In this document: in pieces, positions 1-64,000 of the stretch | How the letters are laid out: each line of letters begins with the position of its first letter | How positions within the stretch are numbered: the first letter of the stretch is position 1 | Made by a program: the position numbers and the translations under genes | The notes under the pieces: model-generated | Told to the model about the DNA's origin: nothing | What the model saw: the letters and a program-made list of their open reading frames with translations, nothing else | Databases searched by the model: none | Virus record (IMG/VR): IMGVR_UViG_3300035547_000249 | Strand: one strand, 5' to 3' | DNA from: a virus | Taxonomy: Duplodnaviria > Heunggongvirae > Uroviricota > Caudoviricetes | Length of the DNA: 64,000 bases

Positions 1-219
1 ATTATATTATAATCTACTTTGACATTATATTATAATCTACCTTGATTATATTATAATCTACTTTGACATTATATTATAATCTACCTTGATTATATTATAA
101 TCTACTTTGACATTATATTATAATCTACCTTGATTATATTATAATCTACTTTGACATTATATTATAATCTACTTTGACATTATATTATAATCTACCTTGA
201 TTATATTATAATCTACTTT
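1..219. repeat. Tandem direct repeats alternating a 23-bp unit (ATTATATTATAATCTACTTTGAC) and a 21-bp unit (ATTATATTATAATCTACCTTG), about 10 units
   Basis: Repeats read directly in the sequence. Each 23-bp unit contains TTGACA. The array ends just before an AAGGAG RBS and the ATG at 234. Confidence 0.9.
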
Positions 220-233
220 TAAGGAGAATAAAC

Positions 234-428
234 ATGTATTTCTTTGGTGACGACTATGAAGAGGAAGAATACTATACGTTGTTAGGTGTAAATCCCCATT
301 ATGGAGGATCATCCATAAAGGTTGAGGAACTAAAAGACCCTGAAATAACGCTCATATATAGTGATGGTATGAAAGAGACAATAGATTTAGTTCAAGAAAG
401 GAGCAAGGAAAATGTCGGAAAAGATTGA
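234..428 (+). CDS. hypothetical small acidic protein
   Basis: ORF with AAGGAG 7-8 nt upstream of the ATG; no recognisable motif. Confidence 0.4.
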   Translation: MYFFGDDYEEEEYYTLLGVNPHYGGSSIKVEELKDPEITLIYSDGMKETIDLVQERSKENVGKD

Positions 429-1155
429 TGTATCAAAACATAAAGTAATTATAGTAAACCATTCTAACGGTGTCAATGCACCTGTAGATATTGAGGGTAT
501 AATACTATATATATCTATTCTTAAAGATACCCCTACAGTTACAAGTAAACGTATAGTAACCCTTATAAACGAAGGGCAGATTGATAAAGTCATTACCTCT
601 CCATTTGTATCAAAAAGAATAAAACTTCATGTACGTTGGGGGAATGATACTAAGACAACATTTAAACCTTCTGATATTCTTATTAGAAGTAAGGTAGTAT
701 TATGTAATAATATATGGGGCAGTGATAGTGAAGACGATGACTGTCTCAAATATTCGATAGACGTCAGAGAATACCATGAACTAATGCCCTCTACTGCTTA
801 CATGGGAAATAAAATAGTATTACGTAGTTTATTCGATTACAAAGATCATATTGACAAAATAACTACCGGTTGGAGAAAAATTAATGGACCTAATGGGGAA
901 ATTAGCGAAGTCTGTTTTAGTGGAGATGTAACAATAGATACTGTAGAGGGAACAAGAAAACATAGTAAAAAATCCAGAATAGAAGAACTTTCCAATGAAT
1001 ATGGTAATTATAATGAAGTAATAGGAAGAGATTATAGTACAGTCGCATATAATACATTTTCAAGCAGTAATCCTTGTGGCGAGAGTTTTACAACCACTAT
1101 GTCTCATGAAATACCTACATATTTTTCATATACTATAGCAAACAATCAAGATTAG
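412..1155 (+). CDS. hypothetical protein (247 aa)
   Basis: Long ORF with AAGGAAA upstream; overlaps the end of the previous ORF; no motif recognised. Confidence 0.5.
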   Translation: MSEKIDVSKHKVIIVNHSNGVNAPVDIEGIILYISILKDTPTVTSKRIVTLINEGQIDKVITSPFVSKRIKLHVRWGNDTKTTFKPSDILIRSKVVLCNNIWGSDSEDDDCLKYSIDVREYHELMPSTAYMGNKIVLRSLFDYKDHIDKITTGWRKINGPNGEISEVCFSGDVTIDTVEGTRKHSKKSRIEELSNEYGNYNEVIGRDYSTVAYNTFSSSNPCGESFTTTMSHEIPTYFSYTIANNQD

Positions 1156-1427
1156 CCCTTAATAGCCCAGATTACCTAACAAAATTCCTTTTCCCGCGCA
1201 AAAAAGCCCACTTTCAGCAACAAAACACCTTAAACAGTTTATTTTTTTGATTGATTAAGCAACAAAATCACCTATATTACCCAAATATAGTATAAAACAA
1301 GTAGTATTAAGGTAAACCCCATATACCCCTCCTTTTCCCTAAATAACTAAAAAATAAGTATAAGTAGTATTAATACTGTATAATATACCAAAGTTCTTAT
1401 GGAGTTTGAACACTTATTGGAGTAATA

Positions 1428-1500
1428 GTATATTATATTATACTCTACTTTGACATTATATTATAATCTACTCTATAGTATATTATATTATACTCTACTA
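1428..1500. repeat. Partial copies of the 1-219 repeat unit (…CTACTTTGACATTATATTATAATCTAC…)
   Basis: Sequence identity to the unit of the first array. Confidence 0.7.
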
Positions 1501-1747
1501 TAGTATGAAGGTATCCGTATACGGACGGTTGTGTGCTGGAGCACTATTATATAGATACTATTTATGCTATGTGGGGTCGATGCTGGTTATGTGAGAGATT
1601 GATACTTCTTTATCATGGTTATATAATTATTACTACTATAGATTTCGAAAGAATTCGAAACAATTTCAATACGAATGAATTCGAGGTGAATTCGAGCCAC
1701 CCTTTATTGGTAAGGTTCTTGTGTTAAATAGTTAATAAATAATAAAT

Positions 1748-2215
1748 AAAGTAGTATTAATCTATACAATATCATAGTATTAATCTATACAATATCATAG
1801 TATTAATCTATACAGTATCATAGCATTAATCTATACAGTATCATAGCATTAATCTATACAGTATCATAGCATTAATCTATACAGTATCATAGCATTAATT
1901 GTATAAATAAAGTAGTATTAATCTATACAGTATCATAGCATTAATTAACACAGTATAGTAGTATTAATCTATACAGTATCGTAGTATTAATCTATACAGT
2001 ATCATAGTATTAATTGTATAAATAAAGTAGTATTAATCTATATAGTATCGCAGTATTAATCTATACAGTATCATAGTATTAATCCATACAGTATCATAGT
2101 ATTAATTGTATAAATATAGTAGTATTAATCCATACAGTATCATAGCATTAATCTATACAGTATCGTAGTATTAATCTATAAGCACCGTAGTATTAATCCC
2201 TATAGTATCATAGCA
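1748..2215. repeat. About 20 tandem copies of a 23-bp direct repeat (AGTATTAATCTATACAGTATCAT with variants); iteron-like array
   Basis: Read directly. The units are contiguous with no spacers. Punctuating variants such as AGCATTAATTGTATAAATAAAGT recur every 6-7 units. Confidence 0.9.
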
Positions 2216-2552
2216 CCAATTAAACCAATGACACAGTATCAATTAAGATAGTAGCGTATATCATTAAATCACAGAATTTGTTTGTTATGTTTGGATTGTA
2301 TAGTATATTATATTATGGGTGTTGATTATAGTATAATTGAATAGTATATTATATTATAATGTTATTATTGTTTGTTTATGGTGTTCTTGAAGGGTTTTTA
2401 TTATTGTTTGTTATATTATTGGTGTTTACATTAGAACAGTTGATATACTTGCTTCTTCAGACCTTGGGAAACGTTTATTCGCGCGGGCTGTAAAATTGTA
2501 TGTGTAGGTGTTACAGGTAGTGATAGTGGCGGTGTTGGTGAAAACCGCGTAT

Positions 2553-2591
2553 ACCAATGCTTTTGCGTGTGTTTTTTGTAAGAGCATTGGT
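2553..2591 (+). other. Stem-loop with a 9-bp perfect stem (ACCAATGCT/AGCATTGGT) and a 21-nt loop, inside a G/T-rich non-coding stretch
   Basis: Inverted repeat read directly; it sits in the 2240-2660 non-coding region upstream of the first gene of the array. Confidence 0.4.
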
Positions 2592-2675
2592 ATAAGCTGT
2601 TTTCTCTAAAATGGGTATAGTAGTATAGTAATTAAATAGTATTAAATAGCATTAAATACAAGGAGTTTTGATAAA

Positions 2676-3035
2676 ATGAGTAGTATGTATTCAATTAGAG
2701 AAATAAAAGAAAGTGCTATGGCTTATGCTAATGAGGATATAGATATTAAGGATACTTATATATATAATAGAAAAGTTTCTGTTTATAATTTTAAGCTTTT
2801 TTTGGATTCTTATATAATGACTAAAAGAAAACATGGGGCACATATCTTTCTCAGTGAAATTGGTTTAATGGTTGGAAAGACTTCTAATGCCGGCGAATTG
2901 ATTGATCATGCCATTTCATTTATATCACAAAGGATTAGTTGTGGAATGCCTTCGGTTGGAAACTATGATGATATAATAAAATGGTATCATGCATCTAAAG
3001 ATAGTACTGACAATAATATTAATAGTATATGGTGA
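2676..3035 (+). CDS. NS[IV]W-tail family, subfamily A (119 aa), ends …NNINSIW
   Basis: RBS AAGGAG. Shares an N-terminal S(I/P)REI(K/M)ESA(M/I)(A/S)YA…D(T/A)(Y/F)IYN…YDIG(I/V)LL(S/G)Y core with neighbouring genes. C-terminal N-S-I-W followed by TGA. Confidence 0.6.
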   Translation: MSSMYSIREIKESAMAYANEDIDIKDTYIYNRKVSVYNFKLFLDSYIMTKRKHGAHIFLSEIGLMVGKTSNAGELIDHAISFISQRISCGMPSVGNYDDIIKWYHASKDSTDNNINSIW

Positions 3036-3039
3036 TAAT

Positions 3040-3411
3040 ATGAGTTATCCAATTAGAGAAATAATGGAAAGTGCTATATCTTATGCTCATAGAGATATTA
3101 GAATAAGAGACACTTTTATATATAATAATGCTGTTACTTTTGCTAATCTTAAGATCTTTATTGATAATTATATAAGGGTTAGGAATGAAATAAGTAATAA
3201 GAAAGCTGAATTTTATGATATTGGTATTTTGCTAGGATATATTAGTAATGGTGAATTTATGCTTGGATCTGTTGTTTCATACTTATTAAAGAAACGTTCG
3301 AATGGGCTTATAATAAACGGAGAGCCAGAAGATACAAAAAAGGGTTTCTGTTTCTTGCGCAAGCTTACTTCTTCTTCAAGAAACCGTACAAAATTAAAAA
3401 GTATATGGTGA
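3040..3411 (+). CDS. NS[IV]W-tail family, subfamily A paralogue, ends …KLKSIW
   Basis: Start chosen at ATG 3040 (MSYPIREIMESAISYAH…), which parallels the previous gene's N-terminus. The tracked ORF from 2989 is the same frame extended upstream. Confidence 0.6.
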   Translation: MSYPIREIMESAISYAHRDIRIRDTFIYNNAVTFANLKIFIDNYIRVRNEISNKKAEFYDIGILLGYISNGEFMLGSVVSYLLKKRSNGLIINGEPEDTKKGFCFLRKLTSSSRNRTKLKSIW

Positions 3412-3415
3412 TAAT

Positions 3416-3820
3416 ATGGGAACATATAGCGGTATTATAGAAAGCAGTTGGTCAGGCATAAGAGGTTTTAAGGATGGCAAAAGATATGGCAGCAGACTTG
3501 TCCATATCGGTGAGACTTTTATATATAAAAAAGAAGTAACCAGACATGAGTTTAGAAGTTTCATGAATGGTTATGTTAATGCAAGATATAGAAATGAAGA
3601 TAACCGAGCCTCGTTTAATGATATAGGTGTTCTATTATCATATACTACTAATGGAAAAGCCTTGATTGAAGACATCATAATTTATGCAAAAATTTCATTT
3701 TGGATGAATGAAAAAGTGAGTGGTAATTATGGTGATATCAGGGCTGGCTTTAATATGGCGTCTAATAATATTAAAGAATATAAGGCTGAAGAAATAAACA
3801 AATTTAATAGTATATGGTGA
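3416..3820 (+). CDS. NS[IV]W-tail family, subfamily A paralogue, ends …KFNSIW
   Basis: Conserved F(I/L)Y…F…Y…(F/Y)(N/Y)DIGVLLSYTTNG core and C-terminal NSIW. Confidence 0.6.
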   Translation: MGTYSGIIESSWSGIRGFKDGKRYGSRLVHIGETFIYKKEVTRHEFRSFMNGYVNARYRNEDNRASFNDIGVLLSYTTNGKALIEDIIIYAKISFWMNEKVSGNYGDIRAGFNMASNNIKEYKAEEINKFNSIW

Positions 3821-3824
3821 TATT

Positions 3825-4211
3825 ATGAATTGCATATGGACAACAGGTAAGGCAGCTAACAATGGAAGAAATTATGCTTTAGGCAAGATTAGCTTAAAAG
3901 AAACCTATTTATTTAATAATACTGTCTCCACTAATTGTACTAGAATATTTATCAATAACTATGTATTTTACAGCAGCCACAAGAAAAAAGTATCATATTA
4001 TGATATAGGAATTCTTATTTCATATACCAAGAACAATCTAGAATTTGTTAACAGTGTTTATGTATATTTGAATAATAAATATACTAGAACTCCTAATCCT
4101 GTTATTCGTGATATGTTGATTGGTAAACTTGATGACTTCATAGATGGGTATAACAACAGCATTCAACATGGTTGTGGTTATAATACACCAGAAAGGGTGA
4201 ATAGTATATGA
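3825..4211 (+). CDS. NS[IV]W-tail family, subfamily A variant ending …RVNSI-stop (terminal Trp lost)
   Basis: Same core (YYDIGILISYTKNN) but the 3' end reads AATAGTATATGATAA instead of AATAGTATATGGTGA. It could equally be annotated as a decaying copy. Confidence 0.45.
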   Translation: MNCIWTTGKAANNGRNYALGKISLKETYLFNNTVSTNCTRIFINNYVFYSSHKKKVSYYDIGILISYTKNNLEFVNSVYVYLNNKYTRTPNPVIRDMLIGKLDDFIDGYNNSIQHGCGYNTPERVNSI

Positions 4212-4430
4212 TAAATTCAATGACGTCAGAGAAATGGTTTTGGATAATGGACTATTGTAAAAGAAAACATATTTCGCCCGCGAGAGAATGGGCATGGAGA
4301 GAAGCTGAAGAAGAATATGACAAAATAGTTAGAAAGAAAACTAATAAAAATAACAATATGAAAAGTGTGTGGTAAATACAAATGTTTTTATTTAATAGAC
4401 AATAAACACCAAAGAAAGGAAAAGAAAAAA

Positions 4431-4712
4431 ATGATTAAATGGGGGTTATACACAATAATTGTAGTATATAACATACTAGATGTGTGGCAGACTCACTTAT
4501 TGTTGATGTTAGGAGCAAAAGAATTAAACCCAATATTCAATTTCTTGGGTCAATATTTTGGTATTATTCCGTCTATTATATATGTTAAGGTAATTTTGTT
4601 AGGGTTTTTAGGTGTATTGCTCTACAACTATAAGACAGTAAAATATATCAAAGAGATCGATAAAGATATAATGTCAATGAAAAAAGACTTATTTGAAATG
4701 GAAAAACTATAA
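4431..4712 (+). CDS. small integral membrane protein (about 3 TM segments)
   Basis: Hydrophobic segments; start taken at ATG 4431 after AAGGAAAAG. Confidence 0.5.
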   Translation: MIKWGLYTIIVVYNILDVWQTHLLLMLGAKELNPIFNFLGQYFGIIPSIIYVKVILLGFLGVLLYNYKTVKYIKEIDKDIMSMKKDLFEMEKL

Positions 4713-4730
4713 AAAGATTAGGAGGTATAT

Positions 4731-5198
4731 ATGGGCTTTATTATAATATTAATAATTATTAGTGCAGTTGCTGGAATTATAACTGGACTTTATGATGAGA
4801 AAAAAGAAGATCCGTTTTGGAATGGGTTTGTTTGTTCTGGAGGGGCATGTATGGCGGTAAGTGTATTTATATGTCTTTTTATATTCACTATATCATATTT
4901 TAATTATGTAGGATTGATGCAGTGGAAAACAGAGATCGAAAGTGTTCAAAATCAGGCATTAAGCGTATATATTTCATATGCAAACACTCCTCTGGGTGCA
5001 GAAGGTAAAATTGTATCAGATCTTAATGATAAGAAATATGAAAATTTCCAAAACAACCTGTTCTCAATGATAAAAGATTTAAAGAACACTATAACAAAGT
5101 ATAATGATAGACTTATCTCCAAACGTGTTTACAAGAATACCTGGTTTTGGGGGGCTTTAATTGTATTGCCTGAAGATCCTGGTATTTATGAACTTTAA
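4731..5198 (+). CDS. membrane protein with two N-terminal TM segments
   Basis: RBS AGGAGG; hydrophobic N-terminus. Confidence 0.5.
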   Translation: MGFIIILIIISAVAGIITGLYDEKKEDPFWNGFVCSGGACMAVSVFICLFIFTISYFNYVGLMQWKTEIESVQNQALSVYISYANTPLGAEGKIVSDLNDKKYENFQNNLFSMIKDLKNTITKYNDRLISKRVYKNTWFWGALIVLPEDPGIYEL

Positions 5199-5351
5199 TA
5201 ATTATAAGTAAAAAGAATATTATGATATTGTTTATACTTATAATTTTAAACATAGTTGCATTTATTGCAGCGGCTGATGTACTATTTGCTATTGCATATT
5301 TAGGTTGGTTTCAATTTATAGGAATAAAAAAAATTATAAAGGAGTATTACC

Positions 5352-5810
5352 ATGAAAAAGTTATCAAGTATTAACCACAGCTTAATTTTGTCTTTAATCG
5401 TTGCCCTCATCGCATTCAGTGTAATTTGTTCCACTGCATGGGCTGAGACAATTGGAGAATCAAAATCATCAGGTCTTTTGCTTAAGGATACAATAAGTGT
5501 AAATGCTTTCGATGATCCTGATTATTCAAGTATAGTATGTTATACAACAAATGTTGAAATTGGGGGACCCAACCTTGAAAATCCCTCTAATTCGTCAATT
5601 TCATGCAGGATGATTGATCATTTTAAGGGAACTCCAAAATCAAGGAATGATGTGTTCTCTAAGGCAAAGAGTCCGTTCTTTAAGAAGTTAACAGTGGATA
5701 GGTTTTATGATAAGAAACGCAATGTTCTGGTATACCTGTCCTATACAAAAAAGATGTCAGGGAGTAACGCGTCACATTCAGTGAGTGTGGTTCCTCTAGG
5801 GATAAAATAA
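5352..5810 (+). CDS. secreted protein with an N-terminal signal peptide (…TAWA/ET)
   Basis: RBS AAGGAG; N-terminal basic-hydrophobic segment with an AxA-like cleavage motif. Confidence 0.5.
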   Translation: MKKLSSINHSLILSLIVALIAFSVICSTAWAETIGESKSSGLLLKDTISVNAFDDPDYSSIVCYTTNVEIGGPNLENPSNSSISCRMIDHFKGTPKSRNDVFSKAKSPFFKKLTVDRFYDKKRNVLVYLSYTKKMSGSNASHSVSVVPLGIK

Positions 5811-5826
5811 TAGGAGAAAATAGACA

Positions 5827-6156
5827 ATGATACAGTTTTTATTTGCAACATTAGGTGCGTGGGTAATTTGGGTAATATATATCGTTATCAATACCCTGGC
5901 ATGGGCAATTTGTATGGAACACTGGGATGATATGATTTCTAACCTCGCAGATGAGGAAGAAATTGATGTCGGTGAATTTATTTTCGCGGCGGGCTCTTGG
6001 TTATTCTTTCCGATTATACTGGTAGTGATATTGTTTTGCAAAATATCGGTATTTATTATAAACCAAATCGTTGAGCCAGGTTTCAAAAAGTTCCTTAAGG
6101 CATTGCTGAAAATTATCCCAAAGTTTGAATTCAAAGTTAAATTTAAAGGAGATTAA
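5827..6156 (+). CDS. small membrane protein
   Basis: Three hydrophobic segments. Confidence 0.45.
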   Translation: MIQFLFATLGAWVIWVIYIVINTLAWAICMEHWDDMISNLADEEEIDVGEFIFAAGSWLFFPIILVVILFCKISVFIINQIVEPGFKKFLKALLKIIPKFEFKVKFKGD

Positions 6157-6322
6157 TACGGATTTTGAATCTGAGGTCACCAAAATTGTTGAAGAATACG
6201 GAGCACCTGAAGATATCACAAACGAAATAGTTGAATTTCTTATTAATAGTGGGAACATATATACTATTATAGAAATCGCAAAAGAAATGGATATCTAAGT
6301 AAAATTAAAAAGGAGTATTACC

Positions 6323-7039
6323 ATGAAGATAGGAATTACAGAGCGTGGAGATGCAGCATTGGATATGTCGTGGGTCAATAAGATGGATACTGTTGATGGG
6401 GCGATATTGATTACGAAAGCGGTGTCATCCAAAGAGTTTCAGAATGCTGTAAAAGAATTCAAAGACAAGGTTATTATCCATGCTACTATTACTGGTTATG
6501 GCGGTACTCCTATTGAACCAAATGTTCCAAGTCACGAAGAAACGATGGATAGTTTGTATGAACTAGAATCTTTTATGCCTGAGGGGCATGTTGTTCTTCG
6601 TATTGATCCTGTTATACCAAACGATGCTGGTAGAACTTGGATACCTTATTTGATAAACAAGTTGCCTACCTCAATCAAAAGAGTAAGATTTAGCATAATT
6701 GACAATTATAAACATCTTTCTGCGCGGGGGCTGGAATTGCCTTGGAAGACGTTCCATGCCCCACCTCAATTAATATCTAATGTTGTCAATGACTTTATGA
6801 AATTTTCACATACACATAGTATAGAATGCTGTGGTGAAGATCACCCATTAATACCAATGGTGTGGAAAAAAGGATGTATATCAGATTGGGATTTGATACT
6901 TCTTGGATTAGATTTCATGCAAGTTCCAAAAGTCACATCAAATCAACGTAAATCGTGCAGATGTTTGTCTGTAAAAACAGAATTATTAACCAGAAGAAAA
7001 CAATGCCGCCATGGCTGTTTATATTGTTATTGGAGATAA
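6323..7039 (+). CDS. Cys-rich putative Fe-S protein (DUF1848-like C-terminal CxC…CxxGCxYCY cluster)
   Basis: RBS AAGGAG; C-terminus …CRCLSV…CRHGCLYCYWR. The family assignment is from memory only. Confidence 0.35.
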   Translation: MKIGITERGDAALDMSWVNKMDTVDGAILITKAVSSKEFQNAVKEFKDKVIIHATITGYGGTPIEPNVPSHEETMDSLYELESFMPEGHVVLRIDPVIPNDAGRTWIPYLINKLPTSIKRVRFSIIDNYKHLSARGLELPWKTFHAPPQLISNVVNDFMKFSHTHSIECCGEDHPLIPMVWKKGCISDWDLILLGLDFMQVPKVTSNQRKSCRCLSVKTELLTRRKQCRHGCLYCYWR

Positions 7040-7045
7040 TAAACT

Positions 7046-7501
7046 ATGGACACTAAAACTAATAAAAAATACAGACCGTCAACCATTGTAAACAGTAAAG
7101 AGTATATATCACTAGACTTAGATACCTTAAGGCATGTTGATAACGGAGGTATGTTTGCTATAGGTTTAATTAATATAGAAGGAACTATTATATATCGAAA
7201 AGATATGGACAGCTATAAAGCTGCTTATTTTATTATTGGGTATATAAACACATCAGCACACTACTGTATCAATCTAAATGATGAAGAGGAACTTCCGGGT
7301 CTTTATGAGGTTGGAACTATTCTATCTTATACTGCAAACTGCGACGATATTATGACAGAAGTAGCAAATACCTTAATAAACTATTATAGCAATCCATCAA
7401 GGCATAATTTGTTAGGAACAATGATTGATTTTCATAAAGGTGTCATAGATGGTAGCAATAAACATTTTAACAAAGAAATCGAACTAAACAGTATATGGTA
7501 A
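7046..7501 (+). CDS. NS[IV]W-tail family, subfamily A paralogue, ends …LNSIW
   Basis: Core …YRKDMDSYKAAYFIIGYINT…VGTILSYTANCDD…; C-terminal NSIW then TAA. Confidence 0.6.
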   Translation: MDTKTNKKYRPSTIVNSKEYISLDLDTLRHVDNGGMFAIGLINIEGTIIYRKDMDSYKAAYFIIGYINTSAHYCINLNDEEELPGLYEVGTILSYTANCDDIMTEVANTLINYYSNPSRHNLLGTMIDFHKGVIDGSNKHFNKEIELNSIW

Positions 7502-7520
7502 TAATTGGGAGAATAGGAGT

Positions 7521-7904
7521 ATGGGTAATATTACTAAATCAAAAATGTCAATGGTTACTACAAGCATGCTTGGGGACCTTGGGGCATATTTATATTACAA
7601 CAAAAGATTTCCTGGTGATACATCCAACGATATACAAAGAAAATGTTTTTGTTTAGATGATTTTATTAAATTACTTAATGGTTACATATTATGTAAAAAC
7701 ACAGACAGTAATTATACCAATAGTATAAGTTATATTGAGATTGGAGAGGTATTATCACATATAAAAAACGGAGAAGACTTAATTAACAGACTAGAAGGTT
7801 ATTTTATGGTAATTGGTGAGGTGCTAGCTATAAAAGGTTCTATTGATGATATTACTGTAGGATTTAATAATAAAAAACAAGACAGTATAAACAGTATATG
7901 GTGA
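7521..7904 (+). CDS. NS[IV]W-tail family, subfamily A paralogue, ends …INSIW
   Basis: RBS GGAG; core …IEIGEVLSHIKNGED…; the stop TGA lies in the conserved 3' context. Confidence 0.6.
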   Translation: MGNITKSKMSMVTTSMLGDLGAYLYYNKRFPGDTSNDIQRKCFCLDDFIKLLNGYILCKNTDSNYTNSISYIEIGEVLSHIKNGEDLINRLEGYFMVIGEVLAIKGSIDDITVGFNNKKQDSINSIW

Positions 7905-7909
7905 ACAAT

Positions 7910-8299
7910 ATGAAAGAAAAAACCAACACAAAACGTAGTTTGTGCCGCCGCACAATCGGCAAAAGTTCTTTTGATGAAGGTATGGATCTGTATAAAAAGT
8001 ATTTATATAATCAACCAGTCAAAAGACAAGAAGAACCAATACCATTTACAGAACTTTTATCTATAATTAATGGATTTAGAATCGCCAAAATATCAAATCT
8101 AAGGATGTCTGGACATGATGGCCCAGAATTGAAAACTCTGTGCGCTATAAATTACGAAGAAATAAAATTTATGATAAACATATTTCCGAACAGAGATGCT
8201 TTGTTTATTGAATTGGTTAAAAAAAGTGTTATCGATGTTAATGATGAATTAGAAATAATAGATAAACAAACACAACCCCCAATTAACAGTGTATGGTGA
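7910..8299 (+). CDS. NS[IV]W-tail protein (divergent body), ends …INSVW
   Basis: Start taken at ATG 7910 in the recurrent TGA-ACAATATG junction; C-terminal N-S-V-W. Confidence 0.55.
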   Translation: MKEKTNTKRSLCRRTIGKSSFDEGMDLYKKYLYNQPVKRQEEPIPFTELLSIINGFRIAKISNLRMSGHDGPELKTLCAINYEEIKFMINIFPNRDALFIELVKKSVIDVNDELEIIDKQTQPPINSVW

Positions 8300-8425
8300 A
8301 TAATATGGATAATATAAAAATAACTGTTCTATTATTAGCAATACCTATTGTCGGTGGGCTATTGGTTATCAAATATGTAATACCAATAGTAAACAGACTA
8401 TTTTTGCTGTTGTAAGGAATGTAAT

Positions 8426-8791
8426 ATGAGTATTGCTTCATACGTATTAAAAGGATGGGAATATCACAAAGGAATAGCTTCTGTTGAAAACTTAAACATT
8501 ACCAACAAAGAATTGAATGACCTTGAAATAGAAAGCTTTCTAACAGGTTATTTTGACAACGAAGATATAATTCCTGTTAAAACCAACAAACTACGTGAAT
8601 CAGTAAGAAACCTTTCTCCTGTAGTAGATGTTGTTGGAAACAAATTAACATTTATTAGTATGACACTAAAATTCATTATAACGAAAATAGTAAAAGGAAA
8701 ACTAACTTACGCAGAATATATGGAGCTGTATGAAATAATGAACAAAAGATATGAGGAGATAAACGATGGGACATTCAACAGTATATGGTAG
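8426..8791 (+). CDS. NS[IV]W-tail protein, ends …FNSIW (TAG stop)
   Basis: C-terminal NSIW; the body is divergent. Confidence 0.55.
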   Translation: MSIASYVLKGWEYHKGIASVENLNITNKELNDLEIESFLTGYFDNEDIIPVKTNKLRESVRNLSPVVDVVGNKLTFISMTLKFIITKIVKGKLTYAEYMELYEIMNKRYEEINDGTFNSIW

Positions 8792-8947
8792 TAACATATT
8801 TGTCAATTTTTGTCATATATATGCTGTATTTCTAATTGTAGTAATGATGATCAGAAATATTGTTGCTATATATCATGTAGTATATGAAAAAGTTCCTGAT
8901 TCAGAAGCATGTGTTGGTATATATGGAAGGGACTGTATAGGAATAAT

Positions 8948-9433
8948 ATGGATAGCCGCAGCGATAATATCATGATGACTGACAATTTTGATGAAAACAA
9001 ACAAATTTTCTTTAAAAAGGGTAAAGAGTTTTATAGAAGATATACTTTCAATAAAACGCTACCTAAATTTGGAGATATATCAATAAAAGATTTTACACAG
9101 TTTACTAAAGGATTTGAAAAGGCTAAAGCTAATAGTTTAAGAATGACTGGTCACAGTGAAAAGAGTGTTAGAATATTATCTATTTTAAATTTTGAAGAAA
9201 AAGGCATCATTATAAACTCTTTTTCAAATAAATTGTATCTTATAAGGTCTATTTCTTCAGAAGAAGGTAATCCTATAGAATTAGCAAAATTCATCAGAAA
9301 AAGCTTGGCAAAATCCATTAAAAAAGCACAATTAAAAAGAAATTACTACAGAGATAATACTTTACCTTATGAGGCAACTGAAGAAGGCCCTTATGAGATA
9401 ACCGAAGAAGGAACAATAAAAAGTATATGGTAA
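8948..9433 (+). CDS. NS[IV]W-tail protein, ends …IKSIW
   Basis: Start taken at ATG 8948 in the AATAATATGGATA context shared with other array members. The tracked ORF from 8909 is the same frame. Confidence 0.5.
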   Translation: MDSRSDNIMMTDNFDENKQIFFKKGKEFYRRYTFNKTLPKFGDISIKDFTQFTKGFEKAKANSLRMTGHSEKSVRILSILNFEEKGIIINSFSNKLYLIRSISSEEGNPIELAKFIRKSLAKSIKKAQLKRNYYRDNTLPYEATEEGPYEITEEGTIKSIW

Positions 9434-9460
9434 TATAACTATATACAAAAGGAGGTCACC

Positions 9461-9793
9461 ATGAATTTAGTATTTAGTTCTGTACATGATTGGGAAAATG
9501 ATCCTGCAGTTAAACAAGTTCTTGTTTTTTCATGTAATAAAGCGGTAGATCACTTCAATGAAAAGTATAAAAAGCGGGAAATCGAAACCATACCTGCACT
9601 CAGGTTATCGATAGATAGTGATTGCGGCGCAATATTCAAACTTAGAGCAGTGAAACTGTCTGATGATAAATATATGCCATTATTGAGATGCGGTGTAACT
9701 GGATACCTACTATCACAAAACCACACAGAGTTTGATGATTTTGAAGAAGCCATAGAAGCTGCCAAAGAATTATTGATTAATTATTTAAAATAA
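9461..9793 (+). CDS. hypothetical protein (110 aa)
   Basis: Strong RBS AAGGAGG. Confidence 0.55.
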   Translation: MNLVFSSVHDWENDPAVKQVLVFSCNKAVDHFNEKYKKREIETIPALRLSIDSDCGAIFKLRAVKLSDDKYMPLLRCGVTGYLLSQNHTEFDDFEEAIEAAKELLINYLK

Positions 9794-9820
9794 AAACCAA
9801 CAATACAGGAGATAAGAAAA

Positions 9821-10507
9821 ATGAGTTTATATCAATGTAGTAAATGTAATGAATTTTATACTAAATCAGCAGTTCAAGAAAACTATGACATAGATATGGC
9901 TAAGAAATATCAAACCAGTGTCTCAGTAATAATTTGTTCTTGTGGAGCAAAACATGTTTGTGGTTATGAGAAAATGGAAGATGGTTATTATAGTTGGGGA
10001 AATTCATATAATAACTACAACGGTGATAAGAACAATTTATTAAGATTTAAGGCAATTATGTTAAAAGAAGTAGGAGAAAATGATTTTCATACAGCAAAAA
10101 CAATAGAAGGGAGTATATATGACCCAAAAAGAAAAAGTAGGCCCCTATTCTTGTCTATTGATACAGATAAGTATATATTAAATAATACTGTTGAATGTTA
10201 TAACACAAGAGACGTAATGGAAAGCTTTGGACTAGGTCAAATAAGAATTGGTAACATTCATAAAATGGTGGCGTGTTCTATTAAGAACAGTATACAGTTT
10301 CGTTTTGCTAAACGTGTGATAGCCATAGACAACGAGACTTGGGGAACACGCAACATTAAAGCTGACCACGACAAATTATTTGTATTTATTATGCACAACA
10401 TATTTCCATCAAAAGTGCCAGAATATAGAATGGAAAAATTATGGAAAGAGGTAGATGGTATGAAAAAAATAAATGCTAACACAAAAAATCAAAATGATAT
10501 TAAATAA
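9821..10507 (+). CDS. hypothetical protein with an N-terminal CxxC…CxC zinc-ribbon-like motif
   Basis: RBS AGGAG; N-terminus CSKCNEF…CSCGAKHVC. Confidence 0.5.
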   Translation: MSLYQCSKCNEFYTKSAVQENYDIDMAKKYQTSVSVIICSCGAKHVCGYEKMEDGYYSWGNSYNNYNGDKNNLLRFKAIMLKEVGENDFHTAKTIEGSIYDPKRKSRPLFLSIDTDKYILNNTVECYNTRDVMESFGLGQIRIGNIHKMVACSIKNSIQFRFAKRVIAIDNETWGTRNIKADHDKLFVFIMHNIFPSKVPEYRMEKLWKEVDGMKKINANTKNQNDIK

Positions 10508-10519
10508 GGAGTAAAAAAA

Positions 10520-11038
10520 ATGAAAAATAAAAGTATTATTATAATTTTAATCGTAGGATTGTCCTTGTTGTTTACAACAGCTTATGCCAACACAACAGAG
10601 GATAATACCGTAGCAGAAAACGTAAGCGACATTAGTAAAAGTGTGGCTACCAAGATAGGAGAAGTCGCAAAAGTTCTAAATGTGGAAGTAAATGAATTTG
10701 TAAAGAGTCCGGTAGGCTTAGGGGCATCGATACTTATCATATACAAACTTATTGGCGATGAAGCCATCGGTGCAATTAAGATGATCATATGGGTGCCGAT
10801 ATATTTAATACTGGTGTTTTCAATTGGAATGATGGCAAAAACAGTTTATGTAGGAAAGAAAATAGCATTCACTGCTAAAAGTTATATTCGTGACGGCACA
10901 GAATATAAAGACGTTACTGGAAAAAAGTATACTGAACCGTTGGTAAAAATAGATAGCGAAGCAGGATTTCTTACAGCTGTAGGTTTTATTATTGTACTAT
11001 CCATATTATCCATTCCAACATTTATAATGTTTGCATGA
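10520..11038 (+). CDS. membrane/secreted protein (signal peptide plus C-terminal TM segments)
   Basis: RBS AAGGAG; hydrophobic N-terminus and two C-terminal hydrophobic stretches. Confidence 0.5.
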   Translation: MKNKSIIIILIVGLSLLFTTAYANTTEDNTVAENVSDISKSVATKIGEVAKVLNVEVNEFVKSPVGLGASILIIYKLIGDEAIGAIKMIIWVPIYLILVFSIGMMAKTVYVGKKIAFTAKSYIRDGTEYKDVTGKKYTEPLVKIDSEAGFLTAVGFIIVLSILSIPTFIMFA

Positions 11039-11046
11039 TAAATAAA

Positions 11047-11244
11047 AGTGTCGGTAGCTCAAACGGATAGAGCGCACGTAAAACGGAACGTGTAAGGAGT
11101 AAAATCCGGCAATGAAACAATATTTTGTATGGTTGCAGAAGCACCGAACCTGCCAGTAAGGGCTTAGTAGGGAAGCGCGTTTCCAAGAAATATTGTACTT
11201 GGGAGTAATGCCCCAAGCAATTGCTTTGTGGGTTCGAGTCCCAC
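11047..11244 (+). tRNA. Non-canonical tRNA-like gene. It has a perfect 7-bp acceptor stem (GTGTCGG/CCGACAC), a D arm (GCTC-AAACGGATA-GAGC) and a T arm (GTGGG-TTCGAGT-CCCAC), but carries about 140 nt inserted between the anticodon-arm region and the T arm
   Basis: Base pairing read directly. The region is locally GC-rich (about 50%) against a 30% background. Two internal hairpins have 8-nt loops and no U33-like anticodon loop. No 3'-CCA is encoded. The anticodon is indeterminate. Confidence 0.5.
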
Positions 11245-11267
11245 CCGACACACAAATAACATAAGGA

Positions 11268-11975
11268 ATGATTATGATAGTAATGATTGAAGTCACAAGA
11301 CAATGCAACCTTAAGTGTGATCATTGTTTAAGAGGTAAGCAAGAAAATATATCAATAAACCCTTATGATGTTGATACTCTATTCTCACAAATTAAATATA
11401 TTGAAGTACTGGTATTAACGGGAGGAGAGCCAGCACTGCACCCACATAGGATAAGAGCTATAACATCTATAGCTAGAAGGAAAGGGGTCACAATAAATAA
11501 CTTCTATATTTCTACGAATGGCACAATATCAACAAATGATTTTCTGAGTAGTATATTCGACTTGTGGATGTATTGTAGCGTTAATGATGAATCATGTCTA
11601 GAGATATCTAATGATGTGTTCCATGATATGAAAAAGATACATCAAAACATTGGCAGATTGTCTGTATTTTCATTTACCAGATTCAGGTATAGACCAAACG
11701 AATTTGAATTGTCAGATAAATTTCCGGGGTATGTTTATGATTATGAAGGTAAAAAGGATATCATAAGCGAAGGAAGAGGAAAAAAGTATAATGACTTCCA
11801 AATACCAGTACCAAACTTCAAGAGAACAATTGAAAGAGGGGAATCTTTTGATATATATTTAAACAGTAAGGGTAATATAGTTCTTGGGTGCGATTGGTCG
11901 TATGAAACACAGGATAAAAACTACTTATGTCATGTATCAGAGTTAAGGTCATACTTGGAAAGACAGAAAAAATGA
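11268..11975 (+). CDS. radical SAM enzyme (CNLKCDHC = CxxxCxxC)
   Basis: N-terminal …TRQCNLKCDHCLRG… and a glycine-rich …VLTGGEPALHP… SAM-binding motif. Confidence 0.7.
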   Translation: MIMIVMIEVTRQCNLKCDHCLRGKQENISINPYDVDTLFSQIKYIEVLVLTGGEPALHPHRIRAITSIARRKGVTINNFYISTNGTISTNDFLSSIFDLWMYCSVNDESCLEISNDVFHDMKKIHQNIGRLSVFSFTRFRYRPNEFELSDKFPGYVYDYEGKKDIISEGRGKKYNDFQIPVPNFKRTIERGESFDIYLNSKGNIVLGCDWSYETQDKNYLCHVSELRSYLERQKK

Positions 11976-12826
11976 AAACAAAATGCAATTGTTGTGACGG
12001 TATTTATAATTCTTTTGATGTACATTTTACCAGTGCTTGTGATAATAAATGTGCCCATTGTGTTGATCTTTGTTATAATGGTTTAGGAATTAATAAACCA
12101 GATATTAGTGCAATTATTAATACAATTATAGAAAATGAAGACGGTGTTGATGATGTTCTTTTTCTGGGTGGAGAACCTTGTTTATACTTAAATGAATTAA
12201 TATCGTGTATAATTCAAATAAAAAAGAAAACAAATCTTAAGGTGTATGTAACAACCTCTATACCAAAGACCTGTTATACTGATAGAAATAAATTCATCAG
12301 ATTAATAGAAGAGGTAGATGGAATCAATCTATCTGTACAACACTATCGAGAGGATATAGCAGATCAGATAAGAAGAACAGTTTCAAAGTATGACAGACAA
12401 AGTTTCTATTCAGGTCTTCCTCACAAAGAAAAGATCAGAATCAATATAAATATTGTTAAACCCTTTCTTTATACTAAAAGAGATATATCTAATTGTTTAA
12501 GGCATTATGATAAAATGGGGTTTAATTCAATAAAGCTATCAGAGATACAACACGGAAAGGATGTGTATGTATCATTCTGTGATATTTTTGGTATAAAAAT
12601 GGGGTCTGCTTATTCTAATGGGTGTCAATCTTATTTAGAGATGGATAAAATATTGCCCGGATTTGTGACACCGGTATTGCTTAAGAGATCTTGTTTTTTG
12701 TGTGAAGACAGTCTAAAAGCATCAATTTTCGATGGTATTAAAATGTTATCAAAATTAATTAATACACCAGATAACAAATATGGTGTAATATATGAAAATG
12801 GACAATTAATGAAAGGATGGATATAA
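11972..12826 (+). CDS. radical SAM enzyme (CDNKCAHC)
   Basis: Start taken at ATG 11972 overlapping the upstream stop (ATGA). Motifs …FTSACDNKCAHCVD… and …LFLGGEPCLY…. Confidence 0.65.
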   Translation: MKTKCNCCDGIYNSFDVHFTSACDNKCAHCVDLCYNGLGINKPDISAIINTIIENEDGVDDVLFLGGEPCLYLNELISCIIQIKKKTNLKVYVTTSIPKTCYTDRNKFIRLIEEVDGINLSVQHYREDIADQIRRTVSKYDRQSFYSGLPHKEKIRININIVKPFLYTKRDISNCLRHYDKMGFNSIKLSEIQHGKDVYVSFCDIFGIKMGSAYSNGCQSYLEMDKILPGFVTPVLLKRSCFLCEDSLKASIFDGIKMLSKLINTPDNKYGVIYENGQLMKGWI

Positions 12827-12869
12827 ATGTTTACTACACTTTTGAGAAAATTAAATAAGTTTTTGATTA

Positions 12870-13391
12870 TTGTATCAGGGCATTGCGGATCTGGGCATTG
12901 CTCATAAAAAAAAGAAACATCTCATGGATTTAAAAGATAAAATAGAAAAAATTATACAGATTGAAACGAATGTAATAAAGGAAGCCGCCAAACAAATAAT
13001 TAAGTATTGTGAAGAAGATGAAAGTATAAATGAATTTGTTGAAATAATTACTGACACCAAAGAATATGGTGAAAGTTTTTATGAATACAAACGAAGTTTC
13101 CTAAACATGGTTCTTTATAAACTTGGCTACCAGTTCCACATAAATGAATTCCATGATACTGATTCGCTTAGCAATCTAGCATCTTTTATAGGAAATTATT
13201 GTTATGATGACGCTTATTATGTTATATACGATGATGATTATTTCTATGGCGGAATAAAACATCCTGATAATGATGATGAAAAACAGCTTCAGGGGGTAGA
13301 ACATCTATTAAAATTAGCAGAAAAGAAAGCAAAAAGAGAAATAGAAAGATTTAACAAACTTAGAAATCTACTTAATAACGAGGAGAAGTAA
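12870..13391 (+). CDS. hypothetical acidic protein
   Basis: ORF only. The start is uncertain; the alternative ATG at 12924 is in frame. Confidence 0.4.
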   Translation: MYQGIADLGIAHKKKKHLMDLKDKIEKIIQIETNVIKEAAKQIIKYCEEDESINEFVEIITDTKEYGESFYEYKRSFLNMVLYKLGYQFHINEFHDTDSLSNLASFIGNYCYDDAYYVIYDDDYFYGGIKHPDNDDEKQLQGVEHLLKLAEKKAKREIERFNKLRNLLNNEEK

Positions 13392-13392
13392 A

Positions 13393-14355
13393 GTGAAAAT
13401 AAAAGACGTATTGTATCTTCCAAGTGGCAGGGTCTTTATCCAGGAAATGCATGATGGCTACATCATAGAATCAACGGAAATGAGAGATGTAGCTGTAGAT
13501 GGTAAGTTACATGCAGAAGTAAGAGAAACACAAAATCCTCAGAAAGTATGGAAACATCTTGTGCCATACGAGAAGAAATGGTTATTAACAGTTAGCACAC
13601 AAAAGGGCTGTGTACATAACTGTAAATTCTGTGATGTTGCCAACCTACCCTTTAAAGGAAATCTGGAACAACATGAAATTGAAAAACAGGTATTTAACCT
13701 GTTAACATCAAGCCCATATGTAACAAAAAGCAATAAAGTTAAAATTGGGTTCGCAAGAATGGGAGAGCCTGCATGGAATATTGAAAATGTTCTTGGTGCT
13801 ATGAAGAATCTTCCTTCAATATCTGATTTAATGGGAATGAGTTTTAAATGGCTGCCCTGCTTTAACAGTATATTGCCAAGAAAAGCCAATGTTTTGGAAG
13901 AAGTGATAGATTTTAAAGAAAGCGTTTATGATGGTGTGTTGCATTTTCAAATATCCTGTAATTCAACAAACGAAGAAAAGAGACAGGAGCTTTTTGGCGG
14001 GGCTGATGTTCTTTCGCTAGATGAAATAATTCCAATAGTAAATAAGCAAAAAATTACAAACAGAACTATTACCCTTAACTTTATTGTTATGAAAGGGGTA
14101 GAAGTTTCAGTAGAAAAACTCAGAAAAATGGGCTTAAACGGAGATAAGTTCACAGTAAAATTAATACCACTCAACAACACAAAAAACGCAGAAAACAATG
14201 AACTCGAAACATTCGCTAACTATTCAAATTACGAAGATTTAATTAAGTTAGGCGAAGAATTCAATAAAAACGGTGTTCCTGTAGTAATTGACGCAATAGC
14301 TAAATGCGAGGAGGCTGGATTATGCTGCGGACAACTTGCCCAAATATATCTGTAA
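13393..14355 (+). CDS. radical SAM enzyme with an RlmN/Cfr-like cluster motif (…VSTQKGCVHNCKFCDVANLPFKGNL…)
   Basis: GTG start after AGGAGAAG. The motif closely parallels the RlmN/Cfr …SSQVGCxxxCxFC…G(F/L)xRNL… segment. At 320 aa the protein is shorter than RlmN. Confidence 0.6.
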   Translation: MKIKDVLYLPSGRVFIQEMHDGYIIESTEMRDVAVDGKLHAEVRETQNPQKVWKHLVPYEKKWLLTVSTQKGCVHNCKFCDVANLPFKGNLEQHEIEKQVFNLLTSSPYVTKSNKVKIGFARMGEPAWNIENVLGAMKNLPSISDLMGMSFKWLPCFNSILPRKANVLEEVIDFKESVYDGVLHFQISCNSTNEEKRQELFGGADVLSLDEIIPIVNKQKITNRTITLNFIVMKGVEVSVEKLRKMGLNGDKFTVKLIPLNNTKNAENNELETFANYSNYEDLIKLGEEFNKNGVPVVIDAIAKCEEAGLCCGQLAQIYL

Positions 14356-14951
14356 TAACTAATTTCGGGTGTCGTGCTAATTGTTGGTACTGTATTTGGA
14401 AAGGTCACAAACTGCAGAATATAAATGACCCAACTGATTGGGTAAAACTAAGAAAATTCCTTCATGATAATAAGAGCAAGGGCAAGGTTTCAGTATCAGG
14501 AGGAGGCGATTGTTTGTATAGATTTGATGAGTATTATGAATGGTGGGTAAATTTCTTTAAAATTACTCGCGAATTGAATATGTTGGTTGATATACATTCA
14601 AGGGAAAAATTTCTAAATAGTTTATTCTGGAAAGGCAGCGTCAACAGAAGTGTTTTTTCAAGCGATAGGTTGGAGGATGATGTAGATTATTTGCGTTATT
14701 TAAGAAAGTTTACGCAAGTTAGAATAACTCATTTAGTCACATTTGATACTACATTTAACATGATAGACGACTATTTAAAATTTCAGAAAGAAATAGATTG
14801 TCAGTTCACTATTAAAGAATTAATAGGGTATGATGATGGAGGTATGTATAAGAAAATAAGGGAAAAGTATCCAGATATATATCATTTGGATGAAGGTGAC
14901 TATAATATATACTATATGCCAAACAACACAGTAACCGACAGTTTTCTTTAA
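14322..14951 (+). CDS. small radical SAM enzyme (…GCRANCWYC…; …VSVSGGGDCLY…)
   Basis: Start taken at ATG 14322 after GAGGAGG. CxxxCxxC plus a glycine-rich SAM motif. Similar in size to QueE or activase-type radical SAM proteins. Confidence 0.6.
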   Translation: MLRTTCPNISVITNFGCRANCWYCIWKGHKLQNINDPTDWVKLRKFLHDNKSKGKVSVSGGGDCLYRFDEYYEWWVNFFKITRELNMLVDIHSREKFLNSLFWKGSVNRSVFSSDRLEDDVDYLRYLRKFTQVRITHLVTFDTTFNMIDDYLKFQKEIDCQFTIKELIGYDDGGMYKKIREKYPDIYHLDEGDYNIYYMPNNTVTDSFL

Positions 14952-14981
14952 AGGAACTAAGCAAATACGGAGAATAAAAGA

Positions 14982-15260
14982 ATGGATAATCAACCAAATA
15001 TTAAAATAAATAACTTCAATTACAGAACTTGTATGGGAAAAGCTGCAGGACAACTTACAGCACAGTTACCATTTCTATCTAAAGAAGAGCATAAAGAGAT
15101 GGACCTTATAGGATATACAGGAAAAAATTCTTCAGGCGTAAGAACATCGTTTGAAAAATATTTAAATACATTAGGTAAAGGTAAATTTAGTGTAGTACAA
15201 ACTAAATTTGGCTCAGACGACTTCATAGAAAAATACATGATAACCAGGGCCTGGGCATAA
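14982..15260 (+). CDS. hypothetical protein
   Basis: RBS ACGGAGAA; ORF only. Confidence 0.45.
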   Translation: MDNQPNIKINNFNYRTCMGKAAGQLTAQLPFLSKEEHKEMDLIGYTGKNSSGVRTSFEKYLNTLGKGKFSVVQTKFGSDDFIEKYMITRAWA

Positions 15261-15283
15261 TTAATATAAAAGGGACACATATA

Positions 15284-15493
15284 ATGAGTGATAAAAATTC
15301 AAAATTTGTAGTGCTTGAAGGATTAGAACATGGAAATGTGTTTTATACAAGCAATGATTCCAACGAACCTGAACCAGAAAAAGTAAAATCTGCCCATGGC
15401 GATGTCTGGTATAAGATAGTTGGTTATGCTGATACCAGCAAAGAAGCACTGAGTAAAATAAACAAGAGAATATCAAAAAGTATGTTCTTTTAA
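15284..15493 (+). CDS. hypothetical protein
   Basis: ORF only. Confidence 0.4.
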   Translation: MSDKNSKFVVLEGLEHGNVFYTSNDSNEPEPEKVKSAHGDVWYKIVGYADTSKEALSKINKRISKSMFF

Positions 15494-15546
15494 TCAATAA
15501 GAAAGGAAAATAAAATAAATAATAATACTGAAATAATGAGGTAGAA

Positions 15547-15699
15547 ATGGAACATATTTGTAAAAATTGTAAGGAAGAAGAGTATAAATTAATTTGTGGA
15601 GAAGTTATAGGTAGATGCAAAGAATGTGTCTGTTATACGCAAAATGAAAAAGACTTGGACTATTTCGTAGCAAAAGAACCTATTATAAAAAATAGGTGA
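15547..15699 (+). CDS. small zinc-ribbon protein (CxxC…CxxC), 50 aa
   Basis: Translated by eye: MEHICKNCKEEEYKLICGEVIGRCKECVCY…; RBS GAGGTAG. It is below the ORF-track size cutoff. Confidence 0.4.
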   Translation: MEHICKNCKEEEYKLICGEVIGRCKECVCYTQNEKDLDYFVAKEPIIKNR

Positions 15700-15754
15700 C
15701 TAAAGCTATAATAGAAAGATTCAACAAATTAAGAGAACTAGTTAGGAGTTTGAA

Positions 15755-16033
15755 ATGAATATGGATATGAATATAGTAGAAAAAATAATTTATGGCGACA
15801 TCAATGAAACACCTCTCAAAACACTGGGCGGGCACTATAGAGAAAACATGTTGTATGATGACGAGCAGACGCTAAGGTTACACATTGCCGCAACAGTAAA
15901 GAAAATGACAGATAAAATCATATCAATAATAGAAACAGCCCAAGGAAAAGATAGAACAAAAAGGGATCTTACGGATCTGTCAATCAACTATAATGCTTTA
16001 AGAGATGTTGTAAAAGTAATAAATAAACAATAA
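15755..16033 (+). CDS. hypothetical protein
   Basis: RBS AGGAG; ORF only. Confidence 0.45.
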   Translation: MNMDMNIVEKIIYGDINETPLKTLGGHYRENMLYDDEQTLRLHIAATVKKMTDKIISIIETAQGKDRTKRDLTDLSINYNALRDVVKVINKQ

Positions 16034-16053
16034 AAAATAGGATAATATTAAGT

Positions 16054-16305
16054 ATGTATAAAAAATTCTATAGAGAGGATTATGAATCTCTGAATGATAT
16101 GGGAAACCAGGCAGATAAAGAAATTTACGATGCTTTGGAGCCCATCATTAAAAAATGGGTAGATGCTAACTATTCTACTATCGAACTGGAAAGTCTAATT
16201 GGTGGTACTGTTAGTTGTATTATTTTGTCAAGCAGACTTTCAAGGGCTTGTAATCTTTCTAAATTAAGAAGAAAGAAAAAAAACAATAGGGGAGGTATAA
16301 AATGA
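16054..16305 (+). CDS. hypothetical protein
   Basis: ORF only. Confidence 0.4.
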   Translation: MYKKFYREDYESLNDMGNQADKEIYDALEPIIKKWVDANYSTIELESLIGGTVSCIILSSRLSRACNLSKLRRKKKNNRGGIK

Positions 16306-16544
16306 AAAACTTTTTTAGAACATTAAAAATGGAACTGTGTTTTTTCATCAAGGGGTATCTTCACGTTATATTCGTTTTATTAGCAGTACCGATTGGGGTA
16401 TGGACACCATATTTCTTTCACAAAATATTTAACCTTGATATAAATTGTGATTATGGCATATTCTTGGCAATTACTTATACCTGGTTTTGGGTAGCATATG
16501 TCTTTATTATTTCAAAGATAGCAAATAGTATAAGAGAGAGATAA
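16302..16544 (+). CDS. small membrane protein
   Basis: RBS GGGAGG; the start overlaps the upstream stop (ATGA); two TM segments. Confidence 0.45.
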   Translation: MKNFFRTLKMELCFFIKGYLHVIFVLLAVPIGVWTPYFFHKIFNLDINCDYGIFLAITYTWFWVAYVFIISKIANSIRER

Positions 16545-16547
16545 ATT

Positions 16548-16787
16548 ATGGAAAAGTTATTGATAGAAGGAAAAGAAGTTGAAGTTAGCAAAACATTAAG
16601 TGCTACGGTGGGAGAGTATGTAGTATTCGGTGGAAGATTACTCCGCTGCACTGGCAGCGAAGGTTATGGTAGGGACTTTTCTCTAAAATTAGAAAAAGAG
16701 TCCACCGGCGAAACCGTCTGGGTTAAAAGACCTTGGACGAGATATGTTAGACCAATAATGAGACCAAAAGGATATATTAAAACATGA
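16548..16787 (+). CDS. hypothetical protein
   Basis: ORF only. Confidence 0.4.
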   Translation: MEKLLIEGKEVEVSKTLSATVGEYVVFGGRLLRCTGSEGYGRDFSLKLEKESTGETVWVKRPWTRYVRPIMRPKGYIKT

Positions 16788-16951
16788 AAAAATTATTCTT
16801 AATATCTGTGTGTTTTATATTGTTAAAGTTATTTGGTATCATTAATTCGCCATGGTGGATAGTATTTCTTCCAATATGGGCAATAATTATACCAGTAATA
16901 ATTTATTCAATAGGAATTGTTCTTTACCTAGACACAGGAGACAACCCATGA
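16784..16951 (+). CDS. small membrane protein (55 aa)
   Basis: Translated by eye: MKKLFLISVCFILLKLFGIINSPWWIVFLPIW…; ATGA overlaps on both ends. Confidence 0.35.
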   Translation: MKKLFLISVCFILLKLFGIINSPWWIVFLPIWAIIIPVIIYSIGIVLYLDTGDNP

Positions 16952-17457
16952 CACCTGAATACATAACAGCAGCAGCAGTTAAAAGAAATGATGGAGTAAT
17001 AGTTGAGGATAAAGACCACTCAAGATGTATAAACAAATCACCAAAAGGTACTTGCGTCGGAAAGACTGTTGAGCAGGGTTTCATGACATCTGAAGGAAGG
17101 TTTGTAAACAGAAGAGAGGCGGGAAAGATAGCTTTTTGTGAAAAACAGATTAAAAATGATCCCAAAGGCGGTGTTATATTTTCTGAAGAAATATGGGTAA
17201 CAGGAAATTGTAAATGGTCAGACACTTCTAAAAAATACATATTTACCAAAAACATTGATCTTATAGAGTGGTTTGATCCGTATAACGAAAAACATATAAC
17301 CGCCTACAAACACTTGAACAAACACGGAGTGTGGCCCAAGGGATTTATACCAGAATATGTAACTGTAGAACCAAATTGGAACTTGCTAATTATTAATAAA
17401 TTGGCAGACTGTTGGATTAAGCATTTTGATTTTACAAATTTTATAAAAGGAAATTGA
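16948..17457 (+). CDS. hypothetical protein
   Basis: Start taken at ATG 16948 after GGAGACAACCC. The tracked ORF from 16852 lacks an RBS and overlaps the small membrane ORF. Confidence 0.45.
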   Translation: MTPEYITAAAVKRNDGVIVEDKDHSRCINKSPKGTCVGKTVEQGFMTSEGRFVNRREAGKIAFCEKQIKNDPKGGVIFSEEIWVTGNCKWSDTSKKYIFTKNIDLIEWFDPYNEKHITAYKHLNKHGVWPKGFIPEYVTVEPNWNLLIINKLADCWIKHFDFTNFIKGN

Positions 17458-17786
17458 CCATGTTTCAATTTAAAGCAGAACCAGGACCGCACGATGGTCA
17501 AATGTGTATTCAAATTAGAAATCCGCCAGAAGAAATAAGAGAAATAGTGAAAATCATAGTTGGATGTAGTTGGATAGACTCAAAAGAATATAAAGTGTCT
17601 CGAAAAGCTGGAGCCTTTCTTCAGTGTGACTATAAGGATTATATACTTGTTGAGTTTTGGAAAAAGGATTATCAGGACTTTATTAATTTTGTAAATACAC
17701 AATTAAAGAGGTTGACTGAATGCCCCAATTGTGGAAAGAAAACATTGCCTGGTATATATTGTATGAAATGTTTTAATAACTTTTGA
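17454..17786 (+). CDS. hypothetical protein with a C-terminal zinc ribbon (CPNCG…CMKC)
   Basis: Cys motifs; the start overlaps the upstream stop. Confidence 0.45.
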   Translation: MTMFQFKAEPGPHDGQMCIQIRNPPEEIREIVKIIVGCSWIDSKEYKVSRKAGAFLQCDYKDYILVEFWKKDYQDFINFVNTQLKRLTECPNCGKKTLPGIYCMKCFNNF

Positions 17787-17802
17787 AAGAAGAATATATT
17801 AA

Positions 17803-18483
17803 ATGTATGTAATAAAAGCTTTCGATAACTATTTTATAAGAGATGATGGAGATAAATTATCTGAGACATATAACTTATATAATGCCACCAAATTTAAAAC
17901 AAAAGAAGAAGCTGAAGATGTGTGCGCATCATGTAATATATCAGAATATTTTAAGATAATTCCTTTTTCATCTGCTAAAATAAAATATGACAAATGGGCA
18001 GAAGAAGGTATGGTAAGGAGAAAAATAAACAAAATAGATAGAAAAATATCTAAGAAATATGAAGGAGGAGGACTAAAAGAAGTATTAAATTTTCGAGTTC
18101 AACACATTAAAAACGAAAATCTAATTGCTTATAGCGACTACAAAACATGGCCACAGTTATATGGTGTAAGTGAGTATTTGAATAATGTGTCATCATACAC
18201 TGATGGTAGATTAACTGTTGAAATACAGATTAAAAAAGATGGTGTATTTAAAGATTTCTACAAAGAAATTATAATCTGTATACCATTCATAACTCACATC
18301 GAAAGCAATTATTATGTGTTACCAATAGTTGACCATGAGTTAAGTGAATTTGAATCAAGGTACCTTTGTATTCATAAGGATTTAAAACACGGTCTCATAA
18401 GAAATAGCAGAAAAGTTCTAATTCATGAAGAGGACAAATTAGAAAATTGTTTTGAATATATAAAAAAATATTTCTGGTATTAA
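17803..18483 (+). CDS. hypothetical protein (226 aa)
   Basis: ORF only. Confidence 0.5.
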   Translation: MYVIKAFDNYFIRDDGDKLSETYNLYNATKFKTKEEAEDVCASCNISEYFKIIPFSSAKIKYDKWAEEGMVRRKINKIDRKISKKYEGGGLKEVLNFRVQHIKNENLIAYSDYKTWPQLYGVSEYLNNVSSYTDGRLTVEIQIKKDGVFKDFYKEIIICIPFITHIESNYYVLPIVDHELSEFESRYLCIHKDLKHGLIRNSRKVLIHEEDKLENCFEYIKKYFWY

Positions 18484-18518
18484 TAAATTTTTATAACGTA
18501 ACTAAAGGAGAATCAAAT

Positions 18519-19544
18519 ATGAAAACTTTAATAGTTGGTGGAGATATTAACAAAAGAAAATCAAAAATCATTTCAATGATTTCAAAAAGTCTTAATGCTG
18601 TTGAAGCAAACGGTATTCTTCCAAGTAGTATAAAAGGATTTGATTTGACAATATGGATGCCAAACATTGGAAACGATAAAGAAAAAGTATATCCAGCAAA
18701 AAATAAAGGAAGTGTATTAATCTGTTCAAAAGTAATGAGAGAGGGGTATACAAGAATTGATTCAGTGTCTCGTATATTCAAAACTCATGCTAATGCCGTA
18801 ATCGAAGTATATAAAGAGGAAAACAGAGTTCGTTTCCAGCTGGTTGATGCTTTGGGGAATGAATGGGGAAAAACAACGGAAGATATAGACATCTTGTGTA
18901 AAAATATAATGTCTCTATATAAGTGGACAAAAGGTAGTATAAGAAAAAGTTTGACGCAGGTGTCTGAAATTAACTCAATTATGTATATTCATGGCTTCAA
19001 CATAAATATGCTTGAGGATTTCATGGTAATTAACAACAGAATAGCACAAAAATGTGCTGTTAGCTGCGGTAACAGGTACTTCGGTAATTATTCTACAAGG
19101 TGTACTAAGCTGTTCCCATCAATGAGAAACAAGGGAACTTGTTACTTCCTTTTTTCACCAAGAAACACAGATAAGAGGTATGTAACTTCATCTGACATGG
19201 TGGTTGTTAATGATCTAAATCAGTTTTATGGAAATAAGCCAAGTGTTGATACACCAGTACAACTTGAAGTATATAAAACATTTAAGAATATCAATTTCAT
19301 GATTCATGGACATGCTTATATAAAAGGTGAAATAAAACCACTAATAGATCCAAGTGCAGTCAGTAATGCTCCATTCACTAAAAACTATTATCCGTGCGGA
19401 GATCTCAGAGATGTAGATGAAATATGTAAATTGGTATCTAAAGGACACAAAGTTATAAACCTTATAAATCACGGGTTTTTAATTTTGGCCGAAGAATTAG
19501 AAGAATTTGACAAACCTATGACTTTCTTACCATTAAACAGATAG
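18519..19544 (+). CDS. hypothetical protein (341 aa)
   Basis: RBS AAGGAG; contains one copy of a 48-bp segment that is duplicated at 25405. Confidence 0.5.
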   Translation: MKTLIVGGDINKRKSKIISMISKSLNAVEANGILPSSIKGFDLTIWMPNIGNDKEKVYPAKNKGSVLICSKVMREGYTRIDSVSRIFKTHANAVIEVYKEENRVRFQLVDALGNEWGKTTEDIDILCKNIMSLYKWTKGSIRKSLTQVSEINSIMYIHGFNINMLEDFMVINNRIAQKCAVSCGNRYFGNYSTRCTKLFPSMRNKGTCYFLFSPRNTDKRYVTSSDMVVVNDLNQFYGNKPSVDTPVQLEVYKTFKNINFMIHGHAYIKGEIKPLIDPSAVSNAPFTKNYYPCGDLRDVDEICKLVSKGHKVINLINHGFLILAEELEEFDKPMTFLPLNR

Positions 19545-19553
19545 GAGAATAAC

Positions 19554-19790
19554 ATGTTTAATTCAATAGGTATTAATTTCGGCAAGAAATCAGATGTAAA
19601 TAATATATTTAAAAACTTGGTGCCTTTAAATGAATGCCCAGCAGACCTAAATATGGTGAGTTTATGTCCTTATTGTGGAATAAAGAAAAACCGCCAATCA
19701 ACAATAGGTTTTAATAAAAACGGGTCTATATTGTATACAAACATAATTGATACATGTGGCTGTGGTTCTGAAGAAATGGTTAATTTTTAA
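19554..19790 (+). CDS. small zinc-finger protein
   Basis: RBS AGGAGAA; CPYCG…CGCG. Confidence 0.45.
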   Translation: MFNSIGINFGKKSDVNNIFKNLVPLNECPADLNMVSLCPYCGIKKNRQSTIGFNKNGSILYTNIIDTCGCGSEEMVNF

Positions 19791-19802
19791 GGGGTATTAA
19801 AT

Positions 19803-19988
19803 ATGGAATCAATTATTATAGAGGAAAAGAAAAATTTGGCAGAAGAATACATTAAGTATATTACTGAAAATGAAATAAAAGATAAAACATGGAACGACTT
19901 TTTTGAATATGCAAAGGTGCCAATGAAACATAGAACAGATTTTGCTATAGCATCTATACTTAAACAAGTAATGGAGAAAAATAAATGA
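19803..19988 (+). CDS. hypothetical protein
   Basis: ORF only. Confidence 0.4.
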   Translation: MESIIIEEKKNLAEEYIKYITENEIKDKTWNDFFEYAKVPMKHRTDFAIASILKQVMEKNK

Positions 19989-21139
19989 AATTAAGTGAAT
20001 TATATGCGTTGTTGCTGATGGTAATGTGTTTAGTAATTGCAGTGTATGCTATAATTTACTTAGTATATACTGCAATAATAGAAACCAAAGAAATAATCAA
20101 AAAAGATTGTGTGAGAGAAGATGAGAATGAGGGGGAGCTAATATCTATAATCAGAAATTTGGAAAAGACAAACGACATGAAAGTTGTTTACCTGTCTATT
20201 GTTGGTTCTAAGTTATTTGGAACTGATACTAAGGACTCGGATACTGATTACAGAGGAATTTTTATACCTTCGGTCAATTCATGTATAACAAAAACATGTG
20301 AAGACAATATAATATTTAAAACAAAGAATGACGACAGCAAAAACAACTCAGAAGATTTAGATGTACAATTATGGTCAATACAACATTTCCTTAGCTTGTT
20401 GTCTTTTGGAGATGTTAATGCTATAGATCTACTGTTTTCTTATACAAAAAAGGATGCTGTGGTTATAAATACTAAAGAATTCAATAAAATAATAGAAAAC
20501 AGAAATATTTTGTTTAATATGAAGGATGCTGCTAATTATCTTGGTTTCTCCAGACAACAAGCCATAAAATATGGTTTAAAAGGTAGAAGGTATGGCAAAA
20601 TAAAAGATGTACACAACTATGTTAAATCTCTCAATACGAAGAATGACTCCAAACTGAAAGATGTCATGTTTGATATAGTTAATAAATTCGGGGAATACCC
20701 ATTGTGTTTCATTAAAAAACAAAAAGACTATTTAAATAGAGAAAATACTTTTATAGAAATATGCGGAGTTATGCATCAGGATACAATATCTATAAAAGAA
20801 TTTCTTAATAGAATGGAACCAAAAAGAGATGGGTATGGAGAAAGAGCTAAATTAGCAGAAGTAAATGAGGGTGAAGACTATAAAGCTCTGTCACATTCTA
20901 TCAGATGTATTTATCAAGTAGAAATGTTATTTAAAACTGGAAAAATAATCTTTCCTTTACTTCAAGCAGATTATTTAAGAGACATAAAGCTTGGAAAAAT
21001 AAGTAAAGAAGATATTAACAAAGAATTCAACAGTAAAATAGACGTACTCACACACAAAGCGGCCAATATGGGCGATTATCCAGTTAATAAGGGTACAATC
21101 AATAATTTTATAATGATGTTTTACAAGGATATCACATAA
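19985..21139 (+). CDS. predicted nucleotidyltransferase (pol-beta superfamily; …YLSIVGSKLFGTDTKDSDTDYRGIFIPS…) with an N-terminal TM segment
   Basis: The GS-x-L-F/Y-G-x-D-x-D-S-D-x-D-x-R-G motif resembles the RNA-ligase-associated 'predicted nucleotidyltransferase' family; assignment from memory. Confidence 0.5.
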   Translation: MKLSELYALLLMVMCLVIAVYAIIYLVYTAIIETKEIIKKDCVREDENEGELISIIRNLEKTNDMKVVYLSIVGSKLFGTDTKDSDTDYRGIFIPSVNSCITKTCEDNIIFKTKNDDSKNNSEDLDVQLWSIQHFLSLLSFGDVNAIDLLFSYTKKDAVVINTKEFNKIIENRNILFNMKDAANYLGFSRQQAIKYGLKGRRYGKIKDVHNYVKSLNTKNDSKLKDVMFDIVNKFGEYPLCFIKKQKDYLNRENTFIEICGVMHQDTISIKEFLNRMEPKRDGYGERAKLAEVNEGEDYKALSHSIRCIYQVEMLFKTGKIIFPLLQADYLRDIKLGKISKEDINKEFNSKIDVLTHKAANMGDYPVNKGTINNFIMMFYKDIT

Positions 21140-21161
21140 CGTCGGTAGATATAGGTGATAA

Positions 21162-21482
21162 ATGCATGAATTAATTATGGGATTGATTTTTATATCAATA
21201 GCAATTATTGTGATATTGGTAGTTATATTAATAAAATACCTAAATATAGATTATATAGATTGTGCTAATCAAAGCAATAGTTTTATATATAAACACTCAA
21301 ACATAAATGATAATTATCAAGGTACATACATGTCCAAATCAAGCAGAAAAAGATCAAGAAGAAGAAGAAAAAAAGAGAAACTAGAAAAAATAAGCAAGGG
21401 TTTAGTTACAAATAATATGTTTAGAAAAATAGGCATATTAACGGAAATAGATGATAAGGAGAACACAGATGGAAAGAATTAA
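21162..21482 (+). CDS. membrane-anchored protein with a highly basic stretch (KSSRKRSRRRRKKEK)
   Basis: TM N-terminus; Arg/Lys run. Confidence 0.4.
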   Translation: MHELIMGLIFISIAIIVILVVILIKYLNIDYIDCANQSNSFIYKHSNINDNYQGTYMSKSSRKRSRRRRKKEKLEKISKGLVTNNMFRKIGILTEIDDKENTDGKN

Positions 21483-21723
21483 AATAAAAAATATCGCCGA
21501 AGTACTTTTTGAAAGTAATTATATAAGTGTGGATGAATACCATAAAATAAATGGGTTTATTAACAGAAATAGATTTAATGCTGTAATAGGGGCACTGTCT
21601 ATGATCGGAATTAAAATAAAACAGAGTAATTTTCCTATTTCAGGACCGGCCAAGCTAACAGCTGATTCCGAACTAATTGTTCCTGGAATAAACACTAAAA
21701 AATACATCAATAATATGAGATAG
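21469..21723 (+). CDS. hypothetical protein
   Basis: Start taken at ATG 21469 after AAGGAGAA. Confidence 0.4.
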   Translation: MERIKIKNIAEVLFESNYISVDEYHKINGFINRNRFNAVIGALSMIGIKIKQSNFPISGPAKLTADSELIVPGINTKKYINNMR

Positions 21724-21735
21724 GAGATAATTATT

Positions 21736-21915
21736 ATGAAAAGAAGAGCATTAACTCCAAACGTCAGTTCTAGTATACTTAAATCAGTAGAAAAAAGCAC
21801 TATGTGTAAATGTAACAGTTTAAACATAGAACTGTTTCCAATAAGCAGGTTTAGCAAACATTCTACCATTTGTCCTGTACATATAAGATATATGGAGAAA
21901 ATAAAGAAAGGTTAA
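21736..21915 (+). CDS. small Cys-containing protein (59 aa)
   Basis: Translated by eye: MKRRALTPNVSSSILKSVEKSTMCKCNSL…ICPVH…; RBS AGGAGA. Confidence 0.35.
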   Translation: MKRRALTPNVSSSILKSVEKSTMCKCNSLNIELFPISRFSKHSTICPVHIRYMEKIKKG

Positions 21916-21919
21916 TAGC

Positions 21920-22315
21920 ATGAATAAATACCTTAGAAGAATGGCAAAGACAGCTACAAAAATAAACGAAACAGAACAAGGCATAATAAAAGAAAATAAA
22001 GAAATAAAAAACGGTAGATTGCTTTACAATGATAGTTACGCTGAATCAGTTGTTATAAAAAGTCTGAACAAAGGTGTTTATGTAGTAATACATGGTAACA
22101 ACATTATTATTCCTGAAGATGATGAGCACCTGCAAAAGATTTGCAAAAACAGTAAAATAGCTACTATACACAACGTTAAATTCATACAAAAAAATAAAGT
22201 AGTGCATATAAAAAGTGTGATAGTCTCAGTGGACAACATGCTAATAGAATATGAATCTGATGATGTCATACATTTTTTCGAAGAACCAAAAACAAAATAT
22301 AACAGTATATGGTAA
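21920..22315 (+). CDS. NS[IV]W-tail protein, ends …KYNSIW
   Basis: C-terminal NSIW-TAA followed by GGAGAA and the next ATG. Confidence 0.55.
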   Translation: MNKYLRRMAKTATKINETEQGIIKENKEIKNGRLLYNDSYAESVVIKSLNKGVYVVIHGNNIIIPEDDEHLQKICKNSKIATIHNVKFIQKNKVVHIKSVIVSVDNMLIEYESDDVIHFFEEPKTKYNSIW

Positions 22316-22325
22316 GGAGAATTGT

Positions 22326-22544
22326 ATGTTGATAGCTAAAGCAGTAAAAAGTGATAGTGGTTTAAAGAAGAACAAAAAATACTATATTGGCGGAATGGTG
22401 CAAGGTAGTAGAAATCTTGTTTTAATGGATATGAAATTTAATATAGTTCCTGGAAATTTTTCAACAGAGCTGTTTGATTCTACACCTGAAGAAGTTTTAA
22501 AAGCCATAGAAGAAGGAAAGTATGAATTAAAACAAAAGGATTAA
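22326..22544 (+). CDS. hypothetical protein
   Basis: Start taken at ATG 22326 after AAGGAGAA. Confidence 0.45.
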   Translation: MLIAKAVKSDSGLKKNKKYYIGGMVQGSRNLVLMDMKFNIVPGNFSTELFDSTPEEVLKAIEEGKYELKQKD

Positions 22545-22548
22545 TATT

Positions 22549-23076
22549 ATGAATAAAGAGGAAGTTTATGTAACAAATGATTTTATTGTAGAAACTGGAA
22601 ACAAAAATGTGTATGGTTTATTTTTTAGGAGTCCGATACAAAAGGTAGTATATGAACACAATGATGTTTCAAACTATTCACCATCTTCTGCAACTAAGTG
22701 GTTGTTTTGGGCCAGAATATTAATAATTCCATACCTATTAAATTTTAAGTCTTTTAGTAATAAAAGAGATTTTATCCACAACAGAAGAAACGCAGCAGGT
22801 ATAATAGTAAATGAACTAGCTATGCCCATATATTTCAGAAGAAATATTAGATATATGGAGTGCTGCATAAATAATGAAAATATAAATATATCTAAAATAA
22901 CATCAAAAGGATACGGTAAATATAAAAGTGATGATATAGGTATGTGTCATAAAGAAATAACTAAATTACATTTCAGAAACGGAAAGACAAAAAAGATAGT
23001 AAGAAGAGAAACATATTATTTCACTTATACTCACATAATGAAAAAGGTGATAAACGACATTGATTACTATCAATAA
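22549..23076 (+). CDS. hypothetical protein
   Basis: ORF only. Confidence 0.45.
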   Translation: MNKEEVYVTNDFIVETGNKNVYGLFFRSPIQKVVYEHNDVSNYSPSSATKWLFWARILIIPYLLNFKSFSNKRDFIHNRRNAAGIIVNELAMPIYFRRNIRYMECCINNENINISKITSKGYGKYKSDDIGMCHKEITKLHFRNGKTKKIVRRETYYFTYTHIMKKVINDIDYYQ

Positions 23077-23181
23077 AAAAGAGATAAAAAAGTGGCTAAT
23101 TTCTGTAGTAGTTTTTGTATTATTGCAGTTAATTATGTTCTCTATAATTAAACCATAATAGTAAATGAGGAGATATATAAA

Positions 23182-24288
23182 GTGTACACACAAGAATTAA
23201 TAAAAGAAAAAGGCATAGAGGCTCTAAAGGATCTCGATATAATTATCAAAGAGTATAATGATAGGTTATGTCTAAAATACACACTAATGTCTCCTAAATT
23301 TAATCCTGTAGTTAAAGAATGTAGAGGATTAATATTATCCCTCCCTGATCTTAATATTATAAGCAGACCTTTCGATAAATTTTTTAATTATGGAGAAGAT
23401 CCGGACGGCCAGTCATTTTTTGATTGGGAAAATTCAATAGTGTTTGAGAAAAGAGATGGTACTCTTATACATGTCTATAATTATAAAAATAAATGGTTTG
23501 CAGGTACAACTGGCACAGCATACGCAGAAGGAAGTCCTCAGCTCACAATAGAAACTGGTAACAAAGAAACATTTTATAATTTGTTTTTAGAGGCATTGAA
23601 CCTTTCTGGTTGTGATGGTATAGACGATCTTATGGTAAATCAACCAAAAGAATTTACCTATCTTTTTGAATTAACAAGCCCAAAAAACAGAATTGTTACC
23701 AGATATGATAAGACAGAACTTAGATTATTAGCTATAAGGAATAACAGAACCGGTAAATACATTGATTATAACTTTATTGCTAAAAACGGATTCAGTGAAA
23801 TAACTGACTTTTGTCCGCTGGTAAAAATTTATGATCTAAAAAACCTTAAAGACATAGAAGAATTTATATCCTCTTTACAAAACACAGAAGAAGGTGTGGT
23901 TTGTTATGACTATATTAATCAAATGAGGATAAAAATTAAAAATCCAGAGTATGTAAAACTTCATTATTTAAGAGGTAATTCTTTAAATAGAAAGTCAGTC
24001 ATAAGCTTACTTGTTAGCGGAGAGATTGATGAGTACTTATCATATTTTCCTGAAGATATAGAAATATTGAATTCATATATCAACAGGTATAACAATATGG
24101 TTGATGAAATAATGAAAGTATATGAAAATTTAAAAGAAATAAAAAATCAAAAAGAGTTTGCAAGAGAAGCAATAAAATATAAGTTTCAAAGTGCATTATT
24201 TTCTCTCAGGAGAGGTAATACCTTGAAAGATTTTTTTAGCTACAACGAAATGAATTATGTAAGGAAACTTTTCTATGATCATTATTGA
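23182..24288 (+). CDS. rnlA: ATP-dependent RNA ligase, T4 RnlA (Rnl1)-like
   Basis: GTG start after GAGGAG. Motifs …KECRGLIL…RPFDKFFNYGEDP…EKRDGTLI… parallel T4 Rnl1 …ECRGIMFE…RPMEKFFNLNENP…TKEDGSLV…, including the KxDG adenylylation lysine. Confidence 0.7.
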   Translation: MYTQELIKEKGIEALKDLDIIIKEYNDRLCLKYTLMSPKFNPVVKECRGLILSLPDLNIISRPFDKFFNYGEDPDGQSFFDWENSIVFEKRDGTLIHVYNYKNKWFAGTTGTAYAEGSPQLTIETGNKETFYNLFLEALNLSGCDGIDDLMVNQPKEFTYLFELTSPKNRIVTRYDKTELRLLAIRNNRTGKYIDYNFIAKNGFSEITDFCPLVKIYDLKNLKDIEEFISSLQNTEEGVVCYDYINQMRIKIKNPEYVKLHYLRGNSLNRKSVISLLVSGEIDEYLSYFPEDIEILNSYINRYNNMVDEIMKVYENLKEIKNQKEFAREAIKYKFQSALFSLRRGNTLKDFFSYNEMNYVRKLFYDHY

Positions 24289-24562
24289 TTCGGGCGTAGA
24301 AGTAAAATTAAACGAAAAGGTCAAACTTCTTGACAGAGATCATAAATATAAACCTTCAACAGTCAATCCAATTATGAAAAGTAAATATGAATGTATAGGA
24401 CGAATAACTTCAATTAGCACAACTTCGTCATTCGAAAGTCAAACCGTTAATACTAATAGAGGTTTTGTGGTTTACTGGGAAAACGGTAAAAGTAATATTT
24501 ACTTTGAAGGAGACTTAGTTAAATACAGAGACACATTAGATTCTATAAACAGTATCTGGTAG
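24275..24562 (+). CDS. NS[IV]W-tail family, subfamily B (95 aa), ends …INSIW
   Basis: Shares a K(Y/F)EC(I/C/S)G…(I/V)…W(E/D)NG…N(I/T)Y core with the next two genes; the Ile is encoded ATC here, ATA elsewhere. Confidence 0.55.
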   Translation: MIIIDSGVEVKLNEKVKLLDRDHKYKPSTVNPIMKSKYECIGRITSISTTSSFESQTVNTNRGFVVYWENGKSNIYFEGDLVKYRDTLDSINSIW

Positions 24563-24572
24563 GAGAAAAGAT

Positions 24573-24806
24573 ATGACTATATTCAGAGTTAATGATAGAG
24601 TGTTTTTGGCTAGTAAAAATGAATTGGGCAGGTCTCCAAATAATCCAAAAATTGGATCTGAATATGAGTGTTGTGGGACAGTAGCAGAAATAGGAAGACG
24701 TTCGGCTTTACCAATAATAGTCGAATGGGACAATGGAACTCATAACACTTATGCAGCCAGACATTTGATTAAAAAAGAAGAAACCACTTTAAATAGTATA
24801 TGGTAA
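24573..24806 (+). CDS. NS[IV]W-tail family, subfamily B (77 aa), ends …LNSIW
   Basis: R-N-D-x-V…NPKIGSEYECCG…VEWDNG…HLIKK core. Confidence 0.55.
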   Translation: MTIFRVNDRVFLASKNELGRSPNNPKIGSEYECCGTVAEIGRRSALPIIVEWDNGTHNTYAARHLIKKEETTLNSIW

Positions 24807-24810
24807 TAAT

Positions 24811-25053
24811 ATGGATAAATTTAAACGTAATGATAAAGTACGTCTTGACTCTTTTTCAAACTTTGTTGCATCATCACGTAATCCAAAAATGGGCACTATT
24901 TATGAATGTTCTGGAAAAGTAATAAATATTATAGGTACGCCCTATAAAAAAATAATAGCTGTCGAATGGAAAAACGGAGCTATTAATAATTATATGTCCA
25001 ATCATTTGATAAAAGATGATGAATCGGAACCAAATATAAATAGTGTATGGTAA
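24811..25053 (+). CDS. NS[IV]W-tail family, subfamily B (80 aa), ends …INSVW
   Basis: R-N-D-x-V…NPKMGTIYECSG…VEWKNG…HLIKD core. Confidence 0.55.
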   Translation: MDKFKRNDKVRLDSFSNFVASSRNPKMGTIYECSGKVINIIGTPYKKIIAVEWKNGAINNYMSNHLIKDDESEPNINSVW

Positions 25054-25072
25054 TTCATAGGAGACTTAAAAA

Positions 25073-25423
25073 ATGATGAGCAAAAAATATAATAATATTG
25101 TTGAACACACAGAAGAACTTTGTGATTTTGTAATAACACTGGTCGCGTTTATACTGCCTTTTTATATCATATTTTTTATGTTTGGTGTTATGGGTATAGT
25201 TTTTTTACAGGAAATATTTGGCCCAGCCACAGGTTATCATATATTGCTACCTTTTTGGTCCTCTCTTACTATAATCAGTATTTTTATAATTAGAATTAGA
25301 AAAAAGTATTTTAAAGAAGATATTATTTTTAAAACTTTTTATACTCTAATTGGATTATATAACTTATTTCACACTCTTAAAAAACTAAATGACTATATTG
25401 TATCAGGTGAAATAAACCACTAA
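25073..25423 (+). CDS. membrane protein (3 TM segments), apparently truncated by a 1-nt indel inside a 48-bp duplicated segment
   Basis: Hydrophobic segments; the 3' end lies inside the repeat shared with 19323-19372. Confidence 0.45.
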   Translation: MMSKKYNNIVEHTEELCDFVITLVAFILPFYIIFFMFGVMGIVFLQEIFGPATGYHILLPFWSSLTIISIFIIRIRKKYFKEDIIFKTFYTLIGLYNLFHTLKKLNDYIVSGEINH

Positions 25424-25584
25424 TAGATCCAAGTACAGTTAATAATGTCTATGGTTTTGGAGAAAAAATAATAGTGGTGTTAATTATTATAGCAATATTG
25501 TTTTTAATGATAGAAGGTATGATACATATATGGTATACATGGGGAAATAAAAAACGTTTATTCATAAAAATTTAAGGGGGAAAA

Positions 25585-25917
25585 ATGGGATATATAAGAA
25601 AATTAAAATCGTATTTTAGCTTAACCAAAATTATAAATAAAAGAAATAAAAAATTTGAAGAAAAAGTAGAATTCTTGAACCAGCTGATAAAATCAATAAA
25701 TAAAAGTTTTGGTTATACTGTATTATTCCTAAGAGTAAGAGATGATAAATCATTATTTTTAATGCATAAACAAAAGGATAATTTAGTGGTTTCAATATGT
25801 CAAGGAAGAATAGATATAATTGAAAGCACTATAATTGGAATAATGATAGGTCTCTCGTGGGCTTCTGAGAGAACCAGAAAAAATTTTGATAAAAAAGTAA
25901 TAAACATGGAGAAATAA
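25585..25917 (+). CDS. hypothetical protein
   Basis: RBS GGGGGAAAAATG; ORF only. Confidence 0.45.
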   Translation: MGYIRKLKSYFSLTKIINKRNKKFEEKVEFLNQLIKSINKSFGYTVLFLRVRDDKSLFLMHKQKDNLVVSICQGRIDIIESTIIGIMIGLSWASERTRKNFDKKVINMEK

Positions 25918-25918
25918 T

Positions 25919-26296
25919 ATGTCATATGAAGGAGCAAAACAAAGGTTTAAAAAAGAATTACACGAATATATGGAAAAAAATCCTTCGCTAAGAAAAGGGC
26001 AAGCAACATTTAATTTGATGTATATGAAATACCCAAATTTTGTTGACAATAAAACAGACCCTTTTTATCACGATGAACTTACCAATGACTTCATAGATGA
26101 ATGCTTCAGAAACATGAGCATGAAGCTTTATTGCCCAGAGTGTGGTACATATGATAATTCCATACATTGTGTAATATACCATAAGGACGGTTGTATTAAA
26201 ACTCAGTGTTTAGTGTGTGGAAAAGTGTTTGAGATAAAAGTAGTTAAAGATTTTGATGCTGAGAAAGAGTTAGAAGAAATGACAAAAGGAGAATAG
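25919..26296 (+). CDS. zinc-ribbon protein (CPECG…CLVCG)
   Basis: Cys motifs. Confidence 0.45.
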   Translation: MSYEGAKQRFKKELHEYMEKNPSLRKGQATFNLMYMKYPNFVDNKTDPFYHDELTNDFIDECFRNMSMKLYCPECGTYDNSIHCVIYHKDGCIKTQCLVCGKVFEIKVVKDFDAEKELEEMTKGE

Positions 26297-26300
26297 TTAA

Positions 26301-27368
26301 ATGTCTTATAACATGGCTTTGGAAACACTAAAATTATTCCACCAGTTCGAAAATGGTGAGATAGTTAAATTAATGAACGATACTTCACATCATGACGGTA
26401 TAAATTATATATCCGAAAACCACACAGAGGGCAGTGTGTGGGCTCATACTATGATGTGTTTAAACTATTTCTTAACTACCAATAAAAAGGTATATTATAA
26501 TGATGATGTGTTTATAGCCATTGTTATATCAATACTTTGTCATGACATAGGAAAAGTTTACACGAGAGAAGTAAAAGACAGCGGAAAAGTAACATTTCAT
26601 AATCATCCAGCCAACTCTATATTCAAAACAATAGATTTTATGTATTTTATAAGGAATGCTGGAATTATATCAAACTTCGATTACACTATTAATTTGGTTC
26701 TGCCGGCGGTATCAAATCATATTAATTTGTACAATGACAGCAAAAACAAACACTTATACTTTAACAATAATCAAGATCTTTATGAAGTGAGTTTACAATT
26801 AGGTATGAGTGATTCAATGGGGTCACTAAGTAAAAATAGAAAATTTAAGTTAGTAGATTATAAAGAGAAGGATAAGAAGAAAGAATATGATAGAACATGT
26901 TATGTGTTTTGTGGCCTTCCTGGAGTAGGAAAAGATTATTTGGCTGCAAAAAAAGGTCTTCTTATATTATCTTTTGATGATGAGAGGCTTGATATATATA
27001 AGAATTCATCACACTATGTAGACGGATTAAGTGAACTTGAAACTTATAGAAAAGCGCACGAATATTGTGACGAAAGAAAAATCAATTTATTAAAACTGAT
27101 AGCCAGAAGAGCTAAAGGGTGGGTTGGTAATATAGCAGTTTGCAATAAAAATCTTAGTGCTAAGGCAAGAAGATCTATTATTAACTCATTCGGAAACTAC
27201 AATTTTGAATGCATTTATGTGGTATCTGATATGGACACCATTATAGATAGAAATAATAAAAGAAAAAGTAGATCAATAGGTAAAGATATAATATTAAATA
27301 CTGCTATGAAACAAACAATTCCCTCTATAAGAGAAGGATTTGATACAATAAACATAGTAGCAAACTAA
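26301..27368 (+). CDS. HD-domain phosphohydrolase fused to a P-loop kinase (polynucleotide kinase-like)
   Basis: N-terminal …H…ILCHDIGK… (HD motif); C-terminal …CYVFCGLPGVGKDYLA… (Walker A). This is a Pnk-like domain combination found next to RNA ligases. Confidence 0.55.
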   Translation: MSYNMALETLKLFHQFENGEIVKLMNDTSHHDGINYISENHTEGSVWAHTMMCLNYFLTTNKKVYYNDDVFIAIVISILCHDIGKVYTREVKDSGKVTFHNHPANSIFKTIDFMYFIRNAGIISNFDYTINLVLPAVSNHINLYNDSKNKHLYFNNNQDLYEVSLQLGMSDSMGSLSKNRKFKLVDYKEKDKKKEYDRTCYVFCGLPGVGKDYLAAKKGLLILSFDDERLDIYKNSSHYVDGLSELETYRKAHEYCDERKINLLKLIARRAKGWVGNIAVCNKNLSAKARRSIINSFGNYNFECIYVVSDMDTIIDRNNKRKSRSIGKDIILNTAMKQTIPSIREGFDTINIVAN

Positions 27369-27381
27369 GGAGTTTGAAAAT

Positions 27382-27981
27382 ATGATAGTCATAGGAGATG
27401 TACACGGGGATTATGAAGCATTAATGGATTTAATGGAAATACTTCCACAAACAGAAAAAATTTGTTTTGTAGGGGATCTAATAGATAGGGGTCCTAAATC
27501 AAAAGAAGTTTTACAGTTTGTTATGGATAATAAATTTAAGTCTGTTTTAGGAAACCACGAAGACATGATGCTTTACGATAGAAGGTTGTGGCACAGCAAT
27601 GGTGCTAGAGAAACAATAAAATCATTTGGCTCAATGGAAGAATTGCTAAAATCAAAAGCATATAAATGGGTAGAAAAATTACCTATAATGATAGAACATA
27701 AAAACTTTCTTATTACCCATAGCTATGCTTATGATGGAGAAATAACTCCTCCAATAGACATATTGTGGGGAAGAAGAATAATAAAAGATCTTCCTCCAAG
27801 TGTGACAAATATATTCGGTCATACCCCATTTAAGGAAGTTAAAAAAGTATACGACAGGCACTATTGTATTGACACTGGATCTGTTTATGGAAATAAATTG
27901 TCTGCCATAGATCTTAAAAATATGAAAATATACAGTGTTCCTGGCGGAAAATTTAGAAATGTAGGAGGACTAAGCCAATAA
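27382..27981 (+). CDS. calcineurin-like metallophosphoesterase (lambda-phosphatase/ApaH-like)
   Basis: GDVHGD…GDLIDRGP…GNHE motif triad; RBS AAGGAG. Confidence 0.7.
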   Translation: MIVIGDVHGDYEALMDLMEILPQTEKICFVGDLIDRGPKSKEVLQFVMDNKFKSVLGNHEDMMLYDRRLWHSNGARETIKSFGSMEELLKSKAYKWVEKLPIMIEHKNFLITHSYAYDGEITPPIDILWGRRIIKDLPPSVTNIFGHTPFKEVKKVYDRHYCIDTGSVYGNKLSAIDLKNMKIYSVPGGKFRNVGGLSQ

Positions 27982-28095
27982 AGAATTATAAATAAGTGAG
28001 AAATCAAAAATAATATGATGGAGGGTGTGGAGCTATTAGTGCTCAAAACGCTAATTAATTACTAATATATATAGTAAACCATAAAGGATTATAAA

Positions 28096-28374
28096 ATGGA
28101 TTTGGCTGAAATAAATATAAAACAAATAAGTGTGGAAAACTCGCCAAATAATGATAAATCTGTAGAAATAATTTGTGAAGTAATCATTAAAGATATTGAT
28201 GATAACGTAACCGTTATAGACGTTGTTTTCGAAAATGAAAGATTAATAACGGTAAGTAGAGAAGCCACTACAACAGTATCTAAGAGTGTATTTAATAAGA
28301 TAAGAGAATCACTTATAATATACTCAAACGGACTCATTGGTAAGAGCAAAATAACATTAAATATTAAGGATTAA
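28096..28374 (+). CDS. hypothetical protein
   Basis: RBS AAGGA; ORF only. Confidence 0.45.
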   Translation: MDLAEINIKQISVENSPNNDKSVEIICEVIIKDIDDNVTVIDVVFENERLITVSREATTTVSKSVFNKIRESLIIYSNGLIGKSKITLNIKD

Positions 28375-28381
28375 GCTCATC

Positions 28382-28645
28382 ATGGTAAAAATGAAAAAGA
28401 TGTTAACTTATATGACAGATAACGGAAAAGTAAATAAAATTATAGAGATTGCAAATATAGTGACTTGTGATAGTTGTGGAAATGAGATGAGATTTACTGT
28501 CACATCTCCGTCAACTTGTCATAAGTGTTTTGCTACTATAGTAGCAGATGATTTTATATTTTCCAATAAAAAGAGTAGGTTGGAATACCATGATAACTAT
28601 GGTTTTGGTTGCGGAGAGAGTTTTCCTGGATATTATTATTTATAA
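28382..28645 (+). CDS. zinc-ribbon protein (CDSCG…CHKC)
   Basis: Cys motifs. Confidence 0.45.
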   Translation: MVKMKKMLTYMTDNGKVNKIIEIANIVTCDSCGNEMRFTVTSPSTCHKCFATIVADDFIFSNKKSRLEYHDNYGFGCGESFPGYYYL

Positions 28646-28744
28646 GAAAAAAAACAGGCAAAAAAATTATTGTAACGTGCTGACTGCCTGTTAAATATAA
28701 AGATAGCCAAGACCCCAATTCTTGGTTATCAAAAGGAGGTAAAA

Positions 28745-28942
28745 ATGATGGAAAATTACACAAAGTCTATTATGAGAGATAACTTTACCAGTACTACAAC
28801 TGAGTCTCATAAAAATTTATCGGAATGTATGGAAAGTGTTATAAAAGGAATAGATGCTGCCAAAGATCCGGAAAATATAGACATCATAAAGTTGAAAATG
28901 ATAAAAGGTAACATTATAGATGAAGGAGTTGAAATATGCTAA
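28745..28942 (+). CDS. hypothetical protein
   Basis: RBS AAGGAGG. Confidence 0.45.
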   Translation: MMENYTKSIMRDNFTSTTTESHKNLSECMESVIKGIDAAKDPENIDIIKLKMIKGNIIDEGVEIC

Positions 28943-29178
28943 AAAACTCAGTTTTATATGTATTTGTAACTTTATCCGTATTTCTGGTTATATATGTTGT
29001 TGGAGCACTAACACCAGAGCTAATAAGTGCTAAAGATACATTAACAGTGGTTATTGGATTTATTACACTGTCTGTTTTGGTGCCAATTTATATAGCTTTT
29101 GTAGTAAAAATTGTATTGGGCGTATTAAAAACAAAAAACAACAAAAAAGGAGTAGAAGAAAATGAAATTCAGAATTAA
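28936..29178 (+). CDS. small membrane protein (2 TM segments)
   Basis: Hydrophobic segments; basic C-terminus. Confidence 0.45.
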   Translation: MLKNSVLYVFVTLSVFLVIYVVGALTPELISAKDTLTVVIGFITLSVLVPIYIAFVVKIVLGVLKTKNNKKGVEENEIQN

Positions 29179-30037
29179 AAATTATGTTATGTTAGTATTG
29201 ATGATTGTAATGTTGGTAATGTCAGGTTATGGTTGTTCAAAGGTACCAGCAGGTAATGTAGGTGTAAAGGTATATCTGCTCGGAACAGAAAAAGGTGTGG
29301 ACGACACTGAAGTTCTTGAGCCAGGAAGATACTTTATTGGATGGAATAGAGATCTATTCATCTTTCCTACATTTACTCAGAACTATACATGGACAAAAAG
29401 TATTGATGAACAATCTACTACTGATGAATCAATTACATTTCAAACAATGGAAGGATTAGATGTAAATACAGATATCGGTATCACTTATAGAATTGAAAAA
29501 TCCAAAGTTACCGAGGTGTTTCAAAAATATAGAAAAGGTGTTGATGAAATTACCAGTGTTTATCTAAGAAACATGGTAAGAGATTCTTTTATCAAAGTAG
29601 GTTCAATGTATCCGGTTGAATATGTATACGGTAAAGGAAAAAATGAGCTGATTACAAAAATTACAGAAGAAACAAAGAAGCAGGTAGAAGATATTGGTAT
29701 TATTGTAGAAAAAATCTATTTGGTTGGATCTATGAGGCTACCTGGCGAAGTAATTAAAGCTCTTAATGCAAAGATTTCGGCAACACAAAAAGCCCAGCAA
29801 AGAGAAAATGAACTTAGAGAAGCAGAAGCAAATGCCAAGAAAAAAGTGGCAGAAGCTGAAGGCGAGGCTCTATCAATTATCACAAAAGCAAAAGCTCAGG
29901 CAGAGGCAAATATTTTACTGTCAAGATCAATCACTACTGAGCTAGTTCAGTATGAAGCTATCAAGAAGTGGGATGGTATTCTTCCGAAAGTCGGTTCTAC
30001 TGCAGGAATTATTCCAATGGTTGACCTCAAAGAATAA
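29162..30037 (+). CDS. SPFH/band-7 (HflK/C/prohibitin-like) domain protein with an N-terminal membrane anchor and a C-terminal coiled coil
   Basis: N-terminal hydrophobic segment; Ala/Glu/Lys-rich heptad-like stretch (…AQQRENELREAEANAKKKVAEAEGEAL…); overall architecture. Confidence 0.55.
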   Translation: MKFRIKNYVMLVLMIVMLVMSGYGCSKVPAGNVGVKVYLLGTEKGVDDTEVLEPGRYFIGWNRDLFIFPTFTQNYTWTKSIDEQSTTDESITFQTMEGLDVNTDIGITYRIEKSKVTEVFQKYRKGVDEITSVYLRNMVRDSFIKVGSMYPVEYVYGKGKNELITKITEETKKQVEDIGIIVEKIYLVGSMRLPGEVIKALNAKISATQKAQQRENELREAEANAKKKVAEAEGEALSIITKAKAQAEANILLSRSITTELVQYEAIKKWDGILPKVGSTAGIIPMVDLKE

Positions 30038-30052
30038 ATAGTTATAGTTATT

Positions 30053-30080
30053 GGCAGTGTTGTGTAAAAGCAGCACTGCC
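30053..30080 (+). other. Hairpin with a 7-bp stem (GGCAGTG…CACTGCC), intergenic; candidate terminator or processing site
   Basis: Inverted repeat read directly. It is followed by an A-rich tract and the AAGGAG RBS of the next gene. Confidence 0.35.
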
Positions 30081-30101
30081 ACAAAAATAAAAGGAGAGAT
30101 A

Positions 30102-30500
30102 ATGACAAATAAGTTTTTTGTTTATGGCACTCTGAAGGTTGGAGGAAGATTTTCTCATTATTTTAATAATGTTAGAAAAAATGTTTCAAAGGCAAAAGTA
30201 AAAGGATTTGATCTATATGAAGTAGCTAATGGATCATCTGGATTTCCTGGAATAGTAAAAGGTGATGGCACAGTAATTGGAGAGGTACATGAGTTTGGTA
30301 ATGATGTCTTAGAAGACATCGTAGATGCCATGGATCAAATAGAGGGCTGCGACCCAAGATATCCTGAAAGAGGATTATATAGAAGAGAAATTGCCAAAGT
30401 TGAATTAGAAAATGGAGAAGAAATTGATGCTAATATCTACATCTATAATGGTGTAACTTATAAAGCATCAAAAATAAAAAACGGAAACTGGGAAATATAA
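30102..30500 (+). CDS. gamma-glutamyl cyclotransferase-like (AIG2/GGCT fold) protein
   Basis: N-terminal …FFVYGTLKVGG… signature; start taken at ATG 30102 after AAGGAG. The tracked ORF begins at an upstream TTG. Confidence 0.6.
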   Translation: MTNKFFVYGTLKVGGRFSHYFNNVRKNVSKAKVKGFDLYEVANGSSGFPGIVKGDGTVIGEVHEFGNDVLEDIVDAMDQIEGCDPRYPERGLYRREIAKVELENGEEIDANIYIYNGVTYKASKIKNGNWEI

Positions 30501-30532
30501 CAAATATAATAATAGTTCTAGGAGGAAGTAAA

Positions 30533-32164
30533 ATGAAATACAACAAACACATAAATTTAAGAAGTACACCTCAAACAGAACCGATCTTAGGAAAAAATAT
30601 GAAGCCCAATAACTCTGGTGGTTATGGGTTTGAAATTACCGATAAAATGACATTGGATCGTTTTCTAATATTGGGAACCGAAGGCGGAACATACTATGTT
30701 GGAGAAAGAAAATTAACAGTTGACAGTGTAAAAAGTGTCATTAAGTTAATCAAAGAAGACGGTCAGTATGTAGTAGACAGGGTTGTAGAAATATCAAGTC
30801 AAGGAAGAGCTGCGAAGAATGGTCCTGCTTTATTCGTACTATCCTTATGTACAGCACCAAGTTTCGCAGATGTCGATACTAGGAAAAAAGCATTTGATTG
30901 CTTACCAAAAGTAGCTAGAATTCCAACCCATCTTTTCGAATTCTTAGAATATATGAAATCATTCAGGGGTTGGGGTAGAATGGCTAAAAATGGAATTCAA
31001 AACTGGTATCAAAGTAAACCTGTAAAACAATTAGAATTCCATATGGTAAAATACAGACAAAGAGACGGATGGACGCATAACGATGTCTTGAGGCTGGCCA
31101 AACCAATCCCTGTAGACATTGAGCACGATATGTTGTATGAATTCGCAAAAAAGGATAGAATTGACAGAGAAAACAACTTCAAATTAATTGAAGGTTATAT
31201 AAAAGCTAAAGAAGCCAAAACAGAAAAAGAAGTAGTTTCATTAATTAATGAATATAATATTCCGATTGAAACAATTCCTACTCAATTCAAGAACTCTAAA
31301 ATGGTATGGGAGGCAATGTTACCAAATCTTCCAATAACAGCAACTATTAGAAATCTAAAAAATATGGCTGTTTATGGATTGTTAAAACCGTTCAGTGACT
31401 CTTCTAAAATGGTAGCTGACAAAATTAGCAATAAAGAAGTCATAGAAAAAGGAAGAGTACATCCAATTCAGTTTTTGAATGCAATTATGACGTATCCTAA
31501 AGGAAGAGATAGAATTTTCCAAGGCGCGTTTGGTGCATTTGCGAACAAAAACAACAAACCATTAGAATGGGTAGTGGATAAAGATATTGTAGAAGCTTTA
31601 AACGCAGGGTTTTACCATGGATTCAGAAATGTAATTCCATCCAATAAAAGAATACTGGTTGCATTAGATGTTTCTGGTAGTATGGGATGGCAGCCGTGTT
31701 TGGGGATGAAAACAGTTAATCCAAGAGAAGCATCAGCAGCCTTGGCATTAACAACAGTGAACACGGAGCCTAATCACCTTATAGGGGTATTTACCAGAGA
31801 GTTTGAGCAATTCAATGGTATAAAGCAAGGTATGGATATAAATTCTGCTATTAAAACAATATCAAATTTAAAGTTTGGTTCAACTGACATATCATCGCCA
31901 ATTCATTGGTTAGAAAAACACAAAATAGAGGTAGATGCTATAGTGTGTTATACTGACAATGAAACTTATTGGAAACAAAGTGACCATCCGTGTCAAGCTT
32001 TAAGCAAATACAGACAAAAATTTGGCTTAAACACCAAACTGGTATCTGTATCAATGTGTGCAAATAAAACAACTGTTGCAGATCCTGAAGACCCAAATAT
32101 GTTGGATATAGTGGGTTTTGATACTGCTACACCAAAAGCCATTTCAGAATTCTTAAATATGTAG
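30533..32164 (+). CDS. rsr: Ro60/Rsr orthologue (TROVE domain + vWA domain)
   Basis: …DRFLILGTEGGTYYVGERKLT… and …GRAAKNGPALFVLSLC… parallel Ro60 TROVE motifs. C-terminal …ILVALDVSGSMGW… is a vWA MIDAS motif. RBS GGAGG. Confidence 0.75.
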   Translation: MKYNKHINLRSTPQTEPILGKNMKPNNSGGYGFEITDKMTLDRFLILGTEGGTYYVGERKLTVDSVKSVIKLIKEDGQYVVDRVVEISSQGRAAKNGPALFVLSLCTAPSFADVDTRKKAFDCLPKVARIPTHLFEFLEYMKSFRGWGRMAKNGIQNWYQSKPVKQLEFHMVKYRQRDGWTHNDVLRLAKPIPVDIEHDMLYEFAKKDRIDRENNFKLIEGYIKAKEAKTEKEVVSLINEYNIPIETIPTQFKNSKMVWEAMLPNLPITATIRNLKNMAVYGLLKPFSDSSKMVADKISNKEVIEKGRVHPIQFLNAIMTYPKGRDRIFQGAFGAFANKNNKPLEWVVDKDIVEALNAGFYHGFRNVIPSNKRILVALDVSGSMGWQPCLGMKTVNPREASAALALTTVNTEPNHLIGVFTREFEQFNGIKQGMDINSAIKTISNLKFGSTDISSPIHWLEKHKIEVDAIVCYTDNETYWKQSDHPCQALSKYRQKFGLNTKLVSVSMCANKTTVADPEDPNMLDIVGFDTATPKAISEFLNM

Positions 32165-32371
32165 GTGGAGAAAATGACAATTAAAATTACCAAAAGCGGT
32201 ATGACAAAAACAGATGTATTAAAATCGTTAACACTAGGCATTCAACAACTATCATTCGAAGGAAAAGATTCAGAAACATATGTAGCTGAAACAAAACAGA
32301 CAAAGGATGGCATTGTTGTAGAATGTGTAGATGGTACCGTGATAGAATTGGAATTGAAAAAACTTGAATAA
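32165..32371 (+). CDS. hypothetical small protein
   Basis: RBS GGTGGAGAA; ORF only. Confidence 0.4.
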   Translation: MEKMTIKITKSGMTKTDVLKSLTLGIQQLSFEGKDSETYVAETKQTKDGIVVECVDGTVIELELKKLE

Positions 32372-32390
32372 TTGATATTATGATTGGTAT

Positions 32391-32412
32391 ATGCCCACCT
32401 AAGTGTGGGCAT
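32391..32412 (+). other. Hairpin with an 8-bp perfect stem (ATGCCCAC-CTAAGT-GTGGGCAT)
   Basis: Read directly; it lies between the 32165 ORF and the likely start of the next gene. Confidence 0.4.
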
Positions 32413-32431
32413 TACCAAAAAGGGCAGAATA

Positions 32432-32869
32432 ATGTATAAACCAATAGATGAAAAAACCCCACAACAAATGGTTGATAATGATAACATCAAAATAATTCCT
32501 ATGAATAATATTCATGGAGAACATTTTTTATCATTAAGTAATGAAAAAGTAATGTTAAAGTTATTCAATTTCAAGCTTAATGGTTTCAGAAACAATTACA
32601 TGTGTCTGAATTTGAAGGCAAGTAGTTATGTCAATACACAGGAAAAGTTTGAATTGTATATGTTATCATTAATACATATATTAAAAGGAATGGTGTCTTC
32701 AGAAGATGGTAGAGGTTTTATAAGCATAAAAAGTAAAGACGAAAGGGTCCTCGAAGCATTGTATGAAAGTGGATTCAGTAAGATAAGGGCTGGTAAAAAC
32801 CTTAGCTCGGGGGAAACAGACACAATTTATTCAGGAATGGGGTTTTTCGGAGATAAGGGGGTAGTATGA
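32432..32869 (+). CDS. hypothetical protein
   Basis: Start taken at ATG 32432, downstream of the hairpin. The tracked ORF from 32384 would translate through the hairpin. Confidence 0.4.
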   Translation: MYKPIDEKTPQQMVDNDNIKIIPMNNIHGEHFLSLSNEKVMLKLFNFKLNGFRNNYMCLNLKASSYVNTQEKFELYMLSLIHILKGMVSSEDGRGFISIKSKDERVLEALYESGFSKIRAGKNLSSGETDTIYSGMGFFGDKGVV

Positions 32870-34044
32870 TTGTACCTTCAATAATGAGTGTAATGGCTGA
32901 TTCACTAAATATTGATGATTTATATATTAAATTGAGTAGAAACGACAATTTAATTGTAAACAACGCATGGCTGGTGGGGGATAATGGATCTTTATTCATA
33001 ACTAGAAAACCAGAAGCAAACCCCATCGATTCTATAGCAGATGAATGCAGTATGATGATGATATCAGAAGATAACGTCGGTAATATAAATATAATAGCTA
33101 AATCCATGGATAGGATGTATGAATTTGGCGGAGAATTCAGCTCAATCAACATCATAAATCATTCAAATCCTGTTATGGTAGAAGAATGGCTGCCAGGAAA
33201 ATGTGCAATGTGTTACATTGTTGAAGATGTTACATATGTATCAACTAAAGACAGTGTATATGGCAATGAAGAGATAGGAGAAAACAAACGTTCTATTAGT
33301 TCATTGGTATCGAGTAAGCTAACTTCAAACAAAAACCTGAAGTATCAAAACATGAAGTCAGCATTAAAAAACCAATCTCTAATATTGAATATAACACCAA
33401 ACAATGATAGTTCTGACTTTGATATCTATTTAATAGATGTTATTGATATGGACGATTTTTCATCAGTAACAGATATTAGATTGAAGATTATAGCCAAAGA
33501 GTTAGGATTAAAAACACCTAACAAAATAGTTATAAAAAGCGAAAATAGATTGACAAAGGCGATAGGTGATCTGATATATAGAAACCCATCCATAAAAGGT
33601 GTAATATTAAAAAATAAATTTGGAGAAAGAGATAAGATATCCATAAAGGGGTATGATGTCTCTAGCTACATTACACCGTTTTCTAAGAAATATATAAGTA
33701 CAGCTATAAACTGTATCATGAAAGAAGTTTATTTTGGAATAGATAATGAGCTGACAACACTGCTTAGAAAATCTGTAAAAGAAATTGAATTAGAGGCACA
33801 AAGTAAATATGATTCTGTGAGAGGAATTAAGTTAAAAAGACACTTTTATCATAGAATAAAAGATTTTCCAGCCCCATATCTATTAATATGGATGAGGGAA
33901 AACAGTGTAAATAACGTAAGTGAAGCTCTAAAGAATGTAGATGCCTCTAAAGTAATAAAACATATTATGAAAATTAAAAAAGAAGAAATAACAAAAGCTG
34001 TTAATATATTGGAAAGGAGAAGTGATGAGTCTAAGAAAAGTTGA
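32866..34044 (+). CDS. hypothetical protein (392 aa)
   Basis: RBS GGGGG; ORF only. Confidence 0.5.
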   Translation: MIVPSIMSVMADSLNIDDLYIKLSRNDNLIVNNAWLVGDNGSLFITRKPEANPIDSIADECSMMMISEDNVGNINIIAKSMDRMYEFGGEFSSINIINHSNPVMVEEWLPGKCAMCYIVEDVTYVSTKDSVYGNEEIGENKRSISSLVSSKLTSNKNLKYQNMKSALKNQSLILNITPNNDSSDFDIYLIDVIDMDDFSSVTDIRLKIIAKELGLKTPNKIVIKSENRLTKAIGDLIYRNPSIKGVILKNKFGERDKISIKGYDVSSYITPFSKKYISTAINCIMKEVYFGIDNELTTLLRKSVKEIELEAQSKYDSVRGIKLKRHFYHRIKDFPAPYLLIWMRENSVNNVSEALKNVDASKVIKHIMKIKKEEITKAVNILERRSDESKKS

Positions 34045-34816
34045 ATGGTTAAAAAGTACATCACCTTTATCAGAAATCTATCAAGATGTAGCTATGAAGT
34101 TTTCATTGGCTAATGAGATAGATGGTAGAATAAAACAATGTCATCCATGGGTAAAATGTAGAGATTTCATCCATGATGTTATAAGAGGAAGTTTAACAAA
34201 AAGTACTGTATCTATTTATGGCCTGAAATATGTTCCAAGTAAGCATCCTGAGGTTAGTGTAGAAAAATCCATGATGTTAATTACTATGGACGGTATTGAA
34301 CCTATTGGTTTCAGGAAAAAACTAAACAGTGCGATGATGATGATAAATAGATATGAGAATTTGGTTGGACAAAATTTAAGCAAATTGTCCAAGGTTGCTG
34401 GAAGTAACACTTATAAACATGTATGGCTTTTCTCAGGGCCAAAGATGTGGATTGCACAACCTCACATGATATCACTATTAACCCTTTTATTCAGGCTTCC
34501 GATTGAGTTTGGAAAGGAAAAATATTCTAATAGAAGCAATGAAGAAATATTTAACAGTATCGTAAAAAATAACGAGGGGCTTAAAGACACTAACAACCTT
34601 AAATATATTAAGGCAATAAAAAGCAGAGTAGAAAATGTTGTAAAACACATTAACATGTTTCCAGTGGATGAAAAAGGAATGTCAACTGCATATAAAGACG
34701 CAAACATCAATTTAGGATCATTTCATGATAGACTTGGAATAGTCAGTGTTTGTTCAATGTGTTCAGGAAGTGAAAAAATTAACGAAGTGGTTAACGAAAT
34801 AAATAAGGAGAAGTAA
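34022..34816 (+). CDS. hypothetical protein, paralogue of the next gene
   Basis: Shared segments …HVWLFSGPKMWIAQPHMISLLTLLFR… versus …CFLLTGSKNWMAAPQLISMVGLIMR…. Confidence 0.5.
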   Translation: MMSLRKVEWLKSTSPLSEIYQDVAMKFSLANEIDGRIKQCHPWVKCRDFIHDVIRGSLTKSTVSIYGLKYVPSKHPEVSVEKSMMLITMDGIEPIGFRKKLNSAMMMINRYENLVGQNLSKLSKVAGSNTYKHVWLFSGPKMWIAQPHMISLLTLLFRLPIEFGKEKYSNRSNEEIFNSIVKNNEGLKDTNNLKYIKAIKSRVENVVKHINMFPVDEKGMSTAYKDANINLGSFHDRLGIVSVCSMCSGSEKINEVVNEINKEK

Positions 34817-34819
34817 ATT

Positions 34820-35608
34820 ATGACCAAAAAATTAATTAGATTAAAACCAGCTTCAGAATATGCAGATTCTGCTGGATACAACATGTCATTTGGAATGGCA
34901 GGAGAAAACACAGGCACAATTAAAGATAGTTATAAGTACAGACAACTTATAACCAGCCTCACTACATGTAGAGAATCGCTTGTACACTCACTTAGAAATG
35001 CTATGCTTGCTAACGATGAAAGTAGAAAGCCAGATGTAAACAACTTAAGGCTTGTGATGGCTTTTAGTTCAAAAGACAACGATCATATAAAAGAAATAAT
35101 TTTCTATGCCAAGCAAGCATTAAATATGATGGAAACGAAGGTTGGGTGGGAAAATTCTGTAATAACAACAGCTAAATACATTGGAAATGACAATATTACT
35201 TGTTTTTTACTGACAGGAAGTAAGAATTGGATGGCTGCTCCCCAATTAATTTCCATGGTGGGATTGATAATGAGATCTATATATCTTTATATTAAAAGTG
35301 AAGACAGGGGTCAATTGGAGGTAGAGCTAAATAATATAGAAGATGTAAGAGCCTTGTTTAATAAAATTGCAAAAGGAGACGAAAGAGACGCAGAGTATAT
35401 TGGAATCTGTAGAAAGCATTTTTACAATATAATGGAAAATTACAATAAAATCTTTGAAGAAGGACCAGATTTTTTCTTTGATATTAATAGAAAAGATGCG
35501 GACAGAAAAGTATACAACTATAATTCTGGATATGGTGGAATTGCCTCATTTTGTCAGAATTCCAGCGGTAGTCTTTTAGAAAAAAGATTCTCAATGTTTG
35601 TTAAATAG
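34820..35608 (+). CDS. hypothetical protein, paralogue of the previous gene
   Basis: See previous entry; RBS AAGGAGAAG. Confidence 0.5.
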   Translation: MTKKLIRLKPASEYADSAGYNMSFGMAGENTGTIKDSYKYRQLITSLTTCRESLVHSLRNAMLANDESRKPDVNNLRLVMAFSSKDNDHIKEIIFYAKQALNMMETKVGWENSVITTAKYIGNDNITCFLLTGSKNWMAAPQLISMVGLIMRSIYLYIKSEDRGQLEVELNNIEDVRALFNKIAKGDERDAEYIGICRKHFYNIMENYNKIFEEGPDFFFDINRKDADRKVYNYNSGYGGIASFCQNSSGSLLEKRFSMFVK

Positions 35609-35619
35609 GAGATAAAGAA

Positions 35620-36549
35620 ATGTCAAAAAGAAAAATCATGATTGGAACAGATCCTGAGTATTTTATGGCTAGACGAGATTCTAAAAAATTGGTATCAGCC
35701 ATTCCGTTTATAAAAGGCGGTAAACATGACCCGATTAAATTACCGTCAGGAGCAAGCCTTCAATCAGATAATGTTGCAGTAGAATTTGCAACCCAACCTG
35801 CAAATGACAGCAAAGATTTCATTAATAAACTTAAGACGGCGTTGACAGAAACATATAAGTCAATTCCAGCAGGATACGATCTTATTGCTACACCGTCAGC
35901 CAAGTTTGATCCAGAAGAGCTAAAAGATCCCAAAGCATGTGAATTTGGATGTATGCCTGACTATTGTGCTTGGGAGATGAAAGTGAATGAACCTCCGATG
36001 CATGAAGATGCAACATTTAGATCCTGCGGTGGTCATATCCATGTAGGTTGTCTTGATGAAAATGGAGAATTAATTAGCGAAGACACTTCTTTCCTTCTGG
36101 AAGTAGAAGGAAAAGTAAAAATGGTAAAGGGAATGGATCTTTTCCATGGTATTATTTCTACAGTATTGGACAGTTCTCCTGAAGCTGTAGAAAGAAGAAC
36201 TCTTTATGGAAAGGCTGGATGCCATAGACCTACTGAATATGGCGTTGAATACAGAGCTCTAAGCAACTATTGGACTAAAACACCTTATTCTTCTATGCTT
36301 ATGTCAAGCCTGACAGATGATGTTATAGATGTAATTTTGACTGGAGAACTTGATGGGTTGATCGAAGAAGTTGGTTCCGAAGACATTAGAAGGATTATTA
36401 ACACAGGTAATGTCGAAGACGCCAAAGCAGTGATTGAAAAAGTTTTGTATAAATTTATGAGTAAAGACTCTAAATTTTATTTTGATGAGTGTATAGAAAA
36501 ACTTAACAAAGCAACAGACATGGCCAAAGAATGGTCAATTTCTATTTAA
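35620..36549 (+). CDS. amidoligase (glutamine-synthetase/GCS2-fold carboxylate-amine ligase), paralogue 1
   Basis: N-terminal strand …IGTDPEYFM… (G-x-D/E-x-E-x-F), a central …GGHIHVG… and a C-terminal …GVEYRAL… (E-x-R). This parallels the GCS2/YbdK motifs GxExE, HVHVG and E…R. RBS AGGAGA. Confidence 0.55.
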   Translation: MSKRKIMIGTDPEYFMARRDSKKLVSAIPFIKGGKHDPIKLPSGASLQSDNVAVEFATQPANDSKDFINKLKTALTETYKSIPAGYDLIATPSAKFDPEELKDPKACEFGCMPDYCAWEMKVNEPPMHEDATFRSCGGHIHVGCLDENGELISEDTSFLLEVEGKVKMVKGMDLFHGIISTVLDSSPEAVERRTLYGKAGCHRPTEYGVEYRALSNYWTKTPYSSMLMSSLTDDVIDVILTGELDGLIEEVGSEDIRRIINTGNVEDAKAVIEKVLYKFMSKDSKFYFDECIEKLNKATDMAKEWSISI

Positions 36550-36568
36550 TAAAGGAGATATAATTATT

Positions 36569-37465
36569 ATGAATATTGCAGTTCCCACAAACAACGTAGC
36601 AGATAATACAGAAACGCCCAAAAGATCTCAGAACGCAGCATATTGTAAATATTTAAAGGCTGCCGGTCTGAACCCAATCCTTATTCCTATGGAAGCGGAT
36701 ACCAAAGATGTGGCCAAGATTTGTGACGGCTTACTGTTGGCAGGTGGGATTGATATTGATCCCATTTATTATGGTGTAAGTAATTCAATGTCAATGTCAG
36801 TAGACCCTGAAAAAGATGCTCATGAAAGACACCTGTTTCACAGTTTCAGAATGCTGAAGAAACCTGTGTTTGGTATTTGCAGAGGATTTCAGTTGATTGC
36901 AAGAGAGCTACTCTTCTATAATAAAGATGTAAATAGGTATATCTTCTACATGGAGAATATTGAAAGACATACACAAACTGGAGGGCTTAATGTTCCGAGA
37001 AGATTTCCCTCTCATATGGTGAAGTCAAACACAGGTTCATTGTACAGCGGTAAAGATGACAAGGATTTTACCATTCATCCGGTGAACAGTATGCATCATC
37101 AGGCTGTGTGTTTTATGTTTAATAAACTGGCAAAAGATGCAATTCAGGAAGAATACAAAAAGAAAGATTTCGATAAAGGAGAGCCTTCCGTAAGCAGATT
37201 TAAAATTGGAAAACTCGATATTGATATCGTTTCATGGACTATGAGGGGAGTTAAATATCCCAGCAATGTGTCCAAAGAGGCTCAATGGGCGATCGTAGAA
37301 GGAATTAAAATCGGTAATTGGGGCTCTAGTATTATGGGGGTCCAATGGCACCCAGAAGAAATGATGGACGTCTCTTTGGTGAGAAATTTCTTTGAAAACA
37401 ACAAAACAAAACCAAAGAATGATGAAAAGGTGAAACAAAATGAGAATGTCGCTGGAAACGGATGA
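36569..37465 (+). CDS. class-I glutamine amidotransferase-like / gamma-glutamyl hydrolase (peptidase C26) family protein
   Basis: Nucleophile elbow …GICRGFQL… and …VQWHPE… (His of the triad). RBS AAGGAG. Confidence 0.6.
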   Translation: MNIAVPTNNVADNTETPKRSQNAAYCKYLKAAGLNPILIPMEADTKDVAKICDGLLLAGGIDIDPIYYGVSNSMSMSVDPEKDAHERHLFHSFRMLKKPVFGICRGFQLIARELLFYNKDVNRYIFYMENIERHTQTGGLNVPRRFPSHMVKSNTGSLYSGKDDKDFTIHPVNSMHHQAVCFMFNKLAKDAIQEEYKKKDFDKGEPSVSRFKIGKLDIDIVSWTMRGVKYPSNVSKEAQWAIVEGIKIGNWGSSIMGVQWHPEEMMDVSLVRNFFENNKTKPKNDEKVKQNENVAGNG

Positions 37466-37667
37466 TGGAGATAGAATATCAACAATATTAAAAACAAGTG
37501 ATATAAAAAAAATAATCGAATCTCAGGATGTTTCTGATGAGGAGAAACTAACGTGGACTGATAACAAAATCGGTTTATTGACCAAATATCTCATGAAATT
37601 GGATGAATCTCTCAGTATGGATGATGTGTCCTATATAAAAATGGATGGGTCTAAGTTAATAAAATGA
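37440..37667 (+). CDS. hypothetical small acidic protein
   Basis: ORF only. Confidence 0.4.
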   Translation: MRMSLETDDGDRISTILKTSDIKKIIESQDVSDEEKLTWTDNKIGLLTKYLMKLDESLSMDDVSYIKMDGSKLIK

Positions 37668-37680
37668 AATGGAGATTAAA

Positions 37681-38421
37681 ATGTTATATGGCTCTATCAT
37701 AAGTAACACCAAAAAAGTAAACTCTATACACATTCCTTGGATGATGGAGGTTATAGAGGAAAAATTTGACGATATAATGTCAATTATAGACAGTCGTTGT
37801 GTAATTTATGGCGGCGCCGTAAGAGACATTGTAGCTGGCAAAAAAATAATGGGTGACATAGACATACTTGTTAGAAGAGAAGATCTAAAAAGTATCACCC
37901 AAATATTCGAAAACTGTTCCAGATGGGTGAAATCCAACAAAAAGTTGGTAAATGAAGAATATGAAAGATTGGCTATTATAAATGGCACTATTTCATATGA
38001 GAACCCAAGCGGAAACATAGCGCAATTGATAATTCCTGATAATAGGTCCAATAAAATTAGGCAAAAGCTGCTAAATAAAAGCAGAAAAAATCTACCACCC
38101 TCAATAACAAATGGAAAGGATCAGTACTCAATAGGTCCGGCACAGCCAGAGTTTACAGTTATATTAGAAAATACAGACATAGTTTGCTGTGGTTTATTTT
38201 CTGATATTTTCGGTAATGTTTATGAAGTAGTTGAAGGTGCTATAGACGATTGTAAAAGCGGTATCATAAGACTAAATGAAAATTCAATTTTCTTGAAAAG
38301 CACAAGAAAGTTAGCTATTAACAGAGTTAATAAGCTTATCGAAAGAGGATGGATTTGGTCTTATGATGAAAGTATTGAAAACAAAATAGATGAAAGAATA
38401 AAGGAGAGCAACAATGGCTAA
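37681..38421 (+). CDS. pol-beta-type nucleotidyltransferase domain protein (…IYGGAVRDIVAGKKIMGDIDILV…)
   Basis: GG-x-VRD…GD-x-D motif as in CCA-adding/poly(A) polymerase heads and minimal NTases. Start taken at ATG 37681 after GGAG. Confidence 0.5.
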   Translation: MLYGSIISNTKKVNSIHIPWMMEVIEEKFDDIMSIIDSRCVIYGGAVRDIVAGKKIMGDIDILVRREDLKSITQIFENCSRWVKSNKKLVNEEYERLAIINGTISYENPSGNIAQLIIPDNRSNKIRQKLLNKSRKNLPPSITNGKDQYSIGPAQPEFTVILENTDIVCCGLFSDIFGNVYEVVEGAIDDCKSGIIRLNENSIFLKSTRKLAINRVNKLIERGWIWSYDESIENKIDERIKESNNG

Positions 38422-38752
38422 GAAAACAATCATTAATTCGATTCTTGCAAGTGACATTCCCTATGACTTTGCAGCTGTATATTTTACAGTAGGCGGAGTT
38501 CCATTAAAGAAAGACGGTCAACCGTGTATTGATGCAAATGGAGAACCTCTTTTTCCGCCGGTAAAAGAAATTAAACACTGTAGAGATAGGTTTGGAACTG
38601 GCGCATACGTAGATCAGCCCTGTTATGACATTCATTTTGAGGATAATCCGCAGAGAATTCTGGTTCCTGTAAAGAAGTGTTCTCAGATCGGTATTGTTGT
38701 AGTTGAGGAAGAACAAGAAAACAATACTCCAGAATTACCTGAAGCAGATTAA
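38414..38752 (+). CDS. hypothetical protein
   Basis: RBS AAGGAG; ORF only. Confidence 0.45.
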   Translation: MAKKTIINSILASDIPYDFAAVYFTVGGVPLKKDGQPCIDANGEPLFPPVKEIKHCRDRFGTGAYVDQPCYDIHFEDNPQRILVPVKKCSQIGIVVVEEEQENNTPELPEAD

Positions 38753-38768
38753 TTAAAAAGGGAAATAA

Positions 38769-39425
38769 ATGAAAAATAAGATATTGGTTGTCAATGGAAT
38801 GTGCTGCAATGGCATTATGTCAGAAATTGGTGATGTAACAAACGAGGTTGAAGAATTTACCAGAAACCCGAAAAATTTTAAACTGGTACTATTTACTGGT
38901 GGAGAAGACGTAACACCGAAACTTTATGGACACAAAAGCCCAAAAGGCCTGTGTAGATCTAGTTTATCAAGAGATATGGAAGAAATGGAGATATTCTCTA
39001 CTGCTCTGTTGGGCGAAGTATTGTGTGCAGGTATTTGTAGAGGATTTCAGTTTCTTAATGTCATGGCTGGTGGTACATTAATCCATCATGCATCGAACCA
39101 CGGAGGTTCTGTTCATGACGTTACTACCGTTTATGGTGAAAATTTTGAGGTGAATTCTCTACATCATCAAATTGTAGTACCAACAGAAGAGAACAGTGAT
39201 GTAATAGCTTGGAGCAAAAATAAGATTTCAAGTTATTATTATGGCGACATGGATGAGAAGATCGAAGATCCTGATAAAGAAGTTGAAGCAGCTGTATTCA
39301 AGAAAATCAATTCTATTGGTGTGCAATGGCACCCAGAGTTTTTAAGAAGGGGTTCAGAAGGATACAACTGGTTTCTCGAATTTGTAGATAGCTTTTTAGG
39401 AAACAAAACAGTAACAGCAAAATAA
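38769..39425 (+). CDS. class-I glutamine amidotransferase-like / peptidase C26 family protein (second copy)
   Basis: …CAGICRGFQFLNV… and …VQWHPE…. Confidence 0.6.
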   Translation: MKNKILVVNGMCCNGIMSEIGDVTNEVEEFTRNPKNFKLVLFTGGEDVTPKLYGHKSPKGLCRSSLSRDMEEMEIFSTALLGEVLCAGICRGFQFLNVMAGGTLIHHASNHGGSVHDVTTVYGENFEVNSLHHQIVVPTEENSDVIAWSKNKISSYYYGDMDEKIEDPDKEVEAAVFKKINSIGVQWHPEFLRRGSEGYNWFLEFVDSFLGNKTVTAK

Positions 39426-39446
39426 TTATTAAGGGGTGATGTATTA

Positions 39447-39869
39447 ATGGAATATGCCAATATAGCCCTAATTGATACAATAGGTAGGGTATGCGTTCAT
39501 AAAACTGATAGAGTCAATGATTCTATGTATTCAGTAACTACTGATTTGTTTATAGACAAAGAAGGGCATGCATTAGATGAGGCAATAAAAGAATTATCTA
39601 CTGTGGTTGGTATAAGTCCTTCAGCATTGCTCAACAGTTCGAAGATAACTAAACGCAAAGAGGTGGAGAACTTTTGTAGAATACTGAGAAACAAAAGAAT
39701 TCACCTCTTTGTGTGTCAAATAATGAAAAATACAAGTATAAAAATAGACAAATCTGTAGGTGATATAAGGTTCGTTCATGTGGATGTTGTTAGTAATATG
39801 TTGAAAGAAAACAAAATAAACATGAACATGTATGGTAAAGAAATGATTAAATTCATTAAACAAAAATAG
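39447..39869 (+). CDS. hypothetical protein
   Basis: RBS AAGGGG; ORF only. Confidence 0.45.
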   Translation: MEYANIALIDTIGRVCVHKTDRVNDSMYSVTTDLFIDKEGHALDEAIKELSTVVGISPSALLNSSKITKRKEVENFCRILRNKRIHLFVCQIMKNTSIKIDKSVGDIRFVHVDVVSNMLKENKINMNMYGKEMIKFIKQK

Positions 39870-39878
39870 GAAATCGAC

Positions 39879-40451
39879 ATGTCAAAAGAAGTATATTTAG
39901 TTGTATTAAACTATATAGAGCCGACAGAATTTGATATGACTGGAGACAAAGAAGAATATGATGAATTAACATTCTCTTCAGATCAGTCAGAGGTTTATGT
40001 ATATAACACACTTGAGGAAGTAAACGAACATGTGGTAACAGAATCATTTGGAGAACCTTCATTAGATGGAGACTATATAAAAGTTTTCCATGGGGTTATA
40101 GTTCCTGCAAGCTATATACCTGAAACATTCAATGGGTGTACCCCTTTCTTATATGTGAAACACCCCCTAAGGTATACTGAAGATTTACATAAACATGAGG
40201 CTTATTTCAGAAAAATATCAGAAGGCACAGATGTTCTTGTTAAAGTAATAGAAGAACTGATGACTTATCATGTTTATGACTCTTTAAAGGGTAGGTCATA
40301 TAAACTCATTATTAAGGACGCAAACATATTTCTTGGTTATGAGCTCCAAATGGCTTTACACTGTCCAGAACAAAGCTCTGATGAAGAGGCTATATACAGA
40401 ATTAAAAAATTGAGAGACAAGATATTATCAAACAATAATCAGGAGAAATGA
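39879..40451 (+). CDS. hypothetical acidic protein
   Basis: ORF only. Confidence 0.45.
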   Translation: MSKEVYLVVLNYIEPTEFDMTGDKEEYDELTFSSDQSEVYVYNTLEEVNEHVVTESFGEPSLDGDYIKVFHGVIVPASYIPETFNGCTPFLYVKHPLRYTEDLHKHEAYFRKISEGTDVLVKVIEELMTYHVYDSLKGRSYKLIIKDANIFLGYELQMALHCPEQSSDEEAIYRIKKLRDKILSNNNQEK

Positions 40452-40876
40452 TAATGACAACAAATGTAAAATTAAAGATATATGAAGATGATGATAAAAA
40501 AGAAAAGCATGTTCTTATCGGAAGATTGCTTGGAGCAGTAAGCACTGAAGAAGCAAAACATTTGGTAGGTAACCTAAAAATAGCAGCAAAGGTATCCACT
40601 GCTGAGTCAAAAAGTATAGAAGATGTCCAAAAAGCACTGCTTAAAGGCATTAACACAAAAGAAAATGATGACGGTACAGACAGAATTGTTTTGGCTATAA
40701 AACAAATTTCATCTCCCGAAACCAATATTATGTTGGATACTTTTACCAGACAATTGTTTGTAAGCGACAGAGTAAGTATGGTAAAAGAATCTCATATAAA
40801 ACCAGGAAGAAACGGGTCTAGGATGACGTTGTGGTGCAGAAAAGAATCGCTCATAATCTGTGAAGAGGAGGAATAA
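40448..40876 (+). CDS. hypothetical protein
   Basis: RBS CAGGAGAA; ATGA overlap. Confidence 0.45.
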   Translation: MIMTTNVKLKIYEDDDKKEKHVLIGRLLGAVSTEEAKHLVGNLKIAAKVSTAESKSIEDVQKALLKGINTKENDDGTDRIVLAIKQISSPETNIMLDTFTRQLFVSDRVSMVKESHIKPGRNGSRMTLWCRKESLIICEEEE

Positions 40877-40878
40877 CA

Positions 40879-41811
40879 ATGAGTATTAAAGTAACAAGTA
40901 ATATCAGAAGACCTGGTACAGATTTTTCCGTCATTGATGGAATGAACAATACGTCTCTACTTACAGGTTCAAAAGGAGTAATTTCCTACGTACTTGGTTC
41001 TGATCATGGATGCCCTAATGTGTTATTCCAAAACTGTGTTGTGTCAAGAAGAGGAAAAGGCGGAAAAGACAGAATGGAACAAGTATCGTTAATTAGTCCT
41101 TTGATTAACGTAAACTGCTTACCGATGGATATATTAATACCAGATCATGATAAATACAAACAACTTGTCACAATCGAATCAAACTTTGATTCTGTTGATT
41201 TAGACCATATGAGTGTTAATGGTTATATAAACTGGTTATTTGCCAATTTATTGTTTGTAAGAGAACTGGCAAACGTCAAATTAAATAAAAACAGCAAACT
41301 TCCCATGAAGCTGCCAATCAACCAAGACAGAATGATTCGTTTATGGAGAATTGATGATGGAAATGAGCTCATAATGTCTTTCATGGAAAACATAGTAGAC
41401 CTGTTTGAGAGCGGCGGTGATGAGGATTTAAAATATATTTATAACAACTATATTAACCACAATTCAGCATTAACTTCTATGCTGAGAGAGTTGTATCATA
41501 GAACTACTTTAGTTAATATAGAGTATAGAACCAAAACCATGGCGCTTGAGATTAGTGCATTAGAATACATTATGAAAGTAGTGGCGTCTAAGAAAGAATC
41601 TTTAAAGGGCGTTGATGTAGATGATTTGTTTGGCAAATTGAAAGATAAAAAAGAATTGATAAAAACCATGAAAAGCGGTTTGGATAAAAAACTGGATAGA
41701 AAGCTTTCTATGTTTAGTAAAAATATGTCCAATTATGCAAAAAATAAGGAAAAAATTATGGGTTTAAAAGTAAATAAGCCCATGATGGCAACAGCAACAT
41801 TTGACCTATAA
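40879..41811 (+). CDS. hypothetical protein (310 aa)
   Basis: RBS GAGGAGG. Confidence 0.5.
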   Translation: MSIKVTSNIRRPGTDFSVIDGMNNTSLLTGSKGVISYVLGSDHGCPNVLFQNCVVSRRGKGGKDRMEQVSLISPLINVNCLPMDILIPDHDKYKQLVTIESNFDSVDLDHMSVNGYINWLFANLLFVRELANVKLNKNSKLPMKLPINQDRMIRLWRIDDGNELIMSFMENIVDLFESGGDEDLKYIYNNYINHNSALTSMLRELYHRTTLVNIEYRTKTMALEISALEYIMKVVASKKESLKGVDVDDLFGKLKDKKELIKTMKSGLDKKLDRKLSMFSKNMSNYAKNKEKIMGLKVNKPMMATATFDL

Positions 41812-42670
41812 ATACAAAGTTGGGATGGTTATGATATTTCAAGGAGAAAAGGTGGAAGTAATAGCGTCTTATACAAACGGTAAAGGCGCTAAAATAAGAG
41901 TAGGCAGTAAAGGATACATAACTAAAACTCACCCAAATGTAACACATTTAACAAATAATAGGGGAAATCGCATAATTCTGATTCCTGCTGAAATAGTTTT
42001 TTCCAGGTATGGTTTTGAAAAAAGAAGTAGAAGCGAAAGAAAGCTTGTAGATCTTATATATCCTGGATACAGGGGTATTGGGAATAATAACATAACCAAT
42101 ATGAAAAAGTTTCTTGATTCCTCTATAAATTTTGCTATGTCAGCTAGTTCTGGTGACAAAAAGAAGGTAGTTGCGATAAGAAAAAGTCAAGAGCCAATAA
42201 ATCTATTATACAGTAGATCAGAAAGAGTGTCTTGGTTAAAAAGTGTTACAACCAAAGATTTAAGTAAATATACATATCCTATGGAATTAAGAGATAAGCT
42301 AAAATTTACAAGCGAAGTAGAGAGAGTGGACAAGAATGCTTTAGTTATTATAGAAGATCTTGTTAACTCAGTAATAAACTGGGATCATAAAAGAGAAATG
42401 CTATTAATTAATTGTGTTGCTGATGATATGGATATGTTCAAAAGTATATACATAATTATTAAGTCGCTCTTATCAAATACGGCTAGGCACTCAATTATAA
42501 ACATCAACAAAAGAAAAAGAAACAGGATTAGCACCGATGCAATTTACTCTTCATATCTACAGTTGGCTATGAATGGGTTATACAAATATCTGAGCATAGG
42601 TAATGCCAATGGTAAAATGAAAGATTACGCTTATAGGATTGCCAATATTTACAAAAAAATGGAAATTTGA
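41801..42670 (+). CDS. hypothetical protein (289 aa)
   Basis: ORF only. Confidence 0.45.
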   Translation: MTYKYKVGMVMIFQGEKVEVIASYTNGKGAKIRVGSKGYITKTHPNVTHLTNNRGNRIILIPAEIVFSRYGFEKRSRSERKLVDLIYPGYRGIGNNNITNMKKFLDSSINFAMSASSGDKKKVVAIRKSQEPINLLYSRSERVSWLKSVTTKDLSKYTYPMELRDKLKFTSEVERVDKNALVIIEDLVNSVINWDHKREMLLINCVADDMDMFKSIYIIIKSLLSNTARHSIININKRKRNRISTDAIYSSYLQLAMNGLYKYLSIGNANGKMKDYAYRIANIYKKMEI

Positions 42671-42688
42671 CAAGATTGGAGTGAATTT

Positions 42689-45600
42689 ATGGGCTTTGTG
42701 TCGGAAATGCAGAAGTTGGCGAATTTGGTAAAATCTCAATTTGAATCCAGAACAATCACTCAATCAAAAAGAACTGGACGAGATTTTAGAGATGTTTTAA
42801 TGACTAATAGTATTTCAAACAATATGCTAACCATAGAAGTAACTACAAACAACTCTAATCATGTTCTAACTATACCAGTACCGTACACTAAGAATAATGT
42901 AACACTAATTAAGAATAATGAAATAGAAAGAGCTGTTTGTAACTATTTTGATGTTAAAGCAGATAGAATTATTTCGTATACAGATATTATGTATGAAATA
43001 TTCATGGGAGATTTTTCTACTTTTGTTAAGGAAATAAAGAAAAAGAAAGTTGTTTTTGTACAACAACTTGCTTATTCTATTATTAATGATAATATATCAG
43101 TTATCATGTATAATCTTCAAAAGGCAATAAATGAAGTAGTAAATAAAATGCCTCTACATGAAACAGATATGTTGAGTTGGGTCATGAACAGTAGACTCAT
43201 GATGTTAGATTATGACTTTGATAAATTAAATGACCCAGAGCAAAAACTGTACTATCAGATAGATAAAAATAGAAAATACTTCAATAGGGGGTGGACATCT
43301 ATTGGATTATCAGACGGAACTCTCTCGGACAAGAATTATATTTTAACTGATAACATAAGAAAATACAGCCCCTTTGGATTAAAATATCATAACCCTCAAA
43401 GAAACCTTTACTCTACTTTATGTATGAAAGGAGACGAAGATCAAGCTATAAGAACTTGTTCTTATCAAGATCTTGTAGATAAAGGCACAAAGAGAAAGGG
43501 CTGGAATTGGTTTACTGCTTATGTTGATGTACCAGACACTTTTGAAGACCAAATATTGGTTAGCAAAAGACATTCAGATAAATATATTACGTCATACAGA
43601 AGAATTTTCTGTTATGGTGATGTTTTAGTAAAAGTCGGTCAACACATAAAGTTTGGGCAGAAATTATGTAAATCCATAGACGGAAAAGTAACAAGATATG
43701 AAATAAGAGCAGATAACTCTAAAGTTATTAATATAAAGTCAGAAAAAGTGGTAATAGGGGGAAAAGATAAACAGGCTTGGTCAATAAAGGTCAGACTGAG
43801 AAGAAATCTAAAGGATGCCACTAAAATAACCAATACCCATGGAAATAAAGGTGTAATCAGGCTGATGGACCTCGGTTACGCTATAGACCCTGTAACAGGT
43901 AAAAAGAGAGACATAGATGTAATTGTATCAGCTAAGACTATACCAAAAAGAGAGAATTTTGGTCAATTGTTAGAAGCCCTAACCAATGACATCATTGAAA
44001 GAACACACAAGAATAGAAAAGTACACCGTACCGGAAGTTCTTGGACTTCTTCAGATCAAAGTATTGGAGTAACACACAGGTGTGAACATGAGAGAAAACA
44101 TGTAGTGATCCAAGATGACTTTGATCCAGGAGTAGAAAACATAAAAAGAAACCTTACCTCTTTAGGTTTTAATGAAACCTTGAGTTGGAAATGCAATACC
44201 TATATAGGAGAAGTAAATGCCTGTTGTGGTAATGTTTTCTGGGGAGTATCAAAAGAAGCAGAGGATCAGTTGTGGGAAAAAGGAGATTCCCTTAGAAAGA
44301 ACAATCAGGACTTAAGGACTGCTGGATTAAAACTATCCACAGTAGAATTTAAAGCGCTTGAAACTAATTTCGGGAAAGATAATTCCATTATAAGAGAGGT
44401 GTTATCTCATACTCAGGGATCTGATATATTATCAGAAAAGATGAGAATAACCAAAAGTAAATTGGGAGAATTCCCATCAAACACTCCTGTTGTAGATATT
44501 AGGGACGTTAAAACAATAGATCAAACCAACGGCACCATGTTTGATGAATCAGAAATAGTAAACACTGTTGCAGATGAGAATTACTTCGAAAATGGGTTTT
44601 TAATAAGTCTCCCATTAAAATATCAGACAGCCGTTGGAGTAGATAAGTCCTTAGATCACGAAGGCGGTGTTGTTTTATATGAAGGAGGGTTTGACCCGGA
44701 GTTATACAAACACATATTCTTAACTGACAAAATATATGTACCATATGGTATACTAAGAAGGTGTTGGAGACATAGTTCAGGCATGTATGGCATGAACCCT
44801 ATAACAACACTTATTAATAATGTAGTGGTTATGGCAAACAAGTATATTAATGACCCAGAAGACCCAATTAATATTTCAATGTATTATATGGCTCTTAGAT
44901 CTTACTTTAATAGGGTATTAAAATCCTTAGTAGGAAAGTCTGGAGATATTAATAACTATGCTCTGTCAGTAAGATACCCGTTTTCTGCTAAAGCAGTAGC
45001 TACTTTAAGTAGTACTCTTCCTGATAACACAATACAAATACACAGAAACATGGCAGAAATATTGGGAGCCAATGAGGGAGATTTCTTGTTAGTAGAAAGA
45101 TTCCCGTGCTTGGGTTTCATGGGTGTAAGATCACAAAAAGTTACTATTACCGACGATCCTATGTGCAAATATACTATACGAGTGAGTGGTAATAGCTTGG
45201 TATCTCAAAACCTGGATTTTGATGGTGATGTTATATATGTAGCGTCGTTTAAGACAAAGGAAGCTAACTCTTTATTAAAGAAAGAATGGGAAAATCCTAA
45301 TCAAGCATATTGGAGGCATGTAGATTGGTTGAATAATAGAAAAGGTAAACCTACGGTCAATTGTTTCAATTTTGATGATTATAAAGTCAAAGCGTTTGAG
45401 GATTTAGACGCTAATAGCCATTCAGAGATAATAAGTAAATCTACTGGTGTAAAAGCGTTGACGGGTCCAATGATGGCAATGGCTTATAATTTGATGAGGA
45501 TAACAGAAACAGTAGGTGGTCAAGTAGATCAGTATATGCAAACGGACATAGAAATGTTCATTGAAAAAGCTGGTCAGTCTGTATTTGAACAGAAACATGG

Positions 45601-45967
45601 TGGAGTATCATTACACGAAATTGTAATAGATGCAATCTGTACTGGTAATGTGGAATTACTGGTTAAAAGCGGTTTCAACGAGAATGTATCAAGATTTATA
45701 TGTGACGTTATAAAGATGAAAGCATTATCTCTTGGTATAAAAGACCTATCTTCATACCATGCTAAATGTAAAGAGTTAGGATGTTCAAATATAGTAAACA
45801 AGATAGTAAAGAACGAAAATAAATTATATTTTGCCAGCAGATCTAATATTGATTTGATCAGTTTATTGAATACAATAAACATCCCTTCTGTGGATTTGCC
45901 TAGCAGGATATTCAAATTAACAACTTTCGATAAATTCGAACAAGGAGAAAATTATTATGGCTATTGA
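42689..45967 (+). CDS. single-chain two-barrel (multisubunit-type) RNA polymerase: a beta-like DPBB (…ITNTHGNKGVIRL…) followed by a beta-prime-like DPBB (…QNLDFDGDVIYVA…)
   Basis: HGNKGV matches the RpoB …RHGNKGV… lysine motif and DFDGD matches the RpoB' NADFDGD catalytic motif, both in one 1092-aa polypeptide in beta then beta-prime order. This is the YonO-like arrangement; RBS TGGAG. Confidence 0.65.
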   Translation: MGFVSEMQKLANLVKSQFESRTITQSKRTGRDFRDVLMTNSISNNMLTIEVTTNNSNHVLTIPVPYTKNNVTLIKNNEIERAVCNYFDVKADRIISYTDIMYEIFMGDFSTFVKEIKKKKVVFVQQLAYSIINDNISVIMYNLQKAINEVVNKMPLHETDMLSWVMNSRLMMLDYDFDKLNDPEQKLYYQIDKNRKYFNRGWTSIGLSDGTLSDKNYILTDNIRKYSPFGLKYHNPQRNLYSTLCMKGDEDQAIRTCSYQDLVDKGTKRKGWNWFTAYVDVPDTFEDQILVSKRHSDKYITSYRRIFCYGDVLVKVGQHIKFGQKLCKSIDGKVTRYEIRADNSKVINIKSEKVVIGGKDKQAWSIKVRLRRNLKDATKITNTHGNKGVIRLMDLGYAIDPVTGKKRDIDVIVSAKTIPKRENFGQLLEALTNDIIERTHKNRKVHRTGSSWTSSDQSIGVTHRCEHERKHVVIQDDFDPGVENIKRNLTSLGFNETLSWKCNTYIGEVNACCGNVFWGVSKEAEDQLWEKGDSLRKNNQDLRTAGLKLSTVEFKALETNFGKDNSIIREVLSHTQGSDILSEKMRITKSKLGEFPSNTPVVDIRDVKTIDQTNGTMFDESEIVNTVADENYFENGFLISLPLKYQTAVGVDKSLDHEGGVVLYEGGFDPELYKHIFLTDKIYVPYGILRRCWRHSSGMYGMNPITTLINNVVVMANKYINDPEDPINISMYYMALRSYFNRVLKSLVGKSGDINNYALSVRYPFSAKAVATLSSTLPDNTIQIHRNMAEILGANEGDFLLVERFPCLGFMGVRSQKVTITDDPMCKYTIRVSGNSLVSQNLDFDGDVIYVASFKTKEANSLLKKEWENPNQAYWRHVDWLNNRKGKPTVNCFNFDDYKVKAFEDLDANSHSEIISKSTGVKALTGPMMAMAYNLMRITETVGGQVDQYMQTDIEMFIEKAGQSVFEQKHGGVSLHEIVIDAICTGNVELLVKSGFNENVSRFICDVIKMKALSLGIKDLSSYHAKCKELGCSNIVNKIVKNENKLYFASRSNIDLISLLNTINIPSVDLPSRIFKLTTFDKFEQGENYYGY

Positions 45968-46292
45968 TATAAACGAGTGTATTTTAAGTGGAACAGTAGT
46001 TGAAGACCCACAAATTGTAGGAGAGGCACCTAATGCCTGGGTATTTATGAGACTTATGACAAGTTATGTAAAACAAAACCCTGATGGTTCTTATTCAGAT
46101 CACGAACAGCCAGTATTGATAGCTTCTGATATCCAGAGGCACGTCACTACAGCACAAAAATATATCAAACAGGGTAAAGCTTTGGCTGTAACATGTTACT
46201 ATAGAACCTGGGTAGCAGACGGAGTAGAACAACATGGTATGTTTGTTAAGAAATTCATTTTTGCTAAAGCAAATTATGGATCAAATCAGTAA
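45957..46292 (+). CDS. hypothetical protein
   Basis: ATGG overlap with the RNAP stop; ORF only. Confidence 0.45.
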   Translation: MAIDINECILSGTVVEDPQIVGEAPNAWVFMRLMTSYVKQNPDGSYSDHEQPVLIASDIQRHVTTAQKYIKQGKALAVTCYYRTWVADGVEQHGMFVKKFIFAKANYGSNQ

Positions 46293-46624
46293 TGGTAGGA
46301 GACCTTAGCAAAATAGAGGTGGGCAAAAAAGCCCTAATAACAACCGACTCTTGGTTTTTTGCTCCTGATGGAGATCAATACAGAGCTATTTTTGGAACTG
46401 TTCATGGTATAGAAACAGATGACCAGCTTCTTGGTGTTAAAACCAATGAAAGGTCAACAAATTGGTATGTTATTATAGGAAACATGACAATTGCTGGGTG
46501 TCAAATACACTATGCCATTAGAACAGATAATGTTTTCAAACATGCACCTACTGTAGAGATAAAACATGAAGATAAATTGGTAGAGGTAAAGTCAAATAAA
46601 AAGACTATTTATATAGCTGATTAA
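46292..46624 (+). CDS. hypothetical protein
   Basis: ORF only. Confidence 0.45.
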   Translation: MVGDLSKIEVGKKALITTDSWFFAPDGDQYRAIFGTVHGIETDDQLLGVKTNERSTNWYVIIGNMTIAGCQIHYAIRTDNVFKHAPTVEIKHEDKLVEVKSNKKTIYIAD

Positions 46625-46677
46625 AATAATAGTGCTCATCCAAGAATTTTTTTGGGTGAGCACTAAAAGGAATAATT

Positions 46678-46947
46678 ATGAGTAAAATAAATAAAGACGG
46701 TATACCGATAGGAACAAATTTACATTCTGCAATTAAATTTCCAGACGGTAAAGTTCCTGTAACAATAACTGCTTATAGAAAATTTTACAAACTCACAGAA
46801 GTGGGAGGCACTGATATAACGCAAGGTAAAGAGTTCAATTCTTTGTCTTCTGCAGCAGAATTTTTCAGTAGAGTAAAAAGAATTAATGGTTGGAATTATT
46901 GGAAATTAAAATCAGGAAATACAGCTAAAGAGGAGTTTAGGGGATAA
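46678..46947 (+). CDS. hypothetical protein
   Basis: RBS AAGGAA; ORF only. Confidence 0.45.
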   Translation: MSKINKDGIPIGTNLHSAIKFPDGKVPVTITAYRKFYKLTEVGGTDITQGKEFNSLSSAAEFFSRVKRINGWNYWKLKSGNTAKEEFRG

Positions 46948-47396
46948 TGCTAAGTAAAGAGGATTTCTTCAGATTTTATTGCTGCTCTTGTTTAGGGTGT
47001 AGAGCCTATTCAGCACTAAACTTTTGCTATAGGGGTTATTTAGTTTCTCCAGAAGCCTTTAATGTGTCTATTTTTACAAAAATAAAAATGAATAGGGGAG
47101 ACTTACTTTCAATAATCCAAGGTGATTATAGTATAAAAAACATAAGGAAACGTAAAGTATTTAAAATGGTATTTTGCGATAATCTTAATTGTCCAAGATG
47201 TTTTGCTGATGACATAGATATTGACTTATGTGCTTATGATTTTGGCGGAAAAACAATTAATCAAGAAGAACAATATGATGAGGTTGAAGATGAAAAAAAC
47301 GAAATTTGTTTAATACTTAGCGACAACGATGATTTTAAAAAGGAGTTTTATAAAATAATTGAAGATAATAATAAACAACGAGATAAGGATAATTGA
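46947..47396 (+). CDS. Cys-rich (zinc-binding) hypothetical protein
   Basis: CCSCLGC…CPRC motifs. Confidence 0.4.
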   Translation: MLSKEDFFRFYCCSCLGCRAYSALNFCYRGYLVSPEAFNVSIFTKIKMNRGDLLSIIQGDYSIKNIRKRKVFKMVFCDNLNCPRCFADDIDIDLCAYDFGGKTINQEEQYDEVEDEKNEICLILSDNDDFKKEFYKIIEDNNKQRDKDN

Positions 47397-48768
47397 TTGC
47401 CCTGAGATATTAACAAAGAGACTTGTGGAAACATTAACACACGATAACCCGGAATATGTGAATGCAAAAAAGTATGGTAACAGTGTTTATGGAGTACCAA
47501 AACTAATATATAATTTCAGATTCGATAATCAGAAAAACATAGTGATACCAAGAGGTATGATGGATGAATTACTCTATATTTGCAAAGAATTAGGTATAGA
47601 TGTATCTAATATTGATGATAATAGATCAGTAGTTGATACTAAATATATATCTGATAAAAATCTTGCTTATAGAAATTATCAACTTGATGCTATGGTAGAA
47701 TTGGTAACTAATCACGATTATGGTATATTAGTGTCACCTGCTGGAAGCGGAAAAACTATAATGGGTTTAAGTCTTCTTCCAATACTTATGCAATCTACAC
47801 TATGGTTAACACATACAGATGCGCTGCTGAATCAAAGTATGGCTAGATATAAAGAGGTATTCCCAGATTTTGAAGAGGAAGATATAGGCATAATTGGTTC
47901 AGGAGAATGGACTATAGGTAAAGTTATAACCTTTGGAATGATTCCTACATTAATCAGAAATCTTGAAAAACTGTCAGAAATAAAAAATTCTTTCGGATTA
48001 ATGATATTGGACGAAGCCCATCATAGTCCAGCTTCTACATTTAAACATATTATTAATCAGATAAACTCAAGGTATTTTTATGGATTAACAGCTACTGCTT
48101 ATAGACTAGACGGATTAGAAAGTGTTATGTTTCAATGTATAGGACCAATAAGGTACGAAATACCTAAGGAAGAGGTAGTATCTCATGGAGGTATTATTCA
48201 ACCAAAAGTAATAGTAAAACAGATATCTTTTGGACCTATAGTTGATGACAACAATGTACATAGAATATCCAAAAACTACATAATAAACAATAATGAGAGA
48301 AATAACTATATAGCAAACGATGTAGTTGAGGAAGCCAAAAAAGGTAACTTTTGTATTGTTGCGTGTGGGACTAGAAGGCACTGCGACATACTATACAAAA
48401 TAATTAAAAAAGATTGGGTGAGGATTGGGGTAGCCACTGGTAAATACAATAAGAAAATAATAAACTCTGTTATAGAAGAACTAACTAAAAAGAGTATAAC
48501 TGTGTTAGTTACAACAGCTGAATTGTTAGGAGAAGGTTTTGATGTTGACTTTTTAAACAGATTATTTATGGCTACTTCATTAAGATCAGAAGCAAAGGTT
48601 GAGCAGTTGGTGGGCAGAATTCAGAGAACCCACGAAGATAAAAAAGACGCATTGATCTATGATTATGTTGATAAGAATATAGGAATTTATAATAATCAAT
48701 TCAGAAGCAGGTTTGGCAATTGTAGATATAATGTGTATAAAAGATTGGGGCTTAAAGTAGTAATATAA
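47359..48768 (+). CDS. superfamily-2 DEAH-box helicase
   Basis: Walker A …SPAGSGKTIMGL…, DEAH box …MILDEAHHSP…, and a C-terminal helicase motif VI-like …QLVGRIQR…. The start is uncertain because the ORF overlaps the upstream gene. Confidence 0.65.
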   Translation: MKIIINNEIRIIDCPEILTKRLVETLTHDNPEYVNAKKYGNSVYGVPKLIYNFRFDNQKNIVIPRGMMDELLYICKELGIDVSNIDDNRSVVDTKYISDKNLAYRNYQLDAMVELVTNHDYGILVSPAGSGKTIMGLSLLPILMQSTLWLTHTDALLNQSMARYKEVFPDFEEEDIGIIGSGEWTIGKVITFGMIPTLIRNLEKLSEIKNSFGLMILDEAHHSPASTFKHIINQINSRYFYGLTATAYRLDGLESVMFQCIGPIRYEIPKEEVVSHGGIIQPKVIVKQISFGPIVDDNNVHRISKNYIINNNERNNYIANDVVEEAKKGNFCIVACGTRRHCDILYKIIKKDWVRIGVATGKYNKKIINSVIEELTKKSITVLVTTAELLGEGFDVDFLNRLFMATSLRSEAKVEQLVGRIQRTHEDKKDALIYDYVDKNIGIYNNQFRSRFGNCRYNVYKRLGLKVVI

Positions 48769-48804
48769 AATTAACAACTCAGAAGTCAGCACGGAAAGGC
48801 TTCT

Positions 48805-49989
48805 ATGTCTAGTATTAAAATAAAGAAATCATATCTCATGACATCTAATTCTGGTAAATATCAAAATGAGAATGGTTTAATAAGAATTCCAGAAAAACTA
48901 ATGTCCAGTATAGGATTGTCTGTAGGAAAATATGTCAAATTAATGTCAACCAATGGCAGAATTATTCCGCTTATGGTTGACTTCGCGTATAAAGAGGACG
49001 AAGAAATAGACAATTATATATGTTATGTCACAGACAGCGTGTTTGGGGACGTAAATATAGACGGTACAAATTACTCGAAAATAGAAAAAACACGAGAAAT
49101 CACTCTTGGTTGCGATCCAGAATTCTTTTTCGTAGATAAGAACAATGGTAACTTATTAAGAGCTAACTCGTTTTTACATAAATATGGTGAAGTTGGAAAT
49201 GATGGTATATTGGTTGAAATAAGACCAAGACCAAGCACAACTCCAATTGGCTTATACAAAAACATAAAAAAATTACTATTATCGACAAGGGAAATAATAA
49301 GCCATAATACCATATATAATCACGAAGATATCATGTTATATGGAGCGTCATCATATAAGAATATAGAGGCAGGTTTCCATTTACATTTTGGATTACCAAA
49401 CAGATTATTAGGCAAAAAGCCAACAAGCATAGCTGTATTAAGACAAGTAGCGAAAGTTATGGACTATTATATAGGTATGTTATCTGTGATATCTGAAGGA
49501 AGTAGTGATTGTAAAAGAAGAACTTCAATGTATGTTAATTATGGAAAACCAAGCGATTTTAGAGTAGATAACAGAACTATGGAATACAGAGTTGTAGGTG
49601 GAAATCTATTAAGACATCCAACGCTAACTCTTGGAATAATAACTGTTGGGGCAATAGTGGTCCAAGATATAGTGGATAAGTTTAATTCTTTGACACATGG
49701 TTTTAAAGATCTACATTGGGCCATGAATGACAGGAGGTTATTAGATGTATACCCAAACATAACTAATACAATAAATACTTATAATCTCATATGTAGTCCA
49801 ACTGATTATAACGCTAGATCAGTTCTTGGAAACATAATTAAGGATATAAGATTAATGAGTAAATATAAAGAAAACATGCAACAAACAGAAAACTTTTTTA
49901 CATCTTTAGTAGAAAATTACCAATATTCTAACAATATAGAAGAAAACTGGGGGAGTATCCATCATGGAAAATCAAGTTGTTTTTATTAA
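48805..49989 (+). CDS. amidoligase (GS/GCS2-fold), paralogue 2
   Basis: …ITLGCDPEFFF…, …GFHLHFG…, …TMEYRVVGG…. Confidence 0.55.
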   Translation: MSSIKIKKSYLMTSNSGKYQNENGLIRIPEKLMSSIGLSVGKYVKLMSTNGRIIPLMVDFAYKEDEEIDNYICYVTDSVFGDVNIDGTNYSKIEKTREITLGCDPEFFFVDKNNGNLLRANSFLHKYGEVGNDGILVEIRPRPSTTPIGLYKNIKKLLLSTREIISHNTIYNHEDIMLYGASSYKNIEAGFHLHFGLPNRLLGKKPTSIAVLRQVAKVMDYYIGMLSVISEGSSDCKRRTSMYVNYGKPSDFRVDNRTMEYRVVGGNLLRHPTLTLGIITVGAIVVQDIVDKFNSLTHGFKDLHWAMNDRRLLDVYPNITNTINTYNLICSPTDYNARSVLGNIIKDIRLMSKYKENMQQTENFFTSLVENYQYSNNIEENWGSIHHGKSSCFY

Positions 49990-51688
49990 CGATAAGAGAA
50001 GAAAAAATCTTACTGCACAAGAGGTTAACTACTGGAAATTAAATCTTAACAGAATTCTGAAGGTTGGCGCCGAATTTGAATTTAATCTTCCAGAAAAATC
50101 GTCTGGTTCATGTGAAGGAAATAGTTATGTTTGTTCTTGTAAAAACTACAGGAATAATGAAATGACTTGTTGGAAAGAATGTCAAACGAAAGAAATATGC
50201 GCAAAAATTCCTAACAAGAATACATGTGCTATTAACTTGTCTGGTAAATGTAAGAAGCAGGAGTGCGATAATTGTAAAGATTATAAATTTGTATGTCATG
50301 GAGAAATGTGCTCATCTTTCTCATCACCTTGTCTGGTATGCGACTCCTTTGAACCAGACTGTGATGTATGTAAATACAAGTCCGATCCTAAGAAAAATCC
50401 TGATGCAATTAGAACTATGTGTAGTAATTATTTTAATCCCAGTGGATCATATGGTATTATGAGCTCCTCAGGTGTTCATAATGTTACAACAGACGGATCT
50501 CTTCTTGGCAAAAAAGGAATGGAAGTTATTACTACTGGAAGAAGAATTGATTACTGGGAATTTTTCAATATGTCAAAAAACATTATTGAGAATTCAGTAA
50601 ACAAAGGAGCATATGTTAACGAAAGATGTAGCATTCATATGCATGTTCTTGCCAGCTACTACGGAAAAGTTGTAGGAACTGGAACAGCAAACAATCCTTT
50701 TACAAGTAATCAAGGCCATCCTACCAGAGTTAGCGAACTTGAGAAATCAATGCCAGAAATTATTATGATCAATTTACATCAGTTGGTCAGAAAATATCAA
50801 AACGCTATTACATGGATGACTTCCGGGCTTAGTGATACAGACAAACTAACCAGATGGGAAAAGTTTAGAGTATCTGTTCTTAAAGTGTCTCCTAACAATA
50901 AAAGCATGAGAAGCGTCATCCAGAGCGTTATTGACACATGTGGTGGAAGTAAATACAGCTGGATTAACTATAAGTTCTGTGAGTTTGACGAAAATGATTG
51001 GTTAAAGAGACTCCATGTTGAATTTAGAACTATGGACGGACTTCTTTCTCCGAGTGCGGTATCGGCTTTTGCTTGCCTATACTATGCTTTAATGATAAAG
51101 GCTGTAGAGTTATCAAGATATGGAGTAATTGATATTGATAATTCTGAGGGCGGAAAATGGTTAGAAAGATCCACCATTATCAAAAAAGCTTTGATGAATA
51201 ACTGTTCCAATTGGCAAGAAGGCAATAAATATGGCAGGTTTAGTGATACGTCTGAATTAGGTCCCTTTGTTGAAAAGTTGGTGGCTGAGTCATACGAACT
51301 TATTTCTAACCTTAAACATATTCTGGCCCCAGTAGGTCCTGCATATGAGGTATTGGAAAAACTGGCAGAATCTCCTTGCTCAGTAAGAAGATGTAATGGT
51401 GACTCTTGGGAAAAGATCGAGAGAGACCTAATGGTTGAACTTACTGAAGAAGGCGTGTTCGAATACGAACTCAATAAGCTCATTGACACAAGAGCAGTCA
51501 CAGGTACAAAGAGTGTATCCGACTGGTTAAGTAATGTGTCAGATATTATTGCTGGAATGAATCAGGTTAATACATCTAAAATGAAAAAACAAGAAATCAT
51601 GAACATGATTAACAACTATGTTTGTGAAAAACAATCTAATGGTAAGATGATTTGGGCTGACAAAATTGGGTCTGTCATTTCTATCTAA
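49964..51688 (+). CDS. amidoligase (GS/GCS2-fold), paralogue 3, with a Cys-rich N-terminal domain of about 120 aa
   Basis: …KVGAEFEFNL…, …CSIHMHVLA…, …HVEFRTMDGLL…. The N-terminus has more than 20 Cys in CxC/CxxC spacing. Confidence 0.5.
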   Translation: MENQVVFINDKRRKNLTAQEVNYWKLNLNRILKVGAEFEFNLPEKSSGSCEGNSYVCSCKNYRNNEMTCWKECQTKEICAKIPNKNTCAINLSGKCKKQECDNCKDYKFVCHGEMCSSFSSPCLVCDSFEPDCDVCKYKSDPKKNPDAIRTMCSNYFNPSGSYGIMSSSGVHNVTTDGSLLGKKGMEVITTGRRIDYWEFFNMSKNIIENSVNKGAYVNERCSIHMHVLASYYGKVVGTGTANNPFTSNQGHPTRVSELEKSMPEIIMINLHQLVRKYQNAITWMTSGLSDTDKLTRWEKFRVSVLKVSPNNKSMRSVIQSVIDTCGGSKYSWINYKFCEFDENDWLKRLHVEFRTMDGLLSPSAVSAFACLYYALMIKAVELSRYGVIDIDNSEGGKWLERSTIIKKALMNNCSNWQEGNKYGRFSDTSELGPFVEKLVAESYELISNLKHILAPVGPAYEVLEKLAESPCSVRRCNGDSWEKIERDLMVELTEEGVFEYELNKLIDTRAVTGTKSVSDWLSNVSDIIAGMNQVNTSKMKKQEIMNMINNYVCEKQSNGKMIWADKIGSVISI

Positions 51689-51703
51689 GGAGATAAATAA
51701 AAA

Positions 51704-52543
51704 ATGTGTGGAATTTTTGGAATAGCTGTTTTCGAACACAGCGAAGTTAGGGCTACTGTTCTTAGAGTAATTCTAAGATCTTTAGCCCTAAAGAATGAGA
51801 TAAGAGGTACAAATTCAACTGGTTATGCTTTTACATCCAAAGAAGGGGTAAAAATTTTTAAGTCCCCAGACAAAGCATCTGATTTTGTTAAGATTTCAAA
51901 CTATAGAAAAACATTCAGAGATATGGTAAAATCGGAGTTTGGTAATCCTTACTCAGTAATTGGTCATACAAGACAACAGACTAAGGGCAGTTATCTGATA
52001 AATGTAAATAATCATCCCATTAAGGCTGGATCAATTGTGGGAGTTCACAACGGATATATATCAAACGATGATGAAATATTCGAGTGGTTAAAAACAAAAC
52101 AAGACTATTATAGGAAAAGGGCAGGGCAGGTAGACAGTGAGGCCATTTTCGCTTTAGTAGACTATTTATCCAAAACATCACGTTTCGACAAAGAAGGTTT
52201 TGGATTAAATAAGAACAAATGTGATAACCCAACAACAACAGCTATTATTGATGCAGCTGATAAAATAACAGGCAGTTATGCTTATGCGATGGTAGACTCT
52301 TGCAATGCTAAAATGCTATGGCTTGTGAGAAACCAAGGCCCTATCTCAATTAATTATTACAAAAAAGAAGGTATACTAATATTTTCTTCTATAGCTAGCC
52401 ATATCGAAGAATCTACCAGCATAGCTGGCTTCTCTGACCCAGAGGAAATTAGTTTAGACCCTTTATCAGTAATGAGTGTGAACATAAAAGAGTGTTCATA
52501 TAATATTGATAAATTAGAAAAGAATGTTAATCAAATAAGATAA
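51704..52543 (+). CDS. class-II (Ntn) glutamine amidotransferase, N-terminal Cys nucleophile (MCGIFG…)
   Basis: Met-Cys-Gly-Ile start, …HTRQQTKG… and …NHPI…GVHNGYISN… fit the GATase-2 pattern. RBS AAGGAGA. Confidence 0.6.
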   Translation: MCGIFGIAVFEHSEVRATVLRVILRSLALKNEIRGTNSTGYAFTSKEGVKIFKSPDKASDFVKISNYRKTFRDMVKSEFGNPYSVIGHTRQQTKGSYLINVNNHPIKAGSIVGVHNGYISNDDEIFEWLKTKQDYYRKRAGQVDSEAIFALVDYLSKTSRFDKEGFGLNKNKCDNPTTTAIIDAADKITGSYAYAMVDSCNAKMLWLVRNQGPISINYYKKEGILIFSSIASHIEESTSIAGFSDPEEISLDPLSVMSVNIKECSYNIDKLEKNVNQIR

Positions 52544-52609
52544 TGTGTGGGTGTTGGTATAAGATATACTTACAAAAATCCAATCTTAACACTAGGAGAT
52601 AAATAAAAA

Positions 52610-54565
52610 ATGTGTGGAATTATCGGTGTCTTAAATTATGGAAGTAATGAGGATGAAAACAGAGAATCAGCTCTATATCTTACATCCACTTTAGTAGAAT
52701 TTACAGAACCTCGTGGAAAAGACGCTACAGGGGTAGCAGCTCTTTTTGATGATGGTAACTTTGTCTGCCAAAAAGGTGCAATTAGTGCATCAAAGTTTGT
52801 TGCAAGGTTCGGAAAAGAACCTACAGACTTTAACGGTTTCTTATCTGTGCTTAGACTAAGAGAAGAACCACTTAGAACAGTAATTGGCCATTGCAGAAAG
52901 AAGTCTGTTGGCAGATCGGCCAATAATGCAAACAATCATCCAATTAAAGCTGGAAATATTGTTGGTGTTCATAACGGTACTTTAAAGAACGACGATATCA
53001 TCTTCGAAAAGCTAAAGTGCGCTAGGGACGGACAAGTTGATAGCGAAGCTATTTTCAGATTGTTCGATCATTACACCAAAAATGGTAAAGAACCTTTTAC
53101 CATGGAAATGGTAGAAGAAGTCATAAAAAGGCTTGAAGGCTCATTTAGTATTCTTACATTTAATGCCAACAATCCTAACCAAGTTATTGCGGCAAGGGAT
53201 CAGAGGCCGGCAGAATTTTGCTTTATTAAGCCCCTAAAGCTTATGTTGGTAGCATCAGAAAAGAAGTTTATTGAAAATTCAATTTGGAACTACAATAAAC
53301 TTGCGTATCATTTTAACATGAATGGGTTTATTCAGCTTAAATATGGAGACGTAGAATACTCTACGTTAAAAGATGACGGGGCTGCAATATTTTACTTAAA
53401 TAGAGAGATCAAAGAAGATACAAAAATAGAAGATCTCTATGAAGCCAAAGATATGCCAAAATCTGTAAATAGAATCTGGAAAACTCCAGTTCAAACATAC
53501 AACTATGGTAATACTTACGGCAATAATTATAGACAAAACAATTATGCAAACAGAAACAACACAAACACCACACAAACAAATGTGAATTCGAACGTTAATA
53601 CAAATAAAACCAATGTGAGCACTGATAAAAAAGAAGATTCGAATGATAAAGCTCCCACTGATTTTGTTGGAAGAGTTTGGAGTGCAACTATCCATAAATT
53701 TGTGAAAACTCAAAGCCCTGCTAGACCTGTACTTAATGTTGGAAAAAGCCATACTGTAGTAGATACCGAAAAAAAAGTAATTATGTCGTTGTCTGAGGCT
53801 GCAAAGGAGAATGAGGAAGACAATATTGTAACCACAGAAAATTTTTCTGATATTGACGAAACAAATTTAGAAGATAAATACAAAGAACTGACTGTATCAG
53901 GAAAGTCGGTGGAAAATTGTAAAGATAGTTGTTTCGTTCCAATTTCTTCTATAGAGGCCGTAAGATCAAATAACAGCAAAGTAACAGAAGAAAAAGAAGA
54001 GAGGGAAGAAGAAAATATCCTGCCAAAAAAAGGACAAAACGTACTTTTATTAGAGCATATAAAAAAAGGAGCAAAAAAGGGCAAAGACACTATGTCGGAT
54101 GAGATGAATTTACACAAAGAGTCTAATGAGGCTCTATCTGAATTTGAAAAATTTGAGACAGCAGATGAAGTAGCTGAGTTGTGTAACACAGACAGAAATA
54201 GTTTGGAATCTTTACCTGTCCAATTTCTAGCTAATAGAGTAGTTAGACATGTGTTCAATAAGATATTTGCACTTGGTTGGCTCTCTAAGAAAAAAGATGT
54301 GTATGATTCTGGCATAAACAGCCATAAATACATTATTGCACTGAAAAACGTAGCTTATGCTCTTGATAAGCTAATAGAACATAGATCTGGAGCTCCAATT
54401 GATCACAATGATGTTAAGAAAGTGATAAATGAACTAGGTATATGTAATAAAACAGAAATGGAGCATATTAGTTCGTTATTCAGTAAGGGTGATTTATTAA
54501 ACAATAAAAACATAAAACATATAGTAAATCATTATATTCAAAGCGTCTCAGAAAATGAACGTTAG
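52610..54565 (+). CDS. class-II (Ntn) glutamine amidotransferase domain (MCGIIG…) plus a roughly 400-aa low-complexity/unknown C-terminal extension
   Basis: N-terminal 250 aa parallels the previous gene (…NHPIKAGNIVGVHNGTLKND…). Its 28-nt leader, including the RBS, is identical to that of 51704. Confidence 0.55.
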   Translation: MCGIIGVLNYGSNEDENRESALYLTSTLVEFTEPRGKDATGVAALFDDGNFVCQKGAISASKFVARFGKEPTDFNGFLSVLRLREEPLRTVIGHCRKKSVGRSANNANNHPIKAGNIVGVHNGTLKNDDIIFEKLKCARDGQVDSEAIFRLFDHYTKNGKEPFTMEMVEEVIKRLEGSFSILTFNANNPNQVIAARDQRPAEFCFIKPLKLMLVASEKKFIENSIWNYNKLAYHFNMNGFIQLKYGDVEYSTLKDDGAAIFYLNREIKEDTKIEDLYEAKDMPKSVNRIWKTPVQTYNYGNTYGNNYRQNNYANRNNTNTTQTNVNSNVNTNKTNVSTDKKEDSNDKAPTDFVGRVWSATIHKFVKTQSPARPVLNVGKSHTVVDTEKKVIMSLSEAAKENEEDNIVTTENFSDIDETNLEDKYKELTVSGKSVENCKDSCFVPISSIEAVRSNNSKVTEEKEEREEENILPKKGQNVLLLEHIKKGAKKGKDTMSDEMNLHKESNEALSEFEKFETADEVAELCNTDRNSLESLPVQFLANRVVRHVFNKIFALGWLSKKKDVYDSGINSHKYIIALKNVAYALDKLIEHRSGAPIDHNDVKKVINELGICNKTEMEHISSLFSKGDLLNNKNIKHIVNHYIQSVSENER

Positions 54566-54610
54566 AATGGTGGAAATTAATTGCTAAAATTTAGGAGATG
54601 ATCTACCAAA

Positions 54611-55897
54611 ATGGGAAAATTGTTATTAGTTGTGTCTGATAAAATGGACACGAACAAAAAACCTGATCGGGAGGAAAATATCTTGATCAGGTTGCCGAAA
54701 AAAGCGAGAGAAAGTGTAAATCTCCCTTTAATAAATCTGGGTGTAGGTAAACCAAGATTAAAGGTGTTTGAAGCTTTCTCTCAAGATATAAAATCTGTAA
54801 TTAACAAAGGTATTTGTGACAAAGAAACCATTGGCAACGTAGCTTTTGTTACATCAACTACTTTTAAGAAAGTATTTCCTAATTCTAACGACACATTTGG
54901 GGAAATAAATTACCTTAAAACAACAGATACAGATGAAGTAAATATAACAATAGGTGCCGATCCTGAATTTTTGTTATTTAACGATGAAGGAAATGTCATA
55001 AGAGCAAACAATATTATGGCCAAAGGCGGAAAAATAGGCTCTGATGGAGCAATGGCTGAAGTTAGACCAGATCCATCAGATGACCCTGTCGTGGTATCAA
55101 ATAATATATCAGATATCTTCTCCAATACAGAGCTAATTAAGCCAATTGAAAACTTTATCTGGAAAGCTTCTGTATATTTTAAGGATGTTCAAAGAGACTA
55201 TCCAGTTGGAGGACACATACATCTTGGAAACACTCAATTTGTTGATGGTATTCCTATGCCTACCAGAAACATTTTGTTTTCTACAATGAATAAAATTCTT
55301 GATGAACTTTTGGCGCTTCCTATGATTAAGATAGACGGTAAAGATGAGGGGAAGAACAGAAGGTCAAATTGTCAAATGGCGTTGGGAAATCAGGGCTATG
55401 GATATTATGGAGAATGGAGAATGTGTTCTGGCAGATTAGAGCATAGAACTCTTAGCGGCTTGTGGTTAATGCATCCAACGATTGCGTCTGGTGTATTAGC
55501 AGCTGCAAAAACTATAACAGAGGAGGCTCATAGATTTCTTCTTAGTGGTGGTTATAATCCTAAATTATTTACACACCGCGAGGTTAATACCAAGAATTAC
55601 AGGATTATGTATAACGATGAGTTTGATGGTTGGTCATCAATACCATTGGCCAAAGAAATGGGATGCATTAAATCATCTTCATACATGAAAAACGTACTTA
55701 ATAACTCTACATCTTCATCCATAAATGCCAAATTTTTAAAGAGTTGGTATAACAAGATGAAAAACATGGCTGGTTATAAAAAGTACCCTGATCAGATAGA
55801 TGCTTTACATGAAATATTGTCTATGCCCAGAAAAGAAGTAGTCAAGGTTGGTATGGATATTAAGGAAAACTGGTTAAACAAAAAAGAATTATTATAA
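54611..55897 (+). CDS. amidoligase (GS/GCS2-fold), paralogue 4
   Basis: …ITIGADPEFLLF…, …GGHIHLG…, …RLEHRTLSGLW…. Confidence 0.55.
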   Translation: MGKLLLVVSDKMDTNKKPDREENILIRLPKKARESVNLPLINLGVGKPRLKVFEAFSQDIKSVINKGICDKETIGNVAFVTSTTFKKVFPNSNDTFGEINYLKTTDTDEVNITIGADPEFLLFNDEGNVIRANNIMAKGGKIGSDGAMAEVRPDPSDDPVVVSNNISDIFSNTELIKPIENFIWKASVYFKDVQRDYPVGGHIHLGNTQFVDGIPMPTRNILFSTMNKILDELLALPMIKIDGKDEGKNRRSNCQMALGNQGYGYYGEWRMCSGRLEHRTLSGLWLMHPTIASGVLAAAKTITEEAHRFLLSGGYNPKLFTHREVNTKNYRIMYNDEFDGWSSIPLAKEMGCIKSSSYMKNVLNNSTSSSINAKFLKSWYNKMKNMAGYKKYPDQIDALHEILSMPRKEVVKVGMDIKENWLNKKELL

Positions 55898-55920
55898 CAC
55901 AACAAAAAGGAAATAAAAAG

Positions 55921-57054
55921 ATGAACAAAAAAGACATTTATATTTATTACAGCGGAGCAACTGACATCACCGGCCAAAAGCTTGTAGAAACATTAGGAGT
56001 AAATGGTGGAAAAACAGCACCCAAATCAGGTACCAAAATGGTTATTGGTTGGGGAGCTAAAACCAAGGATAAAACAAATTTCGTAAAATCTGTTACTGAG
56101 GTACTCAATCATCCTGATGCAATCAGGGACAATAGGAATAAGCTTAAGTCAAGCCAAATCATGCTTGAAAAAATTGGAGACAAACATGTGGCTAAGATCG
56201 TTGAAGCCAAGGACGTGTTAGCTAATTTGTCAAGTAAATCAATCAGCCTTCCTCTTATCGGAAGAACAAAATATCATCAAGGCGGAAAAGGCTTCTGGAG
56301 CTGTCCTACCATTGTTCAGGTAAATGAAGCAATTAATTCAGGCGCTAATTACTTTCAAGAAATTGTACCTGTCAGAGATGAATACAGACTTCATGTTTTT
56401 TGCGGCGAGGTAATTCATGCTGTTAAGAAAGTTAAAAGAACTGATGCTGAATTCGAAAAAGCATTCATCGAGGACGAACTTGCTAGACAGAAGTCATTGT
56501 CTTCTAAGAATGGCGATGCGTTTGATGAAGACACTGCAATCAGGTTTCTTAAAAGACAGGCCAAAAGTGCTACTGCTGGTGGAGCCAATATGCTACTCAG
56601 AAGCAATCGTCTTGGATGGAAGTTCTCAATCGTAAAGAAATACGATGATGGATTATCAAAAGTCGCTATCGATGCTGTGGAAGCCATTGGTCTTAATTTC
56701 GGTGCGGTTGACTGTTGTACTGATATTAATGGTAATCATGTTGTTTTTGAAGTTAACTCTGGACCTGGTCTTGAGGCCACTACGTTTGATAAGTATATTG
56801 AAGCATTTAAGGGCTACTTTGAGATACTAGAACTTAAAACTGTAAGCAAAACAGCAACTGCTCAGAAGAATGGTGGTCTTATTAAAAAGACAGAAAAAGA
56901 AAACAAAACTGTTGATAAAGATAAGAAAGTAAGTGAAAAAGAATTCATGAAAATACAAATTTCAAGATTTCAGGACATTTTGGAAGAAACATCTGATGAA
57001 AATATTGAGATTGTCAAGAGACTTGGTAACAAACTCATCTTTGGCGGCCAATAG
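55921..57054 (+). CDS. ATP-grasp ligase (RimK/glutathione-synthetase-like)
   Basis: C-terminal …GLNFGAVDCCTDINGNHVVFEVNSGPGLE… ATP-grasp signature; …YHQGGKGF… glycine-rich loop. Confidence 0.65.
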   Translation: MNKKDIYIYYSGATDITGQKLVETLGVNGGKTAPKSGTKMVIGWGAKTKDKTNFVKSVTEVLNHPDAIRDNRNKLKSSQIMLEKIGDKHVAKIVEAKDVLANLSSKSISLPLIGRTKYHQGGKGFWSCPTIVQVNEAINSGANYFQEIVPVRDEYRLHVFCGEVIHAVKKVKRTDAEFEKAFIEDELARQKSLSSKNGDAFDEDTAIRFLKRQAKSATAGGANMLLRSNRLGWKFSIVKKYDDGLSKVAIDAVEAIGLNFGAVDCCTDINGNHVVFEVNSGPGLEATTFDKYIEAFKGYFEILELKTVSKTATAQKNGGLIKKTEKENKTVDKDKKVSEKEFMKIQISRFQDILEETSDENIEIVKRLGNKLIFGGQ

Positions 57055-57484
57055 AAACAACAAGTTTAACATAGCATTGGGTAGCTGTACTATAGCCAAT
57101 CAAATAGCACAGTTACTCAATCAAAACAACAAATTAAATATCATACACAGTGATAGGTCAATAATAAGTAACAACGTTAAGTATTTTGTAGAATTCAATG
57201 GTAAACAAATAATAGGTTGTGTGGGATTAATAGACTTCCATACTATTGATAAAATAGTTCATTTAAGTGTAGACAGTAAGTTTAGAAATATGGGGATAGG
57301 AAATGAATTATTAAAAACTGCTGTCAATAAATCTGATAAATTAGAATTGTTTATGCAAATAAGATCAGATAATCAAAGCAGTATGAAATTATCTATTAAA
57401 AACGGATTTATGCCCATAGCCTATATTCCAAAGAAGTTCTATAATATAATAACACTACATTTTGATAGGAGAAAAAATGTTTGA
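56996..57484 (+). CDS. GNAT-family acetyltransferase
   Basis: …IIGCVGLID… and …FRNMGIGNELL… (motif A, R/Q-x-x-G-x-G/A). The start is uncertain: the tracked ATG overlaps the upstream gene by 58 nt. Confidence 0.5.
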   Translation: MKILRLSRDLVTNSSLAANRNNKFNIALGSCTIANQIAQLLNQNNKLNIIHSDRSIISNNVKYFVEFNGKQIIGCVGLIDFHTIDKIVHLSVDSKFRNMGIGNELLKTAVNKSDKLELFMQIRSDNQSSMKLSIKNGFMPIAYIPKKFYNIITLHFDRRKNV

Positions 57485-58160
57485 TAATGTTAAAAAACTG
57501 GATTATGTTTCAGTAGAGGTCATTAAGAAGAATTCTGATAATAAACTGGATTTGAATGTTGGTCTGTTTTCAGGATATTATAGAAGAGAGTCTGATGTTA
57601 GGGTAGTAAGCCCAATTAAAAACACAGCTTTTGATAAAATTCTTTTCCTATTAGCATTGACATGTAAAAGAGATGCTATATGTTATTTTGACATGATGTC
57701 TTATACAATAGTATCTATTGAATATGTAATTGATAAGGTTAAACACATCACCGTATTTAATAAGGATAAGGAAGACCAGCTGGCTGCTTTGAGGCTGCTT
57801 GAGAGAATTACCAGATCTATGGTAGAGCATAAAATGGCTAGAGAAATTAACGGAACTCTAGGCAAGTCCATAGTCATCGAGCCAACCAAATATGAAAATT
57901 ACCCTACTGATGTTATAGACAGTGATAACAATAAAAACAATAACAACAGTGATAGTAAATCATATAGTTACAATAATAATAACAATAACAAATCATACAC
58001 ACCAAAAGAGGAAGTTACTGTTATTAATAGAAAGGGGAAATTACCGTCAAAGAAATTCTTGAATGAAATGAAGAAAAAGGTAGAATTGGTGTCAAAAGGT
58101 GAGTTAAAAGTAAAATTACCAAAAATAGAAGAAGATGAAATTGCGAAGGAGCATTACTAA
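57462..58160 (+). CDS. hypothetical protein with an Asn-rich low-complexity stretch
   Basis: ORF only; poly-N region. Confidence 0.45.
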   Translation: MIGEKMFDNVKKLDYVSVEVIKKNSDNKLDLNVGLFSGYYRRESDVRVVSPIKNTAFDKILFLLALTCKRDAICYFDMMSYTIVSIEYVIDKVKHITVFNKDKEDQLAALRLLERITRSMVEHKMAREINGTLGKSIVIEPTKYENYPTDVIDSDNNKNNNNSDSKSYSYNNNNNNKSYTPKEEVTVINRKGKLPSKKFLNEMKKKVELVSKGELKVKLPKIEEDEIAKEHY

Positions 58161-58174
58161 TATAAGGAGGTTAA

Positions 58175-59161
58175 ATGACCCCAATAGGTAATGATAATAC
58201 AAAAAATAGAATAAATATGGCAGTTAAATCTGCAATGCACAGAAATACTTGTGTTCCTCACATGCTATTATCTGGTGCTGCTGGATGTGGTAAAACCACG
58301 ACAGCTGGGTGGATTGCTGGTATAGGACAATATGATTATATTCCAGCATCTCCTCTTGAAATGAAAACAAAAAAAAGTGTTTATTCTTTGCTTGAAAAAT
58401 TAAATACGGTAGGGTATAATGAAAAAGGTGATAGAGTAGGAAAAATTAAACCCACTATCGTATTTTTTGATGAAATACATCAGATGCCAATTATAGGTCA
58501 AGAAATACTTGGATTGGCCATGGAAAGATTTATATTGGATTCTGATCTACCAAACAAAATGATATGGTTACCATATTTCACCATAATTGGTGCTACCACA
58601 GACGATGGTAAATTAACCAAACCGTTTAGAGATAGGTTTAAGATGAGGTTCATATTCGAACCTTACAAAAAAGAAGAAATATGTAAAATGGTAAGATTAC
58701 ATGCTTACAAAAACAAGATACAAATAAATGATGAAGGTATCTTCAGTATAGCTAAAAGGAGTAGAGGGGTTCCTAGAGTAATGGTTAGTTACTTAGAAAA
58801 TATAAGGGATTTCATGATAAACTCTGGAAGTTGTATAATAACAGAAAAAATAGCAGAAGAAGCGTTTAAAATTATGGGCATAGATGACACAGGACTAACC
58901 AACGTGGAAATAAAAATATTAAAAACACTTATGAATAGTAAAGGTCCGATAGGGTTGGATAATTTGTCTATAGTAACAAATGAGTCTCCAAAAGCTATTA
59001 CACAGTCAATAGAGCCGTTTTTGATAAGAAGGGGTCTAATACTGAGAACTGGTAAAGGTAGGGAGTTAACAGAGGATGGAAGAAGATATTTGGAAGATAG
59101 AAATCATGTGAGCAATAACTCCGATAAAAAGTTTATAGATGCAAATTATACAAGAGGGTAA
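58175..59161 (+). CDS. RuvB-like AAA+ ATPase
   Basis: Walker A …LLSGAAGCGKTTTA…; Walker B …IVFFDEIH…; C-terminal winged helix …EPFLIRRGLILRTGKGRELT… parallels RuvB …EPYLIQQGF(L/I)xRTPRGR…. RBS AAGGAGG. Confidence 0.55.
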   Translation: MTPIGNDNTKNRINMAVKSAMHRNTCVPHMLLSGAAGCGKTTTAGWIAGIGQYDYIPASPLEMKTKKSVYSLLEKLNTVGYNEKGDRVGKIKPTIVFFDEIHQMPIIGQEILGLAMERFILDSDLPNKMIWLPYFTIIGATTDDGKLTKPFRDRFKMRFIFEPYKKEEICKMVRLHAYKNKIQINDEGIFSIAKRSRGVPRVMVSYLENIRDFMINSGSCIITEKIAEEAFKIMGIDDTGLTNVEIKILKTLMNSKGPIGLDNLSIVTNESPKAITQSIEPFLIRRGLILRTGKGRELTEDGRRYLEDRNHVSNNSDKKFIDANYTRG

Positions 59162-59162
59162 T

Positions 59163-59960
59163 ATGAAAAAAGATTTATACGATGTAGTAGACATCAAAGA
59201 AGTAAAAAAGGACAATAATAAGTCGAATTACCCAAAACATTTGCTAGGAGAAAGTGCAAAAGAAGCACAAGAAACATTTGAAGAGTTTAAGGGTATGATT
59301 AACAATATGGTTAGATCATACTCAAAAGCGACAGGAGTTCATAGAGAAGATTTATTTAATGAATGTATTTTTGCGTTAGCAAAGGCAAAGAGGGACTATG
59401 ATAAAAGCAAAGGTAATTCATTAAAAACTTATGCCAAATATAGTATGGTAGACGCTATATGTGATTATATAAGAAAGAATGTATCACAAGTAAATATACC
59501 GTCTTATATAAATAAGGCTCATAGGTTAATTAATAGAATAAAATTTATCACCAAAAATAGAGAAGATTGGTTAGATTTTATTCTAAATAATGAAATTAAA
59601 AATGATGAATTGAATAATTGCATAAATTCTCTAAAAAATATGTCAATTAGGTGTGGTATAAGCTGCAAAGATCTGGTTGAAAGATCTGAGTTCATGCCCA
59701 CCCACTTGAATGAATGTGATGTAGACAGTATAGAATCAGATAGAAGTAATGTAATCACGAAAATACTAGTAAATGATATTCTATCTAACTTATCTGATGA
59801 GGAAAAATTAGTATCAAAAATGATCATGGAGGATATGAACTATACAGAAATGGCAAGAAAATTAAATAAATCTGATTCATATATTAAATCTAAAGTGAAC
59901 TCAATTAGGGATAAAGCAATAAAAATAATTAAAAAGGATATTGTGAATGAATTCGATTGA
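59163..59960 (+). CDS. sigma-70-family sigma factor
   Basis: Region 2-like …LKTYAKYSMVDAICDYIRKN… and region 4.2 HTH-like …YTEMARKLNKSDSYIKSKVNSIRDKAIK…. Start taken at ATG 59163 after GAGGGTAAT. Confidence 0.6.
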   Translation: MKKDLYDVVDIKEVKKDNNKSNYPKHLLGESAKEAQETFEEFKGMINNMVRSYSKATGVHREDLFNECIFALAKAKRDYDKSKGNSLKTYAKYSMVDAICDYIRKNVSQVNIPSYINKAHRLINRIKFITKNREDWLDFILNNEIKNDELNNCINSLKNMSIRCGISCKDLVERSEFMPTHLNECDVDSIESDRSNVITKILVNDILSNLSDEEKLVSKMIMEDMNYTEMARKLNKSDSYIKSKVNSIRDKAIKIIKKDIVNEFD

Positions 59961-61347
59961 GATACTGAAAAAATTAGAAAAAGACACTAAGAAAAAATAC
60001 GGAACTGAGGTTTTTATAACTGGAGGTTTTGTAAGAGATTTTCTTAGAAAAAAGAAAAATAATGATTTAGATGTTATAGTTAGGTTTATGCCTATGGACA
60101 AAGTTGAAAACTTTTTGTCTAAATATGGAAAAACCAAATCTATTAGCATACATAAAAACAATCCTATAGATATAATCATATTTCAATCTCCAACTGATGA
60201 TTTTGAAGTTCAGGTCATGCCGCCAAAAGGAAGAAAGAAAGGGCAAGACTCTGTTTTAAATACTCTAAAACAAGACAGTAAAGAAAGGGATTTTACAATA
60301 AACTCTATGTATGTTTCAGTGAACAACATATCTTACAAGAGCGTTATTGATTATTGGGGAGGAAAAGATAGTATAAAAAGTAGAATAATAATTACTGTTG
60401 GTAATCCAAACACTGTTATTAAGAAATCCCCAATAAGGATGCTAAGAGCTTTTTCTTTAGCAAGCAGAATTAGATATACTATATCTAAGGAGTTGTTTGA
60501 TTCTATAAAAAAGAATAAAGAACTCATAAGGAATTCATCGTTTGATGAAATCAGAAATGAATTTGTGGAGATTTTGTTATCTAAAGAGCCTTCCAAATAT
60601 ATAAAACTTATGCAAAAATCTGGGTTGTTGAAAATTATAATTCCAGAATTGGAAGACTGTGTAAAATGTTCCCAAGATAACAGATTTCATAAATATTCTG
60701 TGTTTAATCACTTAGTATATACATGTGATAATACAGAACCTGATGTAGTAATGAGGCTTGCTGGTCTATTTCATGATATAGGAAAGCCAGTTATAAAAGG
60801 TCACAAAGGAAACAAAATGACTTTTCATAAACATGAAGTTGTTGGAGCTAGAATTGCAGCTGTAATTATGAAAAGGCTTAGATTTAGTAATGAAATAATC
60901 TCCAAAGTCACCCACCTAATCAGAATGCATATGTATCATTACACAAGGGAGTATTCTGATGCCGGTGTTAGAAGATTTATTAATTCTTCTGGTGTCACTA
61001 AACAAGATTTGGACAATTTGAGTGAATTTCCACTATTCAAACTTAGAGTAGCAGATCGTCTTGGAAACGGTTATAAAAGTAAACCAGTAACAGCAAGACA
61101 GATTGATTTTGAAGAAAGGATAAAAAGAGTATACATTGAAAGTAATGGCCTAACGTTATCAGATCTTGCTGTTGATGGAAATGACATAATGACTACATTT
61201 TCAATTAAACCTTCAAAAAAGGTCGGCAACATACTCAAATATTTACTTGAACGTGTAATGGAAAATCCAAAACTTAATAACAGAAACGATTTATTACACT
61301 TAACGTTAGATTTGTTGGAGAAAGAAAGTGGTGATGAAAACAAATGA
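59947..61347 (+). CDS. cca: CCA-adding enzyme / tRNA nucleotidyltransferase with a C-terminal HD domain
   Basis: Head motif …VFITGGFVRDFLRKKKNNDLDVIV…; HD motif …GLFHDIGKP…. Confidence 0.7.
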   Translation: MNSIEILKKLEKDTKKKYGTEVFITGGFVRDFLRKKKNNDLDVIVRFMPMDKVENFLSKYGKTKSISIHKNNPIDIIIFQSPTDDFEVQVMPPKGRKKGQDSVLNTLKQDSKERDFTINSMYVSVNNISYKSVIDYWGGKDSIKSRIIITVGNPNTVIKKSPIRMLRAFSLASRIRYTISKELFDSIKKNKELIRNSSFDEIRNEFVEILLSKEPSKYIKLMQKSGLLKIIIPELEDCVKCSQDNRFHKYSVFNHLVYTCDNTEPDVVMRLAGLFHDIGKPVIKGHKGNKMTFHKHEVVGARIAAVIMKRLRFSNEIISKVTHLIRMHMYHYTREYSDAGVRRFINSSGVTKQDLDNLSEFPLFKLRVADRLGNGYKSKPVTARQIDFEERIKRVYIESNGLTLSDLAVDGNDIMTTFSIKPSKKVGNILKYLLERVMENPKLNNRNDLLHLTLDLLEKESGDENK

Positions 61348-61349
61348 AG

Positions 61350-62170
61350 AATCAAAAATGGTTTTTGTGGAGGGTTTGGGAGTTGGTAGTAACAAGAACT
61401 GATATCGTGTGACGTTTTACGGTATTAGTCTTTATATAGTGTGTTAAGTTTCATAATAAAGACATTAAAAAGTATCATCAAATATACTTCTTGGCTCATG
61501 CCAATAAAATGGAGTATGATGAAGAACATAATGTAAATTATTATGTAAAACAGCTTCAAAGCATATACCAGGTGTTGATGCAACAATGTTTAATGTTTAT
61601 CCGGCTAGGAATTATTCTTTAGTTCGCGGGGTGGATTGGATTATATCGCTCCGATATAATTTAATGAAAACTGCGTGGGTCTTGAAATTGAACATTGTGA
61701 AATATGGTTCGAATCCATTTTGAAGTAAAATAATACACACAAAGAGGAATAGCGGTCATCCTGTTATTCCTCAAAAGTATCTCACATCTAATTTTATAAT
61801 CAATAGCCTACACCGAAAGATCTCGCAAACGAGTAGCACTATGTGAAAGTAACCGACATCGAATAAGTAAAAGTGCGTTATTATACTAGTTAGAGAGAGC
61901 TTAAGAACGAGTGGGTAGGTGGGTGGGAAAGTGCCGTTGTATGAGATATTATACATTCGGCACAAAAGACCTCTACATAGGGTAGAGTGATTATACATAC
62001 ATTACTTCTCCTTTTAAAGTGTATGGGTAGGATGCTTTTCACGATTTAGTATCCTACCAAAAGATAAAAAAATGGGGCCACAACATAAAAACAATCAAAA
62101 ATACTGTTTATGGGAGTTATAATGTTGTCTCCCTTAAAGGCCCCAACAAAAATATAAAATGTAGGAGTGG
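61350..62170 (+). other. 820-bp non-coding, highly structured region (several strong hairpins and a T-loop-like GGTTCGAATCC); candidate ncRNA or regulatory hub
   Basis: No ORF with an RBS. Perfect stems include AGGAATA/TATTCCT (61749-61775), GGTAGGAT/ATCCTACC (62018-62050) and nested GGGGCC…GGGAG/CTCCC…GGCCCC (62075-62150). Confidence 0.45.
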
Positions 62171-62174
62171 TATT

Positions 62175-62516
62175 ATGTTATATGAATATATGTTTGAAAA
62201 CGAAGATTTTTTCGATGATGAAGAACACCAAGAATCTTTTGATGACAACGAAAAATATCAAATAGATGAAAATAATGAAATTGATTACCCAGACGATATC
62301 GATCCATTTATAATAGGTGGTATTGTTGGTGGTATGATAAGCGACGAGCTACAAGACAATATTCCAAAAAGAAAAAGTATTTCTCTAAAGGAAGAAAGAG
62401 ATATATTGGAAGAAAAAAATGTAAATTCCAATAGAAGCAAGAAACTAAGACCTTTTGAACAATATGTTAAAGATGTAACATCTGGAAAAGTGAAATTGGA
62501 TAAACCGTATGATTAG
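62175..62516 (+). CDS. hypothetical acidic protein
   Basis: RBS GTAGGAG. Confidence 0.45.
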   Translation: MLYEYMFENEDFFDDEEHQESFDDNEKYQIDENNEIDYPDDIDPFIIGGIVGGMISDELQDNIPKRKSISLKEERDILEEKNVNSNRSKKLRPFEQYVKDVTSGKVKLDKPYD

Positions 62517-63261
62517 CATATATGGTAGACCAGGCTCACACGCAGTAAAAGAAATAGTAAAAGGCACAAGTCTGGTTAGATACAGAAAAGAGTGTACAAC
62601 TGTTGTAAATTACGGACTTGCTGGAAAAAGATTGGATTTTTTCAGAAAAAAATTTCCTAGTTCTATAAATAAACCAACAATTAATAGAAATATAGGAATA
62701 TCAAAATATAAAATGGTGAAGAGTGTAGAATCTATTGGATTACCTGTTCCAGATTCATATATAAAATTGCCAAACAGTCTTGATTATAATGAGTTCATAA
62801 TAAAGAAATTTAATTCTCAAGGCGGAAAAGGTATTAAGTATGCAACCAAAAGATCTCAAACAACAGGCTATTATTACCAGAGGTTCATAAATGAAAGACA
62901 ATACGAGTTAAGAGTACATGCTTTCTCATGGATAAGTGAAGATGGTTGGTTAGTACAAAAAAGGATTGGTGATAGAGATAAAATAGCGTGGAATTTTTCT
63001 GAGGGCGGAAAATTTTATACTATAACCAACAAAAAAACAAAGATTATAAAAGAAGCTATAAATATAACAGCAAAAGTATTAAAAAAGATGGATATGGGGT
63101 TTGGAGCTGCTGATTTTATATTGGACAACAATAACAGATTGTTTTTTATAGAAATTAATTCCGCTCCAGGATTTGAAAACTTAAGCAGACCTTATTACAT
63201 AGATGTGTTTAATCACCTGTGTAAACTTGATAAAAATAAGGTCCTATTTTATGCGACATAA
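62509..63261 (+). CDS. ATP-grasp ligase (second copy)
   Basis: …KFNSQGGKGIKY… and C-terminal …GFGAADFILDNNNRLFFIEINSAPGFENL…. Confidence 0.6.
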   Translation: MISIYGRPGSHAVKEIVKGTSLVRYRKECTTVVNYGLAGKRLDFFRKKFPSSINKPTINRNIGISKYKMVKSVESIGLPVPDSYIKLPNSLDYNEFIIKKFNSQGGKGIKYATKRSQTTGYYYQRFINERQYELRVHAFSWISEDGWLVQKRIGDRDKIAWNFSEGGKFYTITNKKTKIIKEAINITAKVLKKMDMGFGAADFILDNNNRLFFIEINSAPGFENLSRPYYIDVFNHLCKLDKNKVLFYAT

Positions 63262-63278
63262 TCGCACAGGAGTGTTAA

Positions 63279-64000
63279 ATGGATAAAAAAGATGAAAAAA
63301 TGATAATCGGGGCTCCGAGAAAAGGTAGCACATACAAAGCCTCTTTCGGCATGGCATTTGTGTCTGAAAGAAATGTTCAAGTTTGTGGTAGTACTAGCTG
63401 TAGAGACTATCTACATGACACCATTAGAACCTTTCTAAACAACAAAACAAGGACTGGTGCAGATGGACACCCATATTACCCAAAATTGGGTGATCCAGAC
63501 CTTTGTATGGATAAGTTGAGACTCCTTATTGAAATAGGCTCCAAGGAAAAAGATTCAGAAAAAAGAATGAACAGAGCTCTGAAGATGATTAACATCTTAG
63601 AGGATCTTGGAGAAATTCAAAAAACGACCATGTCAGTTGTAGATTTGGAAAAAATGCAAAACAAAAAAGGCATAAATTTTCTATTCGAAGGAAGTAAGGA
63701 GTATATGTACAATCCTCATCTACTTTCTTTATTGACTTTGATTATTAGGTTTATGTACCACAACAATATAGAGGTTACTGATGAAAACTCACTGTTCAAC
63801 TCCCACATTAATGCTGGTAAGGACAAATTGTTAATGGAGAGTTGTCATGATATTATCCATTTAATACTTAAAAACAGAAAAGAATTATTTAAAGATGTAG
63901 AAGTAAAAGATTTATTTCCTACCAGTATTGGATACTCTTTTCATTCTCAAGGCGGAATTCAGTCACTTTGTAGTATGAAAACGCCAAATACGGTTGTAAA
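63279..64000 (+). CDS. hypothetical protein (3'-partial at the window edge)
   Basis: RBS CAGGAG; the ORF continues past the window. Confidence 0.45.
   Translation, partial: MDKKDEKMIIGAPRKGSTYKASFGMAFVSERNVQVCGSTSCRDYLHDTIRTFLNNKTRTGADGHPYYPKLGDPDLCMDKLRLLIEIGSKEKDSEKRMNRALKMINILEDLGEIQKTTMSVVDLEKMQNKKGINFLFEGSKEYMYNPHLLSLLTLIIRFMYHNNIEVTDENSLFNSHINAGKDKLLMESCHDIIHLILKNRKELFKDVEVKDLFPTSIGYSFHSQGGIQSLCSMKTPNTVV

Follow-up and report, generated by a model that had tools for sequence, protein, structure and literature searches.

A repeat-rich non-coding hub conserved with an orphan gene pair in a lineage of uncultivated large phages

We found that 1.5 kb of a phage genome, at positions 1156-2675 of a 64-kb window (the whole stretch of DNA analysed, 64,000 nucleotides), is free of genes and rich in repeats. 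The repeats of this hub are non-random, and the hub is conserved as a module together with a pair of adjoining genes. Its architecture suggests a cis-acting nucleoprotein region that is most likely an iteron-type, transcription-activated origin of replication. We hold this reading tentatively, and control of early genes is nearly as likely. To our knowledge, almost no replication origins or early control regions have been mapped in uncultivated huge phages, most of whose early genes are orphans. The hub is a concrete conserved cis element composed of a 10-nt core, a 23-bp phase, a second type of box, a promoter and an orphan gene pair. If it is an origin, it would anchor marker-frequency analysis and the construction of minimal replicons in this lineage; if it is a regulatory switch, the module would introduce a new family of DNA-binding or polymerase-binding proteins.

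Architecture of the hub

The hub is by far the largest non-coding gap in the 64-kb window, the runner-up being 451 nt. The genes around it are densely packed on one strand, and from the hub on all genes are oriented rightward for more than 60 kb. The first-pass annotation had proposed a non-coding hub of this size, and each class of repeat that it listed was found at or near the positions it gave and well above chance. All three of the tandem-repeat arrays that it counted are present, but there are further classes, namely ATAGTATATTATATTAT, which occurs four times (1425, 1475, 2300 and 2341), and a mini-array at 2625-2658. The one ORF within the hub (1533-1727), which had been suspected to be spurious, is not kept as an ORF in the closest relative, L137, and this supports the suspicion.

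Array D (1752..2215, + strand) consists of 20 spacer-less 23-bp iterons, each TAGYATTAAT followed by CTATACAGTATCA, and degenerate units continue to about 2256. TRF delimited the array at 1752-2213 with a period of 23, 20.1 copies and 83% matches, in agreement with the roughly 20 iterons annotated at 1748-2215. The register is exact but for one 1-nt deletion. Over the 20 units, positions 1-10 (TAGYATTAAT) are 96% identical versus 80% for positions 11-23. The core TAGYATTAA is matched 26 times in the 64 kb where 3.9 matches are expected, and 23 of the 26 lie inside the hub. Array D therefore has the helically phased direct repeats of about 17-23 bp, in at least three copies, that define iterons, and an AT-rich region of the kind expected at an iteron origin adjoins it at 1722-1751. 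Between strains array D is the most variable segment (83% identity with the strain variant L016); it turns over fast while the core is retained.

A second array, array A (1..219, + strand), precedes the gene pair. It is built of ATTATATTATAATCTAC(Y)TTG(AC) units, at least 10 of them head to tail, which are 23 and 21 nt long in alternation and all contain TATAAT. On its left the array runs past position 1 of the window, and on its right it stops 3 nt short of the first gene's ribosome-binding site. An identical JGI contig, L001, begins one unit (43 nt) farther upstream and is still in array A there. The ATTATATTATAATCTAC unit reappears with 0-1 mismatch at 1434-1448, 1457-1471 and 1484-1498, where partial copies of the 1-219 repeat had been noticed (1428-1500). 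Allowing up to 2 mismatches, we found 19 matches in the window versus 1.0 expected, all within 1-2358. In the segment 1425..1500 (+ strand) the three array-A units are interleaved with two ATAGTATATTATATTATA units (1425-1442 and 1475-1492). A metagenome scan with the array-A unit gave 0 matches.

Several single elements lie between the genes and array D. Conserved non-coding block 1 (1151..1271, + strand) is C/A-rich, contains CCCGCGC at 1193-1199 and is 88% identical to L137. It is followed by an isolated iteron core, AAGTAGTATTAAGG (1299..1312, + strand), which is kept in L137, and by a second isolated core at 1365-1373. A perfect 12-bp palindrome, TCCGTATACGGA, was read from the sequence at 1513..1524 and is also present in L137. 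The block at 1596..1646 (+ strand) carries a sigma-70-like promoter with TTGATA at 1599-1604, a 17-nt spacer and TATAAT at 1622-1627. This promoter matches 11 of 12 consensus positions and is aimed at the TCGA boxes, the AT-rich stretch and the 23-bp array; 46 of the 49 positions of its block that align with L137 are identical. A sigma-70 scan of the whole hub was not above chance (26 sites versus 24 expected).

Just downstream of the promoter is a cluster of TCGA boxes (1643..1696, no strand assigned) made up of TTTCGAAA, ATTCGAAA, ACGAAT and two copies of GAATTCGAG, spaced by 10-11 nt. The motif cluster annotated at about 1640-1700 is real: GAATTCGA occurs three times at 1651-1695 and TTCGAA twice at 1644-1659. 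TCGA is present 4 times in 66 nt versus 0.09 expected (P ~2e-6), the densest such cluster in the window. Conserved block 3 (1700..1751, + strand) ends in the AT-rich TTAAATAGTTAATAAATAATAAATAAAG at 1722-1751, which abuts array D and is a candidate DNA-unwinding region. This stretch is A/T at 28 of its 30 positions and identical in L137, which is weak evidence alone in a genome of 30% GC. Block 3 together with the first iteron core (1700-1761) matches L137 at 53 of 55 aligned positions.

On the other side of array D is a G/T-rich flank (2240..2620, + strand) with two copies each of ATAGTATATTATATTAT (2300 and 2341) and TTATTATTGTTTGTT (2362 and 2398). Within it GCGCGGG (2481-2487) mirrors the CCCGCGC of block 1. 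Both the G/T-rich stretch and its hairpin had been annotated, but the hairpin stem is larger than the 9 bp proposed: a perfect 11-bp stem pairs 2551-2561 with 2583-2593 within 30-nt arms that are 83% complementary. L016 has one additional copy of a 37-nt repeat in this flank and is too close to the window phage (98-99%) for measuring selection on it. The mini-array (2625..2658, + strand) contains three iteron cores, ATAGTATTAA, ATAGTATTAA and ATAGCATTAA, at 10-nt spacing, and stops 3 nt short of AAGGAG, the ribosome-binding site of the gene that follows (ATG at 2676). Downstream of the hub come first (2676..4375, + strand) four translationally coupled, paralogous small genes with NS[IV]W ends and a fifth that ends in SVW. 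Two relatives, L137 and L140, likewise have small SIW-ending genes flanking the module, and a word-based protein search with the NSIW paralogs returned only the window phage and its strain variant.

The composition of the two flanks differs. At 1156-1340 the GC skew is -0.53 and the AT skew +0.12, which confirms the C/A-rich stretch annotated at 1160-1340, and at 2240-2620 the values are +0.46 and -0.24. The proposed switch in strand composition holds for these short non-coding flanks (left, 185 nt; right, 381 nt) but is local. We found no genome-scale inversion of GC skew or gene orientation at the hub: GC skew is +0.2 all along 2.7-64 kb, and the L137 genes upstream of the module have a skew of +0.21 and the orientation of the window genes downstream of it. 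When the flanks were compared as inverted copies of one another, they had in common only AT-rich repeat units and the 7-nt GC motif, and no long inverted repeats joining them were found. The DnaA box TTWTNCACA was found 13 times in the window versus 13.5 expected, and 0 times in the hub. Among GenBank phages, none resembled the region in DNA comparisons in near and distant modes or by its neighbouring proteins.

Conservation of the module and its gene pair

The two genes left of the hub form an operon. The first (234..428, + strand) encodes 64 aa with the motif LIYSxGMKxTIxLxQE, which is kept in relatives. The second (412..1155, + strand) is an orphan whose 247-aa product is conserved over its N-terminal ~125 aa and variable in its C-terminal half. 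A word-based protein search with the 247-aa protein returned only the window phage and the strain variant. IMG/VR scans with this protein, a polymerase subunit, the 23-bp unit and block 3 gave no matches, nor did a scan of assembled genome contigs for the 247-aa family. Word-based searching was insufficient here, and the relatives were found by an exhaustive phmmer search for the family.

Five distant relatives, all uncultivated large phages of a small lineage, carry the module of small gene, 247-aa orphan, TCGAAA boxes and 23-bp array elements. In L137 the 247-aa protein is 53% identical and the homolog of the 64-aa protein, with 68 aa, is 51% identical. The non-coding blocks are 88%, 94% and 96% identical between the two phages versus 62% for the DNA of the best-conserved part of the gene. 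In L139 the LIYSxGMKxTIxLxQE motif is found, by eye and with no alignment, at the C-terminus of an upstream 107-aa protein.

The repeats of the hub recur in these phages. Clusters of TCGA boxes at 10-nt spacing are present in the window and, with NTCGAAA as the box, in L137, L138, L139 and L091. Both the core TAGTATTAAT and the 23-bp period are retained in L137 and L091, and the other 13 nt are phage-specific. L140 has a related core (GTAGTATTTAT) with a 23-bp period and carries GCGCGCGGG to the right of its array; in L139 a lone iteron core lies close to the end of the contig. The operon is bracketed in each phage by a repeat unit specific to that phage, and at the position corresponding to 1425-1500 L137 carries its own unit. 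L091 was chosen from metagenomes solely by two phased cores and proved to encode a homolog of the 247-aa protein (pairwise E = 2e-11) beside its array. The exhaustive search added four more family members, and every one of their contigs has TCGAAA boxes, iteron arrays or both beside the gene. The general idea of a functional, cis-acting, protein-binding hub is strongly supported by this conservation in relatives; the binding itself, the identity of the binder and the origin function are inferred.

The contigs of the relatives (n=5) are 1.1-4.5 kb long, and 4 of the 5 end in or beside repeats. Arrays of this kind systematically break short-read assemblies of these phages, so a contig that stops at such a hub should not be taken to reach the end of the genome. 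Phased cores were also matched elsewhere (7 times in IMG/VR and more than 120 times in metagenomes), nearly always as single chance matches or in unrelated arrays. L012 (a 24-bp array on a 189-kb viral contig), L109, L023 and L133 encode no family member and were set aside as unrelated, as was L107, a small plasmid-like contig with phased cores that likewise encodes none.

The 247-aa protein is a candidate trans-acting partner of the hub. Its N-terminal domain may be an SH3/Tudor/KOW-like barrel, an assignment of low confidence from weak SH3-like fold matches (Z <= 6.2). A single-sequence AF2 model of the whole protein was unusable (pLDDT 30), and searches for Pfam, PDB and Rep matches returned none. 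As regards a cognate initiator next to the iterons, all relatives have the conserved gene pair in linkage with the array, and the fold matches are weak.

Possible origin function or early-gene control

If the hub is an origin, a sequence-specific protein would bind to TAGTATTAAT, the invariant 10-nt core, at intervals of 23 bp (about 2.2 helical turns). This protein could come from the host or from the phage itself, in which case the adjacent 247-aa protein is the obvious candidate. With 20 phased sites occupied, the DNA would be wrapped or stiffened into a higher-order complex. The promoter at 1599-1627 would fire into the array, and the AT-rich stretch between them would melt. The TCGAAA boxes would be the operator for a second regulator that gates promoter firing or melting. 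The same core-binding protein, acting at the isolated cores (1302 and 1365) and the mini-array, would also control the operons on either side, the early SIW-type genes among them.

Contiguous 22-bp iterons form the origin core of plasmids R6K and pPS10, and the origins of lambda, T7 and T4 depend on transcription. The hub resembles iteron origins (R6K, pPS10, RK2, F, P1, lambda ori, SaPI and PLE) in its head-to-tail repeats of 22-23 bp, or about two helical turns, in which a conserved recognition part is joined to less constrained sequence. It further shares with them an adjoining AT-rich stretch, a nearby promoter, a small gene set linked to the repeats and extra single sites at neighbouring promoters. 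In the Vibrio satellite PLE, a 2.7-kb non-coding region with four kinds of repeat is the origin and is bound by RepA (PMC7145576). The hub differs from iteron origins in having 20 copies versus 3-9, in lacking a recognisable winged-helix or RepA_N initiator and DnaA boxes, and in that the only modelled domain of the linked protein is SH3-like.

An origin remains our best single guess on architecture, namely the spacer-less 23-bp direct repeats in which a 10-nt half is invariant, the AT-rich stretch and the conserved promoter reading into it, in the sole large gene-free region of the 64 kb. The support from skew, however, is only local. We found no recognisable initiator near the hub, and the modelled domain of the 247-aa protein is, with weak support, SH3/Tudor/KOW-like and not the winged-helix fold of iteron-binding Rep proteins. 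A Pfam search of 20 further window proteins (6-43 kb) revealed no replication gene, initiator, partition protein or terminase; the nearest replication gene is a helicase at 47 kb. Twenty iterons are many for an origin and are more typical of copy-control, maintenance or centromere-like arrays. Cores and an array A that abut ribosome-binding sites fit control of transcription or translation at least as well.

The hub may instead be a control region for transcription of early genes, which we regard as possible though somewhat doubtful. The arrays would be operators, enhancer-like sites or tandem weak promoters for a phage-specific regulator or for the phage's own RNA polymerase or sigma-like factor, would determine when and how strongly the 64/247-aa operon and the SIW-type early genes are expressed, and the TCGAAA boxes would be a second operator on the conserved sigma-70-like promoter. 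Array A, with its TATAAT units, and the 3-core mini-array each stop 3 nt short of a ribosome-binding site (of genes 234 and 2676), the mid-hub promoter is conserved, and the phage encodes a multisubunit-type RNA polymerase subunit and a sigma-70 region-2-like protein. The phage-specific repeat bracketing the operon is also as expected of co-evolving regulator/operator pairs. However, the core motif is essentially absent elsewhere in the 64 kb, which argues against a general promoter, sigma-70 sites show no excess over the hub, a 460-bp array is unusually large as an operator, and promoters have no need of a strict 23-bp phase over 20 units and across phages. It is unlikely that the hub lies at or next to a physical end of the genome, or that it governs the entry or packaging of DNA as a T5-type stop signal or terminase-binding pac repeats, with genes 234-1155 as pre-early genes. 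All five assemblies that include the first genes begin within array A or after it, and the rightward run of genes from the hub would suit such an end. In T5, untranslated regions of 1.2 kb and 0.6 kb after the pre-early genes are packed with repeats (direct repeats, one in nine copies, inverted repeats and palindromes) and are more conserved than the adjoining ORFs (bioRxiv 10.1101/866236). The hub shows the same pattern and is likewise a kilobase-scale gene-free region after the first few genes. But the T5 injection stop signal has paired DnaA boxes and large inverted repeats in a 10-kb terminal repeat, and neither was found at the hub. Every contig end falls in a perfect tandem repeat, which short-read assemblers are unable to cross, and Logan contigs also break at 233, 1781 and 2135 within the locus; these ends are consistent with breaks in the assembly and are no sign of a terminus. 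JGI contigs read through array D, L137 has about 3 kb of co-oriented genes upstream of its operon without a break, and no terminase was seen among the proteins scanned. The physical terminus that the first-pass annotation had offered as an option therefore has no positive support.

Still less probable is that the hub acts as RNA, perhaps as a sponge or decoy for protein, by being transcribed from 1599-1627 into a non-coding RNA of about 950 nt with 20 tandem 23-nt repeats that ends at the hairpin at 2551-2593. The conserved promoter aimed into the array, the strong hairpin followed by a U-rich tract, the lack of a conserved ORF between them and mildly negative folding z-scores (-2.55 for 2230-2675 and -1.88 for 1156-1750) are in keeping with this. 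Against it, Rfam gave no match at the gathering threshold or E <= 1 (1-3000), or at E <= 0.05 (whole window), and a scan for intrinsic terminators found none. L016 also has an uncompensated change in the hairpin stem, and constraint on only 10 of 23 nt per unit is better suited to a DNA-binding site than to RNA structure. A centromere-like or genome-positioning array, in which a binding protein would coat the 20 repeats and hold, segregate or localise the genome, seems very unlikely to us. Its models are ParR on parC, TubR on tubC and EBNA1 on the family of repeats (20 x 30 bp) of EBV oriP. Twenty head-to-tail sites, phased at close to two helical turns, are the hallmark of centromere-like arrays, and array D has these features and adjoins a small conserved gene pair. 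Like the maintenance arrays of R1 parC, pSK41 parC, tubC and EBV oriP, it offers many phased tandem sites for one higher-order complex, and the EBV array has the same 20 copies. Unlike partition arrays, it has no ParA, ParM or TubZ-type NTPase beside it in the window or the relatives, and there is no sign of a plasmid-like lifestyle.

A likeness to phage phi29

In phi29, the binding of protein p6 has a 24-bp period; p6 wraps the DNA of the origin and governs replication as well as the early and late promoters. The hub has a similar layout, with a 23-bp periodic array next to TCGAAA boxes at 10-nt spacing. However, p6 recognises bendability whereas the hub has a conserved 10-nt core, and the origins of phi29 sit at protein-primed genome ends. 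The 0A boxes of phi29 (TGTCGAA) are clustered 10 bp apart by its origins and early promoters, and through them host Spo0A shuts the phage down (PMC2731898).

It is conceivable, but again very improbable, that the module is a new three-layer phage control system. The 247-aa protein on the 23-bp phased array would form a superhelical complex, phi29-p6-like or centromere-like, that switches on replication and early transcription. Its N-terminal domain would read TAGTATTAAT or RNA polymerase, its variable C-terminal half would read the phage-specific operon-bracketing repeats, and the TCGAAA boxes would be imperfect 0A boxes for Spo0A-type silencing by the host in sporulating cells. Such silencing, if true, would point to a dormancy or spore-entrapment strategy for a huge phage. 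Perfect TGTCGAA occurs only in the box clusters of L138 and L139, and most boxes are 1-3 positions off the 0A consensus.

Repeat elements of the non-coding hub

By a rough gene call, non-coding DNA totals only 3.6 kb of the 64 kb, and the largest gap by far is the repeat-rich hub at 1156-2675, broken only by a doubtful ORF (1533-1727). The runner-up is a 451-nt gene-free stretch at 61724-62174 with GC-rich hairpins, which may encode RNA and has no Rfam match. We found that the hub described in the first-pass annotation is real, was well described and goes beyond chance. The gene ending at 1155 is followed by a C/A-rich stretch (1156-1340, GC skew -0.53), three further copies of ATTATATTATAATCTAC, the unit of the tandem repeats at 1-219 (array A), lie at 1434-1498, and the GAATTCGA motifs cluster with TTCGAA at 1643-1696. 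TCGA occurs four times in 66 nt (0.09 expected), the densest such cluster of the window. The G/T-rich stretch at 2240-2620 (GC skew +0.46, AT skew -0.24) is also present; its hairpin, previously credited with a 9-bp stem, has a stem of 11 perfectly matched base pairs (2551-2561 with 2583-2593). The three tandem-repeat arrays were confirmed, and to these we add another class of repeat, ATAGTATATTATATTAT, present twice on either side of the 23-bp array. A GC-rich motif is mirrored between the flanks, as CCCGCGC at 1193 and GCGCGGG at 2481; no other site in the hub contains CGCGC. Neither DnaA boxes nor an Rfam match was found for the hub.

The array of about 20 iterons of 23 bp was recovered by Tandem Repeats Finder as 20.1 copies at 1752-2213. 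When 20 units were put in register, positions 1-10, TAG(T/C)ATTAAT, were 96% identical and the remaining 13 positions 80% identical. This 10-nt core occurs 26 times in the 64 kb, where 3.9 are expected, and 23 of these occurrences fall in the hub. They include isolated cores at 1302 and 1365 and, at 2625-2658, a mini-array of cores spaced by 10 nt that stops 3 nt short of the ribosome-binding site of the first gene downstream. With 20 copies at a fixed 23-bp phase, the 10-nt core would be recognised by a protein and would nucleate a higher-order complex.

A 98-99% identical strain (Logan SRR11801594) has a different order of units in its 23-bp array, carries one additional 37-nt ATAGTATATTATATTAT-type copy at ~2340 of the window, and lacks two small genes at 5827-6341. 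Directly downstream of the hub, the small paralogous genes ending in NSIW share one 3' DNA junction, AATAGTATATGGTGATAATATG (3020-3045, 3395-3420, 3805-3830 and 4195-4215). Besides NSIW and the stop codon, this junction specifies the next gene's ribosome-binding site and start, so conservation of the NSIW C-terminus may stem from translational coupling or from a DNA/RNA signal instead of from protein function. ATAGTATAT is common to the junction and the hub repeat ATAGTATATTATATTAT.

Conservation of the module in distant relatives

Word-based searches with the 247-aa orphan protein, encoded at 412-1155 between array A and the hub, and with the NSIW paralogs detected no homolog beyond this phage and its 98-99% identical strain. 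A metagenome scan for two iteron cores 23 bp apart gave more than 120 matches, nearly all due to chance. One match, a contig of 1,150 nt (L091), carries a gene for a 245-aa protein homologous to the orphan protein (32% identical in the N-terminal 105 residues; pairwise E = 2e-11), and ~215 nt past this gene is a AATAGTATTAATATTAGTAGCAT array of 23-bp period, cut off by the contig end. With phmmer, an exhaustive search through 1.84 billion representative proteins added four family members, on contigs L137-L140, with 53%, 37%, 33% and 30% identity. In these four contigs a small gene with the motif LIYSxGMKxTIxLxQE precedes the family gene, NTCGAAA boxes are clustered, often at exact 10-nt spacing, and a 23-bp array is present where the contig extends far enough.

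The iteron unit is TAGTATTAAT followed by CTATACAGTATCA in the window, by TATAGAAGTGTTG in L137 and by ATTAGTAGCATAA in L091; L140 has ~12-15 units of GTAGTATTTATTATAGTAGTACT, and L139 a single GTAGTATTAAT close to its contig end. The core and the period are thus kept across phages whose linked proteins share only 30-53% identity, and the rest of the unit is homogenised inside each phage but different between phages. The L140 contig spans an entire hub of ~900 nt, with GCGCGCGGG, one TAGTATTAAT and then small genes, one with a KSIW end, to the right of the array, a layout that matches that of the window. L140 also has a counterpart of the GCGCGGG motif. In both L137 and L140 the module is flanked by SIW-ending genes.

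In a segmental comparison of the window and L137, DNA identity was 70% in the small gene, 62% in the conserved N-terminal portion of the family gene and 49% in its C-terminal portion. Three non-coding blocks reached 88% (1151-1275; the block proper is 1151-1271), 94% (1596-1646) and 96% (1700-1761), and the hub segments between them could not be aligned. L137 also keeps the CCCGCGC motif and shares with the window a 12-bp palindrome, TCCGTATACGGA, at 1513-1524. The second block is the best + strand sigma-70-type promoter match mid-hub (TTGATA, 17-nt spacer, TATAAT; 1599-1627), which faces the TCGA boxes, then a conserved AT-rich stretch (1722-1751) and then the array. In place of the array-A-type units (1425-1500), L137 carries a unit of its own, TGTTATGATATATCA, also found upstream of its operon, and L139 likewise has a phage-specific unit either side of the operon. 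ORF 1533-1727, already suspected to be spurious, has in common with L137 only the residues translated from the promoter block; start, stop and length differ, and we too regard it as spurious. By this test of conservation the hub is functional, and the comparison shows a lineage-specific module, the gene pair with at least five kinds of cis elements, under purifying selection. The kind of feature, an iteron-type cis-acting hub, is ordinary; its sequence family and the linked orphan proteins are new.

The orphan family has a conserved N-terminal domain of ~125 residues, with invariant positions that include D6, N16, P24, G29, L32, R75, W76, N78, D79, C98, I101, W102 and L124, and a variable C-terminal half that is probably disordered. 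The predicted fold of the N-terminal domain is not that of classical iteron-binding initiators, at a confidence too low to exclude DNA binding or to assign a role.

Two genes of L137 stand out upstream of its module (343-1311 and 2397-2810): one product resembles a single-strand DNA-binding protein and has a tail rich in Gly, Gln and Asn, and the sole - strand gene, with an N-terminus resembling GIY-YIG homing endonucleases, looks inserted. A small contig fetched by chance (Ga0222628_1003745, 4,278 nt) has overlapping ends, looks like a plasmid and carries 23-bp units, ATAGTATTAATATTGGTACTATC, with the identical 10-nt core. Several of its small proteins resemble helix-turn-helix regulators, and it encodes no homolog of the 247-aa family.

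Possible roles of the hub

A switch in strand composition had been taken as a sign of an origin. This failed at genome scale: cumulative GC skew climbs steadily from ~2.2 kb to 64 kb. The + strand holds 48 of the 49 ORFs of at least 150 aa, the sole - strand ORF (53710-54333) is nested within a longer + strand ORF, and gene orientation does not switch at the hub. GC skew is +0.21 in the 2.4 kb of + strand genes that precede the operon in L137, just as it is in the window genes beyond the hub; the asymmetry thus belongs to two short non-coding flanks and is not a replication-type skew inversion.

An origin remains plausible from the layout. Classical origins have a promoter, an AT-rich stretch and phased iterons, in that order, with a linked gene set. 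Because the hub shows this arrangement, we tentatively rank first an iteron-type, transcription-activated replication origin. The origin of the Vibrio PLE satellite, in a non-coding region with multiple repeats, is a documented precedent (PMC7145576). A control region for early genes is nearly as likely, though still doubtful: iteron cores and array A directly abut ribosome-binding sites, and the operon is bracketed by each phage's own repeats. Much less probable is a role in packaging, as a genome terminus or in T5-like control of injection. The repeat regions of T5 are strikingly alike in general anatomy (bioRxiv 10.1101/866236), but nothing positive supports such a role, and the contig ends look like repeat-induced assembly breaks that carry no information on physical termini. 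This is because a JGI contig of the same phage, identical across 11 kb, begins one repeat unit further upstream, inside array A, and the k-mer-based Logan contigs break at 233, 1781 and 2135, the points at which repeats are too perfect to be crossed; the 23-bp array, which is more diverged, is bridged in the JGI assemblies. The terminus proposed earlier is unsupported. A repeat-bearing non-coding RNA, ranked fourth, is unlikely, and a centromere-like array is the least probable reading. Among 30 other window proteins scanned we found no initiator, partition NTPase or terminase, and the array-A unit had no match in the metagenome collection scan.

In phi29, 0A boxes adjoin a p6 nucleoprotein complex of 24-bp period; here a 23-bp array lies beside TCGAAA boxes. 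The TCGAAA boxes resemble imperfect Spo0A 0A boxes, TGTCGAA, which in phi29 shut the phage down in sporulating hosts (PMC2731898).

Genome setting

The GC content of the window is 30%. Its genes include one for a multisubunit-type RNA polymerase subunit (42689-45967), which has over 400 homologs on metagenomic contigs as long as 330 kb, and others for a helicase, RNA-repair enzymes and a sigma-70 region-2-like protein. Neither GenBank phages nor IMG/VR contigs include a close relative, and the window therefore belongs to a large phage that has not been cultivated.

A tRNA-like gene (11048-11253, + strand) is split by an insert of ~110 nt and was missed by default ARAGORN and by Rfam. With introns allowed, ARAGORN reports a tRNA whose acceptor and T arms are well formed and which has a 110-nt intron and a long extra arm; the anticodon assigned, Asn(att), is doubtful. 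What looks like a tRNA gene cluster begins ~1 kb beyond the window end (contig L007, 12270-12590 and 13450-13480), and all three Logan contigs shown break, at their end, within tRNA-like sequence. Several COOH-NH2 ligase, glutamine amidotransferase, ATP-grasp and acetyltransferase genes lie at 35620-36549, 36569-37465, 52610-57054 and 62509-63261. An 18-kb metagenomic contig fetched by chance (L078) has distant homologs (21-34% identity) of seven of these window genes, which suggests that a peptide or amino-acid ligation gene set is conserved in large phages.

Follow-up and report, generated by a model that had tools for sequence, protein, structure and literature searches.

Known Terminal Tags and the Phage Locus

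In phage T4, the internal proteins IPI, IPII and IPIII, Alt and the products of the polymorphic T-even IP loci carry an N-terminal capsid-targeting sequence (CTS) of about 10 residues, which is closed by the prohead-protease site L/I-x-E and removed by that protease; the T4 internal proteins are uniformly basic. Clusters of this type are made up of diverse, fast-evolving small proteins that have only the short terminal peptide in common and are recognized by one receptor (PMC3012670). Encapsulin targeting peptides lie at the extreme C-terminus behind a flexible linker, on unrelated cargo, and are read by one HK97-fold shell protein (PMC8346489, PMC10960027). On our best reading, and by analogy, these two systems appear to be the closest counterparts of a C-terminal tail that we describe here in a large phage not known before, as well as in its relatives, where it is carried by small, fast-evolving proteins. 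The 64-kb stretch of DNA that was analyzed is referred to as the window.

The resemblance to the T4 CTS lies in the unrelated small payloads, the clustering in arrays, the size range and the turnover of members: the carriers belong to five or six sequence families with two predicted folds, sit in two arrays and have only the terminal peptide in common. In contrast to the T4 CTS, the tag here is formed by the five C-terminal residues, with Trp at the very end; it bears no mark of cleavage and is encoded at an early-looking position. The short motif at the extreme C-terminus past a low-confidence linker (pLDDT 38-56) resembles the encapsulin arrangement, but the encapsulin consensus is Gly/Ser/Leu-rich and encapsulin cargo genes adjoin the shell gene, whereas no HK97-type gene was recognized among the ~60 window proteins scanned.

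Several other systems share individual features. The eukaryotic PTS1 (-SKL-COOH) and KDEL signals are likewise invariant tags of three to five residues at the C-termini of many unrelated proteins, where a single receptor recognizes both the tag and its free carboxylate; they serve organelles, and the likeness is one of analogy, with neither homology nor sequence in common. The class I PDZ ligand pattern ([S/T]-x-hydrophobic-COOH), with S at position -2 and a free carboxylate at position 0 on a residue that is hydrophobic or aromatic, fits S-[I/V]-W-stop in all 36 non-redundant tails, but there was no Pfam PDZ match among the ~60 window proteins scanned. DegS reads the aromatic C-termini of outer-membrane proteins and bacterial PDZ proteins are mostly periplasmic, while the carriers are without signal peptides. 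The SSB tail (DDDIPF-COOH) and the acidic tails of T7 gp2.5 and gp4, which end in Phe, also combine an acidic or polar flexible stretch with a hydrophobic or aromatic end that docks into pockets of the partners by its side chain and carboxylate; there, however, one tail serves many partners, whereas here many proteins share one tail, and the carriers are not OB-fold proteins. Diverse type IV secretion effectors, for instance those with the Dot/Icm E-block, have a translocation signal made up of a Glu-rich segment and a hydrophobic C-terminal end that one coupling protein reads. Those signals are loose, compositional and 20-35 residues long, in contrast to the invariant pentapeptide of the phage, which has no secretion system here.

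A Shared C-Terminal Tail on Unrelated Small Proteins

Among stop-to-stop open reading frames (ORFs) of at least 40 aa, all 13 that end in Trp on the + strand end in S-[I/V]-W, compared with 0.017 expected among 149 ORFs from amino-acid composition (binomial P ~8e-34), and none of the 391 ORFs on the - strand has this end. At the DNA level the pattern AAHAGTRTHTGGTRR had 12 matches versus 0.03 in dinucleotide-preserving shuffles, every one on the + strand, in frame and at an ORF end. The 13 genes with a common C-terminal tail noticed in a first-pass annotation of this DNA are thus real, and they constitute about one in eight of the ~98 genes in the window (Table 1). The same annotation had described a first array of nine consecutive genes; their tails were recovered, but the genes are not contiguous, falling into two blocks (2676-4375 and 7046-9433) on either side of a gap (4365-7039) with seven tail-less genes that include membrane proteins, a CreA-like gene and DUF1848. 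An additional 14th member, g4, has lost its Trp codon by a TGG>TGA change, while a 98%-identical strain retains TGG, its protein (P0001) ending in NSIW. The conserved unit, taken at first to be a tetrapeptide, comprises five residues, the residue at position -4 always being I, V, L, M, F or Y, encoded by 13 different codons.

Table 1. Tail-carrying genes of the two arrays in the window.
Gene	Family or type	Length (aa)	Position	Strand	C-terminal end and stop	Remarks
g1	A (all-alpha)	119	2676..3035	+	NNINSIW-TGA	Identical public protein P0002
g2	A	123	3040..3411	+	TKLKSIW-TGA	Start 3040 aligns with g1 N-terminus, 4 nt past g1 stop
g3	A	134	3416..3820	+	NKFNSIW-TGA	AlphaFold2-modelled
g4	A	128	3825..4211	+	ERVNSI-TGA-TAA	Decayed tail
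g5	Trp-rich	55	4208..4375	+	NNMKSVW-TAA	Type joined to family-A body in relative P0015
g6	A	151	7046..7501	+	IELNSIW-TAA	Stop TGA in strain variant
g7	A	127	7521..7904	+	DSINSIW-TGA	
g8	B	129	7910..8299	+	PPINSVW-TGA	
g9	Own family	121	8426..8791	+	GTFNSIW-TAG	Tail retained in orthologues in L008, L009 and L013
g10	B	161 (174 with start 8909)	8948..9433	+	GTIKSIW-TAA	
g11	Singleton	131	21920..22315	+	TKYNSIW-TAA	
g12	C (SH3/Tudor-like barrel)	95	24275..24562	+	DSINSIW-TAG	Ile = ATC; start overlaps RNA ligase gene end
g13	C	77	24573..24806	+	TTLNSIW-TAA	
g14	C	80	24811..25053	+	PNINSVW-TAA	

The bodies to which the tail is attached are indeed unrelated, as first proposed, but the two families then distinguished became five BLAST clusters, namely A (g1, g2, g3, g4, g6, g7), B (g8, g10), g9, C (g12-14) and g11, with the 55-aa Trp-rich type (g5) outside them. 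The carriers are folded proteins of 55-175 aa, and two differing folds were predicted, an orphan all-alpha bundle for family A and an SH3/Tudor-like barrel for family C. The AlphaFold2 model of g3 is a helical bundle with pLDDT 85 that falls to ~50 in the last 14 residues, and across the modelled carriers the final 6-14 residues have pLDDT 38-56. The linker before the tail is polar or acidic, enriched in E, N and D, and, to judge from these models, probably flexible. The N-termini have nothing in common across the carrier families. A homologue of the family C domain (g13) occurs without the tail in the T4-like Proteus phage PM2, which suggests that the tag is an add-on.

Conservation of the Tail in Related Phages

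The same arrays are present on four related contigs (L008, L009, L010 and L013), on which families A, B, g9 and the g5 type keep the tail. When the tails of the window are pooled with those of the four contigs, S and W are invariant in all non-redundant ones (36/36); Trp is invariant among complete tails, with the stop directly after it. The codons for Asn (AAT 19, AAC 14), Ser (AGT 39, AGC 5) and Ile (ATA, ATT or ATC) and the stop (TGA 19, TAA 19, TAG 6) drift synonymously. Since Ser is always encoded by AGY and never by TCN, the tails are of one ancestry and not convergent. Across 44 tails the URR codon that follows Trp never reads TGG, which means that the stop, too, is under selection.

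A search for NSIW-ending proteins in related phages had been proposed; an exhaustive profile search recovered 10 more family-A homologues from other phages (P0007-15, P0018), only 16-28% identical, and all 10 end in [IVLM]-[NK]-S-I-W. In a 23-sequence alignment the sole invariant columns are M1 and S-I-W. From one related phage to another, identity is 23-41% for the carrier bodies, compared with 47-79% for neighboring genes (CreA-like, DUF1848 and others). Two strains that are ~97-98% identical differ by many non-synonymous changes in the carrier bodies, but in the tails, compared over five codons in each of 10 genes, the Trp/stop change of g4 is the only one. One copy on contig L008 (4986-5177) has a broken tail that ends in NSVW-E through a single TAA>GAA change ahead of a second TAA; together with g4, this copy indicates that single paralogues can do without the tag.

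The motif hydrophobic-[N/K]-S-[I/V]-W-COOH is therefore a genuine C-terminal short linear motif. Purifying selection at the peptide level is well supported by the codon patterns, and the original argument, which placed selection on the peptide of the tail and not simply on a DNA or RNA element, holds, given the synonymous or conservative variation, the codon diversity at -4 and the homologues that keep the tail.

Candidate Functions of the Tail

It is reasonable to regard the tail as a recognition signal, and we infer that a receptor for it exists. Most probably it is a many-to-one docking tag. According to this model, small and rapidly evolving phage proteins of at least three kinds, unrelated in structure, would have kept the tail or received it by transplantation; one conserved pocket on a receptor would recognize the side chain of the terminal Trp and the free carboxylate, plus Ser and Ile; and the shared tail would bring many differing payload domains to one place. 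We propose that, since one reader has to accommodate many ligands, the tag would stay frozen even as the payloads diverge. The Pfam scan of ~60 window proteins recognized neither PDZ, TPR nor any other C-terminal peptide-binding domain that could serve as the receptor.

By analogy with the packaging systems above, we tentatively prefer the version in which the tail would be an address to a phage-built assembly, either the prohead or virion or another phage-made structure. A 1.5-kb non-coding region with near-consensus sigma-70-like promoters immediately precedes array 1, and array 2 lies among RNA-repair genes; both placements look early and not late, which argues against packaging. The pI of the carriers spans 5.1 to 9.7 and is not uniformly basic as in the T4 internal proteins, which also argues against it. 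No capsid, scaffold or portal gene was recognized in the window by Pfam or PHROGs among ~60 proteins, many ORFs being without matches. The version that ranks next, and is only slightly less likely, dispenses with packaging and has the proteins dock to some conserved machine of the host or the phage. Tails that bind a sliding clamp were also compared, and a phage clamp probably exists, given the clamp loader encoded at 58175-59161. The tails have no Q and no L-x-L-F pattern of the clamp-binding type (QL[SD]LF; SLDFLF in T4), and thus do not fit that consensus.

Improbable, but the best placed of the other readings, is a signal for timed destruction, in which the tail would be a C-terminal degron for an AAA+ protease or adaptor, encoded by host or phage, that would clear a whole set of early host-takeover or anti-defence proteins on schedule. 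ClpXP, FtsH and Tsp read ssrA-type and non-polar C-terminal tails, and the anatomy found here, with an extreme C-terminal position, a free carboxylate, a non-polar end and a low-confidence tail, is that of known C-terminal degrons; the apparently early position of the carrier genes would also fit. However, N/K-S-I/V-W is unlike ssrA/LAA or MuA-type ClpX motifs (LAA-like or RRKKAI-like), the strictly conserved polar N/K-S suggests a specific pocket over general non-polarity, and no protease or adaptor gene was recognized among the window proteins scanned. We know of no phage that tags a whole gene set for degradation.

The first-pass annotation had also suggested a substrate tag for co-encoded enzymes, and the genes that it named were found as described: four radical-SAM genes (11268-14951), and ATP-grasp and amidoligase genes (35620-57054). 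The amide-ligation set is unusually large, with three COOH-NH2 ligases, two C26 GATases, two GAT-II, two ATP-grasp, one GNAT and one GGACT, and the radical-SAM genes plus DUF1848 lie near array 1. R2K-type phage ATP-grasp enzymes are predicted to modify proteins (PMC4431377). The extra Glu past Trp in the NSVW-E copy would also speak for such a substrate, but is explained by the single base change noted above. That the Trp or its carboxylate is modified or ligated by the ligases, ATP-grasp enzymes and amidotransferases, or modified in a RiPP-like or scaffold-peptide-like manner by the neighboring radical-SAM enzymes, nevertheless appears quite unlikely. The ligase genes are 10-30 kb from the arrays, and nothing positive was found for a RimK or amidoligase substrate; known RimK/TTL-type enzymes extend acidic (Glu) C-termini, whereas the terminal residue here is Trp, and the ATP-grasp genes (55921-57054 and 62509-63261) are >30 kb away. 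The radical-SAM proteins (215-320 aa, one of them RlmN/Cfr-like) have only Radical_SAM and Fer4_12 matches in Pfam, with no SPASM or PqqD-type (RRE) domain, and match NCBIfam maturase models only over the generic core (residues ~5-100) at 20-37 bits, far under the cut-offs of 170-650. A RiPP reading found no support, the carriers being folded domains of several folds (family A at pLDDT 85, family C a beta barrel) and not short leader-core precursors.

A nucleotide-level element of ~15 nt, acting as a Shine-Dalgarno or coupling signal, an RNA-processing site or a microhomology for cassette shuffling, with the peptide as a by-product, is very improbable. TGGTGA does yield a Shine-Dalgarno-like GGTGA 4-5 nt ahead of the next ATG at five junctions, but TAA or TAG stops close 8 of the 13 complete window tails, and downstream of several of these lies a separate AGGAG-type Shine-Dalgarno or a spacer of 27-126 nt. 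The uniform AGY Ser codons, the preference for ATA (85% in tails vs 52% genome-wide) and the 9-mer ATAGTATAT, common to four tails and to a motif that recurs in the non-coding DNA upstream, also point toward such an element. Against this, conservation begins exactly at codon -4 and stops at the stop codon with unconserved flanks, changes are third-position or conservative, and -4 is kept only as an amino-acid class. Searches for further copies of the tail element, whether out of frame, within non-coding DNA or on the - strand, came back empty, and the tail regions gave neither a consensus RNA fold nor an Rfam match. For gene-conversion tracts 12-15 nt is too short. T4 PeSL-type shuffling cassettes have a conserved non-coding promoter and stem-loop between genes, in contrast to the present tails, in which only the final four or five codons and the stop are conserved and consensus RNA structure is absent.

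Least credible is a cis-acting nascent-peptide effect, in which the last five residues, still inside the ribosome at termination, would delay release and favor re-initiation on the gene that follows: the motif length fits the stretch of nascent chain closest to the peptidyl-transferase center and coupling is tight at several junctions (stop-to-start 4-5 nt), but all three stop codons occur, long spacers or the end of a block follow several tail genes (g5, g8, g9, g10, g14), and to our knowledge no termination-arrest motif resembles N-S-I-W. Returning to the docking tag, selection on its peptide need not act by itself: AGT and ATA are commoner in the tails than genome codon usage predicts, and this overuse may reflect an added nucleotide-level constraint.

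Occurrence and Residue Pattern of the Tail

In the 64-kb window, 13 plus-strand ORFs end in S-[I/V]-W-stop, and among plus-strand ORFs of 40 aa or more these 13 are the only ones with a C-terminal Trp; none of the 391 minus-strand ORFs has this ending. The amino-acid composition of the window predicts 0.017 such ORFs in a set of 149 (P about 8e-34). At the DNA level, the degenerate pattern AAHAGTRTHTGGTRR was found in 12 copies, all on the plus strand, in frame and at ORF ends, compared to 0.03 in dinucleotide-preserving shuffles. Five residues make up the conserved motif, and N, E, D and T are enriched at positions −5 to −9. Since degenerate forms of the ending are absent from the other predicted window proteins, the tag is all-or-none, carried by about 13% of the genes. 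The first array, previously described as nine consecutive genes, in fact consists of two blocks split by seven tail-less genes for membrane proteins, a CreA-like secreted protein and a DUF1848 protein.

All clearly coding ORFs of the window lie on the plus strand, and its G+C content is about 30%. An alternative code with TGA read as Trp was ruled out, ORFs of up to 1,092 aa being intact under table 11 with Trp encoded by TGG. Spurious ORFs were ruled out by conserved orthologues, a confident AlphaFold model and the compact plus-strand layout.

Coordinates of the tail-bearing genes and other features, in the window unless a related contig (L number) is named
Feature	Coordinates
22-bp unit, about 10 copies	1-216
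Non-coding region upstream of array 1	1156-2675
18-nt motif, four copies	1425, 1475, 2300, 2341
Sigma-70-like promoters	1450-1479, 1599-1627
23-bp tandem unit, 20 copies	1752-2213
Array 1, first block (g1-g5)	2676-4375
g4, decayed tail	3825-4211 (break at 4200-4214)
Two small ORFs missing from strain variant	5811-6302
DUF1848 protein	6323-7039
Array 1, second block (g6-g10)	7046-9433
Third radical-SAM protein	13393-14355
RNA-repair/quality-control set	19985-32164, 37669-38421, 59947-61347
Array 2, g11	21920-22315
Array 2, g12-g14	24275-25053
Ligase set	30051-30500, 35620-39425, 48805-57484, 62509-63261
1,092-aa protein	42689-45967
Clamp-loader-like and sigma-factor-like region	57462-59960
Clamp-loader-like gene	58175-59161
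Sigma-factor-like gene	59139-59960
g5-like ORF	L008 4986-5177
Fusion protein P0015	L009 3636-4124
Tail-less ORF of about 300 aa	L008 3215-4090, L009 2718-3632, L013 72-989

Residues at each tail position (36 non-redundant tails, taken from the window and from four related contigs) and their codons (44 tail-bearing ORFs, some strain duplicates included)
Position	Residues	Codons
−4	I 19, V 6, L 5, M 3, F 2, Y 1	13 different
−3	N 27, K 8, R 1	Asn: AAT 19, AAC 14; Lys/Arg: AAA 10, AGA 1
−2	S 36	AGT 39, AGC 5
−1	I 33, V 3	Ile: ATA 34, ATT 4, ATC 2; Val: GTA 3, GTG 1
0	W 36	TGG 44
Stop		TGA 19, TAA 19, TAG 6

Level of Selection and Ancestry of the Tail

The codon counts thus show only synonymous or conservative change in the tail, with the stop immediately after Trp in every case. 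The DNA flanking the 12-15 nt tail element is unconserved on both sides, RNAalifold found 0 shared pairs in 13 tail-centred 62-nt segments, and the window has no Rfam matches. These observations agree with the first-pass annotation, which had argued for selection on the peptide and had named a conserved non-coding copy of the element as the sign of a nucleotide-level function; we looked for such copies and found none, either out of frame or in non-coding DNA of the window. Nucleotide-level or cis-translational roles are each extremely unlikely.

Broken tails were found in two cases. A 14th gene, g4, ends in ...ERVNSI-TGA-TAA; the same gene in a strain about 98% identical has TGG and ends in NSIW (protein P0001), so the Trp of g4 was lost recently by a single G>A change. 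UGA read-through by tRNA-Trp in g4 would give back NSIW-stop exactly. In a relative, a g5-like ORF ends in NSVW-E-TAA, which is explained by one TAA>GAA change before a second TAA. Between two strains about 97-98% identical, the protein bodies show many non-synonymous changes (11 to 5 synonymous in g2, 16 to 7 in g10), and the five tail codons of ten genes show no change but that of the g4 Trp/stop. About 3.6 tail-codon changes would be expected at the regional rate against one observed, a deficit that is suggestive only. A strain variant of about 97-98% identity (contigs L004 and L006) also lacks a window segment that holds two small ORFs, including one for a membrane protein.

Serine is encoded by AGY in 44 of 44 tails, and TCN makes up 64% of the window Ser codons. 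Because separate inventions would have sampled TCN, the tail was inherited or transplanted rather than re-invented. ATA accounts for 85% of tail Ile codons versus 52% genome-wide, and AGT is likewise somewhat over-used, an excess that could reflect recent common descent or minor extra constraint. The T4-like Proteus phage PM2 encodes a homologue of the family-C carriers (g12-g14); this 107-aa protein (ASZ76541) contains the barrel and ends in ...EIINKSF. As the barrel occurs there without the tail, the tail is an add-on of the present phage clade.

Carrier Proteins and Their Relatives

The carriers had been described as at least two families without mutual similarity, spread over two arrays. 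That several families exist was confirmed: BLAST with tails removed gave five clusters, namely family A (g1, g2, g3, g4, g6, g7), family B (g8, g10), family C (g12-g14), g9 and g11. The 55-aa Trp-rich g5 type is linked to family A only via a natural fusion, P0015, which has a g5-homologous N-terminus ahead of a family-A body and carries one NSIW tail. In hhalign comparisons without tails, A showed weak hints of similarity to B (E 0.009) and g9 (E 0.026), all other pairs exceeding 0.1; on these profile scores A, B and g9 may form one superfamily, to which C, g11 and g5 do not belong. The AlphaFold2 model of family C is a small beta barrel (pLDDT 68; tail pLDDT 38) resembling Tudor, PWWP, KOW and MIB-HERC2 domains. 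The carriers have no Pfam matches, and in PHROGs only family C matched, to families of unknown function.

The family-A profile was compared by exhaustive HMM search with 1.84 billion representative proteins and gave 18 matches, comprising 2 spurious repeat proteins, 6 of the phage's own and 10 new homologues 16-28% identical. All 10 end in [IVLM]-[NK]-S-I-W, so the tail, which the first-pass annotation had proposed to seek in related phages, is kept in these distant relatives; in the 23-sequence family-A alignment, nothing but the initiator Met and S-I-W is invariant. The contigs of the homologues (L008, L009 and L010-L014) are syntenic with the window and bear the same arrays, and in these relatives the tail is retained by families A, B and g9 and by the g5 type. 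A tail-less ORF of about 300 aa, conserved inside the tail arrays of three of these contigs, has no window homologue.

Compared between the window and L008/L013, tail-less neighbours are 47-79% identical (CreA-like 78%, DUF1848 75%) and tail-protein bodies 23-41% identical to their best match. The carriers evolve at two to three times the rate of their neighbours, while the tag does not vary in any of the related contigs recovered. Fast carriers with a frozen tag are a pattern typical of host-interaction or counter-defence proteins. The DUF1848 protein, which has a Cys-rich C-terminus and lies inside array 1, is again found within an array in L013, with 75% identity.

In word-indexed protein searches, families A and C matched nothing but the phage's own proteins, and a profile built on the final 42 residues of every tail gave five candidates, none passing. 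A tail-plus-junction DNA pattern had one chance match in IMG/VR, inside a KAP-NTPase-like gene. Two-tail spaced patterns had 8 matches in IMG/VR, 42 in metagenome_contigs and 4 in GTDB genomes, none of them a tail array; most of the 50 inspected IMG/VR and metagenome matches were out of frame or without a following stop, and about 20 were instances of a single internal repeat about 405 nt long. Because the pattern searches did not recover the window itself, these three collections do not hold this phage clade. No related loci were found in IMG/VR with RNA ligase or DUF1848 queries, nor did array megablast match any of 50,697 phage genomes. The tag is real, strongly selected and so far undescribed, and belongs to a novel phage clade.

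A Candidate Docking Tag

Short terminal tags on unrelated proteins address cargo in cells and viruses, for example PTS1, KDEL, encapsulin peptides and the T4 internal-protein capsid-targeting sequence (CTS). The present tail has the anatomy of a short linear motif, since a short, invariant and strictly terminal sequence is joined by a low-confidence, probably flexible linker to unrelated folded domains. One receptor pocket would read the Trp side chain, the free carboxylate and Ser/Ile, and many different payloads would thereby be brought to one place; with many payloads and one reader, the tag would stay frozen while the rest changes. We consider such a many-to-one docking tag, in this general form, to be likely. 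We found no published description of NSIW, and no C-terminal tag common to many small phage proteins in the literature and databases searched; the present tag is best seen as a variation on a kind of terminal tag already known.

Addressing to a phage-built assembly, e.g., the prohead or virion, is a possibility that we hold tentatively. This packaging version is preferred because a close precedent exists and because such a system delivers fast-evolving small proteins that need to act once DNA enters, although the position of the genes looks early. The T-even CTS is the closest known system in logic and biology. However, a CTS is N-terminal and cleaved by a protease, features that this tag lacks, and the tag is therefore not a CTS member. 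Encapsulin targeting peptides are C-terminal, have a linker and are read by a single HK97-fold protein (PMC8346489, PMC10960027); the position and linker are common to the present tag but the motif differs, and no shell gene was recognised among about 60 window proteins scanned.

Next in rank, and somewhat less likely, is docking without packaging, in which the tail would bind a conserved machine of the host or the phage. The tail fits the class I PDZ-ligand pattern, and no PDZ protein was found among the window proteins scanned; it fits neither clamp-binding motifs nor SSB tails. Nor does it fit ssrA-type degrons, and a role in timed proteolysis is unlikely. For the preferred docking tag, the five-residue peptide is a direct handle for finding the reader and could be fused to reporters of loading, localisation or turnover; if the reader is a capsid or other phage-built structure, it would be a minimal tool to load foreign proteins into phage particles.

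Ligase and Radical-SAM Enzymes

The window encodes three phiEco32-type COOH-NH2 ligases, two peptidase-C26/GATase and two class-II GATase (GAT-II) proteins, two ATP-grasp proteins (one RimK/R2K-like), one GNAT and one gamma-glutamyl cyclotransferase (GGACT). This amide/peptide-ligation set is unusually large and suggests a phage peptide-tagging or metabolite pathway; protein modification has been predicted for phage enzymes of this type (PMC4431377). The tail had been proposed as a substrate for the co-encoded RimK-like and amidoligase enzymes. However, the distance between their genes and the arrays is 10-30 kb or more, and no link to the tails was found. A ligase or substrate handle is quite improbable. 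It is very improbable that the tail proteins are themselves ubiquitin/Pup-like modifiers, their Trp carboxylate being activated by a COOH-NH2 ligase or ATP-grasp enzyme and joined to host or phage amines. The C26 and GGACT-type hydrolases would then act as removers, and diverse small tags would share one ligation handle. Only two facts speak for this reading: a single genome combines an exceptional ligase set with an exceptional C-terminal motif, and the motif is strictly required to be terminal.

The four radical-SAM proteins (215-320 aa) match only Radical_SAM and Fer4_12 in Pfam, two of the four below threshold, and NCBIfam peptide-maturase models cover only their generic N-terminal core (20-37 bits versus cut-offs of 170-650). 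The carriers are predicted from modelling to be folded proteins, not leader-core peptides. On both counts, the earlier idea of a RiPP-like substrate for these enzymes found no support. The third gene in the run of four encodes an RlmN/Cfr-like protein (TIGR00048, E 2.6e-21, below the curated cut-off) with a C-terminal CGQL motif.

Genomic Setting

The window comes from a large, previously unknown phage, whose genes occur on contigs of up to 118 kb. Its 1,092-aa RNA polymerase beta-like protein, which matches RNA polymerase beta only weakly (Rpb2 domain 6, phrog_3295), had no tblastn match in 50,697 phage genomes, and the lineage appears undescribed. Several assemblies break at the window start, where the 22-bp units lie, and at tRNA genes about 66 kb in, which begin about 2.7 kb beyond the window end (L066).

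Array 1 starts 1.5 kb past the contig's second gene, behind a non-coding region with the 23-bp tandem unit TAGTATTAATCTATACAGTATCA, the 18-nt motif ATAGTATATTATATTATA and two 11/12 matches to the sigma-70 consensus, which could be an origin, terminal or promoter region. The 18-nt motif and four tails have the 9-mer ATAGTATAT in common, probably by chance in AT-rich DNA.

Array 2 lies amid RNA-repair genes, and the first gene of the block embedded there (g12) overlaps the end of the RNA ligase gene. The position and tight packing of the arrays suggest early or middle expression. The RNA-repair/quality-control set is dense and comprises RlaP, an Rnl1-type RNA ligase, an HD plus kinase protein and a metallophosphoesterase, together with a Ro60/TROVE protein with a vWA domain and two CCA-adding or poly(A)-polymerase-like nucleotidyltransferases; no Y RNA was found by Rfam. 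Farther downstream, a clamp-loader-like gene is followed by a sigma-factor-like gene and preceded by a 232-aa ORF without matches, where T4 has its sliding clamp gp45, an arrangement that by analogy hints at T4-like clamp-coupled late transcription.

Follow-up and report, generated by a model that had tools for sequence, protein, structure and literature searches.

A tRNA-shaped non-coding RNA gene with a large conserved variable-arm domain in a phage genome, and its proposed link to RNA repair

Results

The stretch of viral DNA analysed here, 64,000 nt long and referred to as the window, carries a tRNA-like RNA gene of 205 nt on the + strand at 11048-11252, flanked by the stop of the open reading frame at 10520-11038 and the start of that at 11268-11975. 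These limits are those of a full-length match (model positions 1-211 of 211) to a covariance model, R1, which was built from 16 relatives with the window sequence excluded and which has no other match in the 64 kb. A sequence-only reading of the DNA had located the acceptor, D and T arms correctly, but its limits of 11047-11244 cut off the 3′ acceptor strand. The gene is made up as follows.

11048-11252, + strand: whole tRNA-like RNA gene (R1, 152.6 bits, E=6.4e-51)
11048-11054, + strand: acceptor stem, 5′ strand GTGTCGG, pairing with 11245-11251 (7/7 Watson-Crick)
11057-11073, + strand: D arm GCTC / AAACGGATA / GAGC with GG in the loop, after U8-A9 (11055-56) and before G26 (11074)
11075-11092, + strand: hairpin CACGT-AAAACGGA-ACGTG, 5-bp stem and 8-nt loop (11080-11087); the stem covaries in the family
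11096-11107, + strand: H1, small hairpin GGA-GUAAAA-UCC, with counterparts seen by eye at this position in long-form members, outside the covariance model
11109-11113, + strand: PL, 5′ strand GCAAT, pairing with ATTGC at 11220-11224; long-range helix closing the variable-arm domain, at the level of inspection
11117-11125, + strand: Pa, 5′ strand ACAATATTT, pairing with AAATATTGT at 11188-11196 (9/9 pairs) and enclosing the conserved core
11130-11148, + strand: core, 5′ strand TGGTTGCAGAAGCACCGAA; TGG pairs with CCA at 11183-85, and CC with GG at 11170-71, followed by GAA
11149-11166, + strand: Pb hairpin CCTGCCAGTAAGGGCTTA, of only 3 bp (GCC/GGC) in the window copy
11167-11185, + strand: core, 3′ strand GTAGGGAAGCGCGTTTCCA; GUA faces GAA (loop-E/S-turn-like), with CGUUU at 11177-81
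11198-11217, + strand: H2 hairpin CTTGGG-AGTAATGC-CCCAAG with the conserved GUAAUG loop; covaries
11228-11244, + strand: T arm GTGGG-TTCGAGT-CCCAC; in the family 100% of cells pair
11245-11252, + strand: acceptor 3′ strand CCGACAC (11245-11251), pairing with 11048-11054, and discriminator A (11252)

ARAGORN reported 0 genes in the window, and no canonical tRNA was detected in its 64 kb. Rfam 15, run on the gene region and on the whole window with gathering and E-value thresholds, gave nothing meaningful: none of 4227 families, all known small ribozymes and riboswitches included, matches the element. The sequence-only reading had named the tRNA, tmRNA, Intron_gpI and YrlA families, none of which was recovered in any meaningful way; the tRNA model reached 14 bits on the element, ARAGORN and Rfam returned no tmRNA or Intron_gpI match on it, and the YrlA model matched neither the element region (E ≤ 10) nor the window as a whole (E ≤ 0.05). 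A megablast of 5 kb against phages returned no match, a search of a plasmid collection gave no real match, and a promoter and terminator scan found none belonging to the gene itself. The single-sequence MFE z-score is only -2.5.

Sixty-one family members, the window copy included, score 48.7-196 bits with R1, while ordinary tRNAs score at most 35.5 bits. Across the 61 members 91.9% of cells pair, as against 40-47% when partners are slid, double changes occur in 33 of 40 pairs, and the observed values are matched by 0 of 500 shuffles, bearing out the pairings drawn in the earlier reading. The 60 other members are found within clusters of phage tRNA genes and within the long tRNA arrays of bacteria; the hosts span Actinomycetota, Pseudomonadota and Clostridia, and members occur also in Streptomyces phages and in Myxococcota. 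Lengths range over 148-267 nt, with a variable arm of 60-190 nt, and the short forms have a 60-nt insert only with the same core. The GenBank phage records examined leave the element without annotation or, in one case, have a hypothetical-protein call running across it, and no description of the family turned up in the literature when it was searched by core sequence and by keyword. The element is thus, as judged from sequence comparison, a real and previously unannotated gene for a tRNA-shaped non-coding RNA, and these data show a widespread, conserved family with a predicted fold that combines an intact tRNA frame, a hairpin with an AAAACG loop and a large variable-arm domain.

The tRNA frame is complete, as the acceptor, D and T arms and the conserved tertiary-interaction nucleotides of canonical tRNA are all present. 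In the family, compensatory changes are found at all 7 acceptor pairs (99.3% of cells paired in 61 members), the D stem is 90.8% paired with covariation, and the T stem has double changes in 4 of its 5 pairs. T-arm residues G53, T54, T55, A58 and C61 are found in 61/61 members and C56 in 60/61; U8 is kept in 53/61, A14 in 50/61, G18 in 54/61 and G19 in 42/61. No conserved acceptor identity set was seen across the family, positions 2-6 varying freely. Nineteen of the 61 members encode CCA right after the discriminator, where about 1 would be expected by chance. In the window copy the discriminator is followed directly by CAA, leaving it without an encoded CCA, and a candidate for adding this end is the phage's predicted CCA-adding enzyme:

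59947-61347, + strand: CCA-adding enzyme (PolyA_pol head, RNA-binding, tRNA_NucTran2_2 and HD domains; Pfam matches)

The sequence-only reading had described the molecule as lacking a recognisable anticodon loop; the hairpin at 11075-11092 is placed exactly at the anticodon-arm position after G26. Its loop, AAAACGGA, has A at position 33 and no U33. AAAACG starts the loop at this position family-wide, with A34-A36 conserved in 60-61 of 61 members and the C and the G each in 56/61, at positions outside the search pattern, while loop length varies from 7 to 16 nt. In a canonical decoding tRNA the loop has 7 nt and a U33, and the anticodon changes from one isoacceptor to the next, which is not what is found here; with a loop constant in sequence but not in length, the element appears to be no decoder. 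The loop segment AAACG (11081-85) is complementary to the CGUUU of the core (11177-81), a relation kept in 93.3% of cells; across the 61 members the columns of this pairing do not covary. The arm domain may fold back to pair these two segments, hiding the anticodon-position loop. Anecdotal compensating indels for the pairing were noted in three places (the second copy of L036, L105 and L097).

The D and T arms lie 154 nt apart, less than the roughly 165 nt first estimated for the stretch between them, and the extra 135 nt (11093-11227) form a multi-helix domain at the variable-arm position. Otherwise the anatomy had been read correctly: the ends of a tRNA, a giant insert outside position 37/38, an 8-nt loop without U33, and both hairpins, CACGT-AAAACGGA-ACGTG (11075-11092) and CTTGGG-AGTAATGC-CCCAAG (11198-11217). 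As predicted from the alignment, the domain is a helix, Pa, with a nearly invariant internal-loop core and a hairpin, Pb, to which long forms add H1, PL and H2. All 7 modelled pairs of Pa covary (72-82% paired; e.g. GACAGG/CCTGTC, GATAGG/CCTATC). A hairpin stands at the Pb position in nearly all members and covaries, with stems as different as UGGCU/GGUCU, CAGGGU/GGUUCU, ACAGCC/GGCCGA and ACAUC/GAUGC, among others. H1 is optional, being found in long forms, with loops GUAAAA, GAGA or GAAA-type. The PL-equivalent pairs of other members (UAGAC/GUCUA, CGAGG/CCUCG, CGCAG/CUGCG, GCAGAC/GUCUGC, GACAUAGA/UUUAUGUC) differ in sequence; a native-versus-cross test of PL, with means of 6.15 and 5.2, is not discriminating. 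H2 was flagged as terminator-like by a pattern scan. All 7 of its pairs covary (80% paired, in the 20-26 of 61 members with letters at both positions) and its GUAAUG loop is shared; H2 is a structural module of the RNA family.

The core has the consensus UUGCRGAWGCACCGRA ... UAGGGAAGCGCGUU, split by a hairpin and enclosed by Pa, and is present in the window at 11130-11185. Its near-invariance is partly an artefact, as members were found by exact pattern search: GCACCGRA and UAGGGAAGC.CG are invariant, each partly by ascertainment. About 35 nt are near-invariant across phyla, positions outside the search pattern included. In the core, conservation is 61/61 for U86/U87, 57 for G88, 59 for C89, 60 for G91 and 58 of 61 for A92, and 58-59/61 for the U U following UAGGGAAGC.CG. 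A mini-hairpin TGC-AGAA-GCA is possible between TGG and CC of the 5′ strand; RNAalifold gives either this mini-hairpin (UGC-RGAW-GCA) or a long irregular helix, and the variation present (A/G at position 90, G88A in 3 sequences) favours neither fold. A likeness of the core to helix V/loop E of 5S rRNA (GCGCCGAUGG...AGUAGGGAAC), seen by eye only, is no more than an idea, the Rfam 5S model giving no match.

The neighbourhood of the gene was compared with those of its relatives. Over-represented on the same strand beside members are RtcB, Ro60-like and Band-7 proteins, RNA ligases and HNH proteins, none of which occurs in about 141 non-member loci. RtcB lies 121-326 nt from the element in 6 of the 60 loci. 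In an iterated HMM census, Ro60-like proteins were present in 10/60 loci, several directly adjacent, Band-7 in 11/60 and HNH in 9/60, and Band-7 proximity recurs in at least four lineages plus the window; RNA ligase was found in 6 member loci by tblastn, and in 4/60 plus two duplicate loci by the HMM census. In the bacterial locus L150 an operon without tRNAs runs in the order Ro60(vWA)/rsr, YrlA, Y-like repeats, element, RtcB, RtcA. The window has an RNA-repair island on the same strand as the element:

19985-32164, + strand: RNA-repair island (Pfam), comprising
19985-21139, + strand: RlaP nucleotidyltransferase (Pfam)
23182-24288, + strand: Rnl1-type RNA ligase (Pfam)
26301-27368, + strand: AAA_33 (P-loop kinase-type) domain protein (Pfam)
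27382-27981, + strand: metallophosphoesterase (Pfam)
29162-30037, + strand: Band_7/SPFH protein (Pfam)
30102-30500, + strand: GGACT protein (Pfam)
30533-32164, + strand: Ro60 (TROVE+vWA; Pfam)

From the neighbourhoods of the relatives we infer that the island encodes functional partners of the element, at a distance in the window of 9-19 kb (18 kb for Band-7). The reverse association is weak. The element lies within 10 kb in 1/80 phage Ro60 loci and in 0/46 phage Band-7 loci, the latter having 10-kb flanks, too short for a syntenic position 18 kb away; with these counts the element is presumably no obligate partner of Ro60 or Band-7. Many members are simply inside tRNA clusters, so the link to RtcB and HNH could in part be inherited from the neighbourhood already known for long tRNA arrays (PMC8421152). 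Directly downstream of the gene, four radical-SAM enzymes are encoded on the + strand at 11268-14951, of which two pass the curated Pfam Radical_SAM cut-off and two match weakly.

Discussion

The element was compared with known tRNA-like RNAs. YrlA (RF02553), a tRNA-mimicking non-coding RNA beside rsr and rtcB, is in M. smegmatis a substrate of RNase P and gains CCA (PMC4201824). Like YrlA, the element is a tRNA mimic of RNA-repair operons with conserved D-arm and T-arm nucleotides. The two differ in that the 5′ and 3′ ends of YrlA form the Ro-binding stem, with the acceptor closed by a loop and a GNCGAAN0-1G motif, whereas the ends of the element are acceptor ends, as in tRNA, and its extra domain is in the variable arm; Alone3 and L150 carry YrlA-type RNAs besides the element. 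In at least L206, L208, L220 and L268, tRNA-framed Y-like RNAs are found directly upstream of phage Ro60 genes. Like the element, these RNAs have a module inserted into an otherwise intact tRNA frame, and they share with it the short motifs AAAAC, following the D arm, and CGUUAUC, ahead of the T-arm side; they are, however, 120-130 nt long, and their insert is a hairpin of Ro-binding type, CUUGNCC-loop-GGNCCGAAG. With the Rfam tRNA model, three of these RNAs (L206 3507-3629; L268 7922-8049 and 8320-8447) score 43-48 bits, and only about 30 bits with R1. The core of the element does not match their Ro-binding helix; its CCGAA resembles the GGUCCGA motif of Y RNAs, but without the bulged helix of real Ro-adjacent RNAs.

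Class II tRNAs (Leu, Ser, Tyr, Sec) also have an extra helix between the anticodon and T arms in an otherwise canonical cloverleaf; theirs is 10-25 nt, while the arm of the element is 60-190 nt, multi-helical and conserved in sequence, and the element has a constant AAAACG motif for an anticodon loop. With tmRNA and tRNAs interrupted by group I introns, frequent in phages, the element shares a tRNA-like acceptor/T-arm half and a long internal insertion, but in tmRNA the D stem is missing and a tag reading frame and pseudoknots are present, where the element has a full D arm, and group I introns interrupt the anticodon loop itself and are recognised by Intron_gpI, where the insert of the element lies 3′ of a closed hairpin.

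The b7a-tRNA ("band 7-associated tRNA") of Burroughs & Aravind 2016 is a predicted non-coding RNA said to strongly resemble authentic tRNA and reportedly encoded close to RtcB and a Band-7/SPFH protein, at times beside Rsr. Like it, the family here is a predicted, experimentally unvalidated tRNA-like RNA, and some of its members lie near RtcB, Band-7 or Ro60-like proteins; a difference is that the element is 148-267 nt long and that ARAGORN misses the window copy. Six RtcB/Band-7 loci hold a separate 74-nt tRNA-like gene directly upstream of Band-7, with a constant body and a variable anticodon loop, which, compared by description only, fits the b7a-tRNA wording at least as well as the element does. 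On the same comparison of descriptions, the family may or may not be b7a-tRNA, an identity made less likely by the 74-nt gene.

We consider the chances about even that the locus encodes a tRNA-mimic non-coding RNA that acts as a cofactor or scaffold of RNA repair and is no decoding tRNA. The element would be co-transcribed with the flanking phage genes and excised by the tRNA-processing enzymes, RNase P and 3′ trimming; the phage CCA-adding enzyme would supply CCA and the RNA would fold into an L-shape. The invariant arm domain would then serve as docking platform for a conserved partner, with the RNA as cofactor or scaffold of an RtcB- or Rnl-type ligase, end-healing enzymes, Ro60 or Band-7, a repair machinery thought to guard phages and mobile tRNA arrays against tRNA-cutting host nucleases. 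Its functional counterparts may be the Y RNAs (YrlA) that the rsr-rtcBA operon encodes, and tRNA-like RNAs have been proposed as cofactors of RtcB-type repair (bioRxiv 10.1101/312249; PMC7824862). Somewhat short of even, in our estimate, is the fuller proposal that the family is an undescribed RNA class distinct from b7a-tRNA: a CCA-ended mimic whose arm domain of about 55 nt, near-invariant, folds back onto the loop (AAACG/CGUUU), and which is a dedicated RNA component of RtcB/RtcA-Ro60-type repair and mobile tRNA arrays in phages and bacteria of many phyla. Of the options raised earlier, that of a tRNA-like decoy or regulatory RNA agrees with the comparative data, relatives lying beside RtcB, RtcA, Ro60-like, Band-7 and RNA-ligase genes and 19/61 members encoding CCA. 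The notion of a specific Ro60 ligand was weakened by the presence of the element in only 1/80 phage Ro60 loci; several of those loci carry Y-RNA-like RNAs of their own instead.

A decoy or sponge, in which the mimic captures host nucleases that attack tRNA (anticodon nucleases, VapC/HEPN-type toxins) or further defence proteins that bind tRNA, and either resists cleavage or is cut and re-sealed, is in our view unlikely. It would account for a perfect tRNA frame with a non-decoding loop and for the location of members among phage tRNA genes and in long tRNA arrays, themselves proposed as sponges for toxin RNases (PMC8421152), and the ACG followed by R-A in the loop resembles, on our own reading, an Arg anticodon loop. 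It leaves the large, nearly invariant variable-arm domain unexplained, the loop is without U33 and variable in length, and a single conserved nuclease target is improbable because hosts range from Actinomycetota to Pseudomonadota and Clostridia. Another reading is a catalytic or ligand-sensing RNA built into a tRNA scaffold, the invariant core being a ribozyme active site or an aptamer. The roughly 35 nt near-invariant across phyla, some of them outside the search pattern, the non-Watson-Crick internal loops with loop-E-like GAA/GUA, and GNRA-like loops (GUAAAA, GUAAUG) with receptor-like UAUGG/CCAAG that on inspection suggest tertiary packing, speak for such an RNA; with no match among the 4227 Rfam families, a position outside 5′ UTRs and no cleavage-site signature recognised, we rate it as quite improbable.

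Decoding and splicing fare worse still. A true tRNA that is aminoacylated and has an enlarged anticodon loop, serving in quadruplet or frameshift decoding or as an amino-acid donor outside the ribosome, would fit the CCA encoded in 19/61 members, the canonical acceptor/T-arm half and the 8-nt loop of the window copy, yet the same AAAACG motif recurs family-wide without U33 in loops of 7-16 nt and no conserved acceptor identity set is seen, so that we give it a very slim chance; the frameshift-type decoder suggested by the sequence-only reading is not supported, given this constant loop sequence of variable length. An intron-containing tRNA precursor, losing its 135-nt insert by self-splicing or by a nuclease and RtcB, is barely credible. 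Archaea and animals splice their tRNAs with RtcB as the ligase, some members have an RtcB gene beside them, and true group I introns do occur in phage tRNAs of the same data (L228, Intron_gpI 88.9 bits; L302); but the insert lies at the variable-arm position, away from 37/38, and is conserved with the frame, the loop is still AAAACGGA, with its AAAACG motif, once the insert is removed, no Rfam intron model matches, and short forms keep the same core in a 60-nt insert. The four downstream radical-SAM enzymes had suggested a substrate or partner, for example in an unusual base modification, on the strength of their immediate same-strand adjacency and Pfam Radical_SAM matches. This idea is highly improbable, as the conserved neighbours at the 60 other loci include no such cluster and a search of IMG/VR yielded no relative of the adjacent radical-SAM protein.

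Conclusions

In the RNA-repair systems of bacteria and phages nothing is less well understood than the tRNA-like RNAs, YrlA and b7a-tRNA among them, and to our knowledge none of these RNAs has a demonstrated mechanism. The locus adds a family of at least 61 members, absent from Rfam, whose near-invariance outside the search pattern spans Streptomyces phages to Pseudomonadota, Myxococcota and Clostridia, and illustrates that tRNA-shaped genes can hide in the gaps of phage tRNA clusters. A defined RNA and a covariance model are now available for searching, relatives are carried by cultured phages (Comrade, Alone3, Kela and others), and the compact bacterial operon rsr-YrlA-X-rtcBA offers a place to study tRNA mimics in RNA repair and phage counter-defence.

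Anatomy of the element

The element occupies 205 nt (11048-11252), lies 9 nt from the end of the preceding ORF and 15 nt from the start of the following one, and is composed of the following parts, all on the plus strand:

11048-11054 with 11245-11251, +, acceptor stem, GTGTCGG paired with CCGACAC
directly 3′ of the acceptor 5′ strand, +, U8-A9
11057-11073, +, D arm, GCTC/AAACGGATA/GAGC
11075-11092, +, anticodon-position hairpin with a 5-bp stem, after G26
11093-11227, +, variable-arm insert, 135 extra nt
11198-11217, +, second hairpin
11228-11244, +, T arm, GTGGG/TTCGAGT/CCCAC
11252, +, discriminator A

The tRNA ends (acceptor, D arm, and T arm) and the two hairpins named in an earlier, sequence-only reading are present, while the end which that reading placed at 11244 drops the 3′ acceptor strand. 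Since the first hairpin is a 5-bp stem after G26, exactly at the anticodon-arm site, the 135 extra nt occupy the variable-arm position. A scan found neither a promoter nor a terminator belonging to the element, and this, together with the tight ORF spacing, suggests that the element would be co-transcribed and excised.

The gene is missed by standard tools. ARAGORN returned no tRNA and no tmRNA in the whole window, and Rfam 15, proposed earlier as a check, gave no match in the window at gathering thresholds or at E≤0.05, with only 14 bits for its tRNA model on the element region. Folded alone, the sequence had a modest MFE z-score of -2.5.

A family in phages and bacteria

In a sensitive blastn search of sequenced phages, the interior of the element matched gaps that the annotation of Streptomyces phage genomes leaves empty. 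The copies there differ in their acceptor stems, which covary, and have in common with the window the loop AAAACGGA and the core GGUUGCAGARGCACCGAA ... GUAGGGAAGCGCGUU. The copy in phage Alone3 lies inside a tRNA cluster with a Ro-like gene 3 kb downstream, and that in Comrade is flanked by a Band-7-like gene on one side and an RNA ligase gene on the other. The element occurs in just 13 records out of 50,697 sequenced phages, all of Streptomyces phages; it is unannotated in 12 and overlapped by a hypothetical-protein call in one. Scanning IMG/VR and one genome for each GTDB species with a sequence pattern gave many further copies, and chance matches in coding DNA made up about half of the genome hits. 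A covariance model, R1, built from 16 long-form members with the window left out, recovered the element at full length (152.6 bits, E=6.4e-51) as the sole match in the 64 kb. Over 203 loci and the window, R1 gave 61 matches in 60 loci (two copies in one) at 48.7-196 bits, with ordinary tRNAs at ≤35.5 bits; bacterial genomes or MAGs from many phyla account for 31 of the matches. The viral contig L036 holds two diverged copies (7551-7790 and 2160-2340). In a sub-family found mostly in Myxococcota-type genomes (L116, L157, L189, L185, L153, L155, L177, and others), a further conserved module, CCUGCUACC ... GGGUGUGGG, separates hairpin H1 from the core.

In the alignment of the 61 sequences, 91.9% of cells were paired compared to 40-47% with slid partners, and both sides changed in 33 of 40 pairs, values reached by no shuffle. 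The alignment was fitted to R1, which favors pairing; that the signal is real is argued by the controls with slid partners and by how many types of pair occur.

Pairing of helices in the 61-sequence alignment, all with compensatory changes
Acceptor helix, 99% of cells paired
D stem, 91%
Anticodon-position stem, 91%
Pa, 72-82%
H2, 80%, in the 20-26 members having H2
T stem, 100%

Within the variable-arm domain, almost every member has the Pb hairpin, with a wide range of stem sequences. The PL helix (window GCAAU 11109-13 with AUUGC 11220-24) is represented by at least 8 different complementary pairs by inspection, and a native-versus-cross pairing test of it did not discriminate. The nucleotides of tRNA tertiary interactions are kept (U8, A14, G18/G19, G53, T54, T55, C56, A58, and C61). 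The domain core is nearly invariant, in part by ascertainment for GCACCGRA and UAGGGAAGCRCG, which formed the search pattern; outside this pattern, the preceding UUGC.G, the following UU, and the loop AAAACG are likewise conserved in 56-61 of the 61. The core offers no sequence variation by which to choose between internal pairings; by eye, a GAA opposite GUA, flanked by CC/GG, resembles a loop-E/S-turn motif. Complementarity between the loop AAACG and core CGUUU holds in 93% of cells without column covariation, and three members have compensating loop/core indels (AAAAGCG/CGCUUUU, the second copy of L036; AAGCG/CGCUU; AACUG/CGGUU), so that loop and core may pair by folding back.

Neighborhood of RNA-repair genes

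The window is a phage-like region with an RNA polymerase beta-like gene, a sigma factor, and phiEco32-type ligases. Its RNA-repair island comprises RlaP, an Rnl1-type ligase, AAA_33 (P-loop kinase-type), a metallophosphoesterase, Band-7, GGACT, and Ro60, with Band_7/SPFH, the GGACT-fold ORF (30102-30500), and Ro60 (TROVE+vWA) adjoining at 29162-32164. Elsewhere, three phiEco32-like COOH-NH2 ligases, four glutamine amidotransferases, and ATP-grasp enzymes cluster at 35620-57054 around the polymerase gene (42689-45967), and may form a large-phage peptide or metabolite modification system.

A census of the 60 member loci by iterated HMM searches, with a median shorter flank of only 1.6 kb, found the following neighbors, all on the same strand as the element and never in true non-member loci:

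Ro60-like, 10/60 loci, several directly adjacent
Band-7, 11/60 loci
RtcB, 6/60 loci, 121-326 nt away
HNH, 9/60 loci

An RNA ligase lies near the element in six member loci by tblastn, and in 4/60 plus two duplicate loci in the HMM census. The best example is the locus L150, from a Methyloligellaceae MAG and free of tRNA genes, where Ro60 (vWA end) is followed by a textbook YrlA, three Y-like repeats, the element, RtcB, and RtcA; this is the Salmonella rsr-yrlBA-rtcBA layout (PMC7790460) with one RNA more. A direct repeat of ~35 nt (GCCTTAGTGGCGYTTGARCGTYACTAAT; 1319-1354 and 1689-1720) flanks this copy, as if the element had inserted and duplicated sequence upstream of rtcB. The remaining bacterial members lie within long tRNA arrays that have RtcB and HNH at their flanks, matching the "L-arrays", among whose known neighbors are HNH and RtcB (PMC8421152).

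Maturation and alternative roles

CCA is encoded directly after the discriminator in 19 of 61 members (chance expectation ~1). The window copy has CAA there, and the window encodes a full CCA-adding enzyme (59947-61347) and no detectable canonical tRNA. From these sequences, the element is probably matured like a tRNA. Directly after the enzyme gene comes 0.8 kb with no long ORF (61348-62176), in which a 14-bp hairpin (61635-61665) is followed by GGTTCGAATCC (61706-61716), an exact T-loop-like sequence. This stretch, unmatched by Rfam and R1, may hold another non-coding RNA.

Among the roles considered, a decoding tRNA is rejected by the anticodon-position loop, which starts with AAAACG in all members, lacks U33, and is 7 to 16 nt long. 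An intron is rejected by the variable-arm position of the insert, by short forms that keep the same core in a 60-nt insert, and by the absence of any intron-model match; true group I introns in the same dataset were recognized by the intron model. One such locus, L228, matches Rfam Intron_gpI at 151-422 (88.9 bits), and a phage tRNA in L302 (3608-3879) has a ~200-nt anticodon-loop insertion that is a group I intron by appearance. A radical-SAM substrate was suggested by four consecutive radical-SAM-like ORFs directly downstream (11268-14951; two pass the Pfam cut-off, two are weak); such genes were not seen beside the element in other loci, and no relatives of the first ORF were found in IMG/VR. 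A charged tRNA and a ribozyme or aptamer were also named. The most serious rival is a nuclease decoy, which is compatible with the repair role favored here.

The element is the sole tRNA-like RNA detectable alongside Ro60 in the window, where no Y RNA, YrlA, or tRNA was detected. When 80 viral loci that encode relatives of Ro60 were searched over ±10 kb, just one contained the element, and at least four of these loci have 120-130-nt tRNA-framed RNAs directly upstream of Ro60:

L206 3507-3629
L220 9361-9482, 9492-9621
L208 9114-9240, 9262-9389
L268 7922-8049, 8320-8447

Most contain an inserted hairpin CUUGNCC-loop-GGNCCGAAG, like the Ro-binding helix of Y RNA, and the L206 and both L268 RNAs score 43-48 bits with the Rfam tRNA model; they look like a non-permuted Y RNA type. 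Within 10 kb of relatives of the window's Band-7, the element was found in 0 of 46 viral loci, the window's own distance of 18 kb lying beyond that range. With YrlA-type RNAs in addition to the element in Alone3 and L150, these results argue that it is not simply "the Y RNA" of Ro60. Upstream of the Alone3 Ro-like gene (L001 5440-5860) are four repeats, CGAUGCGYAG...UACUUC, with T-arm and D-arm modules and a weak YrlA match (5447-5561, 33.8 bits); what is annotated at 5785-5858 as tRNA-Ser(gct) seems to be one of these Y-like RNAs, not a tRNA.

Relation to b7a-tRNA

The predicted b7a-tRNA (a tRNA associated with band 7) is described as encoded with RtcB and a Band-7 protein, at times beside Rsr (bioRxiv 10.1101/312249), and the element family fits that description by genomic context. 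Six RtcB/Band-7 loci of Steroidobacteraceae type have a separate 74-nt tRNA-like gene directly upstream of Band-7 (slipin):

L172 3904-3977
L127 4341-4415
L139 2627-2700
L149 2330-2403
L160 3163-3236
L154 3548-3621

The six copies have almost the same body and differ in the anticodon loop (AAU, CAC, CAG, CAU, and one of 6 nt). This gene is a candidate b7a-tRNA that fits the description at least as well, and we therefore give the identity of the element family with b7a-tRNA roughly an even chance.

The data show a conserved RNA gene, shaped like a tRNA and extended by a domain that is itself conserved, which is enriched near genes of RNA repair; we rate it among the tRNA-mimic RNAs of RNA-repair systems. 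tRNA enzymes would process its RNA and add CCA, the arm domain would be a docking site for a conserved partner, and the RNA may act in ligase-based RNA repair or protection, as its cofactor or scaffold, when phage and host contend over tRNAs.
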